In this document: positions 1 through 59,154 of the stretch, piece by piece | How positions within the stretch are numbered: position 1 is the first letter of the stretch | Layout of the letters: every line of letters starts with the position of its first letter | Source: a virus | Virus record (IMG/VR): IMGVR_UViG_3300034072_000679 | Coordinates: 1 to 59,154 of that record | Strand: one strand, 5' to 3' | DNA: 59,154 nt | The notes under the pieces: model-generated | The model's input: only the letters and a program-made list of their open reading frames with translations | Databases searched by the model: none | What the model was told of the DNA's origin: nothing | Made by a program: the position numbers and the translations under genes

Positions 1-127
1 GCCGTACATGCACCGCTGGTTCGTGGTGCCCCGGAACCCGGCGGGCGGCTGCTACATCCACCAGATAGTCCGTAGCGACAAGGACGTGCATCACGATCAC
101 CCTTGGGACAACACCAGCTATGTTCTC
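1..127. repeat. Terminal direct repeat; identical to 59028-59154 (circular contig overlap)
   Basis: Both copies read GCCGTACATGCACCGCTGG...CAGCTATGTTCTC; an ORF reads through the junction in frame. Confidence 0.95.
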
Positions 128-394
128 AATGGCGAGTACGACGAGGAGGTCCTGTTCCCGGCCAGCCGGGACACGGCGATCTTCCGCCGGGGGCCGGGCA
201 GCATCGTCCAGCGTAAGGCGACCGACGCTCACCGGCTGATCCTTGCGCCGGGGGCGGTCGTGACGACCCTGTTCTATCTCGGGCCGTGGCAGCGGGACTG
301 GGGCTTCCATTGCCCCGGCGGCTGGGTCCCGTGGTGGGAGTTCACGGACACCGACAAGGGGCGCGTAGGCCGTGGCTGCGGCGAGTACGCCTGA
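1..394 (+). CDS. 3' part of conserved phage protein with HHDHPWD cupin-like motif (continues from 58921..59154)
   Basis: ORF 8..394 is in frame with the ATG at 58921 across the repeat; YMHRWFVVP...HHDHPWDN motif; no family name recognised. Confidence 0.7.
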   Translation, partial: PYMHRWFVVPRNPAGGCYIHQIVRSDKDVHHDHPWDNTSYVLNGEYDEEVLFPASRDTAIFRRGPGSIVQRKATDAHRLILAPGAVVTTLFYLGPWQRDWGFHCPGGWVPWWEFTDTDKGRVGRGCGEYA

Positions 395-704
395 TCTGGA
401 GGCCGACGATTGGACTTCCGAGATACCTCTGAGGCTTCCGGTCCCGGCCTTGAAGCAGAAGGCGCACGACCTGTTCGATCCGATCTGGCGAGAGGATCGC
501 CTAGTCTCACGCAAGACGGCCTACGTGCTGCTGGCGGCGAAGCTGGGGGTCCCGGAGCCGCAGGCGCACTTCAAGCAGATGCCCCGGCACCGGATCGAGC
601 AGGCGATAGCCTTGCTACCCGACCTCCGGGCACAGATCAGGCGGTCACTAGGGACAGGCGGGGGCGGCCCGCGCTACTGCGAACCGCCCTTGACCGATTC
701 CTGA
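372..704 (+). CDS. Hypothetical protein, resembles the C-terminal half of DUF3268-type phage proteins
   Basis: ORF with protein-like composition (LKQKAHDLFDPIW...AYVLLAAKLGV); overlaps upstream gene end. Confidence 0.55.
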   Translation: MAAASTPDLEADDWTSEIPLRLPVPALKQKAHDLFDPIWREDRLVSRKTAYVLLAAKLGVPEPQAHFKQMPRHRIEQAIALLPDLRAQIRRSLGTGGGGPRYCEPPLTDS

Positions 705-1096
705 GCAAGTGCGAGTTCGACCCGACGACCGGGTGCGTGAACTGGATCGGGGGCAAGACCCGTGGCCGGGGCAAGACCTCGTTGTACGGGAGCTTCTGGT
801 ATGAGGGGAGATCGTGGCGCGTTCACCGCTGGGCCGCCCGATTCATTCACGGGCTGGAGATCGACGGGATGGAGGTCGATCACGAGTGCGGCAACACCCT
901 CTGCGTCCATCATCTACAGGCCGTCACGGGCGCTGTCAACCGGGAGCTATACTGGATCAGGGTCGAGGTCGGCCTAGAGCCGGAGCCAGACGAACCGGGG
1001 CCAGAGAGCGCCGGTATCCCGTGGTTCAGTCCTCCAGACTGGTTAGCGTCGGCCTGTGACCCAGCCGCTCAGCAGTCCGACGAACCTCCGTTCTGA
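671..1096 (+). CDS. HNH homing-endonuclease-like protein (HNH_3 type); no canonical start codon near expected N-terminus
   Basis: DRFLSKCEFDPTTGCVNWIGGK...VDHECGNTLCVHHLQAVT motifs in ORF 410..1096; the 410-670 part looks like off-frame high-GC sequence. Confidence 0.55.
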   Translation, partial: ALLRTALDRFLSKCEFDPTTGCVNWIGGKTRGRGKTSLYGSFWYEGRSWRVHRWAARFIHGLEIDGMEVDHECGNTLCVHHLQAVTGAVNRELYWIRVEVGLEPEPDEPGPESAGIPWFSPPDWLASACDPAAQQSDEPPF

Positions 1097-1220
1097 CCGG
1101 CTCGATCAGCGGCAGGCCCATCACGATCCGGGCGTAGTTGCGATCCCGCCGGATTGCGTTCAGCCAGACCTCGATCCGGCGGCCCTTGTCGTTGTTGAAG
1201 TTGTACCCTTGCCCGGCCAT
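1026..1220 (-). CDS. Small hypothetical protein
   Basis: Internal ATG at 1220 shares TAATG with the primase stop; 64 codons. Confidence 0.45.
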   Translation of the reverse strand: MAGQGYNFNNDKGRRIEVWLNAIRRDRNYARIVMGLPLIEPVRTEVRRTAERLGHRPTLTSLED

Positions 1221-3709
1221 TACAAGCCCTCCGGGTCGAGGTAGTCGCGGATGGCATCGCCTCGGGCGATCTCGTCCTCGGGCCACGCCCACGGCTTCAT
1301 GGACCAGTACTGGCGCTTCTCGCCGTTGACCTTGAAGCGACCGAGCAACGTGAAGCCGTATTGGCTCAGGAGGCGGCTCAGGGCCTTGCTCCGGGGTGCG
1401 AGAGCATCCGTGCCCATGAAGTGATCGGCGAGCTTGCCGCTGTCCAGCAGGAACTCGCTGTAATCGGGCTGGTCACTGGCCTCCAGCGTATCTTCCAGCG
1501 CCGTGACCTCCTCGGACTTGTTGAGCAGGATCATTTCGCGGCGATAGCTCGACTTCGGCGCACGAGCCTTCGGGTTGAAGTCGGGGCTGATATCCCGCAG
1601 CAAGAAGAACTGCCGGAGCGCACCCGCAAACTGGAGGATCGCGAACAGCCGGTCGTAGTAATGCGGGTTCTGAGACTTGAACAGGTCCAGATCGGTTGAC
1701 CGCTGGAACCGGGTGAAGATCGGGAAGATACGGCTATCCTCCTCACCAACCGGCATAGCGTCCTTCACGTTCGCCGTCATGATGTAGTTCATGGTGTTGA
1801 CGACCGAGTAGAGGTTCGTCTGCATCCGCCGGATCGAGACCTTGTGGTTCGTAATCATCGGCTTGAGGGTGTTGATAGCGTCGAAGCGATTGTTGCCGTG
1901 CAGGCGCACGTCCTCGATGAAGCACACCAGAGCGTTTTCCGCCCACGGGTTGTACTTCTCCTCCAGCGCGTTGCCCGCGATCAGGTTGACGTTGTTCTCG
2001 CCCAGAACGGCGCTCAGGACCGCCGAGAAGAACGACTTACCGTCGCCCTCGGCACCCTGCAACAGGATCGCCCAGTTCACCCGCTGGCCGGGGTACTTGA
2101 CGATGAAGGTCAGGAAATCGAGGAATATTCGACGGTCGTTCTCGTTCGCGATGATATGCTCAAGGTGTCCGAGGAAAATCTGAACGGCCTCCTCCTCGAC
2201 CGGCGAAAGCGGCCCCGGAAGTTCCGGGATTCCGGCTTCCGTGTAGCTGTTCGCGTAGTCGATCCCGTCGTACGAGTAGAGTGTCGGCTGTCCCGGCATG
2301 AACATGCGGTTATAGACGATGGGAATCTGATACAGATTGACGGCAGCATCGACCGGCTGCGTCTCCGGGGTGGACTTGCCTTCCAGCCGCTCGGTCGGAG
2401 TGAGCAGATAGCGGGAGTGGGCCACGTTGAAGGCAGCGCGGGTAAGCTGGGTCCGGTTGACGATGTTGAAAAGCTCGTCGGTCTCCGAGCAGTAGACCCA
2501 CGGCTTGACCCACGGCGGCGCGGAAATCATTTCGGTGTTCTCGTACCGAATCAGTTCGCGAACGAAACCGATTCTCGGGTTCTCCCCGGTGATCCGCTTC
2601 CAGTTCTGCTTGACCTTGCCAAGGATCAGTTCCCGGTTGTGTGCCGGGAGTTCGATCAGCTTGATCTGGGCGCACACAGCCGTAAGCTCGTCCACGGTCG
2701 TCGCACGGTGGATACCGTCGAGGAAGTCCTCGATCAGTTGCTTCGATTGCTGAGCCGCCGCTTCCTTGGAGAGCTTGAGGATGATCCGGCAGGTGATCGG
2801 GATATGCGCTTTGTCGCGGTTGTTGAAGGTCGGCCAGCGGTCCTCCAGAGCCTTGCGATCATAGTTATGCGCCGATTGCGACCAGCGGTCCCAGAGGTCG
2901 AAGCCCTCCTGCCCGCCGTCGTACTGGTGGTACAGCGCCATGCCGATCTGGAACCACGTATCGTGGTCCGTGTTGTCCTCGATCAGGAACAGCCTGCGCT
3001 CAAGCTCCTCGTCGCCGATCTGGACCTTGGGCCGGTAGGCGCTGAAAGGATCGTCGTCGTCATCGTCAATCGGGTTGACCAGACGGGTGATCGCGTTCTT
3101 CGTTTTCTTGGTCCAGCCGTGTTCGAGGAACAGGCTGAGGACCTTTTCCTTGATCTCCTTGGCCTGATCGTGCGTCAGGATCGGGAGTTCCGACCGAGGC
3201 AGGGTCAACGGAGAAGCCCCCAGCCACTTATAGGGCTTGCCCGTATCCGGGTGGACATGCGCCGCGACGAACTGCTGGCCGTCGGCGAGGATTTCGACCT
3301 TGGAGTCCCGGCCCTGACTGTCCAGCCACATGCCGGTATCGACCTTCGGGAACATGCCGCCCTTCTCTTGGCGGTAGACCCAGAGGACCTTGGGCGCGAA
3401 ACCGATTCGCTTGAGCGGAGTGTCGCCTACGACCTTGAGGATAATCTCCTGAACGCGGGCGATCATATCCTCGTCGCGGAGGTCGATGTCGATAGCCGGG
3501 ACCAGCCGGGACTTGATGCCGATCCCGTGACCACCTTTACCATCGGCGATGTAGTCGTGAACGCCTTCGACCGTACCGGCGAGCTTCTGCCAGTTCTTGC
3601 CAGCCGGGCGCTTCTCGCCCGGAATGATCGGGATGACCTCGTAACCGTTCTTGGCGATATCAACGCCAAATTCTTCCATGTAGCGCCGCGCGGCCATAGC
3701 TCCGGTCAC
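1220..3709 (-). CDS. Bifunctional primase-polymerase / SF3 (D5/P4-type) helicase
   Basis: 829 aa; N-terminal prim-pol like region (GYEVIPIIPGEKRP), PriCT-like middle (DTWFQIGMALYH), Walker A GAEGDGKS; ends DPEGL. Confidence 0.85.
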   Translation of the reverse strand: MTGAMAARRYMEEFGVDIAKNGYEVIPIIPGEKRPAGKNWQKLAGTVEGVHDYIADGKGGHGIGIKSRLVPAIDIDLRDEDMIARVQEIILKVVGDTPLKRIGFAPKVLWVYRQEKGGMFPKVDTGMWLDSQGRDSKVEILADGQQFVAAHVHPDTGKPYKWLGASPLTLPRSELPILTHDQAKEIKEKVLSLFLEHGWTKKTKNAITRLVNPIDDDDDDPFSAYRPKVQIGDEELERRLFLIEDNTDHDTWFQIGMALYHQYDGGQEGFDLWDRWSQSAHNYDRKALEDRWPTFNNRDKAHIPITCRIILKLSKEAAAQQSKQLIEDFLDGIHRATTVDELTAVCAQIKLIELPAHNRELILGKVKQNWKRITGENPRIGFVRELIRYENTEMISAPPWVKPWVYCSETDELFNIVNRTQLTRAAFNVAHSRYLLTPTERLEGKSTPETQPVDAAVNLYQIPIVYNRMFMPGQPTLYSYDGIDYANSYTEAGIPELPGPLSPVEEEAVQIFLGHLEHIIANENDRRIFLDFLTFIVKYPGQRVNWAILLQGAEGDGKSFFSAVLSAVLGENNVNLIAGNALEEKYNPWAENALVCFIEDVRLHGNNRFDAINTLKPMITNHKVSIRRMQTNLYSVVNTMNYIMTANVKDAMPVGEEDSRIFPIFTRFQRSTDLDLFKSQNPHYYDRLFAILQFAGALRQFFLLRDISPDFNPKARAPKSSYRREMILLNKSEEVTALEDTLEASDQPDYSEFLLDSGKLADHFMGTDALAPRSKALSRLLSQYGFTLLGRFKVNGEKRQYWSMKPWAWPEDEIARGDAIRDYLDPEGL
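2523..2533. repeat. GAAATSATTTC palindrome copy
   Basis: cGGAAATCATTTCGg; inside primase gene, read T-E-M-I-S on minus strand. Confidence 0.9.
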
Positions 3710-3975
3710 TCCGCGACGAAGATGTCAGGACGCAAAAATTCGCGCGGAAAGGTCTCGCGGCCCAGAAGCTCCTCGATCTTGAGACAGGTGTTGACGGTTA
3801 TGGTGCCGGTCGTGTTGAGTTGCATGTGCAGCATCGACGACGAGCCGCCGAGAGCCTGAGACAGCTTCCCGAGGCTCCCGCTTTTGTCGTGGTAGAACGC
3901 GGCCAGTCTTACGACAAACTCGGCTCTCTGGCCCGGCTCAACCCAAGCCGGGATCGGAAATTTCTCTACTGACAT
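3706..3975 (-). CDS. Helix-turn-helix DNA-binding protein (Cro/CI-like)
   Basis: 89 aa; GSLGKLSQALGGSSSMLHMQLN looks like an HTH; first gene of leftward primase operon. Confidence 0.6.
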   Translation of the reverse strand: MSVEKFPIPAWVEPGQRAEFVVRLAAFYHDKSGSLGKLSQALGGSSSMLHMQLNTTGTITVNTCLKIEELLGRETFPREFLRPDIFVAE

Positions 3976-4137
3976 GGAAAGCCCTTAGCCCTCGATTCGG
4001 CTGCAACGTGCCCGATCTGCTATTTTAACGCAAGTAAGTTTTGCCCTATTGACAGTAAATGGGGGCATGGGGCAAGTACGTGAGGCAACCCGATTCGGGG
4101 AGCGGTCGAATTATCCACAACCGGAGAAGTCAATACC
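3976..4137. promoter_or_regulatory. Divergent intergenic control region
   Basis: Lies between leftward 3975 and rightward 4138 starts; TTGACA at 4049-4054; GGGGCAAG (4069-4076) resembles the 56.4-kb iteron core. Confidence 0.4.
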
Positions 4138-4476
4138 ATGGGTATGATCGAACAGATCGCGGCGGACGTTGCCGCCATCAAGGAAATGCTGGCGAACGGT
4201 GCAGGTGCCCCGGCGGCAGCGGCGGCTGAGAAGCCGAAGCGCGCCCCGAAGGCGAAGGAGGAGAAGCCGAGCTTCACCGCCGACCAGCTTCGCGACAAGT
4301 TCCTCGAAGTCCAGCAGAAGCACGGCGATGCGGCGGCGAAGGCGTTGATCCGTGAGCAGGGCCACGAGAAGCTGGCGAACCTGATCGCCGACGCTGCCAA
4401 CTGGCAGAAGTACTGGGATGCGGCGGAGGAAAAGCTCGCCGAGGAGCCGGAAGGCGACGACAACGGCGGCCTCTGA
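4138..4476 (+). CDS. Hypothetical protein with acidic GGL C-terminus
   Basis: 112 aa; Ala/Lys-rich linker; ends EEPEGDDNGGL. Confidence 0.7.
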   Translation: MGMIEQIAADVAAIKEMLANGAGAPAAAAAEKPKRAPKAKEEKPSFTADQLRDKFLEVQQKHGDAAAKALIREQGHEKLANLIADAANWQKYWDAAEEKLAEEPEGDDNGGL

Positions 4477-4660
4477 GCCATCGAGATCGGCAGTCTGCGC
4501 GGGCGTTGATCCCGAGCCAAGCGCGGACTGCCAGCCCTCGGGTCGCACCGAGGGGCCGGGGAAGGTGAACGTGCTTCGACGACGCGTAAGCCTTCCCCGG
4601 CTTAGTTGGAGACCGGGCTACTGCGACCCAAGCCCGGTCTCCTACTAAGCCGGGGATACC
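4477..4660 (+). promoter_or_regulatory. Highly structured intergenic leader with four inverted repeats, two mutually exclusive
   Basis: Stems 4489-4532, 4534-4553, 4556-4565/4591-4600 and a 24-bp stem 4595-4618/4632-4655 ending 5 nt before the ATG at 4661. Confidence 0.6.
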
Positions 4661-5947
4661 ATGTCCGAACACCATCCGATCACTGACCAGATGCTCGCGG
4701 ACAAGAACGCCACGGGCCACTCGATCTTTGGGCCGTCTAGCGCACACCGCTGGATGCGTTGCCCGCGATCCCTTATTGCCGGACATCTGGCAGGCGACAA
4801 CCCGAGCTACTACGCGGCAGAGGGGTCCATAGCGCACTGGCTGGCCGAGGACTGGCTTCTCAATGGCAATCCTTATCGACATTTGGGCACGATCCACGAG
4901 AAAGACGGGTTCGAGATCGAGATCACCGAGGAAATGATTTCCTACGTCGAGGAGTACGTGTCGCTGGTCTCGACGATGCCCGGCAAGCACTACGTCGAAG
5001 TCAAGGTTGATCTTTCCAAATATACCCCTGTCCCCAGCTTCGGCACTTCCGATCACATTAGCGCCGAGTGGGGCATCCTGCGCGTCAAGGACCTCAAGTA
5101 CGGCAAGGTTTGGGTCGAGGCCGAAGATAACGAGCAAGGGCAGGCGTATGCTCTGGGCGCGTTCGAGGAGCTTGACTGGCTCTACAACTTCCAGACCATC
5201 GAGATTCAGATCGTCCAGCCGCGCCGGGATAACTACGATGTCTGGACCATCACCCGAGAGCAACTTCTTGAGTTCGGGGAGCGGTATCGCGAGGCCGCGC
5301 ACAAGGCGTGGGACCCGGAGGCTCCGTACAACCCGGACCCGATTGCTTGCGAGTACTGCCCGGCCCGGTTCGCCTGCCCGGCGCTCGCCGCCGTCAAGGT
5401 CAAGCTCGCGGCAGCCAGCTTCGACGATCTCGATGATACCGAGATGACCCCGTCTCAAGCCGTGGCCGTGATCGAGCAGGAAATGGTTTCCACGCCCCGG
5501 CTCCCTGCTTTCAACGAAGTCCCGGTCGAACGGCTCGCCCAGATTTACGAGTGGCGACCGATTCTGGAGAAGTATTTCCGGGAGATGTACGACTATCTGC
5601 TCAAGAAGCTGGAGATGGATGTCGAAGTTCCGGGGCAAAAACTCGGTATGGGCCGGGCGGGGAACCGTAAATGGACAGACGAGAAGGCCGCTCGTCGTAT
5701 GCTCAGAGGTCGTGGTATTACGGATATCGACATGTACGAGCAAAAATTCATTTCCCCTGCTCAGGCAGTTCAGCTATTAAGGGTTTCCCTTGGGGGCACG
5801 ATCAAGGAGAACGACGCGAGAATTGCGCCGTTCGTCTATCAGCCGCCGGGGAAAGTGACGATGATCCCAGCCAGCGACAAGCGGGAGGGGATTGCGTCAG
5901 CGGTGTCTGCGTTCGATGACGACGTAGATTCCATCGGTAACTCGTGA
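4661..5947 (+). CDS. PD-(D/E)XK nuclease, DUF2800/Cas4-like
   Basis: 428 aa; GTSDH...DLKYGK nuclease motif, C-terminal CEYCPARFACP cysteine cluster; synteny with DUF2815 and PolA. Confidence 0.8.
   Translation: MSEHHPITDQMLADKNATGHSIFGPSSAHRWMRCPRSLIAGHLAGDNPSYYAAEGSIAHWLAEDWLLNGNPYRHLGTIHEKDGFEIEITEEMISYVEEYVSLVSTMPGKHYVEVKVDLSKYTPVPSFGTSDHISAEWGILRVKDLKYGKVWVEAEDNEQGQAYALGAFEELDWLYNFQTIEIQIVQPRRDNYDVWTITREQLLEFGERYREAAHKAWDPEAPYNPDPIACEYCPARFACPALAAVKVKLAAASFDDLDDTEMTPSQAVAVIEQEMVSTPRLPAFNEVPVERLAQIYEWRPILEKYFREMYDYLLKKLEMDVEVPGQKLGMGRAGNRKWTDEKAARRMLRGRGITDIDMYEQKFISPAQAVQLLRVSLGGTIKENDARIAPFVYQPPGKVTMIPASDKREGIASAVSAFDDDVDSIGNS
4931..4941. repeat. GAAATSATTTC palindrome copy
   Basis: gGGAAATGATTTCCt-like context GAGGAAATGATTTCCTAC; read E-E-M-I-S. 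Confidence 0.9.
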
Positions 5948-5963
5948 AGCAAGGAATACGAAT

Positions 5964-6614
5964 ATGAGTGAGACTGCCACCCCCCGTACCGTCGTCAAGT
6001 CGGCCAAGAACGCTGCCGGTCAGACCATTGCCAAGCTCTACAGCGATGGCACGATCCTGATCGCCGATGTTCGGATCAGCTACCCCCACGTCGATAAGAT
6101 GTGGCGGAAGAACGACAAGGACACCCCGGCCTACTCGGCAACGGGCATCCTGCCGACCAAGACGCACCAGCCCGCCATCGACCTCTTGCTGGAAGTCTGT
6201 GATGACATCCTCAAGGATCGCAACAAGGGCACCGACATCAAGGATGACCTCAAGTTCATCCGCGATGGGGGTCCGACCAAGAAGCCCGAGTACGCGGGCG
6301 CTTGGATCGTCGCCAGCCGCGAAACCGAGAAGCCCACGGTCCTCCACCCGGACAAGTCCGAGATGGAATCGCCCGAGGAAATCAAGGCCAACATCAAGGC
6401 TGGCTACTACATCGACATGCTGGTCCAGCCGTGGTGGCAGGATAACGAGCATGGCAAGCGTATTAACGCGAGCCTGCGCGCCGTCCGTCTCCGCCGCGAA
6501 GGCCCGCTGATCGCTGAGGGCGGCATCTCCAAGGATCAGGCCATCGCGTCGTTCGACGATGACGACGAGGGCGGATTCGGCGGCGGTGACGACGACGATA
6601 TGGGCGGCCTGTAA
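5964..6614 (+). CDS. DUF2815-type putative ssDNA-binding protein with acidic GGL tail
   Basis: 216 aa; position between DUF2800 nuclease and PolA; ends GGGDDDDMGGL. Confidence 0.7.
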   Translation: MSETATPRTVVKSAKNAAGQTIAKLYSDGTILIADVRISYPHVDKMWRKNDKDTPAYSATGILPTKTHQPAIDLLLEVCDDILKDRNKGTDIKDDLKFIRDGGPTKKPEYAGAWIVASRETEKPTVLHPDKSEMESPEEIKANIKAGYYIDMLVQPWWQDNEHGKRINASLRAVRLRREGPLIAEGGISKDQAIASFDDDDEGGFGGGDDDDMGGL

Positions 6615-6688
6615 GGCGGCCCGGCGGCCCGGACAAGTCGTGCGGGAGATCGCACGGGGAGCCGGGCCGCCACCGCCTCTGATCTGCT

Positions 6689-8863
6689 ATGGGACGCACC
6701 CGACTCCACCACGACTACGAAGTCAAGAGTGAAGTCGATCTCCTTGCTCAGGGGATCGACCTTTACTCGTCTCACCAGTCCACCAAGGTTCTCATGTGTT
6801 CGTGGTCTCTCGACGACGAACCGACCCAGCTTTGGGTCCCAGCAGAAGGGGAGCCGATACCCTCCGACCTCAAGGAGGCCCTGCGGGACCCGGAGGTCGA
6901 TAAGATTGCGTTCAACGCTCAGTTCGAGCGGTGGATCGCTTGGCGCGTCCTCAAGCGCCAGATCGGGCTGGAGATCGAGCGCACCTACAAGCCGTGGCGC
7001 TGCTCCATGGCGCTCGCCTACATGTTCTCGTTCATGGGCGGTCTCGACGACATCGCGGACCAGATGTCCCTGCGCCACCGGAAGGACCCCCGTGGCCGGG
7101 CGCTGATCCGAGAGTTCTGTATGCCCAACAAGCCGACGAAGAAGCAGCCCTTCGTCTGGCGCGACCAACACAGCGATCCCGAGGATTGGGAGACGTTCAA
7201 GAAGTACTGTATCCGAGACAATGAATCGGAGAAAGAGCTTTGGTCCAAGCTGATTAAGTTCGGGGTCCCGGACTTCCAGTGGGACCTGTACGAGCTTGAC
7301 CAGATCATCAACGACCGGGGCCTCCCGATTAACCGCCGGTTCGTCGAGAACGCACTGGCAATCGCAGGGCGTCGTAAGACGGAACTCATTTCCGAGCAGA
7401 ACCGGATCACAGGTCTCGCGAACGCCAACAGCGGCGCTCAGCTTCTCCCGTGGCTGATCGACCGGGGCTACCCGTACGAAAACCTCCAGAAACAGAACAT
7501 AGTCAAGCTGCTGGCGGCAGAGGAGGAGGAAGTCCGCAACCCCTCGCCGACCTACGACTACGAGCAGAGAAAGCTCGTACCGAACAGCTACCCGGAGGCG
7601 TACTTCAATCCGCTGGGTCAGGTGGAGGGCAACGCTGTCCTGACGGCAGAGTGCCGGACTGTCCTGCGGATGCGGCAGGCATCGAGCAAGACTTCGACGA
7701 CCAAGTACGAAGCGACCATGGACCGGCTCGCCGACGACGACCGCTTGCGCCACTGTTTCCAGTACGCAGGCGGCTCGCGGACGAACCGCTGGGCCGGTCG
7801 GGCGCTCCAGCCGCAGAACCTCCCCAGAACGCCAAAATGGCTTGAGCCGGAGGACTACATCAACTTTGACCGGCTCGACTACTGCAATAGCCTGATCGAA
7901 GCCGGAGATTACGCCACTCTGGGCGTGTTCGCGGGCGAACAGATGGACGCGGTGGCCGGATGCGTCCGATCCACGATTCAGGCTTCCGAAGGCAAGAAGC
8001 TCGTTGTCAGCGATCTCTCCTCGATTGAGTCGGTGGTGATCTTCTGGATCACGGATTGCGAGCGCGGCTTGAATGTGTTCTGGAGTGGCAAGTGCGCTTA
8101 CAAGGACTTCGCGACCGATCTGTATGGTGTGCCCTATGAGGAAGTCACCAAGGCGCAGAGATCGGGCGCTAAGCCTGCGGTGTTGGGCGCAGGCTATCGT
8201 CTGTCAGGCGGCGAGCTACGAGACGGCGAGAAAACCGGCCTCTGGGCGTACGCCGAGAACATGGGTATCCAGATGACGCGCGAGGAGGCCAACCGCGCCG
8301 TGGATGTGTTCCGGGATACCTACAGCGAGATCAAGAACGCTTGGTACCAGATCGAGGATACCATCGAGCGCGCCATGGCGGCGGGCGGCAAGATCGTGAA
8401 GTGGGGCCATCTGGAGTTCCAGATCGTCAAGCCTTTCCTGCGCGTTGGGCTGCCGTCAGGCCGGTCTATGTGGTACTACCAGCTTCGGGTCGAGAAGTAC
8501 GAGGCAGAGGGTCGCTACGGCCCGTACATGCGGACCAATATCTCGTACATGGGAAAGTGCCAGATCACGCAGCAATGGAAGCGTATCGAGAGCCACGGCG
8601 GCAAGTTCATCGAGAACTTCGTGCAGGCCCTCGCCCGCGACATCCTCGGTTTCGGGATGCTGGCGGCGCACGAGGCAGGCTACTACATCTGCGGGCATGT
8701 TCACGACGAAATCATTTCCGAGGAGGACGAGGACGACGAGGTCCACAACCTCGACGGCTTGCGCCATTGCATGACTAAAGCTATCCAAGAGAAATACGCC
8801 TTCCTGCGTACCATGCCGCTCAACGCTGCCGGGTATGAGGGTCGAGTTTACAAGAAGGATTGA
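6689..8863 (+). CDS. Family A DNA polymerase with N-terminal 3'-5' exonuclease region
   Basis: 724 aa; DLSSIESVV (motif A), RSGAKPAVLGAGY (motif B), HVHDEI (motif C), QPQNLPR. Confidence 0.9.
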   Translation: MGRTRLHHDYEVKSEVDLLAQGIDLYSSHQSTKVLMCSWSLDDEPTQLWVPAEGEPIPSDLKEALRDPEVDKIAFNAQFERWIAWRVLKRQIGLEIERTYKPWRCSMALAYMFSFMGGLDDIADQMSLRHRKDPRGRALIREFCMPNKPTKKQPFVWRDQHSDPEDWETFKKYCIRDNESEKELWSKLIKFGVPDFQWDLYELDQIINDRGLPINRRFVENALAIAGRRKTELISEQNRITGLANANSGAQLLPWLIDRGYPYENLQKQNIVKLLAAEEEEVRNPSPTYDYEQRKLVPNSYPEAYFNPLGQVEGNAVLTAECRTVLRMRQASSKTSTTKYEATMDRLADDDRLRHCFQYAGGSRTNRWAGRALQPQNLPRTPKWLEPEDYINFDRLDYCNSLIEAGDYATLGVFAGEQMDAVAGCVRSTIQASEGKKLVVSDLSSIESVVIFWITDCERGLNVFWSGKCAYKDFATDLYGVPYEEVTKAQRSGAKPAVLGAGYRLSGGELRDGEKTGLWAYAENMGIQMTREEANRAVDVFRDTYSEIKNAWYQIEDTIERAMAAGGKIVKWGHLEFQIVKPFLRVGLPSGRSMWYYQLRVEKYEAEGRYGPYMRTNISYMGKCQITQQWKRIESHGGKFIENFVQALARDILGFGMLAAHEAGYYICGHVHDEIISEEDEDDEVHNLDGLRHCMTKAIQEKYAFLRTMPLNAAGYEGRVYKKD
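8708..8718. repeat. GAAATSATTTC palindrome copy
   Basis: GACGAAATCATTTCCGAG in PolA, directly after motif C; read D-E-I-I-S. Confidence 0.9.
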
Positions 8864-8865
8864 CG

Positions 8866-9675
8866 ATGCGCCTGTTCTACCACCCTGAAAGCGATAGCCT
8901 GTTCCTCTCTGAGCCGGGAGACTGGCAGAACTCGGCAGACGGCGCGCTCTCCGAAGATGTCAGCGATGACCCGAAGTTCCTTAATCTGGCTACGCTGGAG
9001 GATATCGACGTGAGCCTGATCGAGCCGCTGGAAAGCAGGCCCGCCAAGGCCGTCGGGATGGCGGGAGCGATCACCGAGGCGATGAAGAAGTGGGCGCGCA
9101 AGCCTGCTGATCTCTACCCCACGCCAGTCGATTGCACCTACAGCCTGTTGCCGCATATCGCCGATCTGGTCCCCCCTGACGCGAAAGTGTGGGAGCCTGC
9201 TTGCGCGGACGGCCAGATGGTCAGGCCGCTTGAGCAGTTCGGCTACCGCGTCACGGCTACCGATCTGCGGCCTGACGTGACGGGCGGGGTTGGCGGGATC
9301 GACTTCCTTGATCCCGTCTCTCCTTACCACGATCAGTCGTACGATCTCGTGGCGACCAATCCTCCCTTCGTGGCCGCTGACGCTTTTATCCGGCAAGCTC
9401 TGGAGCAGGCCCCGGTCGTAGTCATGCTCCTCAAGGCGCAGTACTGGAACACGAGGAATCGGAAGAAGCTGTTCCGTGAGACCAAGCCTTACAAGGAGCT
9501 TAACCTGACGTGGCGGCCCGCTTTCCTTGAGAAGGAGCGCGGCAAGTCACCTCTCATGGACTGCATGTGGGTTGTCTGGGTTCGCGGCCACCAAGGGCCT
9601 TGCACTACGGAGATGATTGACCGGCTGCTGGAGTGCCCGGTCAACGTCGGCGCGATGGACATGGGCGGCCTGTGA
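8866..9675 (+). CDS. SAM-dependent DNA methyltransferase (NPPF type), orphan
   Basis: VWEPACADGQ (motif I-like) and LVATNPPF (motif IV); ATG at 8866 after AGAAGGA; ends AMDMGGL. Confidence 0.7.
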   Translation: MRLFYHPESDSLFLSEPGDWQNSADGALSEDVSDDPKFLNLATLEDIDVSLIEPLESRPAKAVGMAGAITEAMKKWARKPADLYPTPVDCTYSLLPHIADLVPPDAKVWEPACADGQMVRPLEQFGYRVTATDLRPDVTGGVGGIDFLDPVSPYHDQSYDLVATNPPFVAADAFIRQALEQAPVVVMLLKAQYWNTRNRKKLFRETKPYKELNLTWRPAFLEKERGKSPLMDCMWVVWVRGHQGPCTTEMIDRLLECPVNVGAMDMGGL

Positions 9676-9989
9676 GACCGAGGAAGGCCCGGAAGAAGGA
9701 GTCCGTTGACGAGCGGGCCACTAGCGCGGAATGGCGTAAGCTCGGCCATGTCGAACTCAAGATCATGGTCGCCAATCACGATGGATGGCCTGATCGCTGG
9801 TACGCGGCCAAGGGTCTCGGTATCCCGTCGTTCTGGTGCGAGTGGAAGGCGGAGGGCGAGCAGCCCGAGCCTCACCAGTTGCTCCGGCACGAGGAGCTTA
9901 GGGCGCAAGGCGAGACGGTGATCGTTGCGCACTCGCGCCGGGAGTTCTGGGAGCAGGTACGCAAGATGCAGGCAGCAGCTAGGTTATGA
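9672..9989 (+). CDS. VRR-NUC domain nuclease
   Basis: GTG at 9672 overlaps upstream TGA (GTGA); DRWY...FWCEWKAEG...QLLRHEELRAQG pattern; usual neighbour of SNF2 in this replication module. Confidence 0.65.
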   Translation: MRPRKARKKESVDERATSAEWRKLGHVELKIMVANHDGWPDRWYAAKGLGIPSFWCEWKAEGEQPEPHQLLRHEELRAQGETVIVAHSRREFWEQVRKMQAAARL

Positions 9990-10220
9990 CGAAGAAGCGT
10001 TGCACTCGTTGTGGCGAGGAGAAGCCGCTAGAGCAGTTCCATCGCAACCGTGCGATGCCGGACGGACGGACGAACCCCTCAGTGCAGCGAATGTCACCTG
10101 AAATATGCTAGAGAGACTCGGTTGCGTCATCGCGCTCGGTTTCTTATTCGCGGAGCCAAGATGCGTTGCCGCAAAAGCGGTGTCGTGTTTGCTCTCGACG
10201 GGTACGAAGCAGAGGTAGAC

Positions 10221-10231
10221 GAAATGATTTC
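10221..10231. repeat. GAAATSATTTC palindrome copy
   Basis: GACGAAATGATTTCGCAA; read D-E-M-I-S. Confidence 0.9.
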
Positions 10232-10429
10232 GCAAGGTTGCGCTTTGACCGGGCTTCCGTTTAACCCTACGGCTGAGCCGCGATTCGATAGTCCGAGTCT
10301 TGATCGTATCCAGCCCGAACTAGGATACGTGCCCGGAAATGTTCGAGTGATCCTGTTCTGCTTGAACGCTGCGCTCGGTAACTGGGGAGAAGATACCTTC
10401 TACGAAGTCGCCAAGGTGTTCGTAGACCG

Positions 10430-10440
10430 GAAATCATTTC
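10430..10440. repeat. GAAATSATTTC palindrome copy
   Basis: CCGGAAATCATTTCCATG; read R-K-S-F-P at the gene end and abuts the SNF2 ATG at 10442. Confidence 0.9.
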
Positions 10441-10441
10441 C

Positions 10442-12190
10442 ATGTTGACCCTAGAGCAGTTCCATCAGTACCAATGGGACGGGTTGGCGCATTGCCACCT
10501 GCACCCGTACTGCGGCTTGTATTACGACGCAGGGTTGGGCAAGACTGCCATCGGCCTGACCTATCTCGTGCAACGGCTCAAGCATCTGCATGTCAGCCGC
10601 CGGGCGCTGGTGATCGCGCCTATCCGAGTTGCCTGCCAGACGTGGCCCAACGAGCTTGCTGAGTGGCAGCATCTCGTGGACACCGAGTACCAGCTTATCC
10701 GGGCGGAGGACACCGACCCCGAGGTCAAGGAGTTCCGGAAGGACGCATACACCCGCGCTCGATCCGGAGGTCTGGAGAACTGGGAGCTTGATGTCTATGA
10801 GGGGCTTTGCCGGGCCTCTCTGGAGCGCAAGTGGACCGAGTTCTGGACTGCCGGTCTGTCTCCGGTTTTCCCTCGCCTGACCGACATGTACGAGTTCGAC
10901 CGGCTCGCGAAGCACAACCGCTGGCTTCACGCTCACGGCGGTCTGCCGCCGGAGGAGGCTGACCGGGCAGCCGGGACGCTTACGACCCAGTTCAAGGACC
11001 GCCTGCGCCGGGCGCAACTTCGCAAGGACGTGCCGCTCCATTTTATCAACCGAGAGGCGCTGCCTTGGCTCGTGGATGTCCTCAAGGAGGAGCGCCGAGG
11101 CTGCCCGTATGATGACGCGATCTATGACGAGGCCAGCGATCTCGGGGACCACAACACCGAGCGGTTCAAGGCCATGCGCGCTCTGCGCCGGGAGTTGAAG
11201 TCGTTTATCCAGATGACCGCGACACCAGCCGCAGAGGGCTACCAGAAGTTGTTCAGCCAGCGATGGCTCATGGACACCGGGGAGCTATGGGGCAACGCGA
11301 TCACGTACTGGCGGGACCAGCACTTCACCTACCAGAGCAAGACGTTCAGCTACAAGCTCAAGAAGGGCCACGACAAGATCATCTCGACCCAGATGGCCGA
11401 TCTGTGCCTTGTGGCGAAAGCCGAGGATCACCTGCCTGCCGTCGCTACAGGATGGGCCGACCTGACCCGCAAGATCGAGCTTGGACCTGAGCTTCGGGAG
11501 ATGGAGCGTGAGTTCATCGAGAGCCGGATTCTGCGCCTGCCAGACAGCGGTAAGTTCGACAAGCTGCCGGACAGCCCTGACGAGTTCATCGACGCAGACA
11601 ACCCGGCGAGCCTGAGCCAGAAGCTCCTCCAGTTCTGTTCTGGCGCAGTCTACGACAAGGACAAGCGGGCGCGAGCGATCCACGATCATAAGATCGAGGA
11701 GCTACGGCAATTGATTGACGAGCTACAGGGTGAGCCGATCCTGCTGGTTTACTGGTGGCAATCTAGCCTCTCCCGTCTGCGGAAAGCGTTTCCGAAGATG
11801 CAAGTCATGGACCGGCAGGGCAGTCAGCAGGACGCATGGAACAAGGGCAAGATCGGTCTGCTTGCAGTACACCCGCAAGGCAGCGAGTTCGGTCTCAACC
11901 TCCAGAAGGGACCGGGCCATGATATCGCGATCTTCGACATGTTCTGGTCCTACGAGAAGTGGTACCAGATACACAAGCGCCTCGCTCGCCAAGGCCAGAC
12001 GCGCCCGGTCCGCTCGTGGCCGCTGGTAGTCAAGGGGTCGGCAGACGAGGTTGCGGTCAAACGGCTGCAAGCGAAAGAGGATGCACAGAACGCGCTTTTC
12101 CGCTATATCCAGAAACTTCGGTCGGAAATCACAGGAGTCGAACATGCCCAGACCAACGATAGAGCCTCACTTGCAGACGCTTTTGACTAG
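10442..12190 (+). CDS. SNF2-family helicase
   Basis: 582 aa; GLGKT (motif I), IYDEASDL (DEAS box), C-terminal helicase lobe. Confidence 0.85.
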   Translation: MLTLEQFHQYQWDGLAHCHLHPYCGLYYDAGLGKTAIGLTYLVQRLKHLHVSRRALVIAPIRVACQTWPNELAEWQHLVDTEYQLIRAEDTDPEVKEFRKDAYTRARSGGLENWELDVYEGLCRASLERKWTEFWTAGLSPVFPRLTDMYEFDRLAKHNRWLHAHGGLPPEEADRAAGTLTTQFKDRLRRAQLRKDVPLHFINREALPWLVDVLKEERRGCPYDDAIYDEASDLGDHNTERFKAMRALRRELKSFIQMTATPAAEGYQKLFSQRWLMDTGELWGNAITYWRDQHFTYQSKTFSYKLKKGHDKIISTQMADLCLVAKAEDHLPAVATGWADLTRKIELGPELREMEREFIESRILRLPDSGKFDKLPDSPDEFIDADNPASLSQKLLQFCSGAVYDKDKRARAIHDHKIEELRQLIDELQGEPILLVYWWQSSLSRLRKAFPKMQVMDRQGSQQDAWNKGKIGLLAVHPQGSEFGLNLQKGPGHDIAIFDMFWSYEKWYQIHKRLARQGQTRPVRSWPLVVKGSADEVAVKRLQAKEDAQNALFRYIQKLRSEITGVEHAQTNDRASLADAFD

Positions 12191-12383
12191 CGAAGCAACG
12201 ATCATCGGATCACTGTTTCAGGTCAACAGGGATGGATCGGGGCCGTTTTACTGCTCGCTTTACGCGCCGGGGCATAGTATCAGTGCGGTGATCTGTCATG
12301 GCAGCGTCTACGCGACCGGGGAGGGCGAGACCCCCGAGGACGCGATCTACACGGCTCGCGAGAAAATGTGGAAAGGACTTTAG
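12144..12383 (+). CDS. Hypothetical protein
   Basis: ATG 12144 six nt after AGGAG; 79 aa; overlaps SNF2 end by 47 nt. Confidence 0.5.
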   Translation: MPRPTIEPHLQTLLTSEATIIGSLFQVNRDGSGPFYCSLYAPGHSISAVICHGSVYATGEGETPEDAIYTAREKMWKGL

Positions 12384-13064
12384 GTGGCTTCGGCGGCGCG
12401 AAAGCAGGCTGATTACGCGGATACGGCTCGGGCAGACGACTCGGAGACCTCGGCCATCATCTACGAGGGCGCGAGCGTCCGGCAGCTTGCCTTGATGTTC
12501 AAGATGGACCCCAAGGTCGTGACCAGTAAGGTCTCCAGCCTCGTGCCGGTCGGTCGCCGCCGGGGCACCCCGATCTACTCGATCCCGGAGGCCGCTTCCC
12601 GGCTCGTGAAGCCCGGCTACGACATCGAGCGGGTCATCATGAACATGAACCACTCGGACTTGCCTCCGATGCTCCAGAACGCTTTCTGGAGCGCCCAGAA
12701 AACCCGTGCGTCGTACGAGGAGATGATTGGTGATCTCTGGCGCACCAGCCGCGTCGTGCGGCTGATCTCTGTCCTGTTCAACAGCGTCCGGATGATCTTG
12801 CTCCTGCTCCCGGACACTATCGAGCGTGAAGCCGGGCTGAGCCGGGAGCAAAAGGCCGTGGTCCGGCGCGTCGTCGAAGGGGCGCTGGTCGAAGGCCGCA
12901 AGGCAATCATGAAGGAGTTTGAAGGTTATGGCGACGGCCCCGAGTACGACGCAGGATGCGGACCTGACGGCCCTCTCCTCGTTCGTGAACACGAGCCGGT
13001 TGACGACCGAGGAACTGGAGTTCCTAGCGCCTCGGAAGCCGAGGACGAGTATAACGGGCTATAG
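12384..13064 (+). CDS. terS: Terminase small subunit (DUF1441/Nu1-like, tentative)
   Basis: GTG directly after upstream TAG; lies immediately upstream of GpA-type TerL; ends EAEDEYNGL. Confidence 0.55.
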   Translation: MASAARKQADYADTARADDSETSAIIYEGASVRQLALMFKMDPKVVTSKVSSLVPVGRRRGTPIYSIPEAASRLVKPGYDIERVIMNMNHSDLPPMLQNAFWSAQKTRASYEEMIGDLWRTSRVVRLISVLFNSVRMILLLLPDTIEREAGLSREQKAVVRRVVEGALVEGRKAIMKEFEGYGDGPEYDAGCGPDGPLLVREHEPVDDRGTGVPSASEAEDEYNGL

Positions 13065-15126
13065 GGACCTCGGAGATGTTGTCTGCCAGACGGTCGAGCA
13101 AGTCTGGCTCGATCCCGATCACCGGAAGCCGTCTGAGTGGGCAGAGCAAGAGCGGTACCTGAATAACGCGCCGGGCTACGTGGGGCCTTGGCGCTTTTCC
13201 TACGCGCCCTATCTCCGTGAGCCGCTGGACAAGCTGGTCGATCCTGATCTCGATGCAGTGATCTTCGTCGGCCCGGCCCAGTGCGGCAAGACCGAGCTTA
13301 TCCTGAACTGGGCGGGCTACTCGATCCGCGCCGAGCCGTCGGACATGACGATCTTCTCGCCGACCCAAGGCAATGCCCGCGACTTCTCGAACCGGCGTAT
13401 CGACCGCCTGCACCGCGACTCGGAACTGGTAGGCAAGGAGTTGCTGGAGAGCCGAGACGCGGACAATAAGTTCGACAAGCACTACAAGAACGGGACGATC
13501 CTCGGTCTCGCGTGGCCGACCAAGGCCGAGCTTGCCGGTAAGCCGATCCCCCGGATCGCGCTGACCGACCGCGACCGCATGGAGGACGACATCGACGGCG
13601 AAGGCGATCCCTTCGATCTGGCGACCAAGCGCACGACCTCGTACGGCTCCTTCGCCATGACGCTCTGCGAGTCCTCGCCCAGCCGGGAGATCACTGACTT
13701 CCGCTATGTCCCCAAGACTCCGCACGAGGCCCCGCCGACTACCGGCATCCTCGCGCTCTACAACCGAGGCGACCGTCGGCGCTGGTACATCCCCTGCGGA
13801 CGCTGCGGGGAGTATTTCGAGCCTCGGTTCGAGCTTCTGGAGTGGGACCCCTTTGCGAACGGCCTTGACGCGGCTGAGACGGTCCGGCTCAAGTGCCCGG
13901 TGTGCGAAGGCCACATCCACCCGGACGAACGCTTCACGCTGGCCCAGAACGGTCTCTGGCTGCCCGACGGCTGCCGGATCGAGCATGGCCGGGTGGTAGG
14001 CACTCCCCGTCGCTCCAAGTACGCGAGCTACTGGCTGGAGGGCTGCTCGGCGGCCTTCACGAATTGGCCTAAGCTCGTCGCGGCCTACCTGACAGCGGAG
14101 GAGGAGTTCGATTCGACGCTCAATGAGGAGCCGCTGCGGAAGTTCTACAACACCGACTTGGGCCGTCCGTACAAGCCGAAGGCGGCTGCCGCAGAGCGTA
14201 CGCCCGAGGACATGATGTCGAGAGCAGAGGACTTCGGGCGCAACGCGGAGACCGGCGAGATCGAAATCATTTCCGAGACGGCTTTCCTGATCGCCACGGT
14301 TGACGTGCAGAAGAACATGTTCGTCGTACAGGTCTGGAGCGTAATCCCCGGTGAGCCGTACGATCTGGCGCTTGTCGAGCGGTTCGACATCCGTAAGTCC
14401 CTTCGCCGGGACGACGACGGAGATGTTCAGTGGGTCAAGCCGGGCACGTATCTAGAGGACTGGGACCTCTTGATCGACCAAGTCATCAAGCGGACATACC
14501 CGATGCAAGGCCGAGAGGAGCGCATGGCGATTCGGATCGTCGGTTGCGACTCTGGCGGTAAGGCGGGCGTTACCGCCAACGCTTACGCGTTCTGGCGCTC
14601 GATCAAGGCTCTCGGGCTTGGAAACCGTTTCCTTTTGCTCAAGGGTACCGGCACCCCGAACGCGCCGCAGGTTCGCGAGACATTCCCGGACGCGAGCGAC
14701 CGCAAGAACCTCGCCACGGCCAGAGGGGATGTCCCGGTCTGGCAGTTGAACTCGAACCTATTGAAGAACGAAGCCAACAACCGTCTTGCGTCCGAAGTTC
14801 CATGTAAAGGGATGGTTCGCATCCCGAAGTGGAACCCGGCTTGGCTGTTTAAGGAGTTCTGTTCTGAAATCTTCAAGGAGAAGGGCTGGGTAAAAGCGCC
14901 CGGTGTACGTAATAACGAAGCGTGGGACTTGCTGTACTATGCTATTGGTCTGTGCATGACTAAGTACATCCGTTGCGAGCGCCCGAGTTTTTGGCAGAAT
15001 GTGCCGGTCTGGGCAGACCCGCAGGACCCTAATAACCCGTTTATTGTCAAGCCCGGCACCGAACCGTTTGCAGAGCGCGCAAAAACTCGTTATGACCTCA
15101 CCGAAATCGCTTCCAAGATCGCTTGA
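12928..15126 (+). CDS. terL: Terminase large subunit, lambda GpA family
   Basis: ATG 12928 ten nt after GAAGGAG; SEWAEQERYL, Walker A GPAQCGKTE; 137-nt overlap with terS. Confidence 0.85.
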   Translation: MATAPSTTQDADLTALSSFVNTSRLTTEELEFLAPRKPRTSITGYRDLGDVVCQTVEQVWLDPDHRKPSEWAEQERYLNNAPGYVGPWRFSYAPYLREPLDKLVDPDLDAVIFVGPAQCGKTELILNWAGYSIRAEPSDMTIFSPTQGNARDFSNRRIDRLHRDSELVGKELLESRDADNKFDKHYKNGTILGLAWPTKAELAGKPIPRIALTDRDRMEDDIDGEGDPFDLATKRTTSYGSFAMTLCESSPSREITDFRYVPKTPHEAPPTTGILALYNRGDRRRWYIPCGRCGEYFEPRFELLEWDPFANGLDAAETVRLKCPVCEGHIHPDERFTLAQNGLWLPDGCRIEHGRVVGTPRRSKYASYWLEGCSAAFTNWPKLVAAYLTAEEEFDSTLNEEPLRKFYNTDLGRPYKPKAAAAERTPEDMMSRAEDFGRNAETGEIEIISETAFLIATVDVQKNMFVVQVWSVIPGEPYDLALVERFDIRKSLRRDDDGDVQWVKPGTYLEDWDLLIDQVIKRTYPMQGREERMAIRIVGCDSGGKAGVTANAYAFWRSIKALGLGNRFLLLKGTGTPNAPQVRETFPDASDRKNLATARGDVPVWQLNSNLLKNEANNRLASEVPCKGMVRIPKWNPAWLFKEFCSEIFKEKGWVKAPGVRNNEAWDLLYYAIGLCMTKYIRCERPSFWQNVPVWADPQDPNNPFIVKPGTEPFAERAKTRYDLTEIASKIA
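14263..14273. repeat. GAAATSATTTC palindrome copy
   Basis: ATCGAAATCATTTCCGAG in terL; read I-E-I-I-S. Confidence 0.9.
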
Positions 15127-15137
15127 GGACCGGCCCC

Positions 15138-15389
15138 ATGGCAGACTGCTCCACTATCGACGCTCGCCTTGCCGCCGCTCGGAAGGCGTACGACGATCTT
15201 ATTCTCGGGCAGGCCGTCTCTCGTTTCGTTGACCAGAACGGCGAGAGCGTGTCCTACTCTCGAACCAACATCAACAGCTTGCTCTCGTATATCCGGCAAC
15301 TGGAGAACGAGAAGGCACAATGCACCGGATCGACGCTTGCGACCTATCGCGGGCCGATCCGGTTCACTTTCGGACGGAGGCGCTACTAG
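15138..15389 (+). CDS. Head-tail joining protein, lambda gpW-like
   Basis: ATG 15138; small protein between TerL and portal; DQNGESVSYSRTNINSLLSYIRQLE pattern. Confidence 0.65.
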   Translation: MADCSTIDARLAAARKAYDDLILGQAVSRFVDQNGESVSYSRTNINSLLSYIRQLENEKAQCTGSTLATYRGPIRFTFGRRRY

Positions 15390-17165
15390 ATGGCAGGCCA
15401 GCAGCAAGCTCAGGAGTTCGGCGAGTCCATCCGGGGGCGCACCGATGTCCAGATTTCCCGCAACGAGCAGGCGCTCGGCGGAGGTCTGGAGGGGGCTGAG
15501 CGTACCAGCCGCGAGACTTACAACTGGCAGGTGGCCTCGGTTCCGCCTGACCGGGCGATCAACAGCGTCAAGGAGCCTGCCGACGCGCGGGCGAAGGACA
15601 TGGTCATCAACGATGGCTACGCCCGTGGCGCGATCCAGTCGCACATGGATTCCATCGTCGGCGCGCAGTTCCGCTTGAACGCCAAGATCGCGTGGAAGAT
15701 GATTCCCGGCGGCACGAAGGAATGGGCCGACGAGGCGCAGCGGATTATCGAGGATCGGTTCCACCTGATCGCCGAGAGCGAAGCCTGCTATCTCGACGCG
15801 GCGGGCATGAACACCTTCACCGGCAAGATCAGGCTCGCGGTGGCCGGGTTTGTCATGACCGGCGAAGTTCTGGAGACCTCGGAGTGGGATCGCTCTGCCG
15901 GGCGACCGATCAAGACGTGCTTCCAGTCGGTCGATCCCAGCCGCCTTCGCAACCCGGATTGGAACAGCGACACTCGCGATCTGCGGCGGGGGGTCAAGGT
16001 GGACAGCCGGGGCAAGCCCCTCGGCTACTACATCCAGCGGAACCACCCGAACTCGTTCTGGTCCGGCGACTACAACATGCTCGACTTCGCGTACATCCCG
16101 CGCATGAAGCCGTGGGGCCGTCCGCAGGTGATCCATATCATCGAGCAGCTTTTCCCGGACCAGCATCGCGGCGTGGCCGATATGGTCGCGGCCCTCAAGC
16201 GTATGCGGATGACCAAGCACTTGCAGGACGTGGTTCTCCAGAACGCGGTCATCAATGCGACCTACTGCGCGGCAATCGAATCGGAGATGCCGACCGCCGA
16301 GATGATCGTTGCCATGGGCGGCGATGCCTCGAACCCCGAGTCGCTCAACGATGCCATCGGTGCGTATCTGGCGGGTCTCCAGAAGTACCTCGCCGGGGCC
16401 GAGAACATTGCGCTCGATGGCGCTATGATTCCTCACCTGTATCCGGGCACCAAGCTCAACATGAAAACGCTGGGCACTCCCGGCGGGGTCGGAACTGATT
16501 TCGAGGCTTCCCTGCTGCGCCATACGGCGGCGGCGCTGGGTATGGACTACGCTGAGTTCAGCCGGGACTATTCTCGTATGTCCTATGCGACTGCCAAGCT
16601 CTCGACCGAGAACACCCGGCGCTCCATGCGCGCTCGTAAGAAGATGGTCGCCGACCGGCTTGCGACGGCGATCTACGGCAACGTGCTGGAGGAGTTCATC
16701 GCTCAGGGCGAGGTCCCGCTGCCGCCGGGCTTCACCCGCGACGACTTCTACCGGCCTCTGATGCGGGAGGCTTTCAGCCGGTGCGCTTGGATCGGGACCG
16801 GGACGGGCCAGATCGACGAACTCAAGGAAACGCAGGCCGCGATCCTCCGGATCAAGGCGGGCTTGTCCACTTATGAGATCGAGATCGGGCGGCTCGGCGA
16901 GGACTGGCGCGAGATTTTCGAGCAGAAGGCACTGGAAGCCGGTGTCATGGCAGAACGCTCGCTGGTGTTCGACATGGGCACCAACAAGGGCAACACCGGC
17001 CAAGGGGGCGATCAGGCCCAGCAGGACGACGCTGAGGACGCTCAGGAGGCTCAGGACGAGGCAGAGATGGACGACAACGGGGACAACGTCACCGTGCGCC
17101 TGCCTGCTGAGCTTGCGCGCCACTTCGGCGATCTGGTACTGGGCGGAAATGGAGGCACACAATGA
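15390..17165 (+). CDS. Portal protein, lambda gpB family
   Basis: 591 aa; position after gpW-like gene; acidic C-terminus. Confidence 0.8.
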   Translation: MAGQQQAQEFGESIRGRTDVQISRNEQALGGGLEGAERTSRETYNWQVASVPPDRAINSVKEPADARAKDMVINDGYARGAIQSHMDSIVGAQFRLNAKIAWKMIPGGTKEWADEAQRIIEDRFHLIAESEACYLDAAGMNTFTGKIRLAVAGFVMTGEVLETSEWDRSAGRPIKTCFQSVDPSRLRNPDWNSDTRDLRRGVKVDSRGKPLGYYIQRNHPNSFWSGDYNMLDFAYIPRMKPWGRPQVIHIIEQLFPDQHRGVADMVAALKRMRMTKHLQDVVLQNAVINATYCAAIESEMPTAEMIVAMGGDASNPESLNDAIGAYLAGLQKYLAGAENIALDGAMIPHLYPGTKLNMKTLGTPGGVGTDFEASLLRHTAAALGMDYAEFSRDYSRMSYATAKLSTENTRRSMRARKKMVADRLATAIYGNVLEEFIAQGEVPLPPGFTRDDFYRPLMREAFSRCAWIGTGTGQIDELKETQAAILRIKAGLSTYEIEIGRLGEDWREIFEQKALEAGVMAERSLVFDMGTNKGNTGQGGDQAQQDDAEDAQEAQDEAEMDDNGDNVTVRLPAELARHFGDLVLGGNGGTQ

Positions 17166-18562
17166 CGAAGCTGCGTAAGCGCGGTCTCATGGCGCAGGTA
17201 CTCACCCGCATGTCGGCGGGCGACTGCCTTATCAGCGACCGCCACGCCGAATCAATGCTCATGGGCCTGCTCAGCGAAGCCGAACAGGTGACGGACCCGG
17301 TGGCCGCTTGGCAGGAGGTCCGGGGCGAAGTGGCTTCCGCATGGGGCTACGAGGAAGGCCCGGACGGCCCGTCGAAGCCCTTTATCTATCAGGACGGGGT
17401 GGCGGTCATCCCGGTTCACGGGATTCTGGTCAACCGCTTCAACTACTGCTGGGGCTACGTCACCGGCTACGACTTCATCCGGAAGCAGATGAACCTTGCC
17501 GACAAGGACCCTGACGTGCGGTTGATCGTGTTCGATCACGATTCGCCGGGCGGCGAGGCTGCCGGTTGCGACGAACTGGCGCGCGAGATCGCGGCGCTGG
17601 AGAAGCCGACCATGGCTCTCGTCAACAGTCTGTCCGCCTCCGGCGGCTTTTGGCTGGCGGCACCCTGCAACCGGATCGTCTGCGCGCCGTCCGGATCGGT
17701 CGGCAGCATCGGTGTCTACATCCTGCACATGAACATCGCCAAGATGCTGACTGAGTGGGGGATCGACACCGAGTTTGTCAAGAACGGCAAGTTCAAGACG
17801 AGCGGGAATATGTACGAACCGATGTCCGACGAGGACCGGGCTTACCTGCAATCCATGGTGGATGAACGGGCGACCGAGTTCCACCGCGCGGTGGCCGAAT
17901 TTCGCGGCATCGAAGAAAGTGTTGTCAAGGGCACCGAGGCTCGTGTAATGAGGCCCACGGAAGCGTTGTCGCTCGGCCTGATCGACGCGGCGGAGTCTCC
18001 CACAACGGCGGTGGCATCGTTCGTCGCTGAACTTGGCAACGACGAACCTATCACCGATGACTCTCAGGAGGAAGTTACCATGGCAGAAATCAGTTCCGAG
18101 GATCGGGCCGCCGTCGCACAGGAAGCGAAGGCTCGCATCAAGGGCATCATGACCCACGAAGAAGCGAAGGGCCGCGAAGGTCTCGCTGAACACCTTGCCT
18201 ACGACACGGATATGACCGTCGAGCAGGCTGCCGCGATTCTCAAGGCTTCGCCGAAGGCTGAGGCCCCGGCGCAGGAAGCCGAAGGCGCTGACGGCGAAGA
18301 AGCCAGCGATGGCAAGAAGGCCAAGAAGAAGAAGGGCGACGACGACGGCGACGAGGAATACGCCGAGGACGACGCTGGCGACGACAAGGCCAAGAGCAAG
18401 TCGCAGTTCGAGCAGGCGATGGATGGCGGCAGCCACCCGAACGTCGGCCCGGACGGGGGCAGCAACGGCGGTGACGGTGACGCGGTTTCGGCCAACGTCG
18501 CCCGAATCCTCGGGGCGCAGTCGGCGGCAACTGGCCGCAAGATGGAGTCGGCGCGGGCGTAA
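17162..18562 (+). CDS. S49 (SppA/ClpP-fold) prohead protease with scaffold region, lambda gpC-like
   Basis: DSPGGEAAG and SLSASGGFWLA serine-peptidase motifs; charged low-complexity C-terminal third. Confidence 0.8.
   Translation: MTKLRKRGLMAQVLTRMSAGDCLISDRHAESMLMGLLSEAEQVTDPVAAWQEVRGEVASAWGYEEGPDGPSKPFIYQDGVAVIPVHGILVNRFNYCWGYVTGYDFIRKQMNLADKDPDVRLIVFDHDSPGGEAAGCDELAREIAALEKPTMALVNSLSASGGFWLAAPCNRIVCAPSGSVGSIGVYILHMNIAKMLTEWGIDTEFVKNGKFKTSGNMYEPMSDEDRAYLQSMVDERATEFHRAVAEFRGIEESVVKGTEARVMRPTEALSLGLIDAAESPTTAVASFVAELGNDEPITDDSQEEVTMAEISSEDRAAVAQEAKARIKGIMTHEEAKGREGLAEHLAYDTDMTVEQAAAILKASPKAEAPAQEAEGADGEEASDGKKAKKKKGDDDGDEEYAEDDAGDDKAKSKSQFEQAMDGGSHPNVGPDGGSNGGDGDAVSANVARILGAQSAATGRKMESARA
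18080..18562 (+). CDS. Nested in-frame scaffolding protein (lambda Nu3-like arrangement)
   Basis: Internal in-frame ATG at 18080 preceded by AGGAGGAAG; same stop as the protease gene. Confidence 0.55.
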   Translation: MAEISSEDRAAVAQEAKARIKGIMTHEEAKGREGLAEHLAYDTDMTVEQAAAILKASPKAEAPAQEAEGADGEEASDGKKAKKKKGDDDGDEEYAEDDAGDDKAKSKSQFEQAMDGGSHPNVGPDGGSNGGDGDAVSANVARILGAQSAATGRKMESARA

Positions 18563-18582
18563 GCTCGCTCTGGCTCTCCGTG

Positions 18583-18593
18583 GAAATCATTTC
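18583..18593. repeat. GAAATSATTTC palindrome copy
   Basis: GTGGAAATCATTTCAACAGGAGA; intergenic, 18 nt upstream of the ATG at 18611. Confidence 0.9.
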
Positions 18594-18610
18594 AACAGGA
18601 GAACCTACCA

Positions 18611-19018
18611 ATGGCTGACGGTTACACCAACGCCGACTGGGCCGCTCAGGGCAACACCCTTGAAGGCCAGTACACGCCGACCCAGCTTTTCACGGCTGAG
18701 GACGAGATCAAGACCAAGCCCGCTCTCGTACTGACTGGTCAGGACCTCGCTTTCGGCACCATCGTCGCTTTCGACGCTGCCAACAAGATCGTCCCGTGGG
18801 ACCCGGCGGCACTGGACAGCGAAGCCAAGCCGGTCGGCGTTCTCGCTACGGCGATCAACACGACCAGTCCGGCAGGCGACCGCAACGCGGAAATCTACGT
18901 CGGCGGCTGCTTCAATCCCGATCTGCTGGTCTGGCCTGCGGCTCTCGATACGTGGCTGGAGCGCAACGCTGCGCTCGATGTCGCGGGTGCGCCGTTCCGG
19001 GTCAAGCGTCTGGCTTGA
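18611..19018 (+). CDS. Head decoration protein, lambda gpD-like
   Basis: 135 aa directly upstream of gpE-like capsid gene; PVGVLATAI...IYVGGCFN pattern. Confidence 0.7.
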   Translation: MADGYTNADWAAQGNTLEGQYTPTQLFTAEDEIKTKPALVLTGQDLAFGTIVAFDAANKIVPWDPAALDSEAKPVGVLATAINTTSPAGDRNAEIYVGGCFNPDLLVWPAALDTWLERNAALDVAGAPFRVKRLA

Positions 19019-19031
19019 TCCACGCTTTCTG

Positions 19032-19066
19032 TTCCCGGCGGCTATTGTAGTCGCCGGGAATTTCGA
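19032..19066 (+). terminator. Hairpin plus T-run (possible attenuating terminator)
   Basis: TTCCCGGCG(19032-40)/CGCCGGGAA(19052-60) followed by TTTCG. Confidence 0.5.
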
Positions 19067-19122
19067 GTAACCATCTCCCCAAGCCGTTCATAGGGACGGG
19101 GGACCTGCGAAGGAGACGCCAC

Positions 19123-20211
19123 ATGGCCGTTGAACTCTACGATACGATGACCCTGATTGGCGTTCAGAACCGCCAGCAGATCGACCCGCTTTTCTTCCTC
19201 CAGTGGTTTCCGGACGAAATCACCTTCACGACCGAGAAGGTGATGTTCGACGAGATCACCGAGGATCGTTACATCCTTGCGCCGTTCGTTGCCCCGCACG
19301 TCGAGGGCCGCGTGATGGCGAAGGGTGGTTTCGACACCCGGTCGTTCAAGCCCGCCTACGTCAAGCCGAAGCACGACATCGACATCAACCAGCAGTTCAA
19401 GCGCCGCGCCGGGGAAGCCATCGGCACGGGTTCGCTGACCCCGGAGCAGCGGTATGACGCGACCATCGCCGAGAACTTCCGGATCGAGCGCGAGATGATC
19501 GAGCGCCGGATCAACTGGATGTGCGCTCAGGCACTCGTCAACGGTTCGGTCGTGGTGGAAGGCGAGGACTACCCGCGCGTCACCATCGACTTCAACCGCG
19601 ATGCCGGTCTGACCGAAGTTCTGGCGGGCACCGCGCGCTGGGGCGAATCGGCGGCCACTCCGCTCGACGACCTCAACGTGAAGATGAAGCTGGCGCGCAA
19701 GCTCTCGGGCGGGCGCATCACCGACATCATCATGGGCGAGGAAGCCTACGACCGCTTCTACAAGAACGCGGACGTGAAGGCCCTGCTGGACACCAACTAC
19801 CGCATCGGCGGTACGGCGGCGGACAGCCTGATCCTCGGGCAGGCCGAGACCGACAAGGAAGCCGAACTCAAGGCCGTTCTGGCCGGGGGCCAGTCGGCGG
19901 CTCGTGTCCGTGTCTGGACCTACGCAGGCTTCTTCCACCAGCGCGATCCGGACACCGGGGCACTGACCGAGGGCTACTACATCGACCCGAACGCGGTGGT
20001 CGGCGTGGGCAACAAGCTCAACGGTGTCCAGTGCTTCGGGGCCATCAAGGACCCGAACGCCGGTCTGCGCGCCATGCGGATGTTCCCGCGCATCGTGGAC
20101 AAGAAGAACGACGACCCGGCGAAGGAATACACCCTGACCCAGTCGGCCCCGCTGCCGGTTCCCATGGAGCCGAACAACAGCTTCAAGCTGCAAGTCCACG
20201 ACCCGGACTGA
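19123..20211 (+). CDS. Major capsid protein, lambda gpE family
   Basis: 362 aa; N-terminal LYDTMTLIGVQN...LFFLQWFP...FDEI...LAPFVAP pattern typical of gpE-type capsids. Confidence 0.85.
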   Translation: MAVELYDTMTLIGVQNRQQIDPLFFLQWFPDEITFTTEKVMFDEITEDRYILAPFVAPHVEGRVMAKGGFDTRSFKPAYVKPKHDIDINQQFKRRAGEAIGTGSLTPEQRYDATIAENFRIEREMIERRINWMCAQALVNGSVVVEGEDYPRVTIDFNRDAGLTEVLAGTARWGESAATPLDDLNVKMKLARKLSGGRITDIIMGEEAYDRFYKNADVKALLDTNYRIGGTAADSLILGQAETDKEAELKAVLAGGQSAARVRVWTYAGFFHQRDPDTGALTEGYYIDPNAVVGVGNKLNGVQCFGAIKDPNAGLRAMRMFPRIVDKKNDDPAKEYTLTQSAPLPVPMEPNNSFKLQVHDPD

Positions 20212-20230
20212 TCGCTGCCTGAATGAAGGG

Positions 20231-20258
20231 AGGCCGGGGGCGACCCCGGCCTTTCTTG
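20231..20258 (+). terminator. Rho-independent terminator after capsid gene
   Basis: AGGCCGGGG-GCGA-CCCCGGCCT followed by TTCTTG. Confidence 0.7.
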
Positions 20259-20295
20259 CCCTGCAACCCAGAGAACCCAAGAAGGAATTACCCAG

Positions 20296-20706
20296 ATGGC
20301 ACTCAAGCTGCTTCTCGTGGCTTTCACCACGACCCGCGAAATCGAGGGCACCGAGCGCCGCGTCCGCTTCGACGCGAAGAAGGTGGTCGATCTCAGCGAA
20401 TCCGAACTGGAACTGCTGGACAAGCTCACCGTGGCGACTGGCAAGCTCCACTACCGCGAGCCGATCAGCGAAGGCGGCAAGGTCGTCGCCTCCGAGCCGG
20501 AAATCGTCCAGCTTCCCGACTACGAAGGGCAGGACGTGCCCATGGGCAGCAAGAACGTCGATCATCTCAAGGCGTACCTGACCTTCCACGGCATCGCTTT
20601 CGAGGCGAGCGCCAAGAAGGCCGAACTGCTCGCGCTGGCGCAGGCTCACGAAGCCGGTGAAGGCGACGACGACGCTGACGACGGCGACGTGGACGGCGGC
20701 CTCTAA
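20296..20706 (+). CDS. Head-module protein with HeH/SAP-like motif and acidic GGL tail
   Basis: NVDHLKAYLTFHGIAFEASAKKAELLALAQ resembles a HeH/Rho-N fold; ends DDADDGDVDGGL. Confidence 0.6.
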   Translation: MALKLLLVAFTTTREIEGTERRVRFDAKKVVDLSESELELLDKLTVATGKLHYREPISEGGKVVASEPEIVQLPDYEGQDVPMGSKNVDHLKAYLTFHGIAFEASAKKAELLALAQAHEAGEGDDDADDGDVDGGL

Positions 20707-20714
20707 GGCCGGAC

Positions 20715-21125
20715 ATGGTGTCTCTCGCAGACATCAAGGCGAAAGCACGGCGAGCCATCCACGGACGGCTCGCCGTTTCCGCGTCTCTCGTGGACGTGGC
20801 ACACCCGAGCGGCCTGATCTTCGCGGACGACTATGAGGGCGAGACCCTGACCGTCCGGTACCACAACAAGCTGGATCGCGCGGGCGGACTGAATGACGAC
20901 TACGCCGAGATCATCGACGGGATCGACCGGCTCGTTTTCCACGACGACAACGTGGCCGCAGTTTCCGCCGCTCTGGTCGCCAACGGGGAAGCCCCTCTGG
21001 CGCTCGCTCGGGGCGCTCAGGTAACGATCCCGGATTACAAGGGCCTCACCTTCGCTCTGGACAGCCAGCAGCCTCCAGACGGCCCCGGAGAGGTCGTGTG
21101 GGTCGTGGCCCGCAAGCGGGGCTAG
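20715..21125 (+). CDS. Head-tail connector/adaptor (by position)
   Basis: 136 aa ORF between head and tail modules. Confidence 0.5.
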   Translation: MVSLADIKAKARRAIHGRLAVSASLVDVAHPSGLIFADDYEGETLTVRYHNKLDRAGGLNDDYAEIIDGIDRLVFHDDNVAAVSAALVANGEAPLALARGAQVTIPDYKGLTFALDSQQPPDGPGEVVWVVARKRG

Positions 21126-21140
21126 ACCAAGGAGCGGGGC

Positions 21141-21767
21141 ATGTCCGCCAGAATCACCGCTGTCAACCTTCTCGACATCGACGAGTTCCTGTCTGCCCAG
21201 CCGGAGAACGCCCGGACGGCAGCGAGGATCGCGATCAACGACATCGCCGGTCGCAAGGCAGTACCGCGTCTGCGCCGGGCGATGCGAGAGGAGATCGCCT
21301 TTCCGCCCGGCTACCTAGAGGATCAGCAGCGATTCGGGGTGTCGAAGCGCGCGACCAACGCGGACTTGTCCGCCAGTATCGTCGCTCGCTTCCGCCCGAC
21401 ATCACTGGCCCGCTTCACGAATGACAGCCCGGAGGGCGCGCGCCGGACCGGAGGGGTTAGCGTCCGGGTCAACCCGTCAGGGGGCGCTAAGCGAATCGGG
21501 GGTGCCTTCTTCGTCAAGCTCCGCCGGGGTCGAGATACCAGCGATGGGTTCAACGTAGGGCTTGCAGTTCGCCTGAAACCCGGCCAGACGTTGCGCGGGC
21601 GAAAGAAGGGCGGACAGGGGGTGCAACTAGCGCCGGACCTCTATCTGCTATATGGTCCGTCGGTAGATCAGGTGTTCCGCGAAGTCAGCGTGGCCGAAAG
21701 CCCCGCCGTGGCCGACGATCTCCAGCGGGAGTTCCTTCGCCAGTACGTGCGAATCAGCAGTAAGTGA
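21141..21767 (+). CDS. Neck/head-closure protein, HK97 gp10-like (tentative)
   Basis: 208 aa; synteny; ARIAINDIAGRKAVPRLRRAM pattern. Confidence 0.5.
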   Translation: MSARITAVNLLDIDEFLSAQPENARTAARIAINDIAGRKAVPRLRRAMREEIAFPPGYLEDQQRFGVSKRATNADLSASIVARFRPTSLARFTNDSPEGARRTGGVSVRVNPSGGAKRIGGAFFVKLRRGRDTSDGFNVGLAVRLKPGQTLRGRKKGGQGVQLAPDLYLLYGPSVDQVFREVSVAESPAVADDLQREFLRQYVRISSK

Positions 21768-21773
21768 GGTCGT

Positions 21774-21784
21774 GAAATGATTTC
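21774..21784. repeat. GAAATSATTTC palindrome copy
   Basis: CGTGAAATGATTTCCAAG; contains the ATG (21777) of the next gene, read M-I-S. Confidence 0.9.
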
Positions 21785-22325
21785 CAAGAAGCTCGCGATC
21801 ATGAAGGCACTGACCGCCCACTTGCAGGGCATCACGCCGGACTGGACCGATCTGCCGCCGGAGATGACGGGAGAGGTCTGCCCGTTTGATCTCAGCCAGA
21901 GCGTGTTCCGGGGCCGACTTGAGTTCGGCGACGAAATCCCCAGCCCGTTTATCGCGATCTTGGAGGCCCCGCGCCAACTTGATCCGAACGGCGCGGGCAA
22001 CGATCTGATACAGGACGAGGACTGGACGATCCTTATTCAAGGCTTCGCCCCCGACGACGTAGTGAACCCGCTCGACCCGGCCTACGAGCTTCTGGCGTGG
22101 GTTCAAATGCGCCTCGCGCGCATAACCACGGAGAAGAAAAACGGGGGCCGAGGGGGTCTATATCCGGATGAATGGCGACTTGGTGGACTTGTTGCCAACA
22201 TCCGTTACCAGATTCCTATTGTGCGACCCGGCAAAGATGGTGTATCCGACACCGCGTACTTCTACATGCCCATCTCAGTCGGGAATGTGACTGACCTTAC
22301 CGTGCCCTTTGTTCAGGAGGATTGA
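21777..22325 (+). CDS. Tail terminator/neck protein (by position)
   Basis: 182 aa ORF immediately upstream of major tail gene. Confidence 0.5.
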   Translation: MISKKLAIMKALTAHLQGITPDWTDLPPEMTGEVCPFDLSQSVFRGRLEFGDEIPSPFIAILEAPRQLDPNGAGNDLIQDEDWTILIQGFAPDDVVNPLDPAYELLAWVQMRLARITTEKKNGGRGGLYPDEWRLGGLVANIRYQIPIVRPGKDGVSDTAYFYMPISVGNVTDLTVPFVQED

Positions 22326-22327
22326 CC

Positions 22328-23116
22328 ATGCCGCGCACAAAGAACTACACCCTCGGAGCGGGTAAGCTCTACTTCGACCGGATGGATGCCGATGGCAATC
22401 TGACTGGCGAGTTCTACATCGGCAACACGACCAGCCTGACCGGCTCGACGGACGAAACCCGCGAGGAGCATTTCTCGTCGGACGAAGCCAGCCGCGACAA
22501 GGATGCGTCGGTCGTGACCCAGTCGGATCAGACCGTCGGCTTCACCACCGACGACATCCAGCCGGAAAACCTCGCGATGCTCTGGAAGGGCACCGCCGAG
22601 ATTCTGGCCGTGTCGGCAGCCGCCGCCGAGGTCGATACCCTGACCGTCATGCGCGGTCGCTGGTACCAGCTTGGCATGTCGCCGACCAGCCCGACGGGTG
22701 CGCGCTCGGTCACGATCACCAGCGTCACTGACGACGAAGTCGCTCCGGTCGCGGTCCCCGGCGGCGCGGGCGGCGTGAACTACGATGTCGATCTCGAACT
22801 GGGCCGCATTTTCATCAAGGAAGATGCCCCGGATATCGCCGACGGCGATTCGATCATCGTGACCTACGACATCGCGGCGCACAGCCGTACCGTCGTGATC
22901 TCCAAGGGCGAGACGATCCGTGGTGCGCTGCGCTACATCGCCGACAACACCGCCGGGATCAACCGCGACGACTACTGGCCGCTGGTCGAACTCTCGCCCG
23001 ACGGCGACTACGAGTTCAAGGCCGACTCGTGGAGCGAGATGTCGTTCACCGGGGAAGTCCTCAAGAAGGAGGGCTACTTCAAGCACTACGTTGACGGGCG
23101 GCCCGTCACCGCGTAA
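22328..23116 (+). CDS. Major tail tube protein
   Basis: ATG 22328 seven nt after AGGAGG; position before chaperone pair and tape measure; followed by terminator. Confidence 0.65.
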   Translation: MPRTKNYTLGAGKLYFDRMDADGNLTGEFYIGNTTSLTGSTDETREEHFSSDEASRDKDASVVTQSDQTVGFTTDDIQPENLAMLWKGTAEILAVSAAAAEVDTLTVMRGRWYQLGMSPTSPTGARSVTITSVTDDEVAPVAVPGGAGGVNYDVDLELGRIFIKEDAPDIADGDSIIVTYDIAAHSRTVVISKGETIRGALRYIADNTAGINRDDYWPLVELSPDGDYEFKADSWSEMSFTGEVLKKEGYFKHYVDGRPVTA

Positions 23117-23150
23117 TCTGCTGCCTGCACAGAGGGCAGGACGCAAAGGG

Positions 23151-23178
23151 AAGGCGGTCCTCCGGGGCCGCCTTTTCT
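23151..23178 (+). terminator. Rho-independent terminator after major tail gene
   Basis: AAGGCGG...CCGCCTT stem followed by TTTTCTG. Confidence 0.6.
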
Positions 23179-23199
23179 GTGCCAACACAAGGAGTCGAT

Positions 23200-23682
23200 A
23201 TGGCAGTAAATTTCGAGATCGAGACGACCCGAATCGAGGTCGGCAAGAACGGCGGTTTCTTCACCGTCCGGGGCATGAACTCGGAGGACGTGACGTTCCT
23301 CACCATGCACTATCTGGACGACATGAAGAAGGTCGTCGCGAAGTATGCAGGGACCGGCGGGATCATGCCGAAGGACCGCGTGGCCGATGTCATCATGGAC
23401 CTTGCCAAGGACTTCCCGATGATGGTCGTGGAAATCATTTCCCGTTGCGCCGAGGCAACTTCGGCGGATGACGTGGACAAGTTCCGCCGACTCTCTTTCG
23501 TCAAGCAGATCGAAGCCCTCAAGGCGATCTTCCTGCTGACGGTCGAGGATGGGGGCATCGAACTGGGAAAGCTCGCAGGGGTCGTGGCAAGTCTGCTGGA
23601 GGCAAACGGCCTTCCGCCGGGACCCCTGACGAAGTCCTTGCAGACTATTATCGAAACATCCGGGAGACCGTCAGCCACCTAA
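23200..23682 (+). CDS. Tail assembly chaperone (gpG-like)
   Basis: ATG 23200 after AAGGAG; directly upstream of tape measure; contains slippery heptamer. Confidence 0.75.
   Translation: MAVNFEIETTRIEVGKNGGFFTVRGMNSEDVTFLTMHYLDDMKKVVAKYAGTGGIMPKDRVADVIMDLAKDFPMMVVEIISRCAEATSADDVDKFRRLSFVKQIEALKAIFLLTVEDGGIELGKLAGVVASLLEANGLPPGPLTKSLQTIIETSGRPSAT
23431..23441. repeat. GAAATSATTTC palindrome copy
   Basis: GTGGAAATCATTTCCCGT; read V-E-I-I-S. Confidence 0.9.
23565..23571 (+). promoter_or_regulatory. -1 programmed frameshift slippery heptamer GGGAAAG
   Basis: Zero frame reads G GGA AAG; identical to the lambda G/GT heptamer; -1 frame stays open to 23879. Confidence 0.8.
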
Positions 23683-23879
23683 AGGCGAACGGCCACCCGG
23701 ACGCGCATCGGTACCCGCTGGGCAAACTGGCTAACGAGGAAGAAATTCTGAGGACGATCAAGCGTCGTGAAGCAGCTTTCCGTATGGTAGTAGACCAACA
23801 TGTTGCGTCTGCATCTTTCATGGGAGGTAAAAAGGCGGTAAAGGCGTTCGAGAAACTTCTTCGCGAACTTGAGGATTAG
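23571..23879 (+). CDS. gpT-like extension of the tail chaperone, expressed by -1 frameshift (GT fusion 23200..23879)
   Basis: -1 frame reads ...DYYRNIRETVSHLKANGHPDAHRYPLGKLANEEEILRTIKRREAAF...LLRELED, stop TAG 23877-23879. Confidence 0.7.
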   Translation, partial: ARRGRGKSAGGKRPSAGTPDEVLADYYRNIRETVSHLKANGHPDAHRYPLGKLANEEEILRTIKRREAAFRMVVDQHVASASFMGGKKAVKAFEKLLRELED

Positions 23880-23884
23880 GCGAG

Positions 23885-26800
23885 ATGGCAACGACCCGGC
23901 GCGACATCGAACTGCTGATCTCGGCGAAGGAGACGACCGGGCGCTCCTTCAAGCAGGTGACGGCCAACATCGACGCGCTTAACGCGAAGATCGCTGACCA
24001 GATCGCCGCAGCCGAGCGGGGCGAGATCAGCCTGCAAGAGCTTCGGCAGACGCAGGAAGCCCTTTCGCAGGCCGGGCGGGACCTCTCGGCTATCCAAGGC
24101 CAGATCGACGCGTACAACCGGCTGGTGGCAACCTCGGACAAGGTGGGGGCTGCTGCCGACAAGGCTAAGACCGAGCTTGCCGCTCTCAAGGCCGAGGTCG
24201 CTGCCGCAGGCGAGGCGACCAAAGCTCAAGAGAGTAAGATGCAGCGTCTCGAAAACGCTGTCACCAAGACCTCCGCTGCGGTCGAGAAGAACAAGACAGA
24301 CCTTGCCGAGCAGATCGCCGTTCTGGAGCGCGCTGGAATCGCCACCCGCGATCTCGATGCCGCCCAGACCGGCGTGGTCAACACCGCGCGCCAGATCGGT
24401 ACCGGCCTGTCTCAGGTCAACGCTTCGATCAACGACTATGCCACGAACCTCGCTGCGGCGCGCGACCGAGAGGCCCAGACCCGCCGCAATGCGGCTGATC
24501 TGGCGAAGCTGGAAGCGGCTGAGCGCAAGGCCGCCTTGGCCGGGGATATCCGGGCCGAGCAGGATGCCGCTGCTCGCCGGATCGCCTTGCTCAATGAGAT
24601 CAAGGAATCGGAGGCACGGCTCGCTCAGCAGCAAGCGTTCGATAGCAAGATTTCCGAGGCCCAGCGTCTCGGGGATGCCAGCCGCTTCGTCAAGCTGTTC
24701 GCAGACGCGGTCAACTCAGTCGCCATCGCCGAGAACCAACTTAGCGCGCTGACGGGTTTCCGTGCCGTCGGTCAGCAGGCCGCCGAGGCCGCGCGCGATG
24801 TCTCCCGGTTCGTAGAAGCCGGGCAGCAGATGGCAGTCTCGTCCTCGCAGGTGGCCGCCGGGCTTCGGGCTATCGTTGAGCCGGGACAGGCAGCCTTGCG
24901 TACGCTCGCAGGGGTCGAGGATGCTATCGCTCAAGCGGATGCCGCGTCTGCCGAAGGTGTCACCAACGTCGGGGCACTCAATAGCGCCTACAACGATCTG
25001 GCGGCAGCGTCGGCGGCTCTCCTGCAACAGGGTCGTCTGGTCGATCAGTTCCAAGATCAGGCGACCGCTGTAGCCGCTGCTCGAAATCAGTTCGAGGCAG
25101 CGCAGGCCGAAGTGATCCAACTTGGTCAGGCCATGGCTCAGGCCGATACGCCGACCGAGCAGCTTGCCAACTCGCTCCGGCAGGCGGAAGCCCGGCTGGA
25201 GACGACCGGGCGCGCTCTGGCGCAGGAGGAGAACCGGCTGGGCCAGCTTAGCCGGAGCCTGCGAGAGGCGGGACTTAACACGGCTGATCTGGCAGCAGAA
25301 CAAGCTCGACTAGAGGCTGCCGCCAACCGGGTTAGCACGGCTACCGAGCGGATCGACACGACCCTCGGACGCGGTGGCCGGGCGACCAACGGTCTGTTTG
25401 GCCTCAAGCCGAATGATCTGGCGAACCTGAACTTCCAGTTGCAGGACATCTTCGTCAGCCTGCAAGCCGGGCAGAATCCGCTCACGGTTTTGATTCAGCA
25501 GGGTTCCCAGATCAGCCAGATTTTCCCCGGCTTGATCTCTACGGTCGCCAAGCTGGCGCTCCGGTTCTTCCCGCTGATCGCGATTATCGCGGCGGTCGGG
25601 GCCGCCTTTGTCGAACTCGCCACGGACGCGGCGCGCTTGCGTCAGGCGCAAGAGGACCTTGCTTCCGCGCCTCTCGGGGCGAATATCGACGTGCAGCGGT
25701 TTGCGGACGCGCAGGAGAAGCTGGAGGGCGTAGCAGAGACCGCCGAAGAAGCCCGAGAAGCCATGCTGTTGCTGGTGGAGGAGGGTTTCGACACCGATTC
25801 TATCGAGCGGTATTCTGTTGCGGCTGGACAGCTTGCCGAGCGGCTGGGGATCGACGTTGTCGAGGCGACCCAGCTTCTCGTAGACGTGCAACAGGGTGGG
25901 ATCGACGCTGTTCTTGAGCTTGCCGAGAAAACCAACGATCTGACCGAAGCCGATCTGGACAACGCTAACGCGCTGTTCGAGGCCGGGGAGGCGGCACAGG
26001 CTCGCCAGTTCATCCTCGACCGGGTGGCTGAGCGCAACGCGCAGATCGCCCGCGCCACTCAATCCGAGTGGACCCCGGCGGTCAACAACCTCAAGTCGGC
26101 GTTCAGCAGCTTCGCAGACTTCTTGGGCCGGACTTTCGGGCCGATCCTCGACGGCATCAATCAGTACATCAACAACACCATCGTCGGCTTTACCTTTCTG
26201 ACGGGCCTGCTCGCCGGGAAGGGCGTGGCCGGGGCGCAGGCGGACGCTTTTGAGGTCATCCGTACTCAGCGCGGGCTTAACGCGGCCCCGGCGCGCGGCG
26301 CGAGCGATCAGCAGATTCGGGATCGCCGATTCCGGGCTGAGCTTGACGAGGAGATCGACCAGACCCGCGAACTGACTTCGCAGGAGCGGTTGCGCCGGGC
26401 CGAGGTCGAGGCTCGCCGCCGTGCCCAGAACGCCGGGGTCAGCAAGGCGCTGGAGGATCGCGCTGTCCAGCAAGCTATCGCGGCAGAGCAGAAGAAGATC
26501 AACGAGGAGGGCGCGAAGGCATCTAAGCGGTCCAGCGCCGCGTCTAATAAGGCTGCACGGGCCGCAGCAGCGGAAGAACGCAAGCGTGAGTCTGCTCTCC
26601 GTAGTCTGGAGGGCCAGCTTCGCCAGTTGAACCGGGCTGCCTTCACCGGGGTCTCGGCCACGCTGGAGGAGCGCCTGACGGCCATCGACGAGAAGTACGA
26701 GAACATCGCCGAGAGCCTTGAGAAGGTGCGCCGTCTGGGCTTGACGACCACGGCGGACGGAGTACCGCTCGCTGAGATCGAAAAGCAGGTTGAGGCCACC

Positions 26801-28075
26801 AAGGCCCGGCTCAAAGACGAGGAGCGGATCAAGTTCTTCCAAGAGCAGGCAGCCCTGCTCGATAAGCAGCGGACCGCTGAGCTTGAGCAGGTGGCGGACG
26901 CGCAGCTTCGCGGGGCTATCTCGACGACCGAGGCCATGCGTCGGGCAGAGGAGATCACGGGCCGCCTGTCTCCGCAGATCGTGCAGGCCGCCGAAAAGGC
27001 ATTGGCGGTTGCGCGGGCCATCGCCGGTACCAATCCCTCGCCTGAAATGGTTTCGTGGATCGCATCGCTGGAGCGCATTGTCGCGGGCGAAGGCACTAAT
27101 CGCGCGGTGGCCGACATCGGCGTAGAGGCGTTTGACCGAGCCGGTACGCGGCTGAACCAGCTTCTCCAAGAACGAGACGATCTGGTGCGCTCGTACCAGA
27201 CGCTCTTTGAGCTTGGTCTGGCGACCGAGTCGGAGGTCCGTACCCTGACGACCGAAGCCTACGCCCGGCAGGCTGAGGCCATCCGTCCGGTGCTGGACCA
27301 GCTTCGCGAACAGGCAGCCCTGCTCAATGCGACTATCGACCCGCTGACTCAGTTGCCGGTCCTGTCTGATATCGCCTACGCGACGTGGCTGGCGCGTCTG
27401 GACGCGGTCAACGCTGGCCTGTCCCAGATCGACCCGCGCCTCCAGCAAGTCAACGCAGCGGCCTCTCAGGCGATCCAGAACGGGGTCTCGCAGGCGTTCA
27501 ACGTGGTAGCGAACTCCATCGTCAACGTGATCTCCGGGACAGAGAGCTTTGGAGACGCGCTGGGGAATCTGGGCCGCACGGCTCTCAGCGTGTTCAGCAG
27601 CATCCTCGACGCTATCGCTCAAGTCCTGATCCAGATGATCGCTTTGCAGATCGCCCAGTCTTTGCTCGGCATCCCGCCGGGCGGAGGCGGGGGCGGCGGC
27701 TTCCTGTCCTTCCTGTTCCATGACGGCGGGATCGCCGGTGGCCGGGGGGCCAGCCGTCAGCGTCGTACGGGCGGCAGCAATAGCTGGGTAGGAGCGCCGA
27801 AGTTCCACGGGGGCGGTGGCATGGGCCTGCGCCCGGACGAGTACAAGGCGGTCCTCCAACGCGGAGAAGAAGTCTTGACCGAGGATGACCCGCGCCATGT
27901 CCGCAATCTCGGCAAGGGCGGCGGCGATGGCGGCGATGGCGGACAGAACCTTCGGCAAGTCCTCTTGCTCGATCCTTCGGCAGTCCCTAATGCTATGCAG
28001 AGCCGGTCGGGCGAGAAGGCAATCCTGACAGTCATCCGGCAGAATAAGGAAACGCTCAGGCAGGTTCTCAAGTAA
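23885..28075 (+). CDS. Tape measure protein
   Basis: 1396 aa, coiled-coil Ala/Gln/Glu-rich, hydrophobic segment and poly-Gly near C-terminus. Confidence 0.9.
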   Translation: MATTRRDIELLISAKETTGRSFKQVTANIDALNAKIADQIAAAERGEISLQELRQTQEALSQAGRDLSAIQGQIDAYNRLVATSDKVGAAADKAKTELAALKAEVAAAGEATKAQESKMQRLENAVTKTSAAVEKNKTDLAEQIAVLERAGIATRDLDAAQTGVVNTARQIGTGLSQVNASINDYATNLAAARDREAQTRRNAADLAKLEAAERKAALAGDIRAEQDAAARRIALLNEIKESEARLAQQQAFDSKISEAQRLGDASRFVKLFADAVNSVAIAENQLSALTGFRAVGQQAAEAARDVSRFVEAGQQMAVSSSQVAAGLRAIVEPGQAALRTLAGVEDAIAQADAASAEGVTNVGALNSAYNDLAAASAALLQQGRLVDQFQDQATAVAAARNQFEAAQAEVIQLGQAMAQADTPTEQLANSLRQAEARLETTGRALAQEENRLGQLSRSLREAGLNTADLAAEQARLEAAANRVSTATERIDTTLGRGGRATNGLFGLKPNDLANLNFQLQDIFVSLQAGQNPLTVLIQQGSQISQIFPGLISTVAKLALRFFPLIAIIAAVGAAFVELATDAARLRQAQEDLASAPLGANIDVQRFADAQEKLEGVAETAEEAREAMLLLVEEGFDTDSIERYSVAAGQLAERLGIDVVEATQLLVDVQQGGIDAVLELAEKTNDLTEADLDNANALFEAGEAAQARQFILDRVAERNAQIARATQSEWTPAVNNLKSAFSSFADFLGRTFGPILDGINQYINNTIVGFTFLTGLLAGKGVAGAQADAFEVIRTQRGLNAAPARGASDQQIRDRRFRAELDEEIDQTRELTSQERLRRAEVEARRRAQNAGVSKALEDRAVQQAIAAEQKKINEEGAKASKRSSAASNKAARAAAAEERKRESALRSLEGQLRQLNRAAFTGVSATLEERLTAIDEKYENIAESLEKVRRLGLTTTADGVPLAEIEKQVEATKARLKDEERIKFFQEQAALLDKQRTAELEQVADAQLRGAISTTEAMRRAEEITGRLSPQIVQAAEKALAVARAIAGTNPSPEMVSWIASLERIVAGEGTNRAVADIGVEAFDRAGTRLNQLLQERDDLVRSYQTLFELGLATESEVRTLTTEAYARQAEAIRPVLDQLREQAALLNATIDPLTQLPVLSDIAYATWLARLDAVNAGLSQIDPRLQQVNAAASQAIQNGVSQAFNVVANSIVNVISGTESFGDALGNLGRTALSVFSSILDAIAQVLIQMIALQIAQSLLGIPPGGGGGGGFLSFLFHDGGIAGGRGASRQRRTGGSNSWVGAPKFHGGGGMGLRPDEYKAVLQRGEEVLTEDDPRHVRNLGKGGGDGGDGGQNLRQVLLLDPSAVPNAMQSRSGEKAILTVIRQNKETLRQVLK

Positions 28076-29934
28076 TGGCAGACTCCGATCTCCCTGTCTT
28101 TTCCTTCCGGGCCAATTGGCGGGAGCCTATGTCCGAGCGACTGGCGTTCCTGACCGACGTGCTGGCGGCGACCGAGGGCGCGGAGCAGCGCCGCTCGTTG
28201 CGCCCGACTCCCCGCCGATCCTATGAAGCCGAGTTCTTGCTCACGCATAACGAGCGGAGCTTCTGGGACCTGTTCATCGACGGGATCGGTGGCGGCGAGA
28301 TGGTCGCGCCGTTGTACTGGGAAGTGGTGAGCCTGACCGCCCCTCTGACGGCCACGGTGAGCAACCGGATCGACTTTGACACCACCCGCAGAGAGTGGGC
28401 CTATCACACCGGCAGGCTGGCGATCCTGATGGGCGAGACGGCGCTGGACTACGAGGTCGTCGAGATCGCGGCGGTCGATGGCACCGGGGTCGATCTGGCG
28501 GCTCCTCCGGCGCACTCGTGGCCGGTAAACACGAAGCTCTATCCTCTCCGCAGGGCGGTTCTGGATGACGTAGGAGACGTGCGCCAGCCGTCCGCTGCCG
28601 TCGGGGTGGTCAGCGCCCGGCTGCGCGTTGTAGGCCCGAATCCGTGGGTTCCTGCGGAAGATACCTCGCCGGTCTACGCGGGCCTCCCGGTATTCCTGAG
28701 CGAGCCTAACTGGGTCCGCGATCTGGACGTGACGCAGGATCGTGAGATCGACTTGCTTGACGTGGATGTCGGCCTGACCTATCAGGTCGATGCCACGGGG
28801 CGAGTCCTTCTTGGACAGTCCCATAGCTGGTTCTTGCCGGGCAAGGAAAAGCTCGCTGAGTTCCGCGACCTGATCTATCGACACAAGGGCCGGGCAGGGG
28901 CGTTCTGGCTGCCGACGTTCAAGGCCGATCTACGGCTGGCGGCACCGGCAAGCTCCGCAGCTACGCAGATCACGGTCGAGAATGTCGGGTATGCCTATAG
29001 CGGCGGCCCGCGCAACGGTCGCGAGTACATCGCGATCAAACACGAGAGCGGTACGATCCTGCGCCGCGTCCTCTCCGTGATCCCCGGACTGACCAGCGAT
29101 ACCGAGCGGCTGAACCTAGACGCACCACTGGGGCTAGACCTCTCGCCGGGGCAAGTCCGCCGTATCAGCTTTGCCGACACCGCGCGCTTCAACTCTGACG
29201 AGTTCGAGATCGTACACTACGGCGGGATCGACTCTCACCACGACGCGCAGGCGATGTTCCGGACGTTCAAGAATACCCGGACCGCGCCGCTCCCGATCCA
29301 CTTCCCTCAAGCGCCCGGCGTGGCTGACACTGAGCCTTGCGGCGACTATCTCGGCCCGCCGTTTCCCGGCTGGTATCTCAAGATTCGGTACGTCATTTTC
29401 AACAACGAGGGGTTGAAGATGACCGATTTCACGAACGTAGAACCTAACACTCCGCTGGACTATTCTTTCAGTATCGTCATTGACGGTAAAGTTGGGTCGT
29501 TCGGCAACGGCGGTTTGCGGACAAGCCCGGATGATCGCCCGGCTGGGCACGACATGAGCCACGACGGCGTTCCGTGGCTTTACGGCGACCCTATCCCGAG
29601 TTCCGCAATCCAAGCCTTGCGAGAGATAACGTATTACTCGGTTGAATCGCCGGTCGAGGCTGACCTTATAGCGACATTCGAGGACCCGCGCCGCGACATC
29701 CAGATAAACTGGGGCGCACAGCACGGGGCGGGCACGATCAAGGCCAACACGCGTGGCTACCATGAGTTTCGTTTCTGGGATATGCCGACATGGGCCAGAG
29801 TCGGGGCCGGAGATTATCTCGACGGCGACGGCTATGAGATTTTCTCGAACGGTAACTTCGTGGTCCCGGCGCTCTGGCCGGTCAATCGTATCTTCATTCT
29901 CCGGCGGCCCCCGCCTCTTGTATTCGAGGGCTGA
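28075..29934 (+). CDS. Distal tail protein (GTA g12/DUF2460-like N-terminus, tentative)
   Basis: 619 aa after tape measure; FSFRANWREP...EQRRSLRPTPRRSYEAEF pattern. Confidence 0.6.
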   Translation: MADSDLPVFSFRANWREPMSERLAFLTDVLAATEGAEQRRSLRPTPRRSYEAEFLLTHNERSFWDLFIDGIGGGEMVAPLYWEVVSLTAPLTATVSNRIDFDTTRREWAYHTGRLAILMGETALDYEVVEIAAVDGTGVDLAAPPAHSWPVNTKLYPLRRAVLDDVGDVRQPSAAVGVVSARLRVVGPNPWVPAEDTSPVYAGLPVFLSEPNWVRDLDVTQDREIDLLDVDVGLTYQVDATGRVLLGQSHSWFLPGKEKLAEFRDLIYRHKGRAGAFWLPTFKADLRLAAPASSAATQITVENVGYAYSGGPRNGREYIAIKHESGTILRRVLSVIPGLTSDTERLNLDAPLGLDLSPGQVRRISFADTARFNSDEFEIVHYGGIDSHHDAQAMFRTFKNTRTAPLPIHFPQAPGVADTEPCGDYLGPPFPGWYLKIRYVIFNNEGLKMTDFTNVEPNTPLDYSFSIVIDGKVGSFGNGGLRTSPDDRPAGHDMSHDGVPWLYGDPIPSSAIQALREITYYSVESPVEADLIATFEDPRRDIQINWGAQHGAGTIKANTRGYHEFRFWDMPTWARVGAGDYLDGDGYEIFSNGNFVVPALWPVNRIFILRRPPPLVFEG

Positions 29935-29937
29935 CAC

Positions 29938-30765
29938 ATGGCCTATAGTGATTTCGAGATTTCCAACGCTGACGGCCAGCCGGTCGCCCTGTACACGTTC
30001 CAGTACGGGAACACATACTGGTACTATTGCACGGCAGACGAGAACCAGACCGTCGGCGGGATCACGTACGAGGCGCTGGCGATCACCGATGAAGGGGTCA
30101 CTCAGGGCGGCTCCGACCAGAACGATCTCCAGATCAGAACGCGAGCAGATCACCCCGTAGCTCTGCTTTTCCGTAACCGCCAGCCGTCCGGCAAAGTCTG
30201 GCTGAGCGTCCGCCGCTGGCACATAGGAGACCCTGACGAGGAGACCCCGCTGCTCTGGAGCGGCACTATCGTCAACGTGGTCACGTCGGATCGCGCTACC
30301 GCCCAACTGGCCGGTCGATCTCTGGGCGGGTCTTACGACCGCAACGGCCTGCGGCTGGCGTGGTCCCGCATGTGTCCTCACGTCCTCTACGGTATCGGAT
30401 GCAACAACAGCGGCAGCAACGCGAAAGAGGACCACGCGTATCCTCACACCATAGCCACCGTTGATGGCATCCGTTTCACCGTGACTTCGTATGCCGCGCC
30501 TAGCGAAGGGAGCTTCACGGGCGGGTTTATGGAGTGGATTAGGGACGACGGCAGCCTCGACCGGCGTGGGATCGAGTCTCACGATGGAAATGATTTCCTA
30601 GTCCTCGGTTCTACCGATGGACTCGAAGTCGGAACTGCGGTAACGCTTTATCCGGGCTGCCCGCGCAACACCGACGGGTGCAAGCGGTTCAACAATCTGC
30701 CCAACTACGGAGGCTTCCCGCATCTGCCGGGCAAGTCTCCGTTCGATGGTACGCCGGTTTTCTAG
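29938..30765 (+). CDS. Tail hub protein, DUF2163 / BR0599 (GTA g13-like)
   Basis: C-terminal LYPGCPRNTDGCKRFNNLPNYGGFPHLPG matches the BR0599 signature as I recall it. Confidence 0.7.
   Translation: MAYSDFEISNADGQPVALYTFQYGNTYWYYCTADENQTVGGITYEALAITDEGVTQGGSDQNDLQIRTRADHPVALLFRNRQPSGKVWLSVRRWHIGDPDEETPLLWSGTIVNVVTSDRATAQLAGRSLGGSYDRNGLRLAWSRMCPHVLYGIGCNNSGSNAKEDHAYPHTIATVDGIRFTVTSYAAPSEGSFTGGFMEWIRDDGSLDRRGIESHDGNDFLVLGSTDGLEVGTAVTLYPGCPRNTDGCKRFNNLPNYGGFPHLPGKSPFDGTPVF
30587..30597. repeat. GAAATSATTTC palindrome copy
   Basis: ATGGAAATGATTTCCTAG; read G-N-D-F (different frame from most copies). Confidence 0.9.
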
Positions 30766-30775
30766 GGGAGTCGCA

Positions 30776-31009
30776 ATGCCGCTGTTTGCTTGGGCCTTGG
30801 TTTTTCTGGTCGTCAGCATCGCCATTCAGGCGTTGCTGGTCAAGCCGCAAAACCAGAAGCCCGCTGCGCTGGAGGACTTCGATTTTCCGCAGGCGAGCGA
30901 AGATACCCCGCAAGCCGTGTTCTTCGGTGATTGCTGGACGGAGGGCTGGATGGTACTCTGGTACGGCAACTATCGCACCACGAAGATCAAGAGCAAGGGC
31001 AAGAAGTGA
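30776..31009 (+). CDS. N-terminal fragment of host-specificity (GTA g15-like) tail protein
   Basis: Hydrophobic N-terminus, LEDFDFPQASE...GWMVLWYG...KIKSKGKK then TGA; homologs continue without a break into the 31205 gene. Confidence 0.55.
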   Translation: MPLFAWALVFLVVSIAIQALLVKPQNQKPAALEDFDFPQASEDTPQAVFFGDCWTEGWMVLWYGNYRTTKIKSKGKK

Positions 31010-31215
31010 CCGAAGCCGTCCGCCTACATACCCGCCACTTGCGGCAATCGCGCACCTGTATGAAGAACTCGCGCATGTGGTTCGCTGCGCGCGGCTGGTC
31101 GTGGAGCGAGTTTGTCCTCCATGGCCGCCCGGTCGAGGACTTTATCGCCACGGGCGACCCTCTGGCGCAGCCTGCGATAGACGCGGCGCTCAAGGAGACG
31201 ACCGATGGGCGCTAA
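31006..31215 (+). CDS. Small ORF inserted between the two host-specificity fragments
   Basis: GTG 31006 overlaps upstream TGA (GTGA), alternative ATG 31060; its end overlaps the ATG at 31205. Confidence 0.35.
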   Translation: MTEAVRLHTRHLRQSRTCMKNSRMWFAARGWSWSEFVLHGRPVEDFIATGDPLAQPAIDAALKETTDGR

Positions 31216-33478
31216 GAAGCAGACAATCGGGTTCCGGTATTTCTTCTCGATCCACATGGGTCTGGGCCGAGGTCCGGTCAATCAGATCAAACAGATTCGC
31301 GTCGGCGATCTGCCCGCTTACACCACTACCACGAACGTCAGGGACTCGGGCCAGTTGATCCTTATCAACAAGCCTGACCTGTTCGGCGGGGAGAAGAAAG
31401 AAGGCGGCATCCAAGGCCCGGCGTACATCTACAACGGCGCTGCCGATCAAGAGCTTCAAGGTTCACTCAGCACGTCGCTCGGGACGCTCCCCTCTATCGC
31501 CGATCAGCTTGGTGGCGATGTACCTAACTTCCGGGGTGTCACGACGATCTGGTTTGACGGCATGGTCGCGGCGCTGAATCCATACCCGAAGGAGTGGAGC
31601 TTCCGCATCCGCCGCTGGGATGCAGGCTGGTGGAACAACGACCCGTGGTACCCGGCCAAGGCGCGCATCGTTCTGGCCGCTGACAATGCGCCGGGCGATT
31701 ATGTGTTCGCGATGAACCCCGCACACATGCTGTACGAGGTCAATACTAACCCGGAGTGGGGCCGGGGTATGCCTGCCGAAGCGATTGACGAGAGCAGCTA
31801 TATGTCGGCTGCCAATCAATTGTGCAACGAAGGATTCGGTTTGTGCATCCCGTGGTTCCGGCAAGAGAGCATCAAGGACTTCATTCCGGTCATCATCAAT
31901 CATATCGGTGCTGTCCAGTACGTAGACCGTGAGACCGGAAAGCTCACCCTGCGCTTGATCCGAGGCGACTACGATCCGGACGATCTGCCGCTATTTACTC
32001 CGGATACCGGGCTGCTTGACGTACTGGATGAAGATGCCAGCGGAGAAGATACCGCGTACAACGAGATCATCATTACTGGCTTCAATCCGGCGACGAAAGA
32101 GGACATCCAAGTTCGAGTGCAGAACCTCGCTGCTATTCAAGCGCAGGGCGAAATCATTTCCAATTCGATTTCCTACAAAGGTCTGCCGACTCGCGAACTC
32201 TGCGCTCGCGTGGCTCTGCGAGAACTCAAGGTTCAGCTTCCACTACGCAAGATGACCGTGGTGCTGGATCGTCGCGGCTGGCGAATTGCGCCGGGTATGC
32301 CTTTCCGTATTTCGGTCCCGAGTAAAGGCATAAACAACCTGATCCTTCGTGCCGGGGAGTGCCGCGACGGCACTTTGGTCGATGGCAAGATCAGCGTCAA
32401 AGCGGTTCAGGATATCTTCGGTATGCCTGCAACCCAGTTTATCGAGCCGCCTCCGTCAGGGTGGACCCCGCCGAATCAGACAGCGATTCCGACTCCCGAG
32501 AGCCGCATGTACGAGATGAATTGGCGCGACTTCTATCTGCGGAGTTCAACGGCAGACCAGAACGCGGTTCTGGAAGGCACCAGCTACATTGCGCTACTGG
32601 CGAAAGAGCCTACCTCTATCCTGTCTCAGGGCTATGACGTTCACACCAAGCCGGACGGCGGGACCTATGAGACGTTCGGGACCGTCGGTTTCACGGCATG
32701 GCTCGCGCTCGGTCAGGATATCGGGCCGCTCGATACCACGTTCGAGGTCCTTGACCAGAACGTCGATGGGTTTGTAGGCGAGTTTACGCCGGGGGATGTC
32801 GCGCTACTGGATGACGAGCAGATCGAGATTGAGGCGTTCGATGACGTGACCCGGATCGCCACGGTCAAGCGAGGAGTGGCCGACACGATCCCGGCGAGCC
32901 ATCTGGCGGAAACAACGATCTGGCTGATCGACGATGAACTCGGGACTGACGGCGAGGAGTATGCCGACGGCGAAACGGTTTTCGGTAAAGCCTTGACCCG
33001 GACTTCCACGGACACGCTCGACCCGGCAGCCGCAACCGAACTCTCCGTCGAAGTCAATCAACGCCTCCTTCGCCCGTATCCGCCGGGCAACGTGCAGGTA
33101 GACGGAGATTCGATCTACACGCTCGTCGGGGAATATCCTGAGCCGGTGCTGACGTGGGCGCATCGCAACCGCCTGACCCAAGGCGACGTGGCCGTGGGTC
33201 ACGTAGAAGCCAGCGTGATCTCTGAGGTAGGAGTGACCTACACGCTCCGAATCTACGCAGAGGACGGCATTACTCTCTTGCGTACAGAGGACGCGGGATC
33301 AGCGGAGACATGGACCTACACCCCAGCCATGCAGACGACCGACGGCAACCCGGATACGGTCTGGGTGGAGCTTGAATCTGTTCGCGACGGTCTTACCTCG
33401 CAGTTCTTCTATCGCTTCAAGGTTGTGCTTGTTGCCGGTTGGGGGTATGGCTGGGGCGAGAACTGGGGCGGCGCATAA
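31205..33478 (+). CDS. Host-specificity/central tail protein, main part
   Basis: 757 aa; begins GAKKQTIGFRYFFSIHMGLGRGPVNQIKQIRVGD, as in GTA g15-type proteins after their Gly/Lys linker. Confidence 0.7.
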   Translation: MGAKKQTIGFRYFFSIHMGLGRGPVNQIKQIRVGDLPAYTTTTNVRDSGQLILINKPDLFGGEKKEGGIQGPAYIYNGAADQELQGSLSTSLGTLPSIADQLGGDVPNFRGVTTIWFDGMVAALNPYPKEWSFRIRRWDAGWWNNDPWYPAKARIVLAADNAPGDYVFAMNPAHMLYEVNTNPEWGRGMPAEAIDESSYMSAANQLCNEGFGLCIPWFRQESIKDFIPVIINHIGAVQYVDRETGKLTLRLIRGDYDPDDLPLFTPDTGLLDVLDEDASGEDTAYNEIIITGFNPATKEDIQVRVQNLAAIQAQGEIISNSISYKGLPTRELCARVALRELKVQLPLRKMTVVLDRRGWRIAPGMPFRISVPSKGINNLILRAGECRDGTLVDGKISVKAVQDIFGMPATQFIEPPPSGWTPPNQTAIPTPESRMYEMNWRDFYLRSSTADQNAVLEGTSYIALLAKEPTSILSQGYDVHTKPDGGTYETFGTVGFTAWLALGQDIGPLDTTFEVLDQNVDGFVGEFTPGDVALLDDEQIEIEAFDDVTRIATVKRGVADTIPASHLAETTIWLIDDELGTDGEEYADGETVFGKALTRTSTDTLDPAAATELSVEVNQRLLRPYPPGNVQVDGDSIYTLVGEYPEPVLTWAHRNRLTQGDVAVGHVEASVISEVGVTYTLRIYAEDGITLLRTEDAGSAETWTYTPAMQTTDGNPDTVWVELESVRDGLTSQFFYRFKVVLVAGWGYGWGENWGGA
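32150..32160. repeat. GAAATSATTTC palindrome copy
   Basis: GGCGAAATCATTTCCAAT; read G-E-I-I-S. Confidence 0.9.
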
Positions 33479-33489
33479 AGGACTAGGAC

Positions 33490-34161
33490 ATGCCAGCACG
33501 AGATTTCCCCAACCTCGGCCTCCGGGCTGGATATGACCTCGGCGAGAACGGCTGGGGCGACGGCATGACGCTCAACATGCTCAAGGTCTCTGTTATCACG
33601 CAGGGCCGTGTCTTGAGCAAGGTCGCCAGTTTGCCCGGATCGCCGACCAACGGTGATGTCCATATTCTCGATGAAACCGATCCTACAAACCCGAACGCTA
33701 TCGCTGTGCGGGATAACGGAGCGTGGGTCTATATCGAGCCTGCGGAAAGCTGGATCGTTTACAATCTCGACCTTGCGGCCTACGAACGCTTCAACGGCAC
33801 GGCTTGGGTCGAGTTCGCGTTGGGCGGCGGAGGAGGGACCACGTTCTCCGAGACTATCACCGAAGCTGGCGCTTCGGCAAACCTTCTCAACGCCAATCGA
33901 GGCAAGTATCAGCGGTGGACTGGGACCGGGACCAAGACGCTGACCGTCCAGCCCGACGCAACGGAAACCATTTCCACGGACGCAGAGTTCTATATCGCGA
34001 ACCGGGCGGCATCGGGGAACCTTTCAGTCTCGCCGGGTTCGGGTGTGACCATTAACGCCCCGGCTGATGGTACCTTGAGCCTTGCTCCCGGCATGGCGGC
34101 TACTATCAAACGGGTTGCTGAGGATGTCTACGATCTGGTCGGACATACGGTGGCTGCATGA
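33490..34161 (+). CDS. DUF2793-like tail fibre/receptor-binding protein
   Basis: LPGSPTNGDVHILDE...AIAVRDNGAWVYIEPAESWIVYNLD...FNGTAWV pattern. Confidence 0.6.
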   Translation: MPARDFPNLGLRAGYDLGENGWGDGMTLNMLKVSVITQGRVLSKVASLPGSPTNGDVHILDETDPTNPNAIAVRDNGAWVYIEPAESWIVYNLDLAAYERFNGTAWVEFALGGGGGTTFSETITEAGASANLLNANRGKYQRWTGTGTKTLTVQPDATETISTDAEFYIANRAASGNLSVSPGSGVTINAPADGTLSLAPGMAATIKRVAEDVYDLVGHTVAA

Positions 34162-35054
34162 GCATGTTCGGTCTCTCCAGCATAGCTCAGCAAGCAATGC
34201 TCAGCGCCGGGGCTGCGCCGCCAATTGCTACCGACATCGAATATGTCGGTGGCGAACTGTTTCAAGCCGCCGCGATTTCGGTAGCCTACGACTTCCAAGG
34301 GCTGACCGGCGGCATCGGATCGCCGCAGGCCGGAGACCTCTACGTCGTTTTCTGGGTTTCCTCGGACTTCACCAGCACGGTAATACCGACCCATACGCCT
34401 GCCTCCGACGATTTCGAGACAATAGCTACCGCCGCAAACGCGAACCAGACCGCCAACGGCAGCTTTGTTGTCGGCATTGGCCGAATCGAGGACCCGGCTA
34501 CAGACAGTGGGACCTTTACGGTCCCGGCACCAGAATCTTCTCAGATCGCCGTGATGGTGTTCCGAGGGGTGGACCAAGACATACCGATTGACGTGCTGTT
34601 TAATGCGCCCACGATCTCGGTGGGATCGGCACTACCTAACCCGCCGTCAATAACTCCGCTGACGAACAAGGCGATGATTATTTCGCTCGGCGGTGCTTCG
34701 TGGTCAACGACTGCCAAGAGCTTCGTAGACCCGACCGACGGCACTACCAGACGGCTCAAGGGTGACTATGATGGAGGGGCCTCCAGCGGTCGCCGGGGTT
34801 TCCTTATGGCCTCCACGCGAGTTTGGACCACGGGTGATGGGCCGTTCGATCCCGCTATATTTGCTTACAGCGATGCCAGCAACGCTACCTCCGGTGTGAC
34901 CAATTTCGGCTATACCTTCGCTCTCCGATTCAATCAGGACCCGGCACGGAAAGCTGAGGCTTCGACTCTTACTGGACAGGCCATTCATAGAGACGTGAAC
35001 ACCGAAAGAGTATCGACCCTGAAAGCCTATGTGATCCACAAGGACATACCGTAA
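34158..35054 (+). CDS. Hypothetical tail-module protein
   Basis: 298 aa ORF, ATGA overlap with upstream gene. Confidence 0.55.
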   Translation: MSMFGLSSIAQQAMLSAGAAPPIATDIEYVGGELFQAAAISVAYDFQGLTGGIGSPQAGDLYVVFWVSSDFTSTVIPTHTPASDDFETIATAANANQTANGSFVVGIGRIEDPATDSGTFTVPAPESSQIAVMVFRGVDQDIPIDVLFNAPTISVGSALPNPPSITPLTNKAMIISLGGASWSTTAKSFVDPTDGTTRRLKGDYDGGASSGRRGFLMASTRVWTTGDGPFDPAIFAYSDASNATSGVTNFGYTFALRFNQDPARKAEASTLTGQAIHRDVNTERVSTLKAYVIHKDIP

Positions 35055-36031
35055 TGACTATCTTGGCTGCTCTCACTTCGCCCAGCGATGTTATCCATGG
35101 CTCCCGGTTTTTCGGTCTGGCCGCGAATACTACTGCGGCGCAGATCGCGCCTTACGCGAAAGAAGGGTTCGACGTACAAGAACTCAGTCCGGCGCGAACT
35201 GACTTCACCGCCAGTTCTTCGCTCTGGATTTCTTTCTACTTCTACTCGCCTTTGACCTCGTGGGCCAGTTGCGTCCCGATTCACTTCCGGCTGGGTACTG
35301 ATCGGGTTTTCGGGATGCAGTACAACGGCGCGGAAACGCTGGTTTTCCAGCGGGTCGATAGCTCCAATGTGCTGACTACCGTGGCTACGATCACTACGGC
35401 GCAGGCCCGCCGTATTCGGATCGACATCGAAATCAACATGGCGGCCAGTGGGGGTGCGTACCGTATCTACGAGGACCTGACTCTGGTCGGAGAGTTCACT
35501 GGCGACACTCGCGCCCGCTCGACGCTTCTGACGCAGATGGACAACATCCTCTGGTCAGCAGAAGACTCGGTCGCTACTCGCTTCACGATCTCGGGCTGCT
35601 TTATCTCGACGACTGACACTCGCGATATGACGTTCGAGCAACTGGCCGTGACTGGCGCGGGCGCGAACACCGATTGGTCCGGGGCTTTCAGCGATCTGGA
35701 CGAGCTTGGCATCCCCGATGACTCCGATTTCATCTCGGCTGACACGATCAACGATATCAGCACTTATACGCTGGAGAACCATAACGCGGCTTTCGCTAGT
35801 GGGTTCGCGGTCGAAGCTCTTGTTGTCAACGCTCGCGCTCGCGGCTCTAACTTCCTGCGCCCGGTTGCACGGTCTGGCACGGTCAACGGGGAGGCTACCG
35901 GGACCCAACTCGACAAAACCCATAAGCCCGTCCGAGGGGTTTTCCACAACGATCCCAACACTGGGGTTGCGTGGACGCACACAGGGATCAACGGGGCTGA
36001 GATCGGAGTTAAGCTCGCTTCGGCGGCCTAA
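35054..36031 (+). CDS. Hypothetical tail-module protein
   Basis: 325 aa ORF, TAATG coupling with upstream gene. Confidence 0.55.
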   Translation: MTILAALTSPSDVIHGSRFFGLAANTTAAQIAPYAKEGFDVQELSPARTDFTASSSLWISFYFYSPLTSWASCVPIHFRLGTDRVFGMQYNGAETLVFQRVDSSNVLTTVATITTAQARRIRIDIEINMAASGGAYRIYEDLTLVGEFTGDTRARSTLLTQMDNILWSAEDSVATRFTISGCFISTTDTRDMTFEQLAVTGAGANTDWSGAFSDLDELGIPDDSDFISADTINDISTYTLENHNAAFASGFAVEALVVNARARGSNFLRPVARSGTVNGEATGTQLDKTHKPVRGVFHNDPNTGVAWTHTGINGAEIGVKLASAA

Positions 36032-36165
36032 GAAACCATTTCCACTGTGTTCTACTTACGTTCTCATGTCTACGGCTCCCGGCTGGACTCCGGGAACGAA
36101 TAAGCGTACTGCCGGTTGATCTAGCCTACGGGTCGCGCCCGGCAAGAGAGTCGAGGAAATCTGTC

Positions 36166-36666
36166 ATGGTTATCGAATCGCTTAGGACCCATTGGCCCGC
36201 TCGTAAGATGGAATGGCTCATGTCGGGCGTTCTGATCGCTTGGGGCGCGTATGTCCTGAGCAATCCAGAGATGTTCTACTTGCCGGAGACACGCGCGCTC
36301 TGGGCGGGCATGGCGGCGTTTTCTGAGCCGTTGACGCAACACCCGGCGCTTTTCTGGGGCGGAATTGCTTTCACCGTCGGAATCGGGCGCGCAGCCGCTC
36401 TGTTCGTCAACGGCGCGTGGACCCGAACTCCGATGATCCGGTTGATCGCCAGCTTCGTCTCGATGTTCATTTTTACGCAGATTGTCATTGGTCTGCATCA
36501 CACAGGGGTTCCCAACACGGGCCTTGTCGTCTATCCGTGGTTCGTAATCGCTGACCTCCTTTCAGCATACCGGGCCGCAGTCGATGTCGTACACGCGGAA
36601 AAGCAGCGGGAGGTCATAAAGGAGACCCGCCGTGACAGCCGCCGACATCGCAGCCTCGTCGCCTGA
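36166..36666 (+). CDS. Multi-pass membrane protein (holin candidate)
   Basis: 166 aa with about four hydrophobic segments; first gene of lysis cassette. Confidence 0.5.
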   Translation: MVIESLRTHWPARKMEWLMSGVLIAWGAYVLSNPEMFYLPETRALWAGMAAFSEPLTQHPALFWGGIAFTVGIGRAAALFVNGAWTRTPMIRLIASFVSMFIFTQIVIGLHHTGVPNTGLVVYPWFVIADLLSAYRAAVDVVHAEKQREVIKETRRDSRRHRSLVA

Positions 36667-37024
36667 CCTCTCGGCGATTGCTACCAGTCTCACTGTTTTC
36701 TTCGTCGCCATCGCCGCCGTGGTCGGAGGCATCTACAAGGGGATGAAGGAGGTCAAGAAGGAAGGGGTCTCTGACGGGAGTGGCGGAAAGGCCGCCATTC
36801 TTGTCGATCCTTCCGCCGTCCGCGATCTGAGCGACTCGACACGTTTGCTCGTGGAATCCAATATCGAGCTTCGCGAACTCATGCGCCAGCTTGTCCGGCG
36901 CACGGACGACATGACCGAGGCTCTGCGCAATCACCGGGAGATCATTCGATCCCAGATCGAGGAGCAACACCGGCTTAGAGCGGCTACGGTCGATCTGGTC
37001 GATCAACTGCGGAGGCGGACATGA
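36632..37024 (+). CDS. Single-pass membrane protein (holin/antiholin candidate)
   Basis: GTG seven nt after AAGGAG; TM LTVFFVAIAAVVGGIY then charged helix. Confidence 0.5.
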   Translation: MTAADIAASSPDLSAIATSLTVFFVAIAAVVGGIYKGMKEVKKEGVSDGSGGKAAILVDPSAVRDLSDSTRLLVESNIELRELMRQLVRRTDDMTEALRNHREIIRSQIEEQHRLRAATVDLVDQLRRRT

Positions 37025-37461
37025 CGCGCTGGGACCAAGACGCGCCGGGCAACAGCATCAAGACGACAGAGACCCCGGCCACGGCGGAGATCGACGTGCA
37101 GGACCCGCTGCCGGAGAGCAATTTCTTCTGGCGGCGGGTCTACTCGTATCTCGCTACCTTCTCGATCTGGGGCTTGCTGACCTACGTGGTTCACAAGATG
37201 GCGGATGCTGAGTCGCTCCGCTGGGCGGTGACGTGTCTATCCCTGCTGCTCTGGTTCACGATCACCTACTACATGATCGCGCCTAGCGCCGAGCAGATCA
37301 CCCGGATCATCCAAGCCGCCCGTACGCTGCGCTCAGGGGTCGATATGACGCGCCGGGCACGGGTGGAGCGCAATGGCCGCGTGACTGAGGCAGAGACCCA
37401 TGCAGGCCGCCCGCACGAGGATACCGAGGACGCAGCCCCGAGGAGCCGCCGATATGACTGA
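37021..37461 (+). CDS. Two-pass membrane protein (holin candidate)
   Basis: YSYLATFSIWGLLTYVV and AVTCLSLLLWFTITYYMIA hydrophobic segments. Confidence 0.5.
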   Translation: MTRWDQDAPGNSIKTTETPATAEIDVQDPLPESNFFWRRVYSYLATFSIWGLLTYVVHKMADAESLRWAVTCLSLLLWFTITYYMIAPSAEQITRIIQAARTLRSGVDMTRRARVERNGRVTEAETHAGRPHEDTEDAAPRSRRYD

Positions 37462-38254
37462 ACGCATGACCATCCCCCGCTCGCTCTATGAGCAGTTGCG
37501 CCAGATCGTCGATGCCATGGAGCAGGGCGTGGAAGCTGAAATCGTCGTGACGGCTCCTCGGCCTGCCCCGGCAGCCCCGGCGCTCGATCCCGGCGCTTCT
37601 GCTGACGCGTCGTTCGCCTTCCGGGACTACGGGGCCTTCTACGACTGGCTGCGCGAGAACGACATGCTAGGGCCGAAGATCAGCGCCGAGGAGTTCGAGG
37701 GTTGCGACCGGATCATCCGGGCCTGCGCCAAGGACGGCTGGGGGGTCTCGTGGACCGCCTATGCGCTGGCGACGACTTACCACGAAGTCAACGGCACCAT
37801 GCAGCCGATCAAGGAGATCGGTGGCCCGGCATACTTCACACGGATGTACGATATCCGGGGCGCTCGTCCGGCCAAGGCGCGGGAACTGGGCAACCTCAAG
37901 CCGGGCGACGGGGCCAAGTACGCCGGGCGCGGCTATGTCCAGTTGACCGGGCGCACCAACTACGACCGGGCGACCAAGAAGCTCCGGGCGCTCGGGTTCG
38001 ATGTCGATCTGGTCGCCCAGCCTGAGCGGGCCATGGAGCCGGAGATCGCCGCAGCGATCCTCGTCGCCGGTATGCGTGAGGGCTGGTTCACCGGGCGTGA
38101 TATCGCCGACGATCTTCCGGCGCGCGGTCCTGCCCGCAATGCCCAGTTCGTCGCCAGCCGGGACATCATCAACGGGCGGGACAAGCAAGAGATGATCGCC
38201 GGGTACGCGGTGGACTTCCAGACCGCCCTCATGGCCGGGGGCTACAAGGGTTGA
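37454..38254 (+). CDS. Endolysin, glycoside hydrolase family 19 type
   Basis: ATG 37454 eight nt after AGGAG; YHEVNG...LGNLKPGDGAKYAGRGYVQLTGRTNY motif. Confidence 0.8.
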   Translation: MTERMTIPRSLYEQLRQIVDAMEQGVEAEIVVTAPRPAPAAPALDPGASADASFAFRDYGAFYDWLRENDMLGPKISAEEFEGCDRIIRACAKDGWGVSWTAYALATTYHEVNGTMQPIKEIGGPAYFTRMYDIRGARPAKARELGNLKPGDGAKYAGRGYVQLTGRTNYDRATKKLRALGFDVDLVAQPERAMEPEIAAAILVAGMREGWFTGRDIADDLPARGPARNAQFVASRDIINGRDKQEMIAGYAVDFQTALMAGGYKG

Positions 38255-38414
38255 CCGATCAGTCGAATCAGTCTAGGCACGGTACATCGCACGGCACTGG
38301 GGGCGGGTGCCTCTCTAGGTCGCGATGATCCGAAGGACCGGCGGATGCCGGGTGATAGGATCGCCGAGAGTTTGCTAGGCCGGACGCAGACTCTCTCCTC
38401 TCCCAGATTCAAAG

Positions 38415-38454
38415 CCCCGCCGTCCAAACCCCCCGGACCGGCGGGGTTCTCTTT
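38415..38454 (+). terminator. Hairpin plus T-rich tail after endolysin
   Basis: CCCCGCCG(38415-22)/CGGCGGGG(38439-46) then TTCTCTTT. Confidence 0.45.
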
Positions 38455-38512
38455 GGCCTAGACCCGGCTGGCGGTCTAGGCTAAAAGGGCCTCCCCTGAC
38501 AAGGAGGATACC

Positions 38513-38920
38513 ATGTCACTGATCGCCTCTATCGGCGCGTTCCTGCCCGGCCTGCTGGGTAAGGAACTCCCCTACAAGACAGCCCGGATCGCGGGCTTCA
38601 TCACTCTCGCTATCCTCGCCACCATCATGCTCTCGCTCGGCAAGTGTGCTTATGACGCTTCGGTCGTCGCAGACCACGAACAGAAACGCGAGATCGCGGC
38701 GGGCGAGGCTCGCGAGGTCGCGGCTGACCAGCGGGTCGAGGACGCAATCATCAATGCTCAGAAAGAGGAGGAACTGAACAATGTCATCGAAGCTGCACCG
38801 GGCGGGGAGCTTAGCCCTGCTGCCCGCGCTCTTGCTTGTGAGCGCCTGCGCCGCATCGGGCGGGTACCCCCCGCTTGCGGACCTGAAAGCCGTGACGGAG
38901 CCGAAGCCGGTCCCCGGTGA
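38513..38920 (+). CDS. i-spanin (Rz-like)
   Basis: N-terminal TM, charged periplasmic helix; contains the start of the o-spanin gene in another frame. Confidence 0.65.
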   Translation: MSLIASIGAFLPGLLGKELPYKTARIAGFITLAILATIMLSLGKCAYDASVVADHEQKREIAAGEAREVAADQRVEDAIINAQKEEELNNVIEAAPGGELSPAARALACERLRRIGRVPPACGPESRDGAEAGPR

Positions 38921-39065
38921 CGAGATCGCCACGGACCCGCAGGCCGAGGCCAAGTACAACGCCTCGGTCGAAAGCTGGGGCGACCGGCTCCGCTCCGCCG
39001 GGGTCCGGCTCTGCAAGTTCTTCGACGAGACAGGGATGCCCGACCTGAACTGCCCGAAGGACTGA
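38781..39065 (+). CDS. o-spanin lipoprotein (Rz1-like), overlapping the i-spanin gene
   Basis: Signal peptide with lipobox LLLVSAC; Pro-rich mature part. Confidence 0.65.
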   Translation: MSSKLHRAGSLALLPALLLVSACAASGGYPPLADLKAVTEPKPVPGDEIATDPQAEAKYNASVESWGDRLRSAGVRLCKFFDETGMPDLNCPKD

Positions 39066-39071
39066 AACGAA

Positions 39072-39120
39072 GAAGGCCCTGCGCGAGGAGTCGAAGCCGA
39101 CACGCAGGGCCTTCCGTTTA
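39072..39120. terminator. Bidirectional terminator between convergent blocks
   Basis: GAAGGCCCTGCG(39072-83)/CGCAGGGCCTTC(39103-14) then CGTTTA. Confidence 0.65.
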
Positions 39121-39185
39121 GCAGCGGCGGGCGGTCGAGAACCCGGCGCGCGCGTTGCTCCCAGAGAAGCGATTCGGGGTATAGT

Positions 39186-39341
39186 CTAAGCGACCGGGGG
39201 TTTCAAGGCGCGGGGGCGCGGCGCACGGGTCGTACCCAGATGGCGCTCGATCCCGGCCCCGACAATGCGCTGGAGCGGGGTTTCCTCGGCCACGGTGGCC
39301 TTCGGGCGGGTCTGGAGCGTCCGGTGCGGGATATGCGGCAT
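39186..39341 (-). CDS. Small hypothetical protein
   Basis: ATG 39341 after GAAAGGA, 51 codons, last gene of leftward block. Confidence 0.3.
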   Translation of the reverse strand: MPHIPHRTLQTRPKATVAEETPLQRIVGAGIERHLGTTRAPRPRALKPPVA

Positions 39342-39342
39342 A

Positions 39343-39816
39343 TCAGGTCCTTTCTGCCCGGAAGCGCAGCCATGGCTCCCAGAGCGGCCTGACTGTACGA
39401 CGGACCTCCTGTGCATACAATACCGTCGTATGGGTCCCTGAGCGCCTGCCGCTATCGAGCGCCCATAGCTCGTCACAGTGATCGACGATCCACCTGTCTC
39501 GCCCGATGTAGGCGCTGTTGAGCGCGAGCCGGGATTGAACGTGGACCCGACTGGCCCCCTGTATGCACCACGCCCAGTCCTCCTGATCTGCCTTGGGCCA
39601 GTGGTTCGGCTGGCTGGGGAAGGGGAGTGCCGCGACGTAGGGCAGGCCCGCATCCATGGCGGCCTTGGCGATCTTGAGGTCCCAGCCGCGCGCCATGCCG
39701 GTAATGATTTCCGTGCAGCCGCGCTCGATCATGAGGGCAACAGAAAGCCGGGCGAACATCAACAGTTCGCCCGGCTCCTGTACAACGTCCCGGTGGCCGG
39801 TAACGCCGACGATCAC
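39343..39816 (-). CDS. SLOG-fold protein (DUF1273/YpsA/YoqJ-like)
   Basis: N-terminal VGVTGHRD and TGMARGWDLKIAKAAMDAGLPYVAALPF pattern. Confidence 0.6.
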   Translation of the reverse strand: MIVGVTGHRDVVQEPGELLMFARLSVALMIERGCTEIITGMARGWDLKIAKAAMDAGLPYVAALPFPSQPNHWPKADQEDWAWCIQGASRVHVQSRLALNSAYIGRDRWIVDHCDELWALDSGRRSGTHTTVLYAQEVRRTVRPLWEPWLRFRAERT

Positions 39817-39819
39817 GGG

Positions 39820-41064
39820 TCAGAGGCCGCCCATGCCGTCATCCGCCGATTCCGGGGCGCTGGTGGCTTCCGGCGGGGTAGCCGGGGGTTCGGTAGCCGG
39901 AGCGGGCTTCTTCGCGTTCTGGGGCTTCTGAGCGGGCTGCTTGGGCTTGGCCTTCTCAGGGGTCTTGCCCTTCGGGGCGGCCTTGCCCTTGGCAGCAGGC
40001 TTCTTGGCAGCCGCCTCGGCGAGCAGCTTCTTCTCCGCTTCGCGCTTGGCAGCGGCCTCGGCCTTCGCCTTCTCGGTAGCCGCCTTCTTGGCAGCGGCTT
40101 CCTCGGCCTTGGCCTTCTTCTCCGCTTCGCGCTTGGCAGCGGCCTCGGCCTTCGCCTTCTCGGCGGCAGCCTTGGCGGCCTCGGCTTCGCGATCCACGAC
40201 ATGCACCGTGATCTCGATCTTGCCGTCCTCGGCCAGCTTGTCGCCGTCGCCGATCTGGACCTCGGCCCGGATCGCCTTCGCCATGTTCTTGAGGATGTCG
40301 CCCATCACGTCGCCCGAACCGAAGTTCATGGTGATCGCGACCTTCTTCATCTTCGGCCCGGTCGGCGCGCTCGCGGTCGTCTTGGGGGTGGCCTTCGCCT
40401 TGCCCTGCTCCTCGGCCTTCTTGATGCGCGCGGTGATCTCGGCAGCCGCGTCCTTGGTGCCGTGCTTACGAACCAGCTTGACGGCTTCGGCCCCGGCGAT
40501 CTTGCCACTGGCGACGGCCTTCTTGACGGCCTGATTCGCGTCGGCGAGGACGAACAGGTTATCGACGTGGCGGGTCGTGCGGCCCAGTGCCGTCGCGATC
40601 TCGTCCTTCGACATCCCGAGACCCTGCATACGACGGACGACCGCCGCAAGCTCGACCATGTTCAGGCGCTCGCCCGCGTTACCGTGGGCAAGGTGGATGG
40701 TCAGGTCGCGCACCGTCGCGCCGTCCTTGGCCCACGCGACCGGCAGGCCGTCGGGGAACTCGGCACCATCGAGCAGAGCCGCCTTGGCCGCGTCGAAACG
40801 GTGTTCGCCGTCGTAGATGTAGACGGTGTCGTCGCCGGGCAGCATGGTCACGGCGAACGGCTTGTCGTCGAAAAAGCCGTTCGCGACGATGCTTTCGGCG
40901 ATCCCGGCGACACGCTCGCTGTAGTCGGCATCCTTGACGCGGGTGTTGAAGCCCGGCAGCACGGCGAGGTTGTCGAGCGCCACGCGCGTCGGCGCGTTTT
41001 CGGGGCGCACGAACGTCATGGTCGTGTCGAACTTGTCAGCGGGCAGATTGATTGCGGTGGTCAT
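39820..41064 (-). CDS. ParB/sulfiredoxin-like N-terminal domain protein with Lys/Ala/Glu-rich repeat tail
   Basis: LPGFNTRVKD, IYDGEHRFDAAKAA (GxxR box), central HTH-like region, AEKAKAEAAAKREAEKK repeats; ends ADDGMGGL. Confidence 0.75.
   Translation of the reverse strand: MTTAINLPADKFDTTMTFVRPENAPTRVALDNLAVLPGFNTRVKDADYSERVAGIAESIVANGFFDDKPFAVTMLPGDDTVYIYDGEHRFDAAKAALLDGAEFPDGLPVAWAKDGATVRDLTIHLAHGNAGERLNMVELAAVVRRMQGLGMSKDEIATALGRTTRHVDNLFVLADANQAVKKAVASGKIAGAEAVKLVRKHGTKDAAAEITARIKKAEEQGKAKATPKTTASAPTGPKMKKVAITMNFGSGDVMGDILKNMAKAIRAEVQIGDGDKLAEDGKIEITVHVVDREAEAAKAAAEKAKAEAAAKREAEKKAKAEEAAAKKAATEKAKAEAAAKREAEKKLLAEAAAKKPAAKGKAAPKGKTPEKAKPKQPAQKPQNAKKPAPATEPPATPPEATSAPESADDGMGGL
40027..40163. 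repeat. 50-bp exact direct repeat, two copies 87 bp apart, inside the ParB-like gene
   Basis: CTTCTTCTCCGCTTCGCGCTTGGCAGCGGCCTCGGCCTTCGCCTTCTCGG at 40027-40076 and 40114-40163. Confidence 0.85.
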
Positions 41065-41097
41065 GGTATCGGTACTCCTAGATTCCGGGTTTCACAT

Positions 41098-41403
41098 TCA
41101 CGACATGCCGAGAGCGGTCTTGTACGTTTCGAGCAGCATGTCTTGCTCGGCAATATCTTCGGGCTTCATCTTCCGGAGGGTCACGATCTTCCGCATGATC
41201 TTGGGATCATACCCGACCGCCTTGCCCTCCATGTAGACATCCTTGATGTCGTCGGACAGGGCCTTCTTTTCCTCCTCCAACCGCTCGATACGCTCGATCA
41301 GCAGGCGGAGGCGATCAGCCTCGATGTCGGCAGCCTTCAACTGCTCCGGGGACACGTCAAAAGTGTCGTCCTCCGAACCGGAATTATGGCCCATGCCAGT
41401 CAT
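41098..41403 (-). CDS. gapR: GapR-like nucleoid-associated protein (DUF2312)
   Basis: LRLLIERIERLEEEKKALSDDIKDVYMEGKAVGYDPKIMRKIVTLRKM...LETYKTALG closely parallels Caulobacter GapR as I recall it; start ATG 41403. Confidence 0.8.
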   Translation of the reverse strand: MTGMGHNSGSEDDTFDVSPEQLKAADIEADRLRLLIERIERLEEEKKALSDDIKDVYMEGKAVGYDPKIMRKIVTLRKMKPEDIAEQDMLLETYKTALGMS

Positions 41404-41480
41404 AGATTGTTCGACCTTTCGACCTTCAAGAACGAGACGACATCTGCGCCCGAAGAACGCAGATGTCAACCCGGAATCTG

Positions 41481-41491
41481 GAAATGATTTC
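41481..41491. repeat. GAAATSATTTC palindrome copy
   Basis: CTGGAAATGATTTCGCGC; intergenic between 41500..42033 and the GapR-like gene. Confidence 0.9.
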
Positions 41492-41499
41492 GCGCCGGA

Positions 41500-42033
41500 T
41501 CAGGCTTTCGTGATCCGGAAAGTGAAACCGTGCGGAATCGGGACACGTTCGACCTCATAGGTTTGTACGACGCGCTGCAAGTCCTCGGTCATGATCGTGA
41601 TCTCGACGCTCTGGGTCTCCAGATCAGGACCGCCGGGGTATCGCGACGGAGCAGCATCGAGACCGCGAGGCCACTCGTACTTCTCGACGGCTGCCGCGAC
41701 CGCCAGTTCGAGCATGTGGCCGGTGATCCCGATCTCCGACTCATGCCACGCCTCGAACACCTTGACGAAGTCGAAGTCCGTGCTGCCGGGATTCGTGCGC
41801 CGGATCATCTGGAGAACCTGCTCGTCGTCGCCGGTATATTCGGCCACGGGTGAGAACCGCTCCTGCCAGCGCGCCCGGCTGGTGGCGCAGAGCTTGCCAT
41901 CGACCCCGGTGTAGATGACAGCGTCATGCCAGATGCCGACCGGCGTGGGTTCCTTGAGCGCCGCGTCGTCGGACAGGAGGCAGTAGAGGCCGCCGTCTGC
42001 ATGTTGGTAGAGGTTGTTGACCTTGATTGCCAT
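41500..42033 (-). CDS. Hypothetical protein with DUF1653-like N-terminus
   Basis: LYQHADGGLYCLL...AVIYTGVDGKLCATSRARWQERFSPV pattern. Confidence 0.55.
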   Translation of the reverse strand: MAIKVNNLYQHADGGLYCLLSDDAALKEPTPVGIWHDAVIYTGVDGKLCATSRARWQERFSPVAEYTGDDEQVLQMIRRTNPGSTDFDFVKVFEAWHESEIGITGHMLELAVAAAVEKYEWPRGLDAAPSRYPGGPDLETQSVEITIMTEDLQRVVQTYEVERVPIPHGFTFRITKA

Positions 42034-42043
42034 GTCGATCTCC

Positions 42044-42697
42044 TTACTGATGCCAGCCGTTCTTGGCGACCAACGCTTCGATCTTGTCCCGGATGGACTG
42101 CTGCTCGGCGCGGAGCGTCTGCATCTGCTTCTGGTGCGTGTCCGTCACGACCTTGATTGCCCGGCGGACCTGAGCGTCGGATTCATGCAGCTTGTCGTCG
42201 AGCGCCTTGAGCGCCTTCTGCAACGCTACCAGATCGTCCGGGACTGCGAGCGGGCCGAAGTAGTCCTCGCGGCACTTGGCGACGTATTGCGCCGAAGCTC
42301 CCGTCTCCTTGGCGATAGTTTCGTCCGAGAAGCCGTCGCGGTAGCGCCGCTGCTCCTCGTTGTAGGCTTCTTCCAGCCAGCCCATCACCGCGCGGTGGAC
42401 CTTGCGGGCATCGGGGGTCTGGGACACAGACGGCAGGGGGGTCACAGTGTTTTCAGTCATAGCAGGCTTCTCCTCGGCTCGCTGGCATGACGGGCAGATG
42501 GCTCGTTTGGGTGTTAGCTTCCAGCCTTGCTGGATGACCTTCTTGCGGATTGCTACGGGCGGCAGCCGGTTGCGAGCAAAGTCCACTTGCGCCGTAGCTC
42601 CGCACTCGCACGTCACCGTGACCCCGTTTGGCCGGGCCAACGCGTTCGGTACGTCGTGGTGGAGGCTGGCCTCCCAGTCTGCTTTCGTTCGGCTCAC
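42044..42697 (-). CDS. Hypothetical Zn-ribbon/HTH-like protein with coiled-coil C-terminus
   Basis: CECG...CPSC, ETIAKETGASAQYVAKCRE; 217 aa. Confidence 0.55.
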   Translation of the reverse strand: MSRTKADWEASLHHDVPNALARPNGVTVTCECGATAQVDFARNRLPPVAIRKKVIQQGWKLTPKRAICPSCQRAEEKPAMTENTVTPLPSVSQTPDARKVHRAVMGWLEEAYNEEQRRYRDGFSDETIAKETGASAQYVAKCREDYFGPLAVPDDLVALQKALKALDDKLHESDAQVRRAIKVVTDTHQKQMQTLRAEQQSIRDKIEALVAKNGWHQ

Positions 42698-42918
42698 ATT
42701 CCGATCCTTTCGTACTCTTTGTCAAGGCGGTCGAGCGCAGCGAAATCATTTCGGGCTTCTGCCTCCCGCCAGCGCCGTTTCCAGTTGCCATACTGAAACA
42801 CGAAAGACGCTCGGCAGCAGGCCCCGTAGAAGCTGGGCGGGAACTCGACCTCTCCCCGCCCAGCCAGATCAACCCAGATCGGGTCGATTACAGTTCCATC
42901 GTACTCCCGGAGGCACAT
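42694..42918 (-). CDS. Small hypothetical protein
   Basis: Internal ATG at 42918; upstream part of ORF 42694..43110 is Arg-rich off-frame sequence. Confidence 0.45.
   Translation of the reverse strand: MCLREYDGTVIDPIWVDLAGRGEVEFPPSFYGACCRASFVFQYGNWKRRWREAEARNDFAALDRLDKEYERIGM
42742..42752. repeat. GAAATSATTTC palindrome copy
   Basis: AGCGAAATCATTTCGGGC; read R-N-D-F on minus strand. Confidence 0.9.
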
Positions 42919-43202
42919 CCATGGGTCTCCATCATCTCGCGGATCAGGTCGGCTTCTTCGACCTTGCCGCCGGAATCTTCTATCCGGTCGAGCAGCTTGT
43001 ACACAGCAGCCGTGAACTCGGTCAGCCCTTGCATCAACGGCGAGTGATCGTTGTCGCCGAGCAAGAAGGCCCGAGTCGGGATGCCTCCGAACTTCCGGGC
43101 AGCGATGCACCGGGCCGCCTTCTGCTCGCGGGTGCCGGGTGCCATCTCGAACTCCTCGGCGGTCGGATAGGGGTAAGGGTTTGCGCGCTTATCTTCGGCC
43201 AC
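42888..43202 (-). CDS. Hypothetical protein
   Basis: GTG 43202 six nt after AGGAGA, just downstream of MazG stop. Confidence 0.5.
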   Translation of the reverse strand: MAEDKRANPYPYPTAEEFEMAPGTREQKAARCIAARKFGGIPTRAFLLGDNDHSPLMQGLTEFTAAVYKLLDRIEDSGGKVEEADLIREMMETHGCASGSTMEL

Positions 43203-43212
43203 GGTGGCTCTC

Positions 43213-43629
43213 CTAGATCGACTTGCCGCCCGGTTGGCGGCGGTTCTCGGGCTTGTGATCGGCGCGGCTGGCGTTGTACTCCAGCTTCTCGACGAGCGCG
43301 CCGCCGATGTCATAGCCGAGGCCGCCCGCGAGGTCCATAAGCCGGATGATCGTGTCGGCGATCTCGACCTCCGCCATCGGGCGATGCGGCAGCTTGTCGT
43401 CCTGCAAGCCCTTGCGGTACCCTTCCAGAGCCTCGGAGACCTCGCTATGCACGAGCGCCAGCATCTCCGGGACGTTGCGCTTCGGGCCGGGCGTGGTGTG
43501 CCGGAGGTCGGCCCCGGTGTGCAGATCGGTCCACCACCCGGCATCGAGGTTGCGCTGGTGGATGATGTCGCGCAGACGATTGAGCGACTGGCCGAGGAGG
43601 GGGAGGTCAGAGTCCGTTGTCGGGGTCAT
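43213..43629 (-). CDS. mazG: MazG-like nucleoside triphosphate pyrophosphohydrolase
   Basis: LVHSEVSEALEGYRK...EIADTIIRLMDLA (EExxE...D pattern). Confidence 0.8.
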   Translation of the reverse strand: MTPTTDSDLPLLGQSLNRLRDIIHQRNLDAGWWTDLHTGADLRHTTPGPKRNVPEMLALVHSEVSEALEGYRKGLQDDKLPHRPMAEVEIADTIIRLMDLAGGLGYDIGGALVEKLEYNASRADHKPENRRQPGGKSI

Positions 43630-43891
43630 GGGTAGACGTGTCCTTCTTCTTGCGGATGCTCAGGCCCTTCTCCTTGCGGAGAAACCAAGGCCAGAACCGG
43701 GAAAAAATCTTGACGTGCGGCTTGGCATACCGCGCGTCGTCGTGCATCGCCCGCCGGAGCGGGATCAGCTTGGGTAGATGGCTCTCGACGTGGTACGCGA
43801 GGTCCTTCTCGGTCGCCCGGCTGGTAGGGGGCACGGAGACTTCCACCACCACCCGGAGCTTGCGCCACGGTCGCTCGCGCATATCAGTCAT
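43607..43891 (-). CDS. Small basic hypothetical protein ending DPDNGL
   Basis: ATG 43891 after GGAGGAGG; 94 codons. Confidence 0.5.
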
Positions 43892-44099
43892 CAGGTACCT
43901 CCTCCAGCGCACTCGCCGGATAAATCTGAACAGAGTGCCGGTGAACATCGCTCTCGATGGCGTAGCCTTCGGGCGTAAACCCAGTCGAGTAGAAGCCGAC
44001 AACGTGACCCTGCCACTGGGAGCCGGACTTCTTGCGAAGCCAAGCGCCGATTCCCCAGCGAAAGCCGTCAGGTTTTTCTTCGGGCAGCAGACCGCACAT
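43884..44099 (-). CDS. dfrB: Type II (R67/DfrB-like) dihydrofolate reductase, SH3-fold
   Basis: [48 protein letters not shown] aligns by eye with R67 [47 protein letters not shown]; ATGA overlap with upstream stop. Confidence 0.8.
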
Positions 44100-45151
44100 C
44101 ACAGCAGCCCGTGCTTGCGGAGGACATCCTGCGACTCGTCGATGAACATGGCAAGGGTTGCCGAGTCCTCGTCCGCGTAGCCGTCGTCCGTCTGATCGCC
44201 GCTGACCGTGTACTCGGTCGCGAACTCGCGCAGCTTCGCCGCCATGGCCGGGGCTGCCTTCGTCCGATCCCAGTCGGAAATGATTTCCGTCAAGACGGCG
44301 CGATGTTCTTCCTCGGTCGCAAGAGTCTTGTCCCACGCCTCGCGGTCGATCAAAGGTTCGACTTGCGCCCGGATAATCGAGTCCACGATGCTCGGGGCCA
44401 GAGCGTCAAGCTCCCAGCACTCCTCGGTCTCAAACCGATCCATGTACCACTTGGTCCGGGAGTCGGTCTCCTTGACGAAGTTCGGCGGCGGCTTGAACTC
44501 GCCGATCTGCGGCATCGTCAGGGCGATCCGGCGGAAGTCGATCTGGTGTCGGGCATACATGTCCACCCGCTCCTGCGAAACCTCGGTCATCTGGACCCCG
44601 CTGGGATCGTGGTCGCCCAGATACAGGATCATCGTCTCGTACCCGGCGCGCTTGAACGCTTCCAACCGCTTGCCTGCCTCGTACAGGCCGCTCGACGAGG
44701 AGTAGCCCCGGCACGAGAAGTACGGGAGGCGCAGGGCATCGCACGTCGGCTGGACGATACCGACCGCCGCGTCCTTCTCGACCCAGACCTCGATTCGCCG
44801 CAGAACCGGCTGCTCGTCCCACGGGTCCAGTTTGAAGCTCTCCCGGATACGCTCCAGCGCCCGCTCAGGGCCGTCCCAGACCGAAATCCGACGGAGACCA
44901 CGCGTACGGTCCTCGATGGCATCCCAATCCACCAGACCGGCCTTGCGAGCCGCATCAAGGATGTTGCCGAGGCGCTTGTAGTTCGCCTGCGTGTTCTCGT
45001 AGAGATCGCGGGCGACGAACTGGTAGTGAATCTGGCGCAGGGTCAGCGTGTAGCCCTGTCCCAGATATTCGGCGATGATCTGGTTCGCCTGCCGGATGAC
45101 CCATTCATGGGCCTTGGTGAACTTCTTCGGGATGAACGCTTCAACGGCCAC
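44099..45151 (-). CDS. Spo11/Topo VI-A-like protein (5Y-CAP plus Toprim; Mini-A type), no B subunit nearby
   Basis: LRQIHYQF (R-x3-Y), [11 protein letters not shown] (Toprim Glu), LGDHDPSG (DxDPxG); GTG 45151 seven nt after AAGGAG (ORF extends to 45193). Confidence 0.6.
44277..44287. repeat. GAAATSATTTC palindrome copy
   Basis: TCGGAAATGATTTCCGTC; read T-E-I-I-S on minus strand. Confidence 0.9.
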
Positions 45152-45302
45152 GGGGCGGCTCCTTGTTCTCGACCTTGTCCGCCGGAGCGGCAAGCTGTTG
45201 CTTGATACGGTCTACCATCTCGACCGTGCTTCCCCGGCGGGGCTGGGGCGGCGGGGCCGCCCGGATCGGATCATTGTCCTGCACGACGGCCCAGCCTCCC
45301 TG

Positions 45303-45551
45303 TTAGCTGAGCTTCGCGCTGAGCATGTCGTAGGCATCGCCGACCTTGGCGACCTTATCAGCCTCGTGGTCGGGGATTTCGATACCGAACTGCTCCTCGA
45401 ACGCCATGGTCAGTTCGACCATGTCGAGCGAATCGCAGCCGAGATCGTCGAGGAAGTCGGATTCGCGGGTGATCTTGTCAGGATCGCAGCCGATATGTTC
45501 GAGGATCGTCTGATTGACCTTGGAAATGATTTCTTCGGTAGACAGGTGCAT
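45303..45551 (-). CDS. Acyl carrier protein
   Basis: 82 aa; DDLGCDSLDMVELTMAFEEQFGIEIP with the DSL phosphopantetheine-serine motif; ATG 45551 after AAGGAG. Confidence 0.8.
   Translation of the reverse strand: MHLSTEEIISKVNQTILEHIGCDPDKITRESDFLDDLGCDSLDMVELTMAFEEQFGIEIPDHEADKVAKVGDAYDMLSAKLS
45523..45533. repeat. GAAATSATTTC palindrome copy
   Basis: TTGGAAATGATTTCTTCG; read E-E-I-I-S near the ACP N-terminus. Confidence 0.9.
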
Positions 45552-45577
45552 GGTAGTACTTCTCCTTTGGTTGTATG

Positions 45578-45781
45578 TTAGCTGCGGAGCGCGCGGGCAG
45601 CGGCCATCGGGTCGCCCCGGCTGATCTGCTGCTGCGCTTCCATGATCTTGCACTGGAGCCGGATAAGCTCGGCCTTCGTGACCGCCGGGCCTCGCCCGAT
45701 AACCATGTCTGCGTAGGCGGAGACACCGCCCGGCTGGGGTGCCGGGATCGGGTCCATCGCGCCGAAAGGACGATCAGCCAT
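45578..45781 (-). CDS. Small hypothetical protein
   Basis: ATG 45781, 8-nt overlap with upstream gene end. Confidence 0.45.
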   Translation of the reverse strand: MADRPFGAMDPIPAPQPGGVSAYADMVIGRGPAVTKAELIRLQCKIMEAQQQISRGDPMAAARALRS

Positions 45782-46421
45782 AGATGACTTCTCCGAACAG
45801 GACGTGCTGGATGAACACGTCATGAGTGATAGCATCGTCGTTCTCGGCGATCAGATCGTCGAAGTGACGGTACGACTTCTCCGCCATCGAGCGCAGGCCC
45901 TTGCGGATTTCGATCAAGCCGACCTCCTTGCAGAGCGGTTCTTCGTCGCCCGGCTCCTCGGGGTTGTCGTAGATCAGTTGCATTTTGCCACCCTTGGCCC
46001 AGAAGTCGTTCTGCGCGTAGAGCGGAGACCCGCTGACACCGTCCGGCTGATACACATAGTCCGCTTTCCGGAGCCAATAAGTCGAGCCGCCCTCGAACGC
46101 GCCGATGATCGCGTTCGTGATCTTCTCCCAGTCCACGGTGGCCGTGATCGAGACGCGCGGCGGCTGGCTATCGTCCTCCTCCGTCTGCGAGAGACAGGAC
46201 CCGGCGAGAGAGAGCATGTTGTCGAAGTACGGGTCCAACACCGGCTTGAGTGCCGCCTGAATGGCGACCGGGCTGAGGTCTGCCGTCGGGCTGTCGTGGA
46301 TGGCCTTCTGGAGTCCGGCGTAGATTGCAGCGATCACCTGCGCGTTGTAGAGCGGATTTCCGGCGGCGAGGATGCGTCCGGCCACGGAGGCAATCGGTTC
46401 GCTGGTTTCACGGGTGGACAT
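45774..46421 (-). CDS. Hypothetical protein
   Basis: 215 aa ORF with protein-like composition. Confidence 0.6.
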   Translation of the reverse strand: MSTRETSEPIASVAGRILAAGNPLYNAQVIAAIYAGLQKAIHDSPTADLSPVAIQAALKPVLDPYFDNMLSLAGSCLSQTEEDDSQPPRVSITATVDWEKITNAIIGAFEGGSTYWLRKADYVYQPDGVSGSPLYAQNDFWAKGGKMQLIYDNPEEPGDEEPLCKEVGLIEIRKGLRSMAEKSYRHFDDLIAENDDAITHDVFIQHVLFGEVIYG

Positions 46422-46422
46422 G

Positions 46423-46433
46423 GAAATGATTTC
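46423..46433. repeat. GAAATSATTTC palindrome copy
   Basis: ATGGAAATGATTTCCTTT; starts 2 nt upstream of the minus-strand ATG at 46421. Confidence 0.9.
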
Positions 46434-46436
46434 CTT

Positions 46437-46646
46437 TCAATCGAAGGTGCCGAGCGGCATGTGATAATACCCTTCCGGGCGAATGATGGGCGTGGCGGGG
46501 GTCTTGCTGGCTTCCTGTCCTTCGACGAAACCTTTCAGGTAGTCGTCGTCCTCAGACTTCGGCTGCTGCCCCCGGTGGCCGTCGAACCAGCCATCGTGCC
46601 AGCGGTCAATCGTGGCGGGATCGGCCTCGCGGAACTCACACGGCAT
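46437..46646 (-). CDS. Small hypothetical protein
   Basis: 69 aa ORF. Confidence 0.5.
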   Translation of the reverse strand: MPCEFREADPATIDRWHDGWFDGHRGQQPKSEDDDYLKGFVEGQEASKTPATPIIRPEGYYHMPLGTFD

Positions 46647-46911
46647 AGCCGGTCTCCCGCAGGTAGGCGGTATCGTGCATCACGTAGTCCGTGACAGAAT
46701 CGAACGGCTGCTCACGGCGCACGGCGATCAGCTTCATGAAATGTTCACGGCTGAGGTCGATGTAGTGCTGCCAGTGCGTGATGGGCGCGCGATGCTGGAA
46801 AGTCTTGACCGAACGCACGAACAACTCAGGGTTCGCTTCGGCCCAGCCAAGGTTGATCTCGGTTTCGCTCCGGGTGACGTTGTCGTGAAACGGTTCAGTA
46901 CCGTCGGACAT
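46636..46911 (-). CDS. Hypothetical protein
   Basis: ATG 46911 after AAGGAG. Confidence 0.55.
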   Translation of the reverse strand: MSDGTEPFHDNVTRSETEINLGWAEANPELFVRSVKTFQHRAPITHWQHYIDLSREHFMKLIAVRREQPFDSVTDYVMHDTAYLRETGYAV

Positions 46912-46991
46912 AAGGCTTCGACTCCTTGATGGCAAAATGCCCGGCGACTCGACATCGCCGGGCATCCTGTTAGCCTAGACCGCTGGCGGGG

Positions 46992-47120
46992 TCAAGCCCC
47001 CTCGTCATCCCCGTCGCGGTTTATCTGGTCGCGCCGGTCCGCCAAAGCCCCCGCTCGGACGATGCACCAGAAACAGAGGCACAGTAGGGCATAAGCAAGC
47101 CCGGCAGCGATCCACCACAT
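46992..47120 (-). CDS. Small membrane protein (42 aa)
   Basis: ATG 47120 after GGAGAA; MWWIAAGLAYALLCLCFWCIV then charged tail; below the ORF-track cut-off. Confidence 0.4.
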   Translation of the reverse strand: MWWIAAGLAYALLCLCFWCIVRAGALADRRDQINRDGDDEGA

Positions 47121-47133
47121 TAGGGTTCTCCTG

Positions 47134-48153
47134 TCAAGGTTCCATGCTCCGGCCACGGGGGTCCGCCAGAGCCACGACCGCCTCTCCCGTCGGGAGGATC
47201 GCCGGGATCGGCCCGGTCACATCCCGAACCATGCCGCCCCGGTAGGCCCGACGGAAGATGAACCCGATATGCTGGCTATCGGTCTGCCCGAAGATCGCCA
47301 CCAGATTCCAGCCATCCTTTTCCATGGCATCAAGCGCCACGGGCAGGTGGATCGGGTTGATCTCCAGCCCGCGCGCAAAGGCATAGCTCTCGCCCTTGTG
47401 GAACACCGAGAAGCGGTGCGGAGGGACCTCCGGGGCATGGGCCAGATCGGTCGGCTGCGTATCGACCAGAACCCGTTCGCCGGTCGTCTCCGCTACGGGG
47501 GCACCCTCAAGCCCTGCCAGCAACGCAGCCCGGATCGCGTTGACGCTCAGCGCATAGCCGGGCAGCGGGCCAAGGTCGTCGAGCTTCTGGATAGCGGTTT
47601 GGATAGCCTCGATCAGCGTGATCGACCGGGCATCGCGCTTGGCCGCATCGAAGGCTGCCTCCTCGACCGGGACGACCCGTTCGCGCCGACGGTCGGGCGA
47701 CATGCAGGCGTGGCGCATGAGATCGGCGAAGAACTCGCGGCTGATCTGCCCGGCGACCAGAGCTTCGGTCTGCCGCTGGAGCCATTCGATGCTCAGGCGC
47801 ACGGCCTCGCTGCCGTCGCGCTCTGCGTAGATGTAGACCGTGTTGTCCGGCTCGACGCGAATCGGTCCGCCCAGTTCGTCGTTGACGGTGACACCGCGCC
47901 ACGTCGGGCCGGTACCCACGGGATCGAGGTTGGCTGCGCGCCAGTCCGCCATGAGTTCGGCATCGCGGCGGGCATCGTCGATCCGGTCGATGTCGTCCGG
48001 GTCCTCGGTCTTGCCCAGACGCTCGCGCTCGTCGGCCCAGAAGCGCAACGTGGCCGGGCCAGCGGGGTCGCGGGCAAGGATGGTGAAGATATGCTCGTCG
48101 GGCATCGCTGCCTCGTAGCAGCGGAAAGCGCCGGGGTTACTTTTGGTGGACAT
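47134..48153 (-). CDS. Hypothetical protein
   Basis: 339 aa; N-terminal NPGAFRCYEAAMPDEHIFTILARDPAGP region recurs in phage proteins of unknown function. Confidence 0.6.
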   Translation of the reverse strand: MSTKSNPGAFRCYEAAMPDEHIFTILARDPAGPATLRFWADERERLGKTEDPDDIDRIDDARRDAELMADWRAANLDPVGTGPTWRGVTVNDELGGPIRVEPDNTVYIYAERDGSEAVRLSIEWLQRQTEALVAGQISREFFADLMRHACMSPDRRRERVVPVEEAAFDAAKRDARSITLIEAIQTAIQKLDDLGPLPGYALSVNAIRAALLAGLEGAPVAETTGERVLVDTQPTDLAHAPEVPPHRFSVFHKGESYAFARGLEINPIHLPVALDAMEKDGWNLVAIFGQTDSQHIGFIFRRAYRGGMVRDVTGPIPAILPTGEAVVALADPRGRSMEP

Positions 48154-48412
48154 GATTCGACTCCTTGATGCTCTCGATGAACGTGACCAGATCGGCCACG
48201 GTGAGATCGCGAGCGAGGGCCTTGGCTTCCGTGGAGGTCAGGTCCTCGCTCACCTGCCTGACATCCGGGTTGGGCTGCGAGCGCCCAAGGTTCGGCCCGG
48301 CGTACACGGCATAGACGTAGTTCCGCCTGCCGGGACCCCGGACGAACTTCTGGTTCACTCGATAGTGGCCCATGATCTCGCGAACGCGAGCCTCGATCTG
48401 TGCGCGGTCCAT
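48137..48412 (-). CDS. Hypothetical protein
   Basis: 91 aa ORF. Confidence 0.55.
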   Translation of the reverse strand: MDRAQIEARVREIMGHYRVNQKFVRGPGRRNYVYAVYAGPNLGRSQPNPDVRQVSEDLTSTEAKALARDLTVADLVTFIESIKESNHVHQK

Positions 48413-48654
48413 CAGTGCTTCACCGGCTTCGGTGCTGCCGGGAGCGCGGCCTGCGCTGCCAGCCAGTCATCGGTGGACAGGTAGACCGCGTTGTCGTCGT
48501 GGTTGATGACCGGGTGTCGGTCGTACACGATCCCGAGAAGCTGTTCGGTGTGGGGGTGGAAAATCTTCGTCCCCGGCTCGACCTGAATCGCGAGGACCTT
48601 GCCGATCTGCGCCATACGGCGCTGCTTGATCTCGGGTTCCTTGTTCTTAGCCAT
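48412..48654 (-). CDS. Hypothetical protein
   Basis: 80 aa ORF, start/stop coupled with neighbours. Confidence 0.55.
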   Translation of the reverse strand: MAKNKEPEIKQRRMAQIGKVLAIQVEPGTKIFHPHTEQLLGIVYDRHPVINHDDNAVYLSTDDWLAAQAALPAAPKPVKH

Positions 48655-48875
48655 TAGTCTCGACCTCCTCGCCCATCCTTGGGCTTGAACTGCTTGTAGG
48701 TGGCGATCATCTGCTCGCGCAGAATCGGAAATGATTTCTCGGCTGCCTCTGCTGGTGTTTCGCCGTCCTCCAGATCGACGGTCACTTGACCCTCGATCCG
48801 GAAGTTCTCGTAGGCGATATGCGGGTGCTGGTAAGTACGCGCAAAGCCGATGGTGATGCGGCTGACCCTAGGCAC
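48654..48875 (-). CDS. Hypothetical protein (start uncertain)
   Basis: C-terminal part of ORF 48654..49019 looks coding; candidate GTG 48875 overlaps upstream TAG. Confidence 0.4.
   Translation of the reverse strand: MPRVSRITIGFARTYQHPHIAYENFRIEGQVTVDLEDGETPAEAAEKSFPILREQMIATYKQFKPKDGRGGRD
48728..48738. repeat. GAAATSATTTC palindrome copy
   Basis: TCGGAAATGATTTCTCGG; read E-K-S-F-P on minus strand. Confidence 0.9.
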
Positions 48876-49254
48876 GGATGCCACCACTAAGGCGGAAAGG
48901 GCCGCCTTGTCGCGCCATCTCAGGGCCGGTCGGGAAGCCGCGCTCGCGCGCCTCCTCGTGCGACGTGATCGGCTGGTGGTCCGGAGACTCCGGGCAGTCG
49001 GTGTGGTGATCCCGGCCACGGGGGGTGTTCACGCAGCAGGGGATGGGACCCTCGGATGGGACCCTTACAAGCTCCAGCATGGGACCCATGGCGATTGCCA
49101 GAGCGCGGAGGTTGCTGTCCAGCTTGCCCCGGATCATCGTGAACTCGGGCATGATCTCACAGAGGTCGTCAAGGACCTCCTGCCGAGTGGCCGCCTCCTC
49201 ACTCAGGTACAGACCACCGTGCTTCGTCTTGAATCCGTTGAACGGCTCGACCAT
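48868..49254 (-). CDS. Hypothetical protein
   Basis: 128 aa ORF. Confidence 0.55.
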   Translation of the reverse strand: MVEPFNGFKTKHGGLYLSEEAATRQEVLDDLCEIMPEFTMIRGKLDSNLRALAIAMGPMLELVRVPSEGPIPCCVNTPRGRDHHTDCPESPDHQPITSHEEARERGFPTGPEMARQGGPFRLSGGIRA

Positions 49255-49271
49255 TGTATTCGACTCCTTGG

Positions 49272-49556
49272 TTACATGATCCTCGTGATGGCGACGGTCA
49301 GGACCAGCGCCCCGGCCTGCGTCATGAAGGACCCGTTCTCGACCGTGAACTTGCGCTCCTTGAACCGCCTGCGCGCCCGGTGGGTCTGCTGATCGGCGAT
49401 ACCGCGAAGCTGCCTGTTGTGTGCGCCGATGGCCCCGTCAGCGAAGCCATAGCGCATGTCGATGCGCCGGGAGATCGACACCGTATCACCGATGTCCATA
49501 TCCTCGATCATCGACTGCCGGTTCTCCTTCCGGCTGATCTCGTAAACTTCTTCCAT
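49272..49556 (-). CDS. Hypothetical protein, first gene of leftward accessory block
   Basis: ATG 49556 three nt after GAGGAG. Confidence 0.55.
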   Translation of the reverse strand: MEEVYEISRKENRQSMIEDMDIGDTVSISRRIDMRYGFADGAIGAHNRQLRGIADQQTHRARRRFKERKFTVENGSFMTQAGALVLTVAITRIM

Positions 49557-49625
49557 GTACTCCTCGACCGTTGATTCGGGGCAGCACAGATGCACGAAAC
49601 CTCCTAGACTGTCAAGCGGTCCCCT

Positions 49626-49670
49626 GACTCCGCTACAGAGGGGGTGCCCCGACTCCACTACAGGGGGGTT
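49626..49670. repeat. Two copies of GACTCC[G/A]CTACAG(A)GGGGG
   Basis: 49626-49648 and 49651-49670; same core as the 23-bp tandem repeats. Confidence 0.8.
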
Positions 49671-49675
49671 CGCTG

Positions 49676-49686
49676 GAAATCATTTC
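49676..49686. repeat. GAAATSATTTC palindrome copy
   Basis: CTGGAAATCATTTCCATT; inside the divergent repeat-rich control region. Confidence 0.9.
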
Positions 49687-49767
49687 CATTCACAGTCGTT
49701 CGCAGATCGTGATCGAGGTTGCGCGGGCGAGCGTCGTGGCCGAGCGGCTGGGATTCCGGCGAATCTG

Positions 49768-49836
49768 TCACACCACTACAGAGGGGGGTCTCACACCGCT
49801 ACAGAGGGGGGTCTCACACCGCTACAGAGGGGGTGC
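49768..49836. repeat. 23-bp tandem direct repeat x3 (TCACACC[A/G]CTACAGAGGGGGGTC)
   Basis: Units 49768-49790, 49791-49813, 49814-49836. Confidence 0.9.
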
Positions 49837-49852
49837 CTGATCTGCCCGCGAG

Positions 49853-49922
49853 CGCGCCTATACGTGCGCGCGTGTACGCGCCTATACGTGCGCGCGCGGC
49901 GCGCGTTACGCGCGCGCGCGGG
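49853..49922. repeat. Two copies of CGCGCCTATACGTGCGCGCG followed by alternating CG tract
   Basis: 49853-49872 and 49877-49896, then GCGCGCGGCGCGCGTTACGCGCGCGCGCG. Confidence 0.85.
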
Positions 49923-49934
49923 ATTCGACTCCAC

Positions 49935-50063
49935 GGCTGGGGCCGCCGGGCGATCAAGGCGAGGGGCTGGGGCCGCCGGGCGATCAAGGCGAGGGGCTGG
50001 GGCCGCCGGGCGATCAAGGCGAGGGGCTGGGGCCGCCGGGCGATCAAGGCGAGGGGCTGGGGC
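49935..50063. repeat. 30-bp tandem repeat x4.3 (GGCTGGGGCCGCCGGGCGATCAAGGCGAGG), iteron-like
   Basis: Perfect units at 49935, 49965, 49995, 50025 plus a 9-bp partial. Confidence 0.95.
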
Positions 50064-50158
50064 TTGTCTGTGATACCGCTAGACTCTGTTAAGGTCCCTG
50101 CGGTACAGGTGAGAGGCTGCGGCATAGGGCCGCCGCTTGATTCGTGGAGTTTTGACCT

Positions 50159-51250
50159 ATGAAAATCGTTCGCAACGAAACCGCGCGGGACCTTTTGACG
50201 GTCTCAGGCGTGACTCTGACCGTGTACTTTGAACCGCTCGCCCGCGCCTCGCAATTCTGGCGCGAGAGGGGGCGGACCCATTCGCAGGCGTTCCGGTTTA
50301 CTCACGACGGGCGCGAGTACTGGGGCGAGACCGTCCGGACCTTTGACAGGGCCGCCCCCTCGGGCGAGCGGGTCCGGGTTGACGTGGAATTGCGGACCCT
50401 TGCGGGCCGCTATGGCCGCGCCTTGCCCGAGAATCAGCGCCAGACTTGGCGGGCCGCGATCAAACGGCAATTTGCGCGGGACCTCGCCGCGTTCGTGGAG
50501 GCGGACGGCTCGCCGGAAACCGTGGAGGCCCGCGCCCGTGGCATGAAACCGGAACCCGTGCCCGCCGGGCCTGAGGCTGCGGCCACCGTGTCGATTGAAA
50601 CGAATTGGGCCGCAGCGGCGGGAATCATTGCCGTTGCCCTTGAAAACGGCACGGGCGAGGGCCGCCAGATGGCGCGCGAGGAATTGCAGCGGATGGCCGC
50701 CCTTGCGGATGAACGCAACGCCCTCGCGCGGGCAAAGGCTGAGGCGGAACCCGCGCAAAACGATATGCGCGAGGCCCTGCTATCGCTCGCAATGGTGGCA
50801 AATGAAACCGCGCACTGCGTAGGGGAACCGGGCGAGATCGCGCGGGATGAAATGGACTCGGCTATCGCGGCGGCCTTTGCGGCCCTCGGGACCGTAGGGG
50901 CGGGACCCTCGCCCGCGCAACGGATTGCCGAGGCGGCCCGGATTGCGCGCGAGGCGCGGGGCGGGTTTGGTCCGGATGAAAACGGGCGGGCCTTGCTGGA
51001 CTCCATTCTGGCGGCCCTTGAACCGCCCGCGCGGCCCGTGGAGCGTGTCACGGTGGCGGACGCTGAGGCGGACGGCTCGCCCTGTTACCGCGTGGCCGCT
51101 GAGGCTGCGGACGGCTCGCCCGTGGAGCTGATTCAATATGCGCCCGGATATCCCGAGGCGGAAAGCCTCGCCCGCACCATGGCCGCCCGGTTCCGTGTCG
51201 ATATCTACGACTCAACCGCTGAGGGCCGCGCGGCCCTCGCCCGTTCCTGA
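50159..51250 (+). CDS. Hypothetical protein (first gene of compositional island)
   Basis: 363 aa Ala/Arg/Glu-rich ORF. Confidence 0.6.
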   Translation: MKIVRNETARDLLTVSGVTLTVYFEPLARASQFWRERGRTHSQAFRFTHDGREYWGETVRTFDRAAPSGERVRVDVELRTLAGRYGRALPENQRQTWRAAIKRQFARDLAAFVEADGSPETVEARARGMKPEPVPAGPEAAATVSIETNWAAAAGIIAVALENGTGEGRQMAREELQRMAALADERNALARAKAEAEPAQNDMREALLSLAMVANETAHCVGEPGEIARDEMDSAIAAAFAALGTVGAGPSPAQRIAEAARIAREARGGFGPDENGRALLDSILAALEPPARPVERVTVADAEADGSPCYRVAAEAADGSPVELIQYAPGYPEAESLARTMAARFRVDIYDSTAEGRAALARS

Positions 51251-51272
51251 GATCGCACAAGGAGTCCAAGCT

Positions 51273-51458
51273 ATGCGCGCAATCAATTACACGGCTAAGG
51301 CCGCCCATTTTGCGGACCTCGCCGCGCGGGCCGCCTATCAGGCCGCCACCTGTCAGGCCGCCGGGTTTGACGCTGAGGCGGACCACTGGGGCGAACGGTC
51401 CGCCCGTTACGACGTACAGGCCGCAAACTATCGCGAGGCCGCCCGCCGGGCCGCCTGA
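51273..51458 (+). CDS. Small hypothetical protein
   Basis: ATG 51273 after conserved CACAAGGAGTCCAAGCT junction. Confidence 0.5.
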   Translation: MRAINYTAKAAHFADLAARAAYQAATCQAAGFDAEADHWGERSARYDVQAANYREAARRAA

Positions 51459-51480
51459 GATCACACAAGGAGTCGAACTT

Positions 51481-52755
51481 ATGAAAACCGTTTTCAGCAC
51501 CCATTCACAGGTTGCCCATGCATGGGCCACACAGGCCCAGCCGTTCGGGCGTTCCCCTACGCCCTCGGGTTCCGGCGGGTATTTTAGCAGCGGGGCCGCG
51601 TCCGCTGATTGCCCGCGCGTTCGCTTTATCGGGCGTGTCTTTTACAGCTATCAGACTCCCGTGGCCCGCCTTGAACCCATTCACGGGCGCGAGGCCCTTT
51701 GCTTGCTAACCGTTCCGAACGAATGGGGGCCTGCAACGGGCGGCCATATTGCGGACGCGGCGGGCGCGGTTTCTCACCTTATCGGCGGGAACGAACCCGG
51801 CGAGCCGTTCCGAATGGGCCGCCGGTTTGAGGTTCCGCATATCGGCGGTTATTCCGCTGGGGCGGATTACTGGCAAAGGCGCGGCGGCCTTGACGATAGG
51901 GGCGAGGTTCCCGCGCCCTCGGCGATAGATCACGCGGGCAACCTGTTGCACCTGATTCAGGTGTACCGTGACCGGGCGGACAATTTCCGCCGGAAACGTG
52001 GCGCTATTTGGTGCCAGTGGAGACCGGGCCACGAATGGCAACCCGGCGAGGACTCGGACGCGGGCCGCTATACTGAGGCGGAACAGGTGGCCGCAGTACT
52101 GCGGGAACGCTGGGCAATGGTGCAGGATTATGCCGAGTTTTTTGGCCCCTTGCATATCCCGGCGGATTTCCCGGACTCGTTCGCAGCGGTTGACGCTGAG
52201 GCCGCCGCTATCATGGCGGAACGCGGGGCCCGCGCGGCCCGCGCCCTCGCCCGCCTTACGCCTGCGGAACGTGAGAGGCGCGAGGCTGCAAAGGCAAAGC
52301 GCAAGGCGGACAGGGAACGCGCGGCGGCCCTGCAATGGGCGGACGCGTCCGAACGGCTCGCCGGATGGCGCGAGGGTCTCAATATCCCGACTCACAGGTT
52401 GCCCCGCTCGCCGGATGGCGCGGCCTATATCCGCGCAACGGGCGTGAAACGGAACCGGGCGGGCGAGATCACGGGCGGGACCCTTGAGACCTCGCAAGGC
52501 GCGCGCGTTCCGTTGCGCGAGGCTATCCGGGTTTATCAGTTTCTCGTTTGCGTTCGGGAACGCGGCGAGGGCTGGGAACCCTCGGGCCTGCGGACAATCC
52601 GAGTCGGGCAATTCCACGTCAACCGGGTTGAACCCTCGGGCGATTTCCGGGCGGGTTGCCACTCGTTTAGCTGGGGCGAGATTCACGCCCTCGCGCAATC
52701 GCTGGGCGTGGCCGCCCTTCCCTGTGACACGTCCGCCGAGTCCGCCGGATGCTGA
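51481..52755 (+). CDS. Hypothetical protein
   Basis: ATG 51481 after the conserved junction; 424 aa; FSTHSQVAHAWATQ N-terminus recurs in mobile-element proteins of unknown function. Confidence 0.6.
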   Translation: MKTVFSTHSQVAHAWATQAQPFGRSPTPSGSGGYFSSGAASADCPRVRFIGRVFYSYQTPVARLEPIHGREALCLLTVPNEWGPATGGHIADAAGAVSHLIGGNEPGEPFRMGRRFEVPHIGGYSAGADYWQRRGGLDDRGEVPAPSAIDHAGNLLHLIQVYRDRADNFRRKRGAIWCQWRPGHEWQPGEDSDAGRYTEAEQVAAVLRERWAMVQDYAEFFGPLHIPADFPDSFAAVDAEAAAIMAERGARAARALARLTPAERERREAAKAKRKADRERAAALQWADASERLAGWREGLNIPTHRLPRSPDGAAYIRATGVKRNRAGEITGGTLETSQGARVPLREAIRVYQFLVCVRERGEGWEPSGLRTIRVGQFHVNRVEPSGDFRAGCHSFSWGEIHALAQSLGVAALPCDTSAESAGC

Positions 52756-52961
52756 GGCCGCTAGAACCGGCTGAGATCGCCGCAAACTGGGCCGCCGCGC
52801 GGCGGTACCTGCGGCGATATTTCCTCGCCCTTATGTTGCCCGCCCTCGCCCTGATATGGGCGAGCGGGTACGGCAAGGGCCTGTTAGACGGCTGGGCCGC
52901 CGCAATGCGCGAGGCCCGCCCGGAAACCGTTTCCAAGGAGTCAAAAAATGCGAGTATTTGA
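52749..52961 (+). CDS. Small membrane protein
   Basis: ATG overlaps upstream stop (ATGCTGA); hydrophobic YFLALMLPALALIWASG. Confidence 0.45.
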   Translation: MLRPLEPAEIAANWAAARRYLRRYFLALMLPALALIWASGYGKGLLDGWAAAMREARPETVSKESKNASI

Positions 52962-53631
52962 AACCCCCTCAGCCCTTGACGCGGCTTGCGCGCTTGACCC
53001 GTGCAAGACTCACAGGGCGTTCCGTTTCTTGCCCGAGTATATGCCCGCCGGGTTCCGTTGCAGCGATTGCGGACAGGTGAAACCGTTCAAGCTGGGGGGC
53101 GGTACCGGGTACGCCCGGACAGGCGAGGGCGAGGGCGAGGCGTTCGCCTGTTACGATTGCGCGAGCCTCAGGGAGCGGGCGGCCATGATGGCGCGCGGCG
53201 AGGCTTGGCTGTACCTTACGGGCCTTCCCTGCGGCGGGTTGCCCGCCTCGGGCGAGCCGCTGCGAATCACGGATTGGCCCGGCGGCCTATCGTTTCCCGT
53301 GTCCGCCTATTGGACGGGCCGCCATAACTGGGGCGGGCGTGTCCATTTTGTGCGCTTTACGGGTCCGGACGGTGGCGAGTGGAGCGGGCGCAATCTGGGG
53401 GACTCTCAGATATGCCGAGTCCGCCGGTTGAAAGCGCAAGGGCGCGGGCGGGTGGCCGTAAGCTATCTGCACCCGGACGCGGCCCGCCCTGCAATCCTCG
53501 CCCGGTTTCCGGGCGTTCCTGAGGCTGAATCGTGGATTGCCAGACAGGCGCAACGGGACCCGGCGGGCGTTGCGGCTGGGCACTATGGAATCGACGCGCC
53601 CGAGGCCCTGCTAAACAAGGGGGGCCGCTGA
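52948..53631 (+). CDS. Hypothetical Cys-rich protein
   Basis: ATG after CCAAGGAGTC; CSDCG...CYDC. Confidence 0.55.
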   Translation: MRVFETPSALDAACALDPCKTHRAFRFLPEYMPAGFRCSDCGQVKPFKLGGGTGYARTGEGEGEAFACYDCASLRERAAMMARGEAWLYLTGLPCGGLPASGEPLRITDWPGGLSFPVSAYWTGRHNWGGRVHFVRFTGPDGGEWSGRNLGDSQICRVRRLKAQGRGRVAVSYLHPDAARPAILARFPGVPEAESWIARQAQRDPAGVAAGHYGIDAPEALLNKGGR

Positions 53632-53632
53632 T

Positions 53633-53863
53633 ATGGCCCGCCTTGACCCATGGGCGGCCCGCGCAATCCTTACGGTGGCGGGTTGCAGCATCGACTCGGA
53701 TTTCCACGCCCTCAGCACGGCAAAGGTTGAGGCCCTGCGGGTGCAGGCGGACGCGCGAGGCTATCGGAAACCGAAAAACGCAAACGGCTCGCGCCTGCGG
53801 TATTTTCACGCCTATTGCGTGAGACAGGCGCGAAAAACCCTCAGCAAGGAGTCCGGGCAATGA
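53633..53863 (+). CDS. Small hypothetical protein
   Basis: 76 aa ORF. Confidence 0.5.
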   Translation: MARLDPWAARAILTVAGCSIDSDFHALSTAKVEALRVQADARGYRKPKNANGSRLRYFHAYCVRQARKTLSKESGQ

Positions 53864-54132
53864 ACAGCGGACAGATTCACAGGTTCCGGGATTCCGTGGC
53901 GGCCTATATCGGCACGGGCGCAACAGTCTACATGACACCCGGCGAGGCGCGGGCCATGGCGCGGGCGTTGAACCGGGCCGCCCGTTCCGTGGAGCGGGAA
54001 CCGTTCGCCCGTTCCGCAGGCGTAACGACTCAACTCACCTTTGCCGATTGGCATAGGTCCGGCGAATCCATGCCGGAAATTGCCCGCGATGAAACCGGGC
54101 GAGCCGTCCGCCGGAAAAGGGGGGCCGCCTGA
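53860..54132 (+). CDS. Small hypothetical protein
   Basis: ATGA overlap with upstream stop; AAGGAGTC upstream. Confidence 0.5.
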   Translation: MNSGQIHRFRDSVAAYIGTGATVYMTPGEARAMARALNRAARSVEREPFARSAGVTTQLTFADWHRSGESMPEIARDETGRAVRRKRGAA

Positions 54133-54377
54133 TGGCCGTGGAAATCATTTCCGGACGTAAGGTCCGGGTTTCACCCGAGGGCGTGGCGAGCTTTAACCGG
54201 GCGTGGCCCTGTTCAACCCTCAGGGCGAGCCGCGCATATTGGTTTGAGTTCGATTCGCGCGGCGATCTAATCGACACGGATTGTCCGGAATCGGATGATG
54301 GCCCGGCGGCCCTCGCCCTTGCTGAGGATTGCAAGGCGTACCTGTTCAACGGAACGCGGCCTATTTGGGCCGCCTGA
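54132..54377 (+). CDS. Small hypothetical protein
   Basis: 81 aa ORF, ATG overlaps upstream TGA. Confidence 0.5.
   Translation: MAVEIISGRKVRVSPEGVASFNRAWPCSTLRASRAYWFEFDSRGDLIDTDCPESDDGPAALALAEDCKAYLFNGTRPIWAA
54141..54151. repeat. GAAATSATTTC palindrome copy
   Basis: GTGGAAATCATTTCCGGA; read V-E-I-I-S; the only perfect copy inside the island. Confidence 0.9.
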
Positions 54378-54399
54378 GATCACACAAGGAGTCCAAGCT

Positions 54400-55047
54400 A
54401 TGCGCTATCAGGTAACAGAACTTTGCACGGCAACGCCCGGAATGGAACGCCTCAGGAATCGGGATGAATTTATTCTGATTGCGTACCCCTCAGGTCCGGA
54501 ACGGGTGGCCGACTCGTTGCGTCAACTCAAGGCGGACCTGCAAACCTGTGACAGGCCCGAGGGTTTCGGATATCAGGCCGCCCGCGATGCAATCGACAAA
54601 TGGGCCGCCGAGGGCGGGCGCGATATGGTGCAGGCCGCCCTTGCGGCTATCGACTGGCAAGGGCTGGGGGACTCGGATGACTGGGGCGAGGACTCGCCTA
54701 TCGTCCGCCTGTTTGTGCGGGACCTATGGGCGGACGGCTCGCCCGTGGTTTTCACGTACACGGAATCGCGGGACCCTCGGGCAGAATGGTACGCTGTACA
54801 CGCCTGCGGCGGTATCTCGCGCCCGGACAATCCCGGCGGCCCTCGGGTTCCGTCCGGGCAATGGCAATTCACGGGCCTTGCGAACGGCCACGGGCGGACC
54901 GTGTACACGCTGGACTCCTTGCTTGAGGCCCTGAGGGCGGGCGAGGAAATCCCGCGCGGCAAGTTGCGAGTCTGTGACCTTGACCACGGGACCCGCCGAA
55001 TCCATGGCGCGCGGGTGCAGTATCTCGCCCGAGGTCCGGGCCTGTGA
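54400..55047 (+). CDS. Hypothetical protein
   Basis: ATG 54400 after the conserved junction; 215 aa. Confidence 0.55.
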   Translation: MRYQVTELCTATPGMERLRNRDEFILIAYPSGPERVADSLRQLKADLQTCDRPEGFGYQAARDAIDKWAAEGGRDMVQAALAAIDWQGLGDSDDWGEDSPIVRLFVRDLWADGSPVVFTYTESRDPRAEWYAVHACGGISRPDNPGGPRVPSGQWQFTGLANGHGRTVYTLDSLLEALRAGEEIPRGKLRVCDLDHGTRRIHGARVQYLARGPGL

Positions 55048-55163
55048 AAGCTCGCCCGGATATCCGCCGGGCCGCCCGTGCTAAGGCTCGCCGGGCGGCC
55101 CTGTTGCGGGCACTATGGGCGCGGCATGGCCCGGACGGGCGAGAGATCGCCCGGACAGTCTAA
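55044..55163 (+). CDS. Small Arg-rich hypothetical protein (39 aa)
   Basis: GTG overlaps upstream TGA (GTGA); followed by a strong terminator. Confidence 0.3.
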   Translation: MKARPDIRRAARAKARRAALLRALWARHGPDGREIARTV

Positions 55164-55167
55164 CGGC

Positions 55168-55206
55168 AAAGGCCGCTGGGGAAACCCGGCGGCCTTTACC
55201 TTTTGG
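55168..55206 (+). terminator. Rho-independent terminator
   Basis: AAAGGCCGCTGGG-GAAA-CCCGGCGGCCTTT then ACCTTTTGG. Confidence 0.75.
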
Positions 55207-55269
55207 CAACGGGTGGCCCGTATCATGGCCCTACGGGCCACGGTGGCCCGCCATGCAAGGAGTCTGTTT

Positions 55270-55419
55270 ATGCGCTTTTCTCTTACCCGCTCGCCCGCCC
55301 GCCCGGACCTCGCCCGCGTGGTCCCGTATACCGGGCCGCTGTACAATCGCCACGGGCGCGAGATCGCGCCTGCAATCGTTTCCCCCTATGCGGGCGGCCC
55401 TGTCCGCCCGTGCTGCTAA
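55270..55419 (+). CDS. Small hypothetical protein
   Basis: ATG after CAAGGAGTC; 49 aa. Confidence 0.35.
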   Translation: MRFSLTRSPARPDLARVVPYTGPLYNRHGREIAPAIVSPYAGGPVRPCC

Positions 55420-55433
55420 GGGAAGGCGGACCC

Positions 55434-55619
55434 ATGGCGCAATTCATGCAAACGAACGGCCACCCGGCGAGGGCGGCCACCTATGCCGAGGCGGCCTATT
55501 TTGACGGGTACGCCTTTGCCCATATCGCCGCGCAACAGGAACGGGAACGCCTCGCCCGTGCTGAGATCGCAGGCGCGCGCCTCGCCCGGATGGCCGCAAG
55601 GGAAGGGGGCCGCCTGTGA
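55434..55619 (+). CDS. Small hypothetical protein
   Basis: ATG after GGGAAGG; 61 aa. Confidence 0.4.
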   Translation: MAQFMQTNGHPARAATYAEAAYFDGYAFAHIAAQQERERLARAEIAGARLARMAAREGGRL

Positions 55620-55753
55620 CCTCGCAACAAATAGCGGACCTCGCCCTAGTGGCGGACAGGGAACGCAAGGCGGCCCTTGCCCGAGGCGATAGGGCCGCCG
55701 CTGAGAGGGCCGCCGCTGAGATCGCCACGCTATGCGATAGCTTGCCCGCCTGA
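55616..55753 (+). CDS. Small hypothetical protein
   Basis: GTG overlaps upstream TGA (GTGA); 45 aa. Confidence 0.3.
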   Translation: MTSQQIADLALVADRERKAALARGDRAAAERAAAEIATLCDSLPA

Positions 55754-55775
55754 GGCCCGGACAATCGGGCGCAAT

Positions 55776-55811
55776 GGGGCCGCTGGGGAAACCCGGCGGC
55801 CCTTTTCTTTT
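55776..55811 (+). terminator. Rho-independent terminator, near copy of the 55168 hairpin
   Basis: GGGGCCGCTGGG-GAAA-CCCGGCGGCCC then TTTTCTTTT. Confidence 0.75.
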
Positions 55812-56054
55812 GCCCGCAAACAGGGCGAGCCGTAGGGCCGCCTGTAGGGCCTCAGGATTGCACGAAAATGATTCAGCTAGGGGCATGGCGGGCCGCCCTG
55901 AATCATTACGCAAAGGGCCTCAGAATGGCCGCTAGGCCCTGATTCATTTGCCAAGGGGGTTTTAGGTACTACGGGCGAGCGGGCCGCCGGGCGGTGGGGG
56001 CGCTGAGCCGCTTTTCTTCTGACATTCCGGATTTCGCGTATGACCTCGCTATTG

Positions 56055-56065
56055 GAAATGATTTC
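56055..56065. repeat. GAAATSATTTC palindrome copy
   Basis: TTGGAAATGATTTCCGTG; non-coding hub. Confidence 0.9.
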
Positions 56066-56097
56066 CGTGATCCTGCTCGACCGATATCCCGGATCGC

Positions 56098-56108
56098 GAA
56101 ATCATTTC
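56098..56108. repeat. GAAATSATTTC palindrome copy
   Basis: CGCGAAATCATTTCCAGA; 43 bp from the previous copy. Confidence 0.9.
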
Positions 56109-56403
56109 CAGACTTGCCCCGGATATGCGCTGAGATCGTGCAGGCAGAGGGACCCTATAGGCGATTCCGGGTTCCGAGATAGGTTCATGAATCAGAAACC
56201 TATTTCAGTTGCATTTTGCAACCGGGGGCAAGATCGAACGAAAACCCCTACTTCACCCTGCCAGAAAAAATTTTCACGTTTGTTAGGTATATCGGACTTA
56301 ACGATTTGAAATTTTTCTCTACATGTGGACTTCAGATTTTATGGTTTTCTTGCCCCTTTAGGGGGTTATATCGAAAAAAGTACAGGAAATCAGGATTTTG
56401 CTA

Positions 56404-56548
56404 GGGGCAAGATCAGGGGCAAGATCAGGGGCAAGATTGATCTTGCCCCTCGCGGGTCGGACAATCTGATTCATTTTCCCCCTCCCAGTGGCCGCTGAAT
56501 CAGGGGCACGATTGATCTTGCCCCTGATCTTGCCCCTGATCTTGCCCC
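56404..56548. repeat. Iteron array GGGGCAAGATCA arranged as a 46-bp inverted repeat pair
   Basis: Left arm 56404-56449 has three direct plus one inverted unit. Right arm 56503-56548 has one direct (GGGGCACGAT) plus three inverted units. Extra units at 56225-56236 and 56348-56356. Confidence 0.9.
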
Positions 56549-56655
56549 CGGTTGCATTTTGAAACCTATAAGTGATTCAGACATAACGGGGCTTGATTCT
56601 GATTCAGAAATTCGCTAGGGCCGGAAAGTCGAAGCCGAACGAGTGAGTCGAGTTC

Positions 56656-57480
56656 ATGATCCTGTATACCCGCAAAGGCGAAGCTCTCCGTGTCACCAGC
56701 CGCGACGAGAAGGGCAATCCGATCTCCGTGCAGGATCGCACCTGTTGGCGCTGCGGCGGCTTGGGTGGTGCTGAGGCTTGGCGACACACTGGCTGGACGT
56801 GCTACCGCTGTGGCGGTACTGGGCGCGATCCCGTGCAAGAGCGTGTCCGTCTCTACACTCCCGAGCAGAACGCGAAGCTGGACGCGGCAGCCGAGAAGCG
56901 GGCCGCCAAGAAGGCCGCTGCTCGTGCCGAAGCCGAGCGGATCGAGCAGGAGCGCCGGGATCGCGAGCGAGCGGAAATCATTTCCACCAATCAGGGCTTC
57001 ATCGCCCGGATCGACGCGGAACTGGCGCACGGCGAGAGTGAGTTCCTGCAATCGGTGCGTGACAGGATCGTCGAGCAGGCCAAGGAGCCGACCGATGCCC
57101 AGATCAGCAAGGTCAATGAGGTCATCGAGCGCAACGAGAAAGAACGCGTTCGGCTGGCAGCCGCTCGTCACGTTGGCGAGATCAAGGAGCGCCGTGTGTT
57201 CGATCTCACTCTGGTCCATACCCAGACCCGGCTGGTGAGCGAGTATCCGCATATCTATTCGCACTGGAGCTTGTTCACCGACGAGAACGGCTGCAAGATC
57301 GCCTGCAAGTCGGCCCCCGGCGTGATCGGCCTCAAGAAGGAAACGCTGGAAGGCGAGACTTGGGACCAGCGGCGCTATCTCAAAGGAGCCAAGGTTCGCG
57401 TTAAGGCCACCGTGGTCGAACACACCTACGACAAGAACGGCGAACCGATCACCTACATCAACCGACCGAAGGCGGCCTGA
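56656..57480 (+). CDS. DnaJ-type CxxCxGxG zinc-finger protein with coiled coil
   Basis: CWRCGGLG and CYRCGGTG motifs, charged helical middle, beta-rich C-terminus; first gene after the non-coding hub. Confidence 0.6.
   Translation: MILYTRKGEALRVTSRDEKGNPISVQDRTCWRCGGLGGAEAWRHTGWTCYRCGGTGRDPVQERVRLYTPEQNAKLDAAAEKRAAKKAAARAEAERIEQERRDRERAEIISTNQGFIARIDAELAHGESEFLQSVRDRIVEQAKEPTDAQISKVNEVIERNEKERVRLAAARHVGEIKERRVFDLTLVHTQTRLVSEYPHIYSHWSLFTDENGCKIACKSAPGVIGLKKETLEGETWDQRRYLKGAKVRVKATVVEHTYDKNGEPITYINRPKAA
56974..56984. repeat. GAAATSATTTC palindrome copy
   Basis: GCGGAAATCATTTCCACC; read A-E-I-I-S. Confidence 0.9.
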
Positions 57481-57481
57481 T

Positions 57482-57610
57482 ATGGGGCCACCGCCCGCCG
57501 CTCTTGCCCAGTTCGCAGAGAAAGCGGAGAGAGCGAAGTTCGAGCAATCTGTTGAGGCGTTTCTGCGCCTGATCTGCCCCGAGGAGGAGTACACCCGTGG
57601 ACAATGGTAA
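57482..57610 (+). CDS. Small hypothetical protein (42 aa)
   Basis: ATG 57482 just after upstream stop; below the ORF-track cut-off; overlaps next start. Confidence 0.3.
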   Translation: MGPPPAALAQFAEKAERAKFEQSVEAFLRLICPEEEYTRGQW

Positions 57611-57806
57611 TCAGACTGACCGCGAAAATCTTGAAAAGCTGGCAGGGAGCGCCCGCGATCTTCTGGCGCTGCAAAAGACGCAGCGCCTCACGCAGGCCCA
57701 GATGATTCGGGCTTGCATCAAACAGTTGCGTAAGCCAGAACCGGCTGAACGCGAAAAGGCGCTCGTCGCTCTGGGTCAACTCGCCGACATGCTGGAGAAG
57801 GAATAA
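57597..57806 (+). CDS. Small hypothetical protein
   Basis: GTG after GGAGGAG; 69 aa helical. Confidence 0.45.
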   Translation: MDNGNQTDRENLEKLAGSARDLLALQKTQRLTQAQMIRACIKQLRKPEPAEREKALVALGQLADMLEKE

Positions 57807-58438
57807 TGGAAATCGTTTCGCAGGGTATCGTCTACATCCTCGTGATGGTGGTCTCGTCGCTGATCGGCTGGGTCGCCTTCCGTCGGCTTCATGTCTGGCT
57901 GCGGAAGCGGGCCAAGGTCGAGGTCGAGATCAGGCATCTCCGAGACGAGGCGGTCCGGCGCGATCTGGCGCGGTTCCTCGAACGCAACAAGGTCGTCGGT
58001 GATGCCGACATCCGGCAGGGCTTCGTGTTTGCCCCGGTGCCTCCGGAGAAGCTGGAGCCGCTGGCTGTTGCTCTGGGTAACGCGGTGTCGATCCTCCGGA
58101 CCTTGCCGAATCTCTCGGCTGACGTACTGTACGTCAAGAAGAAGGACGGCAGCCTGTCCATGATCGACCTCGATCTGGACCACCTGATCGACGCGGCTCG
58201 CGTGATGCAACGCGTGGCCGAGGATCACCGTAAGTCGCGCTCCCTGTACAAAGGGATCACCGACGACGAGATCAAGGCGATGGTCCGTGCGGGGCTGTCT
58301 CAGTGGCTCAAGGACGACGGCGAGTTCGGTGACTCGAACGCGGTCATGCAGGGTCTCTGGGACGAGCGCCCCGAATTTCTCATGGCGATGCGAGTCGTCG
58401 AACTGCTTTACAAGGTGAAGGGAGCAAGCAATGGCTGA
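57806..58438 (+). CDS. Membrane-anchored hypothetical protein
   Basis: N-terminal TM IVYILVMVVSSLIGWVAF; 210 aa. Confidence 0.6.
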   Translation: MEIVSQGIVYILVMVVSSLIGWVAFRRLHVWLRKRAKVEVEIRHLRDEAVRRDLARFLERNKVVGDADIRQGFVFAPVPPEKLEPLAVALGNAVSILRTLPNLSADVLYVKKKDGSLSMIDLDLDHLIDAARVMQRVAEDHRKSRSLYKGITDDEIKAMVRAGLSQWLKDDGEFGDSNAVMQGLWDERPEFLMAMRVVELLYKVKGASNG

Positions 58439-58628
58439 GAAGCCGGTACAGACGAACGCAGGGCCGTTCACCCGTAAGCGGCTGGAGAGCCTGCAAGCGG
58501 TCATCAAGGATCAGGATCGCGATGCCGTCGTCCAGTTCGAGGGACAGGAGCTTTTGGTGAGCTACGGCCAGTACCTCGCCGAGTACGTCGAGATCGAGTT
58601 CGGCAAGCGCAACACGAGGGGGTTGTGA
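58431..58628 (+). CDS. Small hypothetical protein
   Basis: 65 aa ORF; ends NTRGL. Confidence 0.5.
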   Translation: MAEKPVQTNAGPFTRKRLESLQAVIKDQDRDAVVQFEGQELLVSYGQYLAEYVEIEFGKRNTRGL

Positions 58629-58921
58629 TGGAAGAAGCACTCGAAATCCCGAACCGGCTGTCTATCGAGCATGACAGCCGTTACTATACGCCGCTCGGGT
58701 CCTACATCGGGGTCCGTTTCAAGGGCGAGGATGTCACTGGACGAGTTGTCGAGTACAACCGTTCGATGAAGTGGGTTCGGCTCGTCCACCCCGATCTCGC
58801 GGGCAAGCCGCTGACGCGCGAACAGGTGCGGCAAGCCGAGATGCGCGTCGGCGAGGTCGAGACGTACTGGCGCAGCCAGCCGAGCCGTCAGGTCCGGCGG
58901 CAACTGGCGAGGAAGGCATAA
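58625..58921 (+). CDS. DUF3297-like protein (tentative)
   Basis: RLSIEHDSRYY...IGVRFKGEDVTGRVVEYN...WVRL pattern. Confidence 0.5.
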   Translation: MMEEALEIPNRLSIEHDSRYYTPLGSYIGVRFKGEDVTGRVVEYNRSMKWVRLVHPDLAGKPLTREQVRQAEMRVGEVETYWRSQPSRQVRRQLARKA

Positions 58922-59154
58922 TGGCGGTCAACGATAAGCTCGGCACGGTTGAGGAAATGCGGGCGTGGGCGCAGTCGATCATCGACTCGCGGCCTCCGGA
59001 CTTCACTATCGAGGATGGTGACAAGCAGCCGTACATGCACCGCTGGTTCGTGGTGCCCCGGAACCCGGCGGGCGGCTGCTACATCCACCAGATAGTCCGT
59101 AGCGACAAGGACGTGCATCACGATCACCCTTGGGACAACACCAGCTATGTTCTC
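58921..59154 (+). CDS. 5' part of the junction-spanning gene (continues at 128..394 of the circle)
   Basis: ATG 58921 (TAATG with upstream stop); no stop before the window end; in frame with ORF 8..394. Confidence 0.7.
   Translation, partial: MAVNDKLGTVEEMRAWAQSIIDSRPPDFTIEDGDKQPYMHRWFVVPRNPAGGCYIHQIVRSDKDVHHDHPWDNTSYVL
59028..59154. repeat. Terminal direct repeat, second copy of 1-127
   Basis: Identical by eye to bases 1-127. Confidence 0.95.

Follow-up and report, generated by a model that had tools for sequence, protein, structure and literature searches.

In phage T7, acidic C-terminal tails are carried by gp2.5 and gp4 only (ending in EDGDF and NDTDF), and both tails bind, and compete for, the front and TBD basic patches of gp5. 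In bacteria, a single tailed protein, SSB (tip DDDIPF), is met by pockets on many client proteins. In phage T4, the gp45 clamp is the docking site for a C-terminal peptide of the gp43 polymerase, gp33 and gp55, an arrangement that couples replication to late functions. Encapsulins, which have an HK97-fold shell, use cargo-loading peptides rich in G, S and L that form short C-terminal tags on unrelated proteins.

[quoted passage not shown] It differs in the tip (D-F in T7, G-G-L here and DEV or DDL in sister genera), in having a primase-helicase of the PrimPol/D5 rather than the gp4 type, in the number of tailed proteins (6 to 11 here and in relatives versus 2 in T7), and in the range of bearers, which include the small terminase subunit (TerS), a ParB-like protein, a methyltransferase, an exonuclease, a resolvase and a head-module protein; the receptor here is a candidate only. 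Compared with bacterial SSB, the arrangement is inverted, the many tailed proteins implying one or few pockets, and the tip sequence differs. As with gp45, functionally different phage proteins have a common C-terminal peptide that would lead to one hub on DNA, but the tails are acidic rather than of the hydrophobic LDFL type, and the proteins of the phage that were scanned included no recognisable sliding clamp. The likeness to encapsulin cargo lies in a short tag on unrelated proteins, whereas the present tails are acidic and, by position, homologs of the replisome tail of SSB. No earlier description of such a shared tail was found in the literature.

The shared tail and its bearers

In the window (the whole 59,154-nt stretch of DNA analysed, with about 79 genes rather than the roughly 90 proteins of an earlier note), at least six unrelated DNA-handling proteins have the same short acidic C-terminal tail, …D-D-x-N/M-G-G-L, in which a disordered, variable linker is followed by an acidic run and then by a fixed tip, D-[DE]-x-[NM]-G-G-L-COOH. 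GGL directly precedes the stop codon in five ORFs (4138-4476, 5964-6614, 8866-9675 and 20296-20706 on the plus strand, 39820-41064 on the minus strand), all of which were confirmed as genuine genes with coding-type GC3 (0.78–0.87). Among six-frame stop-to-stop ORFs of at least 30 aa, GGL ends were found in these five genes only and in no ORF of a non-coding frame. With P(GGL) = 4.7e-4 from the window's own amino-acid composition, the occurrence of this end on 5 of 79 proteins has p = 5e-10 (4e-6 when corrected for 8000 tripeptides). The earlier note had judged chance implausible, and the case is stronger than it was put there. GL ends 10 of the 79 proteins (p = 8e-11), and the DNA word GGCGGCCTSTRA was observed 5 times versus 0.04 expected.

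All the annotated bearers are DNA-binding or DNA-processing proteins. The gp2.5-like/DUF2815 SSB (5964..6614, +) has the tip DDDDMGGL (6591-6611), with nearly invariant residues G214, G215 and L216 among homologs, and a conserved internal element, SFDDDDEGGFGG (~6549-6584). Its AF2 model has an OB core with pLDDT above 90 and about 35 disordered residues at the end. A small helical protein (4138..4476, +; tail EGDDNGGL at 4453-4473) is encoded between the primase and exonuclease genes; its low-confidence model places helices at 48–102 and likewise leaves the tail disordered, so that for both proteins the tail is predicted to be disordered. The DNA methyltransferase (8866..9675, +; phrog_799) ends in AMDMGGL (9652-9672), and its orthologs in MGGL, FGGL, LGGL or DHGL with varying codons. 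Its inclusion in the set holds for the orthologs of the window's clade, while the methyltransferases of phages Carli and SS2019XI have no tail; the tail on this enzyme is a clade-specific acquisition. The protein directly after the major capsid gene, at the lambda FI position (20296..20706, +; tail GDVDGGL at 20683-20703), matches the HeH domain PF12949 at E = 1.3e-6, with 28.5 bits just below the curated cut-off of 28.9, and has orthologs ending in DPDGGL, DDSGL, DANGGL or HRDGGL. The ParB-like protein (39820..41064, −; PF17762, phrog_1033) has a long low-complexity linker before the tail ADDGMGGL (39823-39843).

Two further proteins carry close variants that are kept in orthologs. TerS (12384..13064, +; DUF1441, phrog_141), whose gene overlaps the TerL start by ~137 nt, has the tail AEDEYNGL (13041-13061), and all its orthologs have an xGL end. 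The primase-helicase (1220..3697, −; PrimPol, PriCT-2 and DUF5906 from Pfam and PHROG matches) ends in YLDPEGL (1223-1243), a weaker form of the tip, and its orthologs in LDP[DE][GSA]L. Both proteins follow the lineage covariation described below, which vindicates their inclusion in the earlier note. A third variant named there, DPDNGL on a small ORF without family matches (43607..43891, −), is present, but the sole ortholog recovered ends in KKDNTV, without a tail, leaving its membership of the set doubtful and unsupported.

The earlier note had also counted KGL, RGL and PGL as further xGL ends. All three are without an acidic run, and they are better explained as by-products of ribosome-binding sites (Shine-Dalgarno) or as weak or uncertain gene calls than as tails. 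In the small ORF ending in NTRGL (58431..58628, +), the last codons, AGG GGG TTG, lie directly before an overlapping start at 58628 and read AGAGGT or GGAGGT in relatives; this end was rejected as a tail, since the ribosome-binding site of the gene that follows accounts for it. KGL belongs to a small ORF ending at 12383, upstream of TerS, in which AAAGGA encodes the ribosome-binding site of the next gene; these codons, AAAGGA and AGGGGG in the two ORFs, correspond to GGAGG in relatives. The PGL end is that of 54505-55047.

Conservation and lineage covariation of the tip

Comparison of orthologs had been named as a check on the motif, and in large ortholog sets the tip is near-invariant while the linkers vary. 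GGL ends 98 of 106 SSB homologs, GL ends all 103 homologs of the 4138-4476 protein (GGL in 99) and all 120 ParB homologs (93 GGL, 19 NGL, 4 KGL, 3 HGL, 1 AGL), and the right-aligned logos of these three unrelated families agree on D-[DE]-x-[NM]-G-G-L-COOH. Independently predicted public homologs end at the same residue, so mis-called stop codons do not account for the motif. The tip codons of orthologs are synonymous alternatives (GGC/GGT/GGG/GGA and CTC/CTG/CTA/TTG). Since the tip is kept while linkers vary and synonymous codons differ, selection on the tail acts at the protein level.

The ending changes with the lineage: the window's clade has GL, as do BcepNazgul and Carli; DEV is the ending of Enc34 and of the Chi-like SPN19, and DDL that of the Pseudomonas phage SS2019XI. 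The numbers of proteins ending in GL/EV/DL are 10/0/0 in the window, 11/0/0 in Nazgul, 0/9/0 in Enc34 and 0/0/10 in SS2019XI (chi-square p = 5e-13). The lineage tip is carried by largely the same orthologs, namely the primase-helicase (Carli LDLTGL, Nazgul GCGL, Enc34 DDEDEV, SPN19 WEDEV, SS2019XI DEDDDL), the small protein upstream of the exonuclease (positional equivalents Carli DDDEL, Enc34 ORF3 EEEEV, SPN19_070 EEDDV, SS2019XI gp74 GEDL), SSB, TerS (Carli LDLDGL, Nazgul DDPAAGL, Enc34 and SPN19 DDDEV, SS2019XI ADDDL) and the post-capsid protein (Carli DDDL, Nazgul SASGL, Enc34 ORF17 ADDEV, SPN19_056 AEDEV, SS2019XI gp08 GDEDL), and often also by ParB (Carli EDLSGL, Nazgul TAEGL, SS2019XI DDDDL), an exonuclease or a helicase. 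Further bearers in relatives are exonuclease, helicase, RusA-type and RdgC-like recombination proteins. In Nazgul, RusA and TerS have the heptapeptide DDPAAGL in common, and its last six residues, DPAAGL, also end two hypothetical proteins with different codons. No shared tail was found in the unrelated control phage FoX5. The Xylella phage Sano, a member of the family, has the tail on 2–3 proteins only, so the system can be dispensed with or replaced.

That the same orthologs change their tip together by genus is hard to explain without a common, co-evolving reader, and a different genus-specific ending on largely the same set of proteins indicates that the bearers most likely plug into one common partner. 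The near-invariant tip and this covariation favour the short linear C-terminal motif, of the T7 gp2.5/gp4 kind and with one putative hub, that had been postulated. A processed Gly-Gly end as in ubiquitin- or Pup-like systems, also raised in the earlier note, is refuted by the DEV and DDL ends that the orthologous tails have in other phages.

Candidate receptors and alternative explanations

We consider it fairly probable that the tailed proteins have a short linear docking motif in common at their C-termini, an expanded form of the T7 type, read by one co-evolving receptor; we infer all three of its elements, that the motif is a binding motif, that the receptor is single, and which protein it is. 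The receptor is probably phage-encoded, with the family A DNA polymerase (6689..8863, +; PF00476) as first candidate, by analogy with T7, and the OB-fold surface of SSB as second. The polymerase ends in VYKKD and is tail-less in every lineage compared. No alignment of it to T7 gp5 was obtained and it has no sequence relative in the PDB, so the basic patches of T7 could not be mapped onto it. Docking of TerS and a head-module protein on a polymerase is not obvious biology, and the same tail may have several receptors.

An inverted SSB interactome, in which enzymes that have to work on SSB-coated DNA bear SSB-like tails that dock on the OB-fold surface of the phage SSB or compete with ssDNA for it, so that they are loaded at SSB-ssDNA or displace SSB locally, seems to us rather unlikely. 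C-termini of DUF2815 SSBs do dock on neighbouring OB domains in crystals: the structures of Enc34 ORF6, T7 gp2.5 and two more DUF2815 proteins show the C-terminal segment placed within the concave beta-sheet of the neighbour, with 842 Å2 buried. SSB is also abundant and found at every site of phage DNA processing, and the bearers resemble the clients of E. coli SSB (primase, helicase, exonuclease, resolvase, recombination mediator). However, the last 11 residues, tip included, could not be seen in the crystal of Enc34 ORF6, the AF2 model built from a 56-sequence alignment did not dock the tail on its own core (pLDDT 48–66), and strong self-competition would be expected because SSB bears the tail too. 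A model without any common hub, in which each tail is an acidic DNA mimic working in cis, so that a protein auto-inhibits its DNA-binding surface and gains in specificity, and in which the endings are convergent, is improbable. It would suit a set of bearers that all bind or process DNA, the dsDNA binding of Enc34 SSB without its tail, and the competition of the gp2.5 tail with ssDNA for the same surface, as reported in work cited by the Enc34 paper, but electrostatic mimicry needs no invariant G-G-L-COOH tip and leaves unexplained why one tip occurs on unrelated folds in one genome and another on their orthologs in another genus.

Quite improbable, in our view, is an address for packaging that would send tailed proteins to the portal, into the procapsid or to the large terminase subunit, comparable to encapsulin cargo loading or to TerS C-termini docking on the large subunit. 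Small terminase C-termini do generally bind the large subunit, TerS and the post-capsid protein of the late head module are tailed in at least five lineages, and the lambda-like order of the head module (W, B, C, D and E annotations in SPN19) places the HeH protein at the FI position; yet the ancestral bearers are SSB and the primase-helicase, the tails of which serve the replisome in T7, and one would not expect SSB, primase, exonuclease or TerS in the virion. It is highly improbable that the tail binds a protein of the host, whether a hub (the beta-clamp or the clients of the host's SSB C-terminus) or, in the manner of a degradation tag, a protease or adaptor of the ClpX/Lon type: an acidic tail with a hydrophobic end does resemble the bacterial SSB C-terminus, as in the control phage SSB ending DDDQIPF, and E. 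coli Pol IV ends in …LGL, but no tail has a QL[SD]LF or QLxLxL clamp pattern, the tips vary by phage genus (GL, DEV, DDL) whereas the clamp and SSB-Ct pockets are highly conserved in proteobacteria, and GL is shared by phages whose hosts differ widely, those of Burkholderia and of Sphingomonas and a metagenomic clade. The portal or procapsid and a protease tag had been offered as possible hubs in the earlier note, and no positive evidence for either emerged. It is hardly credible that the tails arose at the nucleotide level, through codon bias, embedded ribosome-binding sites, gene overlap or a repeated DNA word beside stops. All five window tails use GGC GGC CT[CG], the 9-mer GGCGGCCTS is over-represented (18 versus 3.8 expected), overlap with TerL freezes the last TerS codons, and small KGL, RGL or [FWY]GGL ORFs (upstream of TerS; 58431-58628) have GGAGG-type codons just before the next start. 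Against this, the peptide is kept in orthologs with other synonymous codons, the next start lies 75 nt past the SSB stop and 185 nt past that of 4138-4476, non-coding frames are free of GGL ends, and the corresponding tails of other phages end in DEV or DDL, for which the codons are unrelated. For the six core proteins this reading is largely refuted; the small basic xGL ORFs are the only case in which it holds.

Proposed spread of the docking tail

Under the preferred reading of a docking motif with one co-evolving receptor, the tail would have spread, in Casjensviridae-like siphophages, from SSB and the primase-helicase to further DNA-handling proteins, reaching TerS, the ParB-like protein, the methyltransferase, the small pre-exonuclease protein and the post-capsid HeH protein. 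The bearers would compete for, or be recruited to, one receptor surface located on phage DNA during its replication and packaging, possibly a basic patch whose pocket would accept the last, aliphatic residue together with its carboxylate. If this is true, factors for replication, recombination, modification and packaging would be gathered at one place.

Genome of the window phage

Bases 1–127 of the window are identical to bases 59028–59154, and this 127-nt terminal repeat indicates a circularly closed assembly, so that the window is the entire genome of a phage, about 59.0 kb (~59,027 bp) long. Its G+C content is 62%. Judged by gene content and order, the phage is a Casjensviridae-like siphophage. 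The synteny and homology shared with phages BcepNazgul (hereafter Nazgul), Enc34, Chi, Sano and Carli comprise the primase, exonuclease, DUF2815 SSB, family A polymerase, helicase and lambda-like head module. The replication region encodes a leftward primase-helicase of the PrimPol/D5 type (1220–3697), a PD-(D/E)XK-type exonuclease (4661–5947), the DUF2815/gp2.5-like SSB (5964–6614), the polymerase (6689–8863), a methyltransferase (8866–9675), a small endonuclease and a helicase (10442–12190), and the head module consists of the small terminase subunit TerS (12384–13064), TerL, a gpW-like adaptor, portal, protease/scaffold, decoration protein and major capsid protein. GenBank phages have negligible nucleotide similarity to the window, and protein identities to Carli, Nazgul and Sano are 25–53%.

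Several other features were observed. An iteron-like intergenic block between leftward early genes and rightward ORFs (49624–50084) contains three to four 23-nt units (…CACACCGCTACAGAGGGGGG…, 49624–49856) and five tandem 30-nt units (GGCTGGGGCCGCCGGGCGATCAAGGCGAGG, 49935–50084), and may function as an origin or as an array with a regulatory role. A 36-nt repeat (CCTGAGATCACACAAGGAGTCCAAGCTATG) containing a ribosome-binding site and ATG precedes three ORF starts (51240–51275, 51448–51483 and 54367–54402) in a G+C-rich region at 50–56 kb, where the ORFs score weakly as coding sequence and lack Pfam matches. The single tRNA called by ARAGORN (tRNA-Asp, 20894–20981, minus strand) lies inside a coding gene (20715–21125, plus strand) and is probably a false positive, since Rfam gave no match there or elsewhere in its search of the window. 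The Rfam and ARAGORN results have no bearing on the protein C-termini.

Acidic C-terminal tails with a shared tip

The earlier note had listed five ORFs ending in Gly-Gly-Leu followed by a stop codon, and all five were recovered, each with coding-type codon composition. They encode a small protein between the primase and the exonuclease (4138–4476, plus strand; the 4138 protein), the SSB, the methyltransferase, the post-capsid HeH protein (20296–20706, plus strand) and ParB (39820–41064, minus strand). Against the proteome's own composition, the occurrence of GGL at the end of 5 of the 79 proteins has p = 5e-10 (4e-6 when corrected for all tripeptides), and a GL end is found on 10 of the 79 (p = 8e-11). 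When stop-to-stop ORFs of ≥30 aa were taken from all six frames, GGL ends were confined to the same five.

At the DNA level, all five tips are spelled GGC GGC CT[C/G], and the 12-mer spanning tip and stop occurs 5 times versus 0.04 expected. An origin of the tails in DNA, through a repeated word (GGCGGCCTSTRA), overlap with a ribosome-binding site or gene overlap, was nevertheless rejected for the core set, because orthologs spell the peptide with other codons (GGT, GGG or GGA and CTA or TTG in related contigs) and because the next gene begins well downstream of the stop in two cases (185 nt away for the 4138 ORF and 75 nt for the SSB). Such an explanation is retained for the small xGL ORFs that had been noted beside the acidic ones: their KGL (small ORF ending at 12383) and RGL (58431–58628) ends are basic, and the codons themselves serve as the Shine-Dalgarno sequence of the gene that abuts them downstream.

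Comparison of ortholog C-termini supported the tail proposed in the earlier note, which is kept in the orthologs of the SSB, ParB, the 4138 protein, the HeH protein, the methyltransferase and TerS. Of the 106 SSB homologs, whose identities go down to 47%, 98 end in GGL, several of the exceptions being truncated entries. GL is the ending of every one of the 120 ParB homologs (93 GGL, 19 NGL, 4 KGL, 3 HGL and 1 AGL) and of all 103 homologs of the 4138 protein (99 GGL and 4 SGL). In IMG/VR contigs, the orthologs of the HeH protein, the methyltransferase and TerS all end in xGL, with a linker before the tip that varies in length and sequence. Right-aligned logos of the SSB, ParB and 4138 families converge on D(-6)-[DE](-5)-x-[NM](-3)-G-G-L-COOH. 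The SSB, of the gp2.5/DUF2815 OB-fold type (PF10991, E = 1.4e-10; phrog_112, E = 1.2e-26), ends in ...FDDDDEGGFGGGDDDDMGGL; in its AF2 model, built from a 56-sequence alignment, the OB core has pLDDT >90 and the last ~35 residues are disordered (pLDDT 48–66). In the model of the 4138 protein the tail is disordered as well, although the mean pLDDT of 58 is too low for the fold itself to be informative. An invariant tip, a variable linker and disorder are characteristic of short linear motifs located at free C-termini, and the shared endings are almost certainly real and under protein-level selection.

Two proteins with variant ends, TerS (…EDEYNGL) and the primase-helicase (…LDPEGL, with …LDPD[GSA]L in relatives), had also been proposed as members, and their membership is borne out by covariation among lineages. 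The product of 43607–43891 (…DPDNGL) was dropped, the tail being absent from the single ortholog recovered, and the PGL end (54505–55047) belongs to a weak gene call.

Some of these proteins have further features at or near their ends. TerS and the TerL reading frame have about 137 nt in common (12928–13064), and the last TerS codons (AAC GGG CTA) are rare in this genome and frozen across all relatives; the TerS tail is thus doubly constrained. The C-terminus of the exonuclease is acidic and conserved, but its tip (…DDDVDSIGNS) is not the shared one. Exonuclease orthologs in Nazgul (DDGL), Enc34 and SPN19 (DDEV) and SS2019XI (DDL) bear the lineage tip, and the end in the window clade may represent a tail that has diverged or an alternative one. 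In the SSB, a near-invariant acidic element (SFDDDDEGGFGG, residues 196–207, encoded by 6549–6584) precedes the variable linker; with its acidic run followed by G-G-hydrophobic it is similar to the terminal motif, of which it may be a second copy inside the protein. SSBs of the DUF2815/gp2.5-like type also occur in phages of Staphylococcus, Streptococcus, Bacteroides, Corynebacterium and Brevibacillus, among others. An 87-nt stretch of the ParB gene, encoding part of a Lys/Ala/Glu-rich region, is tandemly duplicated (39980–40153), and many ParB homologs align over about 70% of the query only.

Lineage-specific tips

Largely the same orthologous set carries the tail in related phages, with a tip specific to each genome. 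In the Sphingomonas phage Carli, the ends are DDDLDDL (SSB), GLDLDGL (TerS), GLDLTGL (primase), EDLSGL (ParB), DDDEL (the protein at the 4138 position) and TDDDL (post-capsid protein), and several small proteins end in …LDGL or …LEGL. In Nazgul, GL is the ending of 11 of 70 proteins. The heptapeptide DDPAAGL is common to RusA and TerS, and its last six residues (DPAAGL) recur on two hypothetical proteins, with codons that all differ; other ends are TAAGL (helicase), TAEGL (ParB), DDNGGL (SSB), ADDGL (exonuclease), GCGL (primase) and SASGL (post-capsid protein). The tip in Enc34 is DEV, carried by the primase, ORF3, exonuclease, SSB, TerS, post-capsid ORF17, ORF51, ORF60 (recombination-associated exonuclease) and ORF64. 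SPN19, a Chi-like Salmonella phage, has DEV on its primase, exonuclease, SSB, TerS and post-capsid protein, and EDDV on SPN19_070. In the Pseudomonas phage SS2019XI, DDL is found on the primase, exonuclease, SSB, ParB, RdgC-like protein, gp47 and TerS, with the variant EDL on gp74 and post-capsid gp08.

Proteins ending in GL/EV/DL number 10/0/0 in the window, 11/0/0 in Nazgul, 0/9/0 in Enc34 and 0/0/10 in SS2019XI (chi-square p = 5e-13). Xylella phage Sano has the tail left only on its SSB, one small protein and, internally, TerS. T7 has tails on gp2.5 (EDGDF) and gp4 (NDTDF) only, and no shared tip is present in FoX5, a phage of high GC that encodes a ParB homolog and was used as a control.

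In the DEV-tip genera (Enc34 and SPN19), a Trp residue often precedes the acidic run, as in the SSB (…EWDEDEV), the SPN19 primase (…EWEDEV), the SPN19 exonuclease (…AWDDEDDDEV) and the helicase (…VWDDEE), which suggests that these tails have a second conserved anchor.

Candidate receptors of the tails

Since a single tip is present across unrelated folds within each genome and another in the orthologs of the next genus, as expected from one co-evolving receptor or very few, we consider it reasonably likely that the tails are a shared docking motif with a common receptor. Several other readings of these ends were rejected or disfavoured. Gly-Gly conjugation of the ubiquitin or Pup type, raised in the earlier note, is incompatible with orthologs ending in DEV (Enc34 and SPN19), DDL (SS2019XI) or DGL, DDL and DEL (Carli), nor with the N, K, H, A or S found at position -2 within the clade itself; no E1, E2, JAB or PafA/Dop-type enzyme was detected among 20 proteins scanned against Pfam and 20 against PHROGs. 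The logos contain neither the Gln nor the second Leu of a beta-clamp motif (QL[SD]LF or QLxLxL). The tip of bacterial SSBs (D-D-D-I-P-F, on a homotetrameric OB-fold protein) does not match either, the tip here being GGL on an SSB of the gp2.5/DUF2815 type, unlike the FoX5 SSB, which has the canonical end DDDQIPF as the only such end in that phage. A purely electrostatic, cis-acting DNA mimic would leave the invariant, lineage-specific tip unexplained. A receptor from the host is disfavoured, because tips differ among genera and GL is common to phages of distant hosts.

[quoted passage not shown] The C-terminal Phe of gp2.5 is reported to be essential, with suppressors mapping in gene 5. As in T7, the SSB of the window phage is of the gp2.5/DUF2815 type and has a disordered acidic tail with a hydrophobic last residue, and the primase-helicase of the same phage is also tailed (LDPEGL in the window; the lineage tip in Carli, Nazgul, Enc34, SPN19 and SS2019XI). 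Unlike in T7, with its two tails, the element here is spread over 6–11 proteins, including packaging and ParB-type proteins. A phmmer search of PDB sequences with the polymerase gave no match, and BLASTP against T7 gp5 gave no usable alignment. By analogy with T7, the polymerase might be the receptor, but we regard this assignment as doubtful.

The OB surface of the SSB is the second candidate, and would make the system an inverted bacterial SSB interactome. In crystals of DUF2815 SSBs and gp2.5, C-terminal segments rest on neighbouring molecules; the AF2 model of the single-chain SSB did not place the tail on its own OB fold, a result concerning binding in cis only and uninformative for binding in trans. 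TerL or another packaging component is still in play because the tail is present on TerS and on the HeH protein, which from gene order appears to lie at the lambda-FI position.

A family-wide code, in which one phage-encoded receptor (polymerase or SSB core) reads a lineage-specific address (GL, DEV or DDL), is proposed tentatively. Replication, recombination, DNA modification, ParB-type DNA binding and packaging initiation would then be organised around that receptor as a private hub-and-spoke DNA factory, inverse in topology to the bacterial SSB interactome, which could separate the machineries of co-infecting relatives.

Full-text literature searches found no prior description of shared tails in these phages, and the paper on the Enc34 SSB structure treats the acidic tail of that SSB only. 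The T7-like element being already known, we rate as new its spread to 6–11 proteins, a hub-spoke topology that is inverted and a tip code specific to each lineage. The tail provides a cheap annotation marker for DNA-handling proteins of these phages, and lineage-specific tips could serve as orthogonal recruitment tags in engineering. Relatives of the Salmonella phage Chi and Enc34 are cultured model phages, in which the system is directly testable. The two-tail model of T7 would expand to 6–11 proteins, with partners predicted for the 4138 family and the post-capsid HeH protein. If one receptor reads the tails, the replisome, recombination enzymes, methylation, the ParB-like protein and packaging initiation would be physically linked, and the tails would constitute a simple, sequence-readable organising principle for the whole of phage DNA metabolism.

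Follow-up and report, generated by a model that had tools for sequence, protein, structure and literature searches.

A dispersed palindrome in a phage genome

The window, that is, the whole stretch of 59,154 nucleotides that was analysed, is a 59-kb phage genome. It codes for an orphan ParB/KorB-family protein and a GapR-like protein in a gapR-parB operon, and it carries dispersed copies of the palindrome GAAATSATTTC. The elements of the operon and the sites are as follows.

Operon
39820-41064, minus strand: orphan ParB/KorB-family protein, 414 aa, the candidate binder
41098-41403, minus strand: GapR-like (DUF2312) gene, first of the operon
41464-41469, minus strand: TTGACA, -35-like hexamer; copy 41481 lies 11 nt upstream of it

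Perfect copies
2523-2533: GAAATCATTTC, primase-helicase gene (1220-3697, minus strand), frame 0
4931-4941: 13-mer GGAAATGATTTCC, DUF2800 nuclease gene, frame 0
8708-8718: PolA gene, frame 0
10221-10231: between 9989 and 10442, or in a weak ORF (10050-10448)
10430-10440: 13-mer, immediately followed by the ATG (10442) of a DEAD helicase gene
14263-14273: large terminase gene, frame 0
18583-18593: intergenic, between protease and decoration genes, shortly before the ribosome-binding site
21774-21784: the ATG at its centre serves as start codon for gene 21777-22325
23431-23441: 13-mer, frame 0
30587-30597: 13-mer, frame 1 (N-D-F)
32150-32160: tail J-like gene; kept in relative L252
41481-41491: 78-88 nt upstream of the gapR-parB operon
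42742-42752: another TTGACA (minus strand) 16 nt away; kept in 5 relatives
44277-44287: 13-mer, TopoVI-A/Spo11-like gene; 7 of 8 relatives retain it
45523-45533: codons ~7-10 of an acyl-carrier-protein-like gene
46423-46433: 13-mer, directly before the minus-strand ATG of gene 45774-46421; 6 relatives retain it, the centre being either C or G
48728-48738: frame 2 (K-S-F); kept in 4 relatives
49676-49686: 13-mer, main divergent intergenic region, flanked by two groups of iteron-like repeats
54141-54151: 13-mer, codons 4-7 of a small ORF (54132-54377)
56055-56065: 13-mer, codons 6-9 of a small ORF (56040-56309)
56098-56108: 43 bp from copy 56055
56974-56984: 13-mer, frame 0

One-mismatch copies
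5480-5490: GAAATGGTTTC
7382-7392: GAACTCATTTC, PolA gene; the copy of phage Carli is 4 codons away
16492-16502: GAACTGATTTC, portal gene
18086-18096: GAAATCAGTTC, protease gene
25083-25093: tape-measure gene
27044-27054: tape-measure gene
33964-33974: GAAACCATTTC
36032-36042: right after a stop codon (36031), at the start of the intergenic stretch that precedes the lysis cassette
39701-39711: GTAATGATTTC, DprA-like gene
57809-57819: GAAATCGTTTC

Symmetric two-mismatch palindrome
52923-52933: GAAACCGTTTC, as a 13-mer GGAAACCGTTTCC

All 22 start coordinates reported in the initial annotation correspond to exact GAAATSATTTC words. Its estimate of far fewer than one chance occurrence, with A and T near 0.19 each (0.191 and 0.185 by our count), was borne out, as dinucleotide-preserving shuffles gave 0.02 copies on average and 1 at most. 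One-mismatch copies number 10, versus 0.2 expected, bringing the total to ~32 sites of this 11- to 13-bp palindrome. Nine of them had already been listed; the copy at 25083 had been missed, and the site placed at 52922 turned out to be the symmetric two-mismatch palindrome at 52923, a second such palindrome being present at 14621. The consensus is YGGAAAT-S-ATTTCCR, and the centre is never A or T. The 13-mer GGAAATSATTTCC occurs 10 times, but its description as the predominant form was overstated, as a flanking G is present on 68% of the sides of the 11-mer.

Selection at the DNA level

Genes harbour 17 copies of GAAATSATTTC, versus 1.3 on average and at most 6 when synonymous codons are shuffled within genes. 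Each of the 12 E-[IM]-I-S peptides is spelled GAA-ATS-ATT-TCN, the codons that form the motif, and this spelling includes rare codons (GAA, 30% of Glu; ATT, 15% of Ile). Among relatives, 28 of 29 orthologous copies are kept perfect at 79% flank identity, and their centre base toggles between C and G. Synonymous shuffles, rare-codon spelling and conservation in relatives together indicate that selection works at the DNA level, on the nucleic acid and not on the peptide, in agreement with the initial annotation, whose proposed codon-preserving control the motif withstood. The perfect copies fully inside called genes are found in frame 0 (n=10), frame 1 (n=2) and frame 2 (n=1). The other 9 of the 22 are not fully within a gene, in a genome whose non-coding share is only ~10%, and 6 copies lie within 30 nt of a start codon (1.9 expected). 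The arrangement at 21774, with the start codon inside the palindrome, occurs twice in Carli.

Two motif types in related phages

GAAATSATTTC is also present in Sphingomonas phage Carli and ~10 metagenomic relatives, including L001-L006, L251 and L252. The variant GAAATCGTTTC recurs 20 times in Carli. A sister clade, which encompasses Erythrobacter phage R16L as well as L018, L041, L129, L134, L150, L253 and L254, carries ~30 copies of GAAGTWACTTC instead. At codon ~296 of TerL and codon ~1024 of the tape-measure protein, the motif type has been converted in place.

Neither word was found in 1.25 Mb of DNA from 80 alphaproteobacterial genomes, mostly of Sphingomonadales (Novosphingobium, Sphingomonas, Erythrobacter and other alphaproteobacteria). 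Birtae and Kimi, two unrelated phages with the same host strain as Carli, harbour 0 and 1 copies, respectively, at ≤1 mismatch, and no ParB or GapR homologue was found in them. The motif claim also survived this comparison with host DNA: the motif is a property of this phage lineage and not a host word. The Casjensviridae phages AH2 and SS2019XI have ParB-like proteins with ~30% identity, yet no dispersed over-represented word was found in them, indicating that a ParB-like gene alone does not predict an array.

Even spacing of the sites

Spacing statistics were computed with sites harbouring at most one mismatch in the window, Carli and R16L. In the three genomes the sites are spaced much more evenly than by chance, with gap coefficients of variation of 0.59, 0.42 and 0.56, respectively, versus 0.96 expected (P ≤ 5e-4 each), and largest gaps of 4.5, 3.0 and 3.7 kb, versus 6.3-7.5 kb expected. 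The mean gap is 1.5-1.9 kb. The tape-measure and tail region, initially described as sparse, is so for perfect copies, but one-mismatch copies occupy the gaps that these leave.

The ParB-like protein and its operon

The copy at 41481 is a conserved, promoter-proximal copy of autoregulatory type. The TTGACA hexamer next to it is followed 17 nt later by a CAGATG box, an arrangement conserved in both clades. A copy 3-15 nt upstream of TTGAC[AT] precedes the gapR-parB operon in the window, L001-L005, Carli, R16L, L134, L150 and L255, and in L253 the same copy and box precede parB alone, with no gapR there. Carli and R16L each have, in addition, a copy adjoining a TTGAC[AT] box at the place equivalent to 36032.

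The ParB-like protein comprises an N-terminal nucleotide-binding domain with a GEHRFDAAK sequence, which aligns with GERRFRAAK of Spo0J, a helix-turn-helix (HTH) domain, whose recognition helix is R165-H166-V-D-N169, a long helix rich in K, A and E, and, at the C-terminus, a conserved DDGMGGL sequence. It matches Pfam HTH_ParB with 25.5 bits (cutoff, 22.6), and its match to the KorB domain is weak. Among PDB structures, its AlphaFold2 model (pLDDT 82) is closest to KorB of RK2 (8qa9), with Spo0J, ParB and Noc next.

In 120 of 120 family-A sequences the recognition helix is R-H-x-x-N, and the protein of Carli, only 34% identical, has the same residues. In family B, 119 of 120 sequences have R-Y-x-x-D; P0204, with R-T-x-x-D, still has the B motif. 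As judged from these alignments, two recognition-helix residues switch with motif type. Two of the ~10 discriminating columns, in a total of ~270, fall within the helix of ~10 residues (P only ~0.05). The association of helix type with motif type is also confounded with phylogeny, there being two clades, with Carli as the sole deep independent branch.

Proposed role of the array and alternative explanations

The initial annotation had read the palindrome as a two-fold symmetric site for a dimeric protein, which we also consider the best reading of the sequence, and it had named five candidate binders. The ParB-like protein appears to fit best, given the operon copy in both clades, the helix co-variation and the predicted KorB/ParB/Noc fold. 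We thus propose, with a probability of roughly 0.55, that the array represents binding or loading sites for this phage-encoded protein. The palindrome would be its double-stranded DNA site, and the copy just upstream of the -35-like box of its operon is where one would expect autoregulation to take place. Some 30 further copies, one every 1.5-2 kb across the whole genome, would be accommodated in intergenic DNA where available, and otherwise in coding DNA in the least costly reading frame. By analogy with KorB, ParB and Noc, dimers may load at these sites and then either remain as operators or roadblocks or form nucleotide-dependent clamps that slide over a kilobase or two. If clamps slide between evenly spaced sites, they would cover the entire phage chromosome. 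The array might serve the global timing or silencing of transcription, or the organisation or protection of replicating phage DNA.

It is unlikely, albeit conceivable, that the sites are operators or roadblocks for another phage regulator, namely the Cro-like HTH protein coded at 3706-3975 or an unrecognised small protein, in a shutdown or timing of transcription similar to that mediated by the stoperators of cluster A mycobacteriophages. The latter have comparable copy number, 13-bp length and dispersal, and the enrichment of our ~30 sites in non-coding DNA and near starts would suit such a function. Nevertheless, the sites are palindromic and mostly within genes, and promoter-linked operators are not expected to be evenly spaced. 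The HTH protein was not supported: the window and Carli have the motif in common but differ in the recognition helix of this protein, and its own divergent promoter region (3975-4138) harbours no copy with ≤2 mismatches. The only DNA-binding proteins found to be common to the window, Carli and R16L are the ParB-like, GapR-like and replication proteins. However, a large number of small early proteins lack any recognisable homologue or domain, and the true binder could be a small, rapidly evolving DNA-binding protein that tblastn did not detect.

Recruitment of a Sphingomonadales host protein, for instance a nucleoid-associated protein or a transcription factor, by sites that the phage would have accumulated for this purpose, appears improbable. 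The motif type tracks both host genus and phage clade (Sphingomonas for Carli, Erythrobacter for R16L), and distant Casjensviridae of beta- and gammaproteobacteria lack any such word. In this explanation, the two motif types would mirror two host groups, Sphingomonas/Novosphingobium and Erythrobacter. It is at odds with the absence of both words from the alphaproteobacterial DNA and with the motif-free phages of Carli's strain, and the parB-promoter copy and co-varying helix residues point to a phage-encoded partner.

The GapR-like protein, another of the initial candidates, probably does not provide the sequence-specific binding. GapR has a preference for AT-rich or overtwisted DNA, and AT-rich copies might nucleate it and, through it, recruit topoisomerases at regular intervals along a GC-rich genome, relieving supercoiling in replication and transcription, a topological role that would fit regular spacing. 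Its gene is co-transcribed with parB behind a copy and is the only DNA-binding gene common to the window, Carli and R16L yet absent from AH2 and SS2019XI. This explanation is nonetheless quite unlikely: of the best 80 loci among >400 GapR-like viral contigs, only 4 have either motif, and 12 copies and the promoter copy are retained in L253, whose parB has no neighbouring gapR. No column of the GapR alignment tracks motif type, the protein of the window being closer to that of R16L (65% identity) than to that of Carli (41%), and ten invariant positions with G/C ends are unlike a general AT-rich preference.

A palindrome identical from either end and regularly spaced might also suit a tracking enzyme that needs a signal every few kilobases, be it as a target for modification, nicking or cleavage or as a Chi-like signal, read in both directions, that halts a helicase-nuclease and thereby protects phage DNA. 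The genome does encode a methyltransferase, a PD-(D/E)XK nuclease, a VRR-NUC-type neighbourhood and a TopoVI-A/Spo11-like protein. We regard this as very improbable. The methyltransferase and the Spo11-like protein, both initially proposed as partners, were not supported, the former being absent from Carli and the latter from Carli and R16L; the nuclease and helicases also occur in motif-free AH2 and SS2019XI, and a host Chi is contradicted by the absence of the word from the 1.25 Mb of alphaproteobacterial DNA. A perfect palindrome does not fit the nick-site analogy drawn earlier, and nicks on both of its strands would break the genome ~30 times.

Finally, a function at the RNA level, be it through a small hairpin or through an mRNA element that binds protein, with effects on translation or decay, is hardly credible: the palindrome does yield the same RNA word from either strand, and copies 10430, 46423, 21774, 18583, 54141, 56055 and 45523 overlap translation start regions, but the 13-mer folds with only -1.6 kcal/mol, no better than shuffles, an RNA element does not need perfect two-fold symmetry, most copies lie deep within long genes, and the conserved promoter copy, upstream of the -35 box, is probably untranscribed from that promoter.

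Comparison with known systems

We found no description of such an evenly spaced palindrome array in a lytic phage. The analogy with stoperators made in the initial annotation goes as far as copy number and length, and no further. Binding by the ParB-like protein, our preferred reading, would relate the array to KorB, ParB and Noc, from which it would nevertheless depart in two respects. Box II of the protein is degenerate (GEHR versus GERR) and, at the position of the box III catalytic Glu, the alignment shows another residue, making CTP binding, hydrolysis and sliding uncertain. Moreover, the phage half-sites are arranged GAAA..TTTC, in contrast with those of parS and Noc sites, in which the order is TTTC..GAAA, and the docking geometry would therefore differ.

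A dispersed palindrome under selection as DNA

The 11-bp palindrome GAAATSATTTC has 22 exact matches in the window, against 0.02 expected, and all 22 coordinates reported in the initial annotation proved to be exact matches. Ten of these copies extend to the 13-mer GGAAATSATTTCC. In the symmetrised profile, the flanking position is a G on 68% of sides, and the next base outwards is a pyrimidine on ~65%. The centre base of the window copies is never A or T. Ten further copies differ from the motif by one mismatch (0.2 expected). The previous list of such relatives holds, except that the copy at 25083 had been overlooked and that the entry at 52922 is really a symmetric double variant, GGAAACCGTTTCC.

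Selection targets the nucleic acid. The codon-preserving control proposed in the initial annotation was performed by within-gene synonymous codon shuffles, which yielded a mean of 1.3 copies and a maximum of 6, compared with 17 real copies in genes, and selection at the DNA level is thus borne out. The peptide E-[IM]-I-S, found 12 times, is always encoded by GAA-ATS-ATT-TCN, of which GAA (30%) and ATT (15%) are minority codons. In-gene copies strongly favour frame 0 (10:2:1 in the window and 14:6:2 in the Sphingomonas phage Carli), which is the frame that costs the fewest rare codons. Against a genome that is ~90% coding, 9 of the 22 copies are not wholly intragenic, the other 13 (59%) lying fully inside genes. 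Orthologous copies are still perfect in 28 of 29 cases across relatives, at a mean flank identity of 79%, with a centre base that toggles between C and G. Selection for a hairpin in RNA or single-stranded DNA was rejected, as the predicted folding energy is only -1.6 kcal/mol. The motif is most probably a selected protein-binding site on double-stranded DNA, a reading to which we give a probability of about 0.85.

Genome organization

The window comprises 59,154 bp with a G+C content of 62%. It carries a 127-bp direct terminal repeat, positions 1-127 being identical to 59028-59154, a sign that the phage genome is complete and was assembled as a circle (or is terminally redundant). The major capsid protein of the window shares 45-46% identity with those of Carli and of the Erythrobacter phages R16L and R22L, and 40-44% with those of Casjensviridae members. 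The genes are organized in four blocks:

1026-3975, minus strand: leftward block, with primase-helicase and a small HTH protein
4138-38920, plus strand: long rightward block, with replication, terminase, head, tail and lysis genes
39186-49595, minus strand: leftward block
50159 to window end, plus strand: rightward block

The nearest GapR homologues in cellular genomes are those of Novosphingobium (70-79% identity), which makes a sphingomonad the probable host. Neither an integrase nor an immunity repressor was seen in the window, and Carli has been described as lytic (PMC10385605).

The leftward early block also codes for four proteins, the first two of which are unusual for a siphophage:

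44099-45151, minus strand: TopoVI-A/Spo11-like protein
45303-45551, minus strand: acyl-carrier-protein-like (PP-binding) protein
39343-39816, minus strand: DprA-like protein
43213-43629, minus strand: MazG-like pyrophosphatase

ARAGORN predicted a tRNA-Asp(GTC) at 20894-20981 (minus strand), within the plus-strand structural gene 20718-21125, a call that is likely to be spurious.

The main divergent intergenic region, 49595-50159, is dense in repeats:

49633, 49658, 49776, 49799 and 49822, all plus strand: CTACAGRGGGG, five iteron-like copies with a 23-25 bp period
49847-49920: three GC-rich 24-bp units
49935-50063: four perfect tandem 30-bp units, GGCTGGGGCCGCCGGGCGATCAAGGCGAGG

A copy of the palindrome is found between the two iteron groups, and a related word, CACAGAGGGG, is present six times in R16L. 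The region looks like an origin or an early-control region.

Two motifs of the same architecture in related phages

Six IMG/VR relatives of the window harbour 5-8 copies of GAAATSATTTC per 13-21 kb, and six copies are found in each of the more divergent viral contigs L251 and L252. Carli (L081+L082, OR225223) has 16 perfect copies together with a single asymmetric variant, GAAACGATTTC, that recurs 20 times. The strand of this variant shows no obvious relation to transcription, and its recurrence suggests that the binder tolerates a GAAAC half-site. GAAAC is also a half-site word of parS.

R16L contains no GAAATSATTTC and has 18-23 copies of an 11-bp palindrome of the same architecture, GAAGTWACTTC, which is likewise found in contigs L018, L041, L129, L134, L150, L253 and L254. 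Carli and R16L share the codon position of at least two copies, each genome with the motif of its own clade. At the shared TerL site, C-G-N-H-F is encoded by GGAAATCATTTC in Carli and C-G-S-Y-F by GGAAGTTACTTC in R16L, and the same in-place exchange is found around codon 1024 of the tape measure gene.

The possibility that the palindrome is a trivial host word, raised in the initial annotation, was addressed with 1.25 Mb of DNA drawn from 80 genomes of alphaproteobacteria, for the most part of the genera Novosphingobium, Sphingomonas and Erythrobacter. Neither motif occurs in this set, and we rejected a host-genome word such as an uptake sequence, Chi or a REP-like element on this basis. Birtae and Kimi, two unrelated phages whose isolation host is the strain used for Carli (PMC10385605), have zero and one copy with at most one mismatch, respectively. 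A scan of the Casjensviridae phages AH2 and SS2019XI for any over-represented dispersed word found none, and the sequence upstream of their parB genes was inspected for a single operator. These three negative controls indicate that the motif belongs to the phage lineage rather than to the host or to codon usage.

Birtae (L256) and Kimi (L257) have an over-represented asymmetric word of their own, [GA]ATGTGGGCA or TGTGGGCA, present 7-8 times in each, which may be a promoter element. Repeated palindromes were also observed in other viral contigs, namely ACAGAATTCTGT four times in 20 kb in L142 (IMGVR_UViG_3300010207_000032), TTAGCnnGCTAA five times in L075 and GGCCATGGCC five times in L028. These words may represent site arrays of a comparable kind in unrelated phages.

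Four motif strings searched in the literature matched unrelated eukaryotic primers only, and the literature covering phage ParB and Casjensviridae repeats yielded nothing describing the motif or its arrangement. Palindromes and ParB both go unmentioned in the Carli paper (PMC10385605). We thus found no description of the motif or its arrangement in the searchable literature. The two motifs constitute sharp sequence markers for spotting this phage clade in metagenomes.

Even spacing of the sites

When perfect and one-mismatch copies are pooled, the window has 32 sites, Carli 39 and R16L 31. The gaps between them vary less than under random placement, with coefficients of variation of 0.59, 0.42 and 0.56, respectively, for an expected 0.96 (P = 5e-4, <5e-5 and 3e-4). 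Gaps reach at most 4.5 kb in the window, 3.0 kb in Carli and 3.7 kb in R16L, where the largest gap would be expected to measure 6.3-7.5 kb. In the window, the perfect copies by themselves look clustered, and one-mismatch copies occupy the tape-measure and tail regions. The sparseness previously noted in these regions is thus true of the perfect copies alone and disappears once the one-mismatch copies are counted. At the codon level, the positions of the copies are mostly unconserved among the window, Carli and R16L. As most individual positions turn over at long distances, density and regularity seem to be the maintained property.

Candidate binding proteins

Besides replication proteins, the DNA-binding proteins common to the window, Carli and R16L are a ParB-like protein, a GapR-like protein and the small HTH protein encoded near the primase gene. 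The ParB-like protein (39820-41064, minus strand; 414 residues) shows variation that parallels that of the motif. It has roughly 450 homologues, and two families can be told apart by the recognition helix, which reads R-H-[VI]-[DE]-N in 120 of 120 family A sequences and R-Y-[LI]-[DE]-D in 119 of 120 family B sequences, the exception being P0204, with T in place of Y. All the family A contigs examined have GAAATSATTTC, and all the family B contigs examined, including that of P0204, have GAAGTWACTTC. The discriminating residues, H166/N169 for the first type and Y/D for the second, follow the motif type. The Carli protein is 34% identical to that of the window, making it about as distant as that of R16L, and it retains the H and N residues along with GAAATSATTTC. 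As P0204 keeps the motif of its family despite the Y-to-T replacement, it is uninformative on specificity at the residue level. This co-variation between helix and motif is confounded by phylogeny and only suggestive.

A copy of the palindrome is also found at the promoter-like region of the operon that comprises the gapR-like gene (41098-41403, minus strand) and parB:

41481-41491: promoter copy, downstream of the stop codon of the preceding gene and ahead of the gapR-parB operon
41469-41464, minus strand: TTGACA, 11 nt downstream of this copy, with a CAGATG box 17 nt further on

L001-L005, Carli, R16L, L134, L150 and L255 likewise have a copy ahead of the operon with TTGAC[AT] 3-15 nt downstream of it, and in L253 this pair precedes parB alone. 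In every case the promoter copy carries the motif of its own clade. It sits where an autoregulatory operator is classically located, a position that KorB class I operators occupy too. A second conserved location for a copy is the head of the intergenic region preceding the lysis cassette.

An inverted repeat with a 14-bp stem, TGACATCTGCG..CGCAGATGTCG (41438-41468, minus strand), spans the -35 to -10 segment of the promoter-like sequence of gapR-parB. It is common to the window and L001 and absent from L002-L005, and it could be a terminator of the upstream gene or a second operator.

From the co-variation and the promoter copy, we lean slightly towards the ParB-like protein as the binder. The GapR-like protein, whose gene follows the same promoter copy, was rejected because either motif is present in only 4 of the best 80 among >400 viral contigs that encode such a protein, and no column of its alignment separates the motif groups; furthermore, L253 retains its array although gapR is not adjacent to parB. 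The small HTH protein (3706-3975), also common to the three phages, was discarded because the window and Carli, although they have the same motif, differ in its recognition helix, and because its own promoter lacks a copy. The methyltransferase (8866-9675, PHROG 799) has a homologue in R16L and none in Carli, which has 39 copies. This absence argues against the enzyme as the binder, and the motif as the target of a restriction-modification system or an orphan methyltransferase was rejected since the enzyme is not conserved wherever the motif is. The TopoVI-A/Spo11-like protein (PHROG 6247), whose relatives are found in 92 viral contigs of 33-72% GC, was rejected as it is missing from two motif-carrying genomes, those of Carli and R16L. 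Nick sites of the T5 or tf type were dismissed since the consensus is a perfect palindrome and not strand-specific and asymmetric.

Features of the ParB-like protein

The Pfam HTH_ParB profile matches residues 133-201 of the window protein with 25.5 bits (cutoff 22.6), and a weak match to the Pfam KorB domain was also obtained. PHROG 1033, 'ParB-like partition protein', matches it at 2.7e-41. The box II sequence GEHRFDAAK aligns with GERRFRAAK of Bacillus subtilis Spo0J (6sdk), the HTH aligns with Spo0J too, and G86 and R89 are invariant among 47 homologues. We assign the protein a ParB/Srx nucleotide-binding N-terminal domain with GxxR and a central HTH. In the AlphaFold2 model (pLDDT 82), the HTH helices correspond to residues 153-160 and 164-174, and Foldseek ranked KorB of RK2 as the best match, followed by Spo0J, Myxococcus ParB and Noc.

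GxxR and N129 of box III are kept; box II reads GEHR or GHTR, and the position of the catalytic Glu is not a Glu. With boxes II and III only partly conserved, the sequence does not discriminate between static binding and an NTP-dependent sliding clamp. The even spacing of 1.5-1.9 kb is compatible with short-range sliding.

The C-terminal part of the model consists of a confident long helix (292-352) and a disordered tail (355-414), and nothing matched the canonical C-terminal domain. This region (40000-39820, minus strand) comprises a long Lys/Ala/Glu-rich helix and a disordered Pro/Ala/Lys tail with a conserved acidic tip, DDGMGGL. The tail resembles the linker-plus-tip interaction tails of the SSB type.

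A KGGxxK[ST] Walker A motif, as in a ParA partner, is absent from all six frames of the window. The ParB-like protein lacks the ParA-binding motif [LFI]G[KR]G[LFI], and no canonical parS with up to three mismatches was found in the window. Given these absences, the arrangement does not amount to a partition system. Scans of ~50 window proteins against Pfam and PHROG revealed no KorA-type or IncC homologues, and no dioxygenase was found in the domain and family scans of these proteins. In a preprint on ParB-dependent thymine dioxygenases, the ParBs have no DNA-binding domain.

Proposed mechanism

In the mechanism that we propose, the orphan ParB/KorB-type protein would recognize the palindrome as its cognate site and regulate its own operon through the promoter copy. 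The other ~30 copies would serve as binding or loading sites, leaving no point of the genome beyond ~2 kb from one. The protein might either remain in place or form an NTP-dependent sliding clamp. KorB itself is a CTP-dependent sliding clamp that mediates long-range silencing (PMC11790492). The purpose could be the timing or silencing of transcription, or the organization or shielding of replicating DNA.

Coating of the genome by sliding or spreading is a tentative proposal. In its full form, lytic siphophages that infect sphingomonads and form a large clade, most of it uncultured, would tile their chromosome with loading sites for their own orphan ParB/KorB clamp and coat it entirely, a scenario that we regard as possible and rather doubtful. 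With sites every 1.5-2 kb, ~20 of them in coding sequence and paid for in rare codons and altered amino acids, a single protein would coat or self-mark the entire viral genome, forming a sequence-addressed, chromatin-like layer. Specificity would have changed at least once, from GAAAT-S-ATTTC to GAAGT-W-ACTTC, involving ~30 sites and the recognition helix together.

A 2025 survey describes the orphan ParB-like genes of phages as numerous and unexplored (PMC12704722). In the present case, the cognate site of such a protein, its copy number and its layout appear to be readable from the genome, and a specificity swap between two clades is supplied naturally. The function of phage ParB proteins may thereby become directly accessible to experiment, with Carli and its host Sphingomonas sp. 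LR55 as the cultured system. The palindromes GGAAATSATTTCC, GGAAACGATTTCC and GGAAGTWACTTCC are proposed as test sites for the ParB-like proteins (WLJ71149 for Carli and XMP32120 for R16L). If the protein does coat the genome, this would represent a new viral way to organize, time or shield DNA, and a compact model of one protein co-evolving with dozens of sites, many of them in genes.

Comparison with known systems

Among known systems, KorB with its OB operators on RK2 comes closest, the nearest cellular one being Noc and the nearest in phages the stoperators. The OB core is TTTAGC-G/C-GCTAAA (PMC11790492). Like OB, the extended site GGAAAT-S-ATTTCC is a 13-bp, odd, perfect palindrome with a central G/C, dispersed in many copies over a replicon of ~60 kb, some just upstream of a -35 box and others intragenic or distant. 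A ParB-family binder and regulation of its own operon are further likenesses, binding being predicted in our case. The site sequences are unrelated, however, and RK2 has 12 OB copies, compared with ~32 evenly spaced, mostly coding sites in the window. The replicon is also a lytic phage and not a plasmid, and KorA-like and IncC/ParA partners were not found. The two proteins share ~20% identity, and the long K/A/E-rich helix and disordered tail differ from the KorB C-terminal domain.

Noc is likewise an orphan ParB paralogue without ParA, with dozens of palindromic sites chromosome-wide and spreading. Its B. subtilis site, ATTTCCCGGGAAAT, includes the same GGAAAT half-site word, but the half-sites face the opposite way (ATTTCC..GGAAAT versus GGAAAT..ATTTCC here), and Noc is a cellular regulator of the division site, not a viral protein. 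With ParB-parS, P1 ParB and N15 SopB, the window protein shares the family, with an N-terminal GxxR domain followed by the HTH, as well as, by prediction, palindromic cognate sites and an autoregulated operon. In N15, several centromere sites are scattered in the phage genome and also affect gene expression. In contrast with these systems, there is no ParA here, the sites are ten-fold more numerous and genome-wide instead of confined to one region, and nothing suggests a plasmid-prophage lifestyle.

The stoperators of cluster A mycobacteriophages, bound by the L5 gp71 repressor, are ~25-30 copies of a 13-bp site through which one phage protein has a genome-wide effect, and the window resembles them in copy number, site length and dispersal. 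Stoperators are asymmetric, oriented with transcription and located in short intergenic gaps, and they silence temperate prophages, whereas the window sites are palindromic, 59% intragenic and evenly spaced. Relative to KorB, Noc and stoperators, the distinguishing features are a lytic-phage replicon, about three times as many sites as for KorB, their even tiling, the location of most of them in coding sequences and a documented switch of specificity between sister clades.

Follow-up and report, generated by a model that had tools for sequence, protein, structure and literature searches.

A stand-alone DfrB-type gene, probably encoding an R67-type dihydrofolate reductase, at the Mini-A/orf94 junction of an uncultured siphovirus

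For the DfrB (R67-type) dihydrofolate reductases, 386 homologues have been sorted into five clusters (Lemay-St-Denis et al. 2025, PMC12486381). In the catalytic clusters I and II the pore motif of the B4 strand has the pattern nonpolar/polar/nonpolar/aromatic; VQIY is the commonest form of the motif and is exclusive to cluster I, and Lys32 is the most conserved residue among the active homologues (PMC12486381). Trimethoprim resistance was obtained from 114 of the 123 homologues predicted to form tetramers (the remaining 9 gave no expression or an insoluble protein), cluster-I homologues gave high trimethoprim MICs, and homologues 38-55% identical to DfrB1 had similar kinetics (PMC12486381). 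The authors of that study suspect that the DfrB domain has another native function.

Viral members of the family have been described as well. These include DfrB-H3 from a Pseudomonas phage and DfrB-H4 from a Vibrio phage (Lemay-St-Denis et al. 2023, PMC9835603), 20 viral homologues of which some were assayed (Lemay-St-Denis et al. 2025, PMC12486381), 8 homologues in lytic phages (PMC12466917), and DfrB genes on four freshwater virome contigs (PMC7265639). In the viral cluster-I set, 7 of 10 genomes were without ThyA, and the genes lay near DNA-metabolism genes (PMC12486381).

We found DfrB homologues in 25 GenBank phage records, from Rhizobium, Ochrobactrum, Sinorhizobium, Vibrio, Pseudomonas and Aeromonas phages, and several were annotated as R67 or dihydrofolate reductase. 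The novelty of a phage-borne dfrB was overstated in the initial annotation of the locus studied here, as such genes are already annotated in GenBank and counted in the literature, and some have been tested. A confirmed DfrB was present in at least 296 IMG/VR stretches. Among cellular genomes we observed 91 DfrB loci, mostly in Burkholderiales, Sphingomonadales and Rhizobiales; none was above 70% identity, so that they hinted at neither a host nor a donor. The DfrB described below was at most 68% identical to any of the GenBank phage copies.

The DNA that we analysed is a viral stretch of 59,154 nucleotides (IMG/VR record IMGVR_UViG_3300034072_000679; the whole stretch is called the window below). 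The dfrB-type gene and its surroundings contain the following features.

45303-45653, minus strand: acyl carrier protein (Pfam PP-binding, 42.5 bits; phrog_5934)
44099..45148, minus strand: Mini-A (Spo11/Topo VI-A-like, 5Y-CAP plus Toprim), 350 aa, assigned from phrog_6247, motifs and fold
44097..44101, minus strand: TGATG junction, in which the Mini-A stop (44101..44099) and the dfrB start (44099..44097) share one base
43884..44099, minus strand: dfrB-type CDS, ATG start, TGA stop, 71 aa
44031..44033, minus strand: Lys23 codon, equivalent to R67 Lys32, an invariant column in the 64-homologue alignment
43917..43934, minus strand: SVQIYP codons, S56-V57-Q58-I59-Y60-P61, equivalent to R67 S65-P70, read from the sequence
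43607..43891, minus strand: orf94, 94 aa, ATG at 43891..43889, overlapping the dfrB end by 8 nt
43213..43629, minus strand: MazG-like all-alpha NTP pyrophosphohydrolase, 138 aa (phrog_5658 pyrophosphatase, E=1e-64)

The gene had been called an R67-type (DfrB) reductase by eye, and this identity was borne out by Pfam DHFR_2, by the R67 chains of the PDB and by the predicted fold. The HMM and BLAST searches against the DfrB family that had been proposed as a check gave significant matches. Pfam PF06442 DHFR_2 (R67 dihydrofolate reductase) scored 78.7 bits (E=3e-22; profile positions 23-77 of 78), the gathering score of this family being 25 bits. R67 DHFR chains in the PDB (1vie, 2rk1, 2gqv and others) matched residues 10-68 at E=5e-19, with 33/59 identical positions (56%) across the whole SH3 core. 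The motifs picked out by eye (RKKSG, WQG, TPEGYA.ES and SVQIYP) were all present in the 71-aa product, which consists of a single free-standing DfrB domain of the SH3-like kind, preceded by a short disordered stretch. The NCBIfam model NF000331 trim_DfrB also matched (89 bits, E=1.4e-25) but fell short of the curated 137 bits of that model, which places the protein among the environmental homologues and not among the named clinical alleles of the DfrB1-DfrB10 kind. Judged by its sequence, it is an environmental cluster-I DfrB homologue.

We examined the conserved positions in the alignment of 64 homologues. The invariant columns were K23, G26, W29, Y37, G45, Y46, E49, S50, S56-V57-Q58-I59-Y60-P61, A64 and L65, which correspond (offset +9) to R67 K32, G35, W38, Y46, G54, Y55, E58, S59, S65-P70, A73 and L74. 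In the R67-type tetramer SVQIYP forms strand B4, which lines the central pore, and V57-Q58-I59-Y60 fits the pore motif of the catalytic DfrBs in its cluster-I form, VQIY. Lys23, as placed by its equivalence to R67, would be the positive residue that holds NADPH and DHF in place at the mouth of the pore. H53 (R67 His62) was present in the window protein and in two orthologues, and its column varied among the 64 homologues. For R67 itself, we take K32, Q67, I68 and Y69 to line or flank the pore, and W38, S59 and H62 to lie at the dimer-dimer interface (Narayana 1995; Krahn 2007).

An AlphaFold2 monomer model from the same alignment had a pLDDT of 88.7 and five strands, as in an SH3-like barrel protomer. 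When this model was compared with the PDB using Foldseek, the top 7 matches were all R67 DHFR (target-normalised TM up to 0.95, rmsd 0.6-0.9 Å), and superposition on 1vie gave a TM of 0.95 and an rmsd of 0.9 Å. The next matches, to generic SH3/Tudor/KOW-like domains, were five orders of magnitude weaker than those to R67 DHFR. In a viral structure library the best three matches were DfrB-domain proteins of phages.

Homologues of the protein numbered 105 in a large protein collection, and PF06442 was found in 105/105 of them. The nearest ones, which also have 71 aa and are 77-78% identical, come from contigs 58.8-59.0 kb long with a gene order like that in the window: ACP, a 351-aa gene, DfrB, a 95-98-aa gene and a MazG/PRA-PH gene, followed by GapR, ParB and a DprA-like gene. 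In a codon alignment of the window gene with its orthologues in two sibling phages (L001 and L003), the dN/dS was 0.14-0.18 at a dS of 0.8-1.4. The start of dfrB lies in the same TGATG junction in both siblings. We concluded that dfrB is kept by purifying selection, because of this dN/dS and because the junction is the same in three lineages. These data also bear on whether a 71-codon ORF, in a region where several spurious ORFs overlap in other frames, is merely a chance reading frame or a decayed, non-functional remnant. Against this stand the Pfam match at E=3e-22, the low dN/dS at a dS of about 1 or more, start and stop junctions conserved in three lineages, and a confident predicted fold. 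A chance ORF is excluded by the conservation data, and we give this explanation practically no weight.

The window is a whole genome. Its ends (1-127 and 59028-59154) are an exact 127-bp repeat, a pattern typical of assemblies closed into a circle at k=127, and it therefore represents a closed, complete phage genome of 59,027 bp. Among its products are terminase, portal, protease, and major head and tail proteins, and also a DNA polymerase, a primase, a helicase, an exonuclease and an Enc34-type SSB. Its terminase shared 46-51% identity with the terminases of siphoviruses of about 55-62 kb (PaMx25, NP1, BcepNazgul, AH2 and the Sphingomonas Carli type). A megablast of the 12 kb around dfrB against 50,697 phage records gave no relative at the DNA level. 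The lineage, one of Mini-A-bearing siphoviruses of about 59 kb, is not among the isolated phages. The other genes that we refer to are listed here.

41098-41469, minus strand: GapR-like nucleoid protein (111.6 bits)
39820-41064, minus strand: ParB-like protein, in a row with the GapR-like gene and conserved in siblings
39343-39816, minus strand: small DprA-like protein, in a row with the ParB-like gene and conserved in siblings
29938-30765: BR0599-type tail protein
8860-9675, plus strand: DNA methyltransferase-like gene (phrog_799, E=1e-44), adjoining the DNA polymerase

The GapR-like and BR0599-type tail genes suggest that the host belongs to the Alphaproteobacteria. The DNA methyltransferase-like gene had no Pfam match at E<=0.001. 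Sibling phages carry the acyl carrier protein gene at the matching place; we recognised no enzyme that would partner it.

The first reading of the sequence had recognised no thymidylate synthase, which proved true of the closed genome as a whole. When virtually all ORFs of at least 100 aa were scanned with Pfam and PHROG, no ThyA, ThyX or FolA came up; tblastn of the window with approximate ThyA, ThyX and FolA queries also found none. An ORF of about 165 aa that spans the circular junction is not ThyA, ThyX or FolA either.

The gene upstream of dfrB had been labelled Spo11-like, a reasonable description, since the 350-aa protein is a Mini-A type IIB topoisomerase-like protein by phrog_6247, motifs and a fold match to Topo VI-A. 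Mini-A has been described as a virus-specific type IIB topoisomerase A-like protein without a known B subunit (Takahashi et al., PMC7671362). Its signature comprises a length of about 300-350 aa, 5Y-CAP plus Toprim, RxxY/FY with the catalytic Tyr, E...DxDxxG, and xWELDAL (PMC7671362), all of which the window protein shows. It matched phrog_6247 ('DNA topoisomerase') at E=1e-90 and shared 41% identity with Mini-A from Pseudomonas phage NP1. The invariant positions among 35 homologues were R39..H42-Y43 (RQIHY), E125, D180-H-D182-P-S-G185 and W246-ELDAL251. The best Foldseek match of its model in the PDB was the M. mazei Topo VI-A chain 9o8p_A (E=3.8e-3, low global TM). Searches of PDB, Pfam and NCBIfam gave no sequence or profile match, so that Mini-A was identified by PHROGs, motifs and fold search only. 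The protein collection contains over 5,600 Mini-A homologues, with a Pfam domain in none. The ORF as called mechanically extends to a TTG at 45193.

Translational coupling of dfrB to this neighbour had been proposed through an ATGA overlap. The overlapping stop and start were confirmed, but the overlap is TGATG. Likewise, dfrB had been placed next to MazG; a MazG-like gene is indeed nearby, but the 94-aa orf94 lies in between. Orf94 had no match in Pfam, PHROG or NCBIfam. It belongs to the backbone of the lineage, with homologues (48-74% identical) after Mini-A in all close relatives, and may be a partner of Mini-A. The stop codon of Mini-A and the start codon of orf94 usually overlap in the lineage. 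A promoter/terminator scan of 38-49 kb gave results at or below chance expectation.

We then compared the Mini-A/orf94 slot across sibling phages, which were gathered via Mini-A and not via DfrB, and scanned locally. In seven of them (L008, L009 and L011-L015, with Mini-A 75-82% identical) the slot was empty, the Mini-A stop being joined straight to the orf94 homologue. Where orf94 has an ATG start (L011, and also L010), the two genes meet in the same TGATG. Exactly this Mini-A/orf94 junction holds dfrB in the window, L001 and L003. The gene is thus a precise insertion at a coupled junction. In L016 (IMGVR_UViG_3300009982_000009) the same slot was occupied at 7067-7933 by a 288-aa ThyX overlapping the orf94 start, and in L010 a ThyX (Pfam Thy1) was found at 4504-5208, two small genes beyond the slot.

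The presence of ThyX in the slot of dfrB supports a role in thymidylate/folate supply. We favour a metabolic role over a structural one, because the recognisable cargo of the slot is a thymidylate-cycle enzyme each time. A milder idea is that dfrB and thyX may be interchangeable cargo of one hot-spot slot, since both would free phage dTMP synthesis from the host FolA.

The position of dfrB raises a structural alternative, namely that DfrB is mainly a non-catalytic SH3-like module for binding or oligomerisation, maybe a partner of Mini-A, with DHF reduction as a promiscuous side activity. It would fit the TGATG coupling of the dfrB start to Mini-A, the lack of a known B subunit or partner of Mini-A (PMC7671362), and the enrichment of tetramer-forming homologues near replication, recombination and repair genes, for which a native binding function has been suggested (PMC12486381). 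However, dfrB was absent from 7/9 of the Mini-A siblings sampled without bias, where Mini-A is coupled straight to orf94, and Mini-A was missing from the best 80 of the 296 viral (IMG/VR) DfrB loci. The alternative cargo of the slot, ThyX, is a metabolic enzyme, and all features of the catalytic clusters are retained under selection. We consider such a module quite unlikely. Its most specific form, in which the DfrB tetramer would be the functional partner of the coupled Mini-A and act as an oligomerisation or DNA-associated stand-in for the missing B subunit, is less likely still. If true, the partnership would be a lead to the non-catalytic native function that has long been suspected for the DfrB SH3 domain.

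We also compared codon usage at the slot. The GC3 of dfrB in the window was 0.65, against 0.83-0.90 for Mini-A, orf94 and MazG; in L001 and L003 it was 0.72-0.74, against 0.83-0.87 for the neighbours. The lower GC3 suggests that dfrB was acquired later and horizontally, from a source of lower GC.

An accessory gene with a GC3 below that of its neighbours could also be antifolate-resistance cargo. It would then safeguard phage replication, or else a lysogen or carrier host, where trimethoprim or natural antifolates block the host FolA, and might also form a transferable reservoir. A DfrB fold would be intrinsically insensitive to trimethoprim, and the high MICs given by cluster-I homologues (PMC12486381) agree with this explanation. 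A study of lytic phages also reports that their trimethoprim-resistant dfrA genes affect phage and host fitness during infection (PMC12466917). On the other side, no integrase, transposase or integron feature was present in any scanned ORF, the protein scored under the NCBI AMR cut-off (89 vs 137 bits), and DfrB homologues have been argued to be older than trimethoprim and mostly not mobilised (PMC12486381). We regard resistance as an improbable main purpose of the gene, though it may be a side benefit. The initial annotation had seen here an environmental, mobile reservoir of dfrB; the environmental part of this claim stands, but no mobility genes were found. Since mobility genes were not found and the sequence is below the thresholds for clinical alleles, the concern over a resistance reservoir is low for now.

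Returning to the metabolic role, we conclude that the gene is an authentic member of the R67-type (DfrB) dihydrofolate reductases and that its product probably recycles folate for thymidine synthesis. The window protein falls squarely in the class of active homologues, because of its 56% identity, its VQIY motif and its Lys32 equivalent. From these features we infer with high confidence that it is an active DHF reductase which trimethoprim would not inhibit. Somewhat less firmly, we consider it likely that the reading holds as a whole, i.e. that a homotetrameric, NADPH-dependent, trimethoprim-insensitive enzyme regenerates tetrahydrofolate for the host ThyA during phage DNA replication.

The mechanism that we propose is as follows. 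The gene lies in the early/replication operon of the phage and would be translated via coupling to the upstream Mini-A gene. Four 71-residue SH3-like protomers are predicted to form a D2-symmetric homotetramer. The VQIY strands would line its one central pore and Lys23 would flank it, and in this pore NADPH and dihydrofolate would be held together. Hydride transfer in the pore would then give tetrahydrofolate regardless of trimethoprim, the insensitivity being presumably intrinsic because the DfrB fold is unrelated to FolA. In the infected cell, DfrB would raise the recycling of the dihydrofolate made by the host ThyA and so relieve the limit set by FolA. The expected outcome is that the supply of dTMP (and of other one-carbon products) is sustained during the burst of phage DNA synthesis. 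Speculatively, the MazG-like pyrophosphatase may feed the same nucleotide pathway.

A homologue of the window MazG was found in 4 of the best 80 of the 296 IMG/VR DfrB loci, in 3 of them immediately downstream of dfrB (L147 5371-6054, L154 4192-4782 and L160 10001-10690; 48-57% identity). These three and the fourth, L130, are unrelated contigs without Mini-A or orf94. That a MazG-like gene recurs beside dfrB in unrelated viruses speaks for the metabolic role. In the closest siblings, L001 and L003, the MazG-like genes had no detectable similarity to that of the window. In the PDB the only match of the window MazG-like protein was a weak one to MazZ (7ody, E=0.04). A link to PurZ and Z-genomes, prompted by this match, was rejected, as the window has no adenylosuccinate-synthase-like ORF.

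Several points weigh against the proposed role. As the phage is without a thymidylate synthase, there is no classic TS-DHFR pair, and dfrB is dispensable, since most siblings do without it. DfrB enzymes are slow, being about 100-fold less efficient than FolA. ThyA, ThyX and FolA were found near dfrB in none of the best 80 of the 296 IMG/VR loci (1.0 Mb of flanks), which makes the link to dTMP synthesis an indirect one. Deletion of FolA-type dfrA genes from lytic phages left the burst size unchanged (PMC12466917).

Together, these results add a well-supported stand-alone cluster-I DfrB to the viral set, from an uncultured lineage of siphoviruses of about 59 kb whose host is probably an alphaproteobacterium. 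The modest new point is the alternation of dfrB with ThyX in one slot at a tightly coupled junction. This slot comparison lends independent support, from genomes, to the idea that viral DfrBs would serve thymidylate/folate supply even without a phage thymidylate synthase.

In comparison with known systems, the window protein shares with DfrB1/R67 of plasmids and integrons (1vie, 2rk1) the Pfam family, the SH3-like fold and 56% identity over a 59-residue core. The RKKSG, TPEGYA.ES and SVQIYP segments are identical, and the counterparts of Lys32, Trp38, Ser59, His62, Gln67, Ile68 and Tyr69 are all present. However, its gene lies in a phage replication operon and not in an integron cassette or plasmid, the N-terminal tail has about 13 residues instead of about 20, and R67 Trp45 is replaced by Phe. 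The viral cluster-I DfrBs of Lemay-St-Denis are likewise phage-encoded, carry the VQIY motif and mostly come without ThyA.

The window DfrB stands alone, whereas in Ochrobactrum phage ZX86 and Rhizobium phage RHph_N3_2 the domain is the C-terminal part of a longer protein. In these proteins (177 aa, L006 5650-6183, and 208 aa, L007 5566-6192, respectively) DfrB makes up the C-terminal third, after an uncharacterised N-terminal part.

The FolA-type enzymes of phages (T4 frd, dfrA-like) catalyse the same reaction for the same presumed purpose, tetrahydrofolate for dTMP synthesis, and both DfrB and FolA-type dfr genes are over-represented among lytic phages (PMC12466917). The fold of the window DfrB is unrelated to theirs and its quaternary structure would differ; T4-type phages pair their DHFR with a thymidylate synthase of their own, which the window phage does not have.

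Finally, the ThyX of the sibling phages L016 and L010 is a different enzyme at a different step, as it makes dTMP without dihydrofolate, whereas DfrB would recycle the dihydrofolate of a ThyA-type synthase. The ThyX of L016 nevertheless occupies the same slot, and both enzymes would cut the dependence of dTMP synthesis on the host FolA.

Follow-up and report, generated by a model that had tools for sequence, protein, structure and literature searches.

The 902-bp gene-free gap at positions 55754–56655 probably serves a Chi-like cos siphophage as its end-joining and control hub, combining a cohesive-end site (cos), an origin-like module and a promoter; the probability of this reading was judged to be about 0.6. 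It is the largest gene-free stretch in the window (the whole 59,154-nt stretch of DNA analysed), and the runner-up measures 452 bp. An earlier note had described this hub as a replication origin, and nearly all of the features in its inventory were recovered at or near where it had placed them, well above chance and with small coordinate errors. A conserved protein-coding gene here would, according to the note, have refuted its reading; no open reading frame in the hub had raised GC3 or third-position variability. A small reading frame at 56040–56309 was rejected despite its conserved ATG, as it displayed neither GC3 bias nor third-position variation. The absence of genes and the conserved architecture of the hub were evident from the sequence.

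Gene content indicates that the phage is a Chi-like (Casjensviridae-type) siphophage; its host would be of the sphingomonad type. Its primase is 31%–41% identical to the primases of Carli, R22L, Nazgul, AH2, Salvo and JS26, and the order of the replication and terminase genes agrees with that of Chi. The window was assembled as a circle, with ends that overlap by 127 bp, and was opened inside a gene; an internal cos site is therefore to be expected. When the hub was compared at the nucleotide level with 50,697 phage records, zero matches emerged, and an Rfam scan of the whole window returned zero families. The layout of the hub is common to the whole phage family, and hence mostly ordinary.

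Cohesive-end site, terminator and promoter

Positions 55997–56008 (plus strand) carry the predicted cosN, a 12-nt 5′ cohesive end GGGGCGCTGAGC that would form the left end of the virion chromosome. Comparison with relatives identifies this site as the cos of a Chi-like phage, and cos is the sole function of the hub with experimental precedent in those relatives. Primer extension showed the ends of Chi to be 5′-GGTGCGCAGAGC, and in that phage cos is > 10 kb from the terminase genes (PMC4342425). Siskin provides confirmation of this end. GGGGCGCTGAGC shares 10 of its 12 bases with the experimentally determined end of Chi and 10 with the cos overhang annotated in the BcepNazgul record (AGGGCGCAGAGC). 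Agreement rises to 11 of the 12 for AGGGCGCTGAGC, carried by AH2 and contig L018, and for GGGGCGCGGAGC, with which the Carli record begins within a syntenic gap of about 780 bp. The AH2 record begins with the reverse complement of AGGGCGCTGAGC. Furthermore, four independent metagenome contigs (L004, L013, L015 and L018) terminate at or within one base of cos, as do two isolate records, and GGGGCGCTGAGC is present in the window as a single exact copy.

The genomic position of the site is that of Casjensviridae cos sites, which share a near-identical 12-nt 5′ overhang, GG(G/T)GCGC(A/T)GAGC (Chi, Siskin, Utah, BcepNazgul, AH2 and JS26). In both, cos lies in a large gene-free region (ca. 1 kb) between a converging operon and the primase side, the terminase genes are > 10 kb away, and iterons with an AT-rich core are located 200–550 bp inside the left end. 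The small and large terminase genes of the window (12384–15126, plus strand; 12384–13064 and 12919–15126), whose products would cleave cos, are ca. 15 kb from the site, as in Chi. Several differences were also found. In Chi, Nazgul, AH2 and L018, no more than about 940 bp separate cos from the end of the primase gene. Here, an insertion of small genes totalling about 4 kb (from 56656 over the ends of the window to 1096) separates the hub from the primase gene. In addition, the arrays of the present phage are strictly mirrored with a 12-bp period, and its virion ends are those we infer by comparison. The far end of a 58,928-bp contig was sought to obtain a cos-to-cos span; the upstream gene was unconserved, and fixed bases were too scarce in the DNA pattern.

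Both flanks of the site are conserved. The left flank (55955–55996, plus strand), with TTTTAGGTACTA at 55960–55971 and GGGCGGTG immediately before the cut, was recognised in the alignment of the window with L003 and L005. The right flank (56009–56050, plus strand; CGC..GACATTCCGGATTTCGCGTATGACCTCGC) ranks among the most conserved non-coding blocks of a six-genome alignment and would be a candidate terminase recognition region comparable to cosB. The cosB of lambda, which comprises an IHF site and repeated sites for the small terminase, lies within about 170 bp of the cut, and lambda shares with this phage the 12-nt 5′ cohesive ends with flanking recognition sequences. The corresponding conserved block here (56009–56110) has palindromes at +58 and +101, which are found genome-wide, and has no IHF consensus.

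Left of cos, an intrinsic terminator of the upstream rightward operon was predicted by a terminator scan at 55776–55813 (plus strand; 12-bp stem with 10 G–C pairs, followed by TTTTCTTTT). It is kept in L005, and the last gene of Chi is likewise followed by such a terminator. Between this terminator and cos, three TGAWTCA boxes (55869, 55899 and 55940) are embedded in longer imperfect repeats (55846–55958). They are kept in L003 and L005, their place is taken in Chi by four 22-bp repeats, and the boxes are possibly sites for terminase or an accessory factor. The palindromes reported earlier were confirmed in that 8 of the 11 TGAWTCA copies in the window fall within the hub (the remaining five at 56188, 56467, 56496, 56573 and 56600), against 0.09 expected from local shuffles, and every copy observed includes a GANTC site.

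At the right edge of the hub, a sigma-70-type promoter was predicted for the operon starting with gene 56656 (56592–56620, plus strand), with CTTGAT as the −35 element (56592–56597), CTAGGG as the −10 element (56615–56620) and a 17-nt spacer that includes CTGATTCAG. The pattern CTTGAC-N17-xTAxxx is held in register in L003, L004, L005, L013, L029 and Carli. A scan with the E. coli consensus detected no promoter in this hub or in that of Chi. The leader that follows (GTCGAAGCCGAACGAGTGAGTCGA; 56621–56655, plus strand) is nearly invariant up to the start codon and is better conserved than the first codons of gene 56656. The inventory of the earlier note had omitted cos, the terminator and this conserved promoter and leader.

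Origin-like module and its candidate binding protein

The origin-like module lies 230–550 bp to the right of cos (56208–56566). All ten of its GGGGCAAGATC repeats are located in 56224–56549, most of them grouped into two arrays that mirror each other and have a 12-bp period, and all seven exact copies in the window fall in 56225–56548. A repeat search resolved the left array (56403–56450) into three direct AGGGGCAAGATC units at a 12-bp period followed by one inverted unit, a 3+1 layout common to L003, L004, L005, L013, L015 and L028; the right array (56502–56549) is its mirror image, with one direct and three inverted units. The inverted arms described earlier as 46 bp long were confirmed at 56404–56450 and 56502–56548; they measure 47 nt, are 94% complementary and stand 51 nt apart. 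The 51-bp spacer between the arrays (56451–56501) contains TCTGATTCATTTT and GTGGCCG, the latter persisting in clades with different iterons (R22L and Carli). Both outlying iterons were likewise verified, one exact (56225) and one on the minus strand with two mismatches (56346–56356). The second belongs to a conserved element on the minus strand, TTCTTGCCCCTTTAGGGGGTTAT (56345–56370), in which the reversed degenerate iteron is joined to a dyad CCCC-TTTA-GGGG (56353–56364). Iteron-like matches at 750 and 768 were rejected, since they lie inside an HNH endonuclease gene, where they encode GGKTRGRGKT.

The AT-rich core (56252–56351), with its conserved tract CAGAAAAAATTT, is a candidate DNA-unwinding element. 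Its GC content of 33% is the lowest of any 100-bp window in the genome, the next lowest being 43%. The hairpin GTTGCA-TTT-TGCAAC noted earlier is present at 56208–56222, although its arms are 6 bp rather than 7 bp long (the preceding base is A), and the related copy GGTTGCATTTTGAAACC was found at 56550–56566 as described. Joined to the first iteron (56225–56235), this window-specific hairpin forms a 28-nt element (56208–56235) that is an inverted repeat of 56538–56565. The single iteron is kept in relatives; neither hairpin copy is. As a whole, the module is retained in six close relatives, five of them with all nine or ten iterons in the same layout.

Equivalent modules with clade-specific repeats were found in Chi (GGTTACAA), Nazgul (AGGTCCGAAT) and L018 (GTGATCCGAA and GGTGTGCC), each with an AT-rich core between its own iterons, and in R22L (GGAACCGATTA, 4+4 mirrored). 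Carli has the AT-rich core and promoter without clear iteron arrays. GGGGCAAGATC is unrelated to GGTTACAA or AGGTCCGAAT, and iteron specificity evolves quickly. Phased repeats confined to one locus and an adjoining AT-rich element are the hallmarks of iteron-type origins, and a replication origin is the best available reading of this part of the hub, further strengthened by the modules of the relatives; as the only function of the hub, which the earlier note had implied, it did not hold. We consider the chance that the iterons and AT-rich core constitute a replication origin to be roughly even. The hub contains no DnaA, IHF or CtrA consensus site. GC skew rises nearly monotonically along the window and locates no origin, and a literature search on iterons or origins in Chi-like phages found nothing relevant.

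A primase-polymerase/helicase of 829 aa (1220–3709, minus strand), with Prim-Pol, PriCT-2 and DUF5906 domains, is presumably the replication enzyme that is loaded at the hub. Just upstream of its gene lies that of gp3 (3706–3975, minus strand), a Cro-like helix-turn-helix protein of 89 aa, and the gp3 stop codon overlaps the start of the primase gene; a profile of gp3 homologues matched the ‘Cro protein’ of PDB entry 3bd1 (E = 0.0017). Several comparisons hint that gp3 might bind the iterons in trans. The gp3 of the window is 92% identical to that of L012, the only relative with identical iterons, and 65%–73% identical to those of relatives with variant iterons; neighbouring genes show no preference for L012 of this kind. 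L028 combines variant-type iterons with the variant-type recognition helix LHMALKS, its gp3 being only about 50% identical overall. This tracking of iteron subtype by the gp3 helix covers essentially one split, and the two subtypes differ only in degeneracy. The C-terminal domain of the primase (residues 701–829) follows the same split for L012 (96% vs. 81%–84%) but not for L028. Iteron subtypes GGGGCAAGATC and GGGGCACGTT go with the gp3 helices LHMQLNTTGT and LHMALKSKGG, respectively. The members of the Cro family, to which gp3 is assigned, are transcription regulators, so that the repeats could equally well have a regulatory role.

Known origins offer partial parallels. As at lambda ori, repeated initiator sites lie beside an AT-rich stretch, and the lambda initiator recruits a helicase. 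In lambda, however, about 39 kb separate cos from ori, which is inside the O gene, whereas the two are 230 bp apart in non-coding DNA here; moreover, there is no IHF site, and the primase-polymerase is fused to a viral-type (SF3-like) helicase in place of the host DnaB. The alpha protein of P4 binds short origin repeats via its C-terminal domain. The primase-helicase of the window resembles the P4 family through a weak TIGR01613 match, below the family cut-off, but the better candidate for reading the repeats here is the separate Cro-like protein, the evidence for the primase C-terminus being inconsistent. At the origins of SV40 and papillomaviruses, mirrored short repeats beside an AT-rich tract assemble two head-to-head helicase rings. 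The resemblance to these origins is one of layout within the same broad helicase class, with no homology, and the arrays of the present phage are longer (4+4 units) and 51 bp apart.

Alternative roles for the repeat arrays

The iteron arrays could instead be transcription operators through which gp3 or another regulator switches promoters at 56592 and in the AT-rich core, the latter being promoter DNA, at the early-to-middle transition. The Cro-like nature of gp3 and its tracking of iteron subtype would fit this role, as would the position of the right array, whose end lies 25–45 bp ahead of the conserved −35 element; R22L has its last repeat directly against the −35. By inspection, promoter-like hexamers can also be made out within the AT-rich core and along the left array at its outer edge. 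Promoter-like matches arise by chance in AT-rich DNA. However, Nazgul and L018 keep iterons and an AT-rich core with no gene starting in their hubs. Transcription of the genes on either side of the Nazgul hub runs toward it, and thus the repeats do not control a coding operon there. The AT-rich core of Chi lacks a consensus promoter (a sigma-70 consensus scan gave no strong match), and iterons are missing from the promoter region of gp3 and the primase in Chi, Nazgul and R22L, where action of a Cro-like autoregulator would be expected. We therefore regard operators as a real but rather unlikely alternative. Extension of the packaging site over the whole hub, with the small terminase binding the repeats in the manner of the R sites of lambda cosB or the SPP1 pac boxes, appears clearly less probable still. 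The arrays are always on the same side of cos, within about 200–550 bp (Chi, Nazgul, L018 and this clade), and the terminase genes are far off, so that recognition must use sites in cis. Nevertheless, the space of a lambda-like cosB is already occupied by the separate and more conserved block at 56009–56110, and the iterons differ from clade to clade, whereas neither the cos overhang nor the family of the small terminase (DUF1441) changes. R22L keeps its mirrored arrays in a record without a cos-like motif anywhere, an argument for the arrays being distinct from cos.

The earlier note had proposed a purely Cori-type origin under CcrM methylation, with gp56656 or gp3706-3975 binding both the hub and 3976–4137, which now seems very improbable. 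GANTC is indeed clustered, with 11 sites in the hub against 3.5 expected (p about 6 × 10⁻⁴), a 3-fold enrichment against a genome-wide depletion (214 vs. 323 expected), and the boxes share the form CWGANTCWG. However, the cluster is not unique to the hub, as 53387–54288 has 12 sites, and the truly enriched sequence is the longer palindrome CWGANTCWG, whose central base varies among relatives and in Carli. The analogy with Caulobacter Cori failed, as neither CtrA sites (TTAA-N7-TTAA) nor DnaA boxes (one wildcard position allowed) were found in the hub, and cos sits in its middle. The zinc-finger gene 56656 is missing from this position in Chi, Nazgul and L018; therefore, gp56656 cannot be the conserved factor that binds the hub. 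As for a protein shared with the 3976–4137 region, the weak GGGGCAAG copy at 4069 does exist, but its matrix score (11.5 bits) is within or below the scores of chance hits inside genes elsewhere in the window, and the absence of iterons from the equivalent promoter regions mentioned above weakens the idea further. Finally, the two clusters of 11–12-bp direct repeats resemble parC of plasmid R1, and the genome encodes a ParB-like protein, as a partition centromere maintaining a plasmid prophage might require. Such a role is hardly credible, because no ParA/ParM, integrase or repressor was present among the genes scanned. Relatives of gp56656 sought in 185,579 bacterial genomes numbered zero; therefore, no prophage or plasmid state was obtained. 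Moreover, Carli is described as lytic (PMC10385605).

Dispersed palindrome and significance for the phage family

The paired GGAAATSATTTCC palindromes that had been assigned to the hub are real (exact at 56054, one mismatch at 56097, 43 bp apart), but they are not hub elements, representing only two of 34 copies genome-wide. About one copy would be expected; the 34 observed amount to roughly one per 1.7 kb, within and between genes. The 13-bp copy at 56054–56066 (GGAAATGATTTCC) keeps a distance of 58 bp to the cos end throughout the close relatives, and Carli has a copy 68 bp from its own end; the second copy (CGAAATCATTTCC, 56097–56109) is degenerate in L004 and L013. Across relatives, the palindrome is 94% identical vs. 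82% for its flanks, and its central base switches from C to G, altering the codon. These patterns indicate that selection acts on the DNA itself to maintain the copies. There are 40 copies in Carli and 33 of a variant (GGAAGTNACTTCC) in R22L, whereas Chi has none, suggesting a system common to the whole sphingomonad phage clade.

A partial parallel is offered by the KorB operators (IncP) and the stoperators of cluster A mycobacteriophages, in that a 13-bp site occurs in tens of copies in a ca. 60 kb genome, within and between genes. KorB sites resemble GGAAATSATTTCC as 6-1-6 palindromes whose central base is G or C, and a ParB/KorB-like protein (39820–41064) is encoded in the window; stoperators differ in being asymmetric and oriented. 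The palindrome and the ParB/KorB-like protein occur together in the window, Carli and R22L. AH2 departs from a KorB-type pairing: it has a ParB-like protein, yet its first 50 kb are free of the dispersed palindrome. Assignment of the ParB-like protein as the reader of the palindrome was dropped in view of this counter-example, the lack of a PDB sequence match and an uninformative helix comparison. A tentative and rather doubtful idea is that the palindromes are loading sites for a phage clamp or coating protein, e.g., the ParB/KorB-like protein, that would organise, silence or protect the whole chromosome. To our knowledge, no such chromosome-wide system has been described for lytic phages, and a literature search on the palindrome sequence found nothing relevant. 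The dispersed palindrome is thus a less ordinary observation than the hub and merits its own study.

Under the preferred reading of the gap as an end-joining and control hub, the terminator at its left would close the operon running toward the chromosome end, and terminase, presumably guided by the conserved flanks, would cut at 55997–56008, producing the 12-nt 5′ overhang. Once the DNA has been injected, the cohesive ends would anneal and be ligated, rebuilding the hub. A phage protein, for which the Cro-like gp3 made together with the primase-helicase is the candidate, would then coat the iterons, and this coating would open the AT-rich core and allow the primase-helicase to be loaded. The promoter and conserved leader would drive the operon starting at 56656, and late in infection concatemers would be cut at cos by terminase. 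In this scheme, we infer the identity of the iteron-binding protein and the recognition of the flanks by terminase.

The cos site at 55997–56008 would set the true ends and orientation for this genome and its metagenomic relatives. The Chi-like phages examined carry iterons and an AT-rich core beside cos, except Carli, which has the AT-rich core only. The module thus provides a concrete candidate for the origin from which the family replicates, and the Cro-like protein, produced together with the primase-helicase, is a candidate initiator.

Gene-free hub and its predicted cohesive end

The hub at 55754–56655 was the largest gene-free stretch of the window (902 bp vs. 452 bp for the runner-up), and none of its small ORFs carried a coding signature. 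It almost certainly represents the cos region of a Chi-like phage and also includes a predicted promoter and an origin-like module that is conserved among relatives. The window ends shared an exact 127-bp overlap (1–127 = 59028–59154) and one gene ran across the junction, indicating that the record is a circular assembly of a complete phage genome opened at an arbitrary point, with a true length of 59,027 bp. The primase-polymerase/helicase (1220–3709, minus strand) was 31%–41% identical to those of Sphingomonas phage Carli, Erythrobacter phage R22L, Burkholderia phages BcepNazgul and AH2, Xylella phage Salvo and Serratia phage JS26, and the gene order was that of Salmonella phage Chi. Judged by these sequence features, the phage is a Chi-like (Casjensviridae-type) siphophage; its host is probably a sphingomonad. 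Other genes encoded an exonuclease, a single-strand-binding protein, a family A DNA polymerase, a methyltransferase, a helicase and the small and large terminase subunits. ARAGORN called an 88-nt tRNA-Asp at 20894–20981 on the minus strand, where it overlaps an ORF and runs opposite to the structural genes; the call is possibly spurious.

The cos site was overlooked in the earlier note. With high confidence, we assign the predicted 12-nt cohesive end to 55997–56008, the sole exact copy of GGGGCGCTGAGC in the window, on the basis of the ends of related genomes. Primer extension of Chi revealed 12-base extensions, 5'-GGTGCGCAGAGC, with the terminase genes > 10 kb away from the left cos end (PMC4342425), and the same end was confirmed in Siskin (PMC6498227). 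The overhang is annotated as AGGGCGCAGAGC in the BcepNazgul (Nazgul) record, the AH2 record begins with the reverse complement of AGGGCGCTGAGC, and the Carli record, whose ends are straddled by the syntenic gene-free gap, begins with GGGGCGCGGAGC. Furthermore, three independent viral contigs terminate at GGGGCGCTGAGC, exactly or within one base, and a fourth, more distant contig terminates at AGGGCGCTGAGC. In JS26, a member of the same family, the ends are likewise defined and fit cos packaging (preprint 10.64898/2025.12.19.695335).

Conserved anatomy of the hub

The repeats previously described in the hub were largely recovered. All seven exact copies of the iteron GGGGCAAGATC in the window lay within 56225–56548, and a weight matrix identified 10 copies (56224–56549). 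The inverted arms (56404–56450 and 56502–56548) were 47 nt each, 94% complementary and separated by 51 nt, and the AT-rich segment (56252–56351, 33% GC) was the genome minimum. TGAWTCA occurred eight times (0.09 expected from local shuffles) and GANTC 11 times (3.5 expected), whereas GANTC was depleted genome-wide (214 vs. 323 expected; 0 of 100 shuffles as low). A second GANTC-rich stretch was found at 53387–54288 (12 sites). The reported hairpin was present at 56208–56222, with its arms corrected to 6 bp, and both reported copies of the 13-bp palindrome GGAAATSATTTCC were found, the second with one mismatch. The GTTGCATTTTGCAAC hairpins were specific to this genome, as was a 28-nt inverted repeat composed of the hairpin sequence and an iteron (56208–56235/56538–56565), which brackets the whole iteron module; its right-hand copy sits in a ca. 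22-bp insertion absent from relatives. A clear terminator of the upstream operon was located at 55776–55813.

The hub was aligned with those of five close relatives (primases 68%–83% identical to that of the window), and a metagenome scan provided two further relatives. Conserved elements were the cos sequence with its left (TTTTAGGTACTA) and right (GACATTCCGGATTTCGCGTATGACCTCGC) flanks, a palindrome copy 58 bp from the cos end, the lone iteron, the CAGAAAAAATTT tract, the TCTTGCCCCTTTAGGGGGGTAT block, the iteron arrays (3+1 and 1+3), the spacer between them with TCTGATTCATTTT and GTGGCCG, a predicted promoter (CTTGAC-N17-xTAxxx) and a nearly invariant leader ahead of the start codon. GTGGCCG (56488–56494) lies at the centre between the arrays and also occurs in R22L (L020, ca. 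5795–5805) and Carli (L001, 359–369). As it is retained in clades with entirely different iterons, it could be the target of a conserved factor or else a start point.

Origin and regulatory readings of the iteron module

Equivalent modules with differing repeats were found across the family. In Chi, the gene-free DNA spans 543 bp at the right end and 613 bp at the left, and eight GGTTACAA repeats in both orientations flank an AT-rich core at 270–400; Nazgul has ca. 10 AGGTCCGAAT repeats around such a core; the viral contig L018 carries GTGATCCGAA and GGTGTGCC; and R22L has 4+4 mirrored GGAACCGATTA repeats with an 11–12-bp period, keeping GTGGCCG in the spacer, followed by CTTGAC. Thus, the architecture is old and the repeat sequence fast-evolving, which is what an initiator and its sites should show. 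An origin is the best of several readings of the module, at roughly even odds, and its main rival is a regulatory reading. In Nazgul, the gene sets on both sides are transcribed toward the hub, so that no coding operon starts there, and R22L retains its arrays even though its record PQ394074 contained no cos-like GGGGCGCNGAGC motif anywhere; both observations speak against the repeats being merely operators or packaging sites. In addition, no consensus promoter was detected in the AT-rich core of Chi. The R22L record was opened within its iteron array, upstream of which GC-rich GGCTGGCG repeats occur instead of a cos-like motif.

Other parts of the earlier origin proposal did not hold. No CtrA or DnaA consensus accompanied the supposed Caulobacter-type origin, and no IHF consensus was found in the hub. 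The supposed zinc-finger gene at 56656 had two CxxCGG motifs and family matches only to unnamed phage groups, and Chi, Nazgul and L018 lack it at the equivalent place. The site at 4069, thought to be shared with the hub, scored 11.5 bits, like chance matches within genes, and Chi, Nazgul and R22L had none of their own iterons in the corresponding promoter regions. In the window, the divergent promoter region (3976–4137), which separates gp3-primase from the exonuclease-polymerase operon, has its own strongly conserved boxes (TTACTGTCAAT, CTTACTTGCGTTAA and CCGAATCG), unrelated to the hub iterons.

The uniform GGGGCAAGATC was common to the window and only one relative (the single contig behind L005 and L012), other relatives having the looser set GGGGCA(A/C)G(A/T)T(C/T). 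Per-gene identities to the window revealed two outliers favouring L012, namely gp3 (89 aa, 3706–3975, minus strand; 92% vs. 65%–73% in others) and the C-terminal 129 residues of the primase (96% vs. 81%–84%), with neighbouring genes showing no preference or the opposite one. In the related contig L028, which has looser iterons, gp3 was only ca. 50% identical to any other and possessed the recognition-helix motif LHMALKS of the looser-iteron group; its primase C-terminus resembled that of the window despite the looser iterons. Since in L028 the helix tracks the iteron set and the primase C-terminus does not, gp3 is the better candidate iteron reader, although this is suggestive only, the two repeat sets being similar and separated by a single split. 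A profile of gp3 homologues matched a Cro protein structure (3bd1, E = 0.0017), and the gp3 stop codon overlaps the start of the primase gene.

Dispersed palindrome

The palindrome GGAAATSATTTCC occurred 34 times in the window at ≤ 2 mismatches (ca. 1 expected), at positions including 4930, 10429, 23430, 30586, 44276, 46422, 49675, 54140, 56054 and 56973. Copies were overrepresented in intergenic DNA and at the starts of genes; 14 of the 34 lay outside gene calls, even though 88% of the genome is covered by genes. Carli had 40 copies (30 perfect GGAAA-N3-TTTCC) and R22L 33 copies of the variant GGAAGTNACTTCC; neither Chi nor the first 50 kb of AH2 contained any. Among close relatives, the copies hold their positions, are 94% identical (82% for flanks) and swap the central base C/G, changing the encoded amino acid and leaving the motif intact, which indicates that selection acts on the DNA itself. 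The window encodes a 414-aa ParB/KorB-like protein (39820–41064, minus strand) that combines a helix-turn-helix domain of the ParB type with a long tail rich in Ala, Lys, Glu and Pro. Many lytic phages, as well as Carli, R22L and AH2, have homologues; any link to the palindrome is tentative, because AH2 has a ParB-like protein without any palindrome. An NPPF motif in the phage DNA methyltransferase (8860–9675) hints at N6-adenine methylation, and the enzyme could be relevant to the GANTC boxes or the palindrome. No literature on the palindrome motif was found. Compared with the hub, the palindrome is the more unusual finding.
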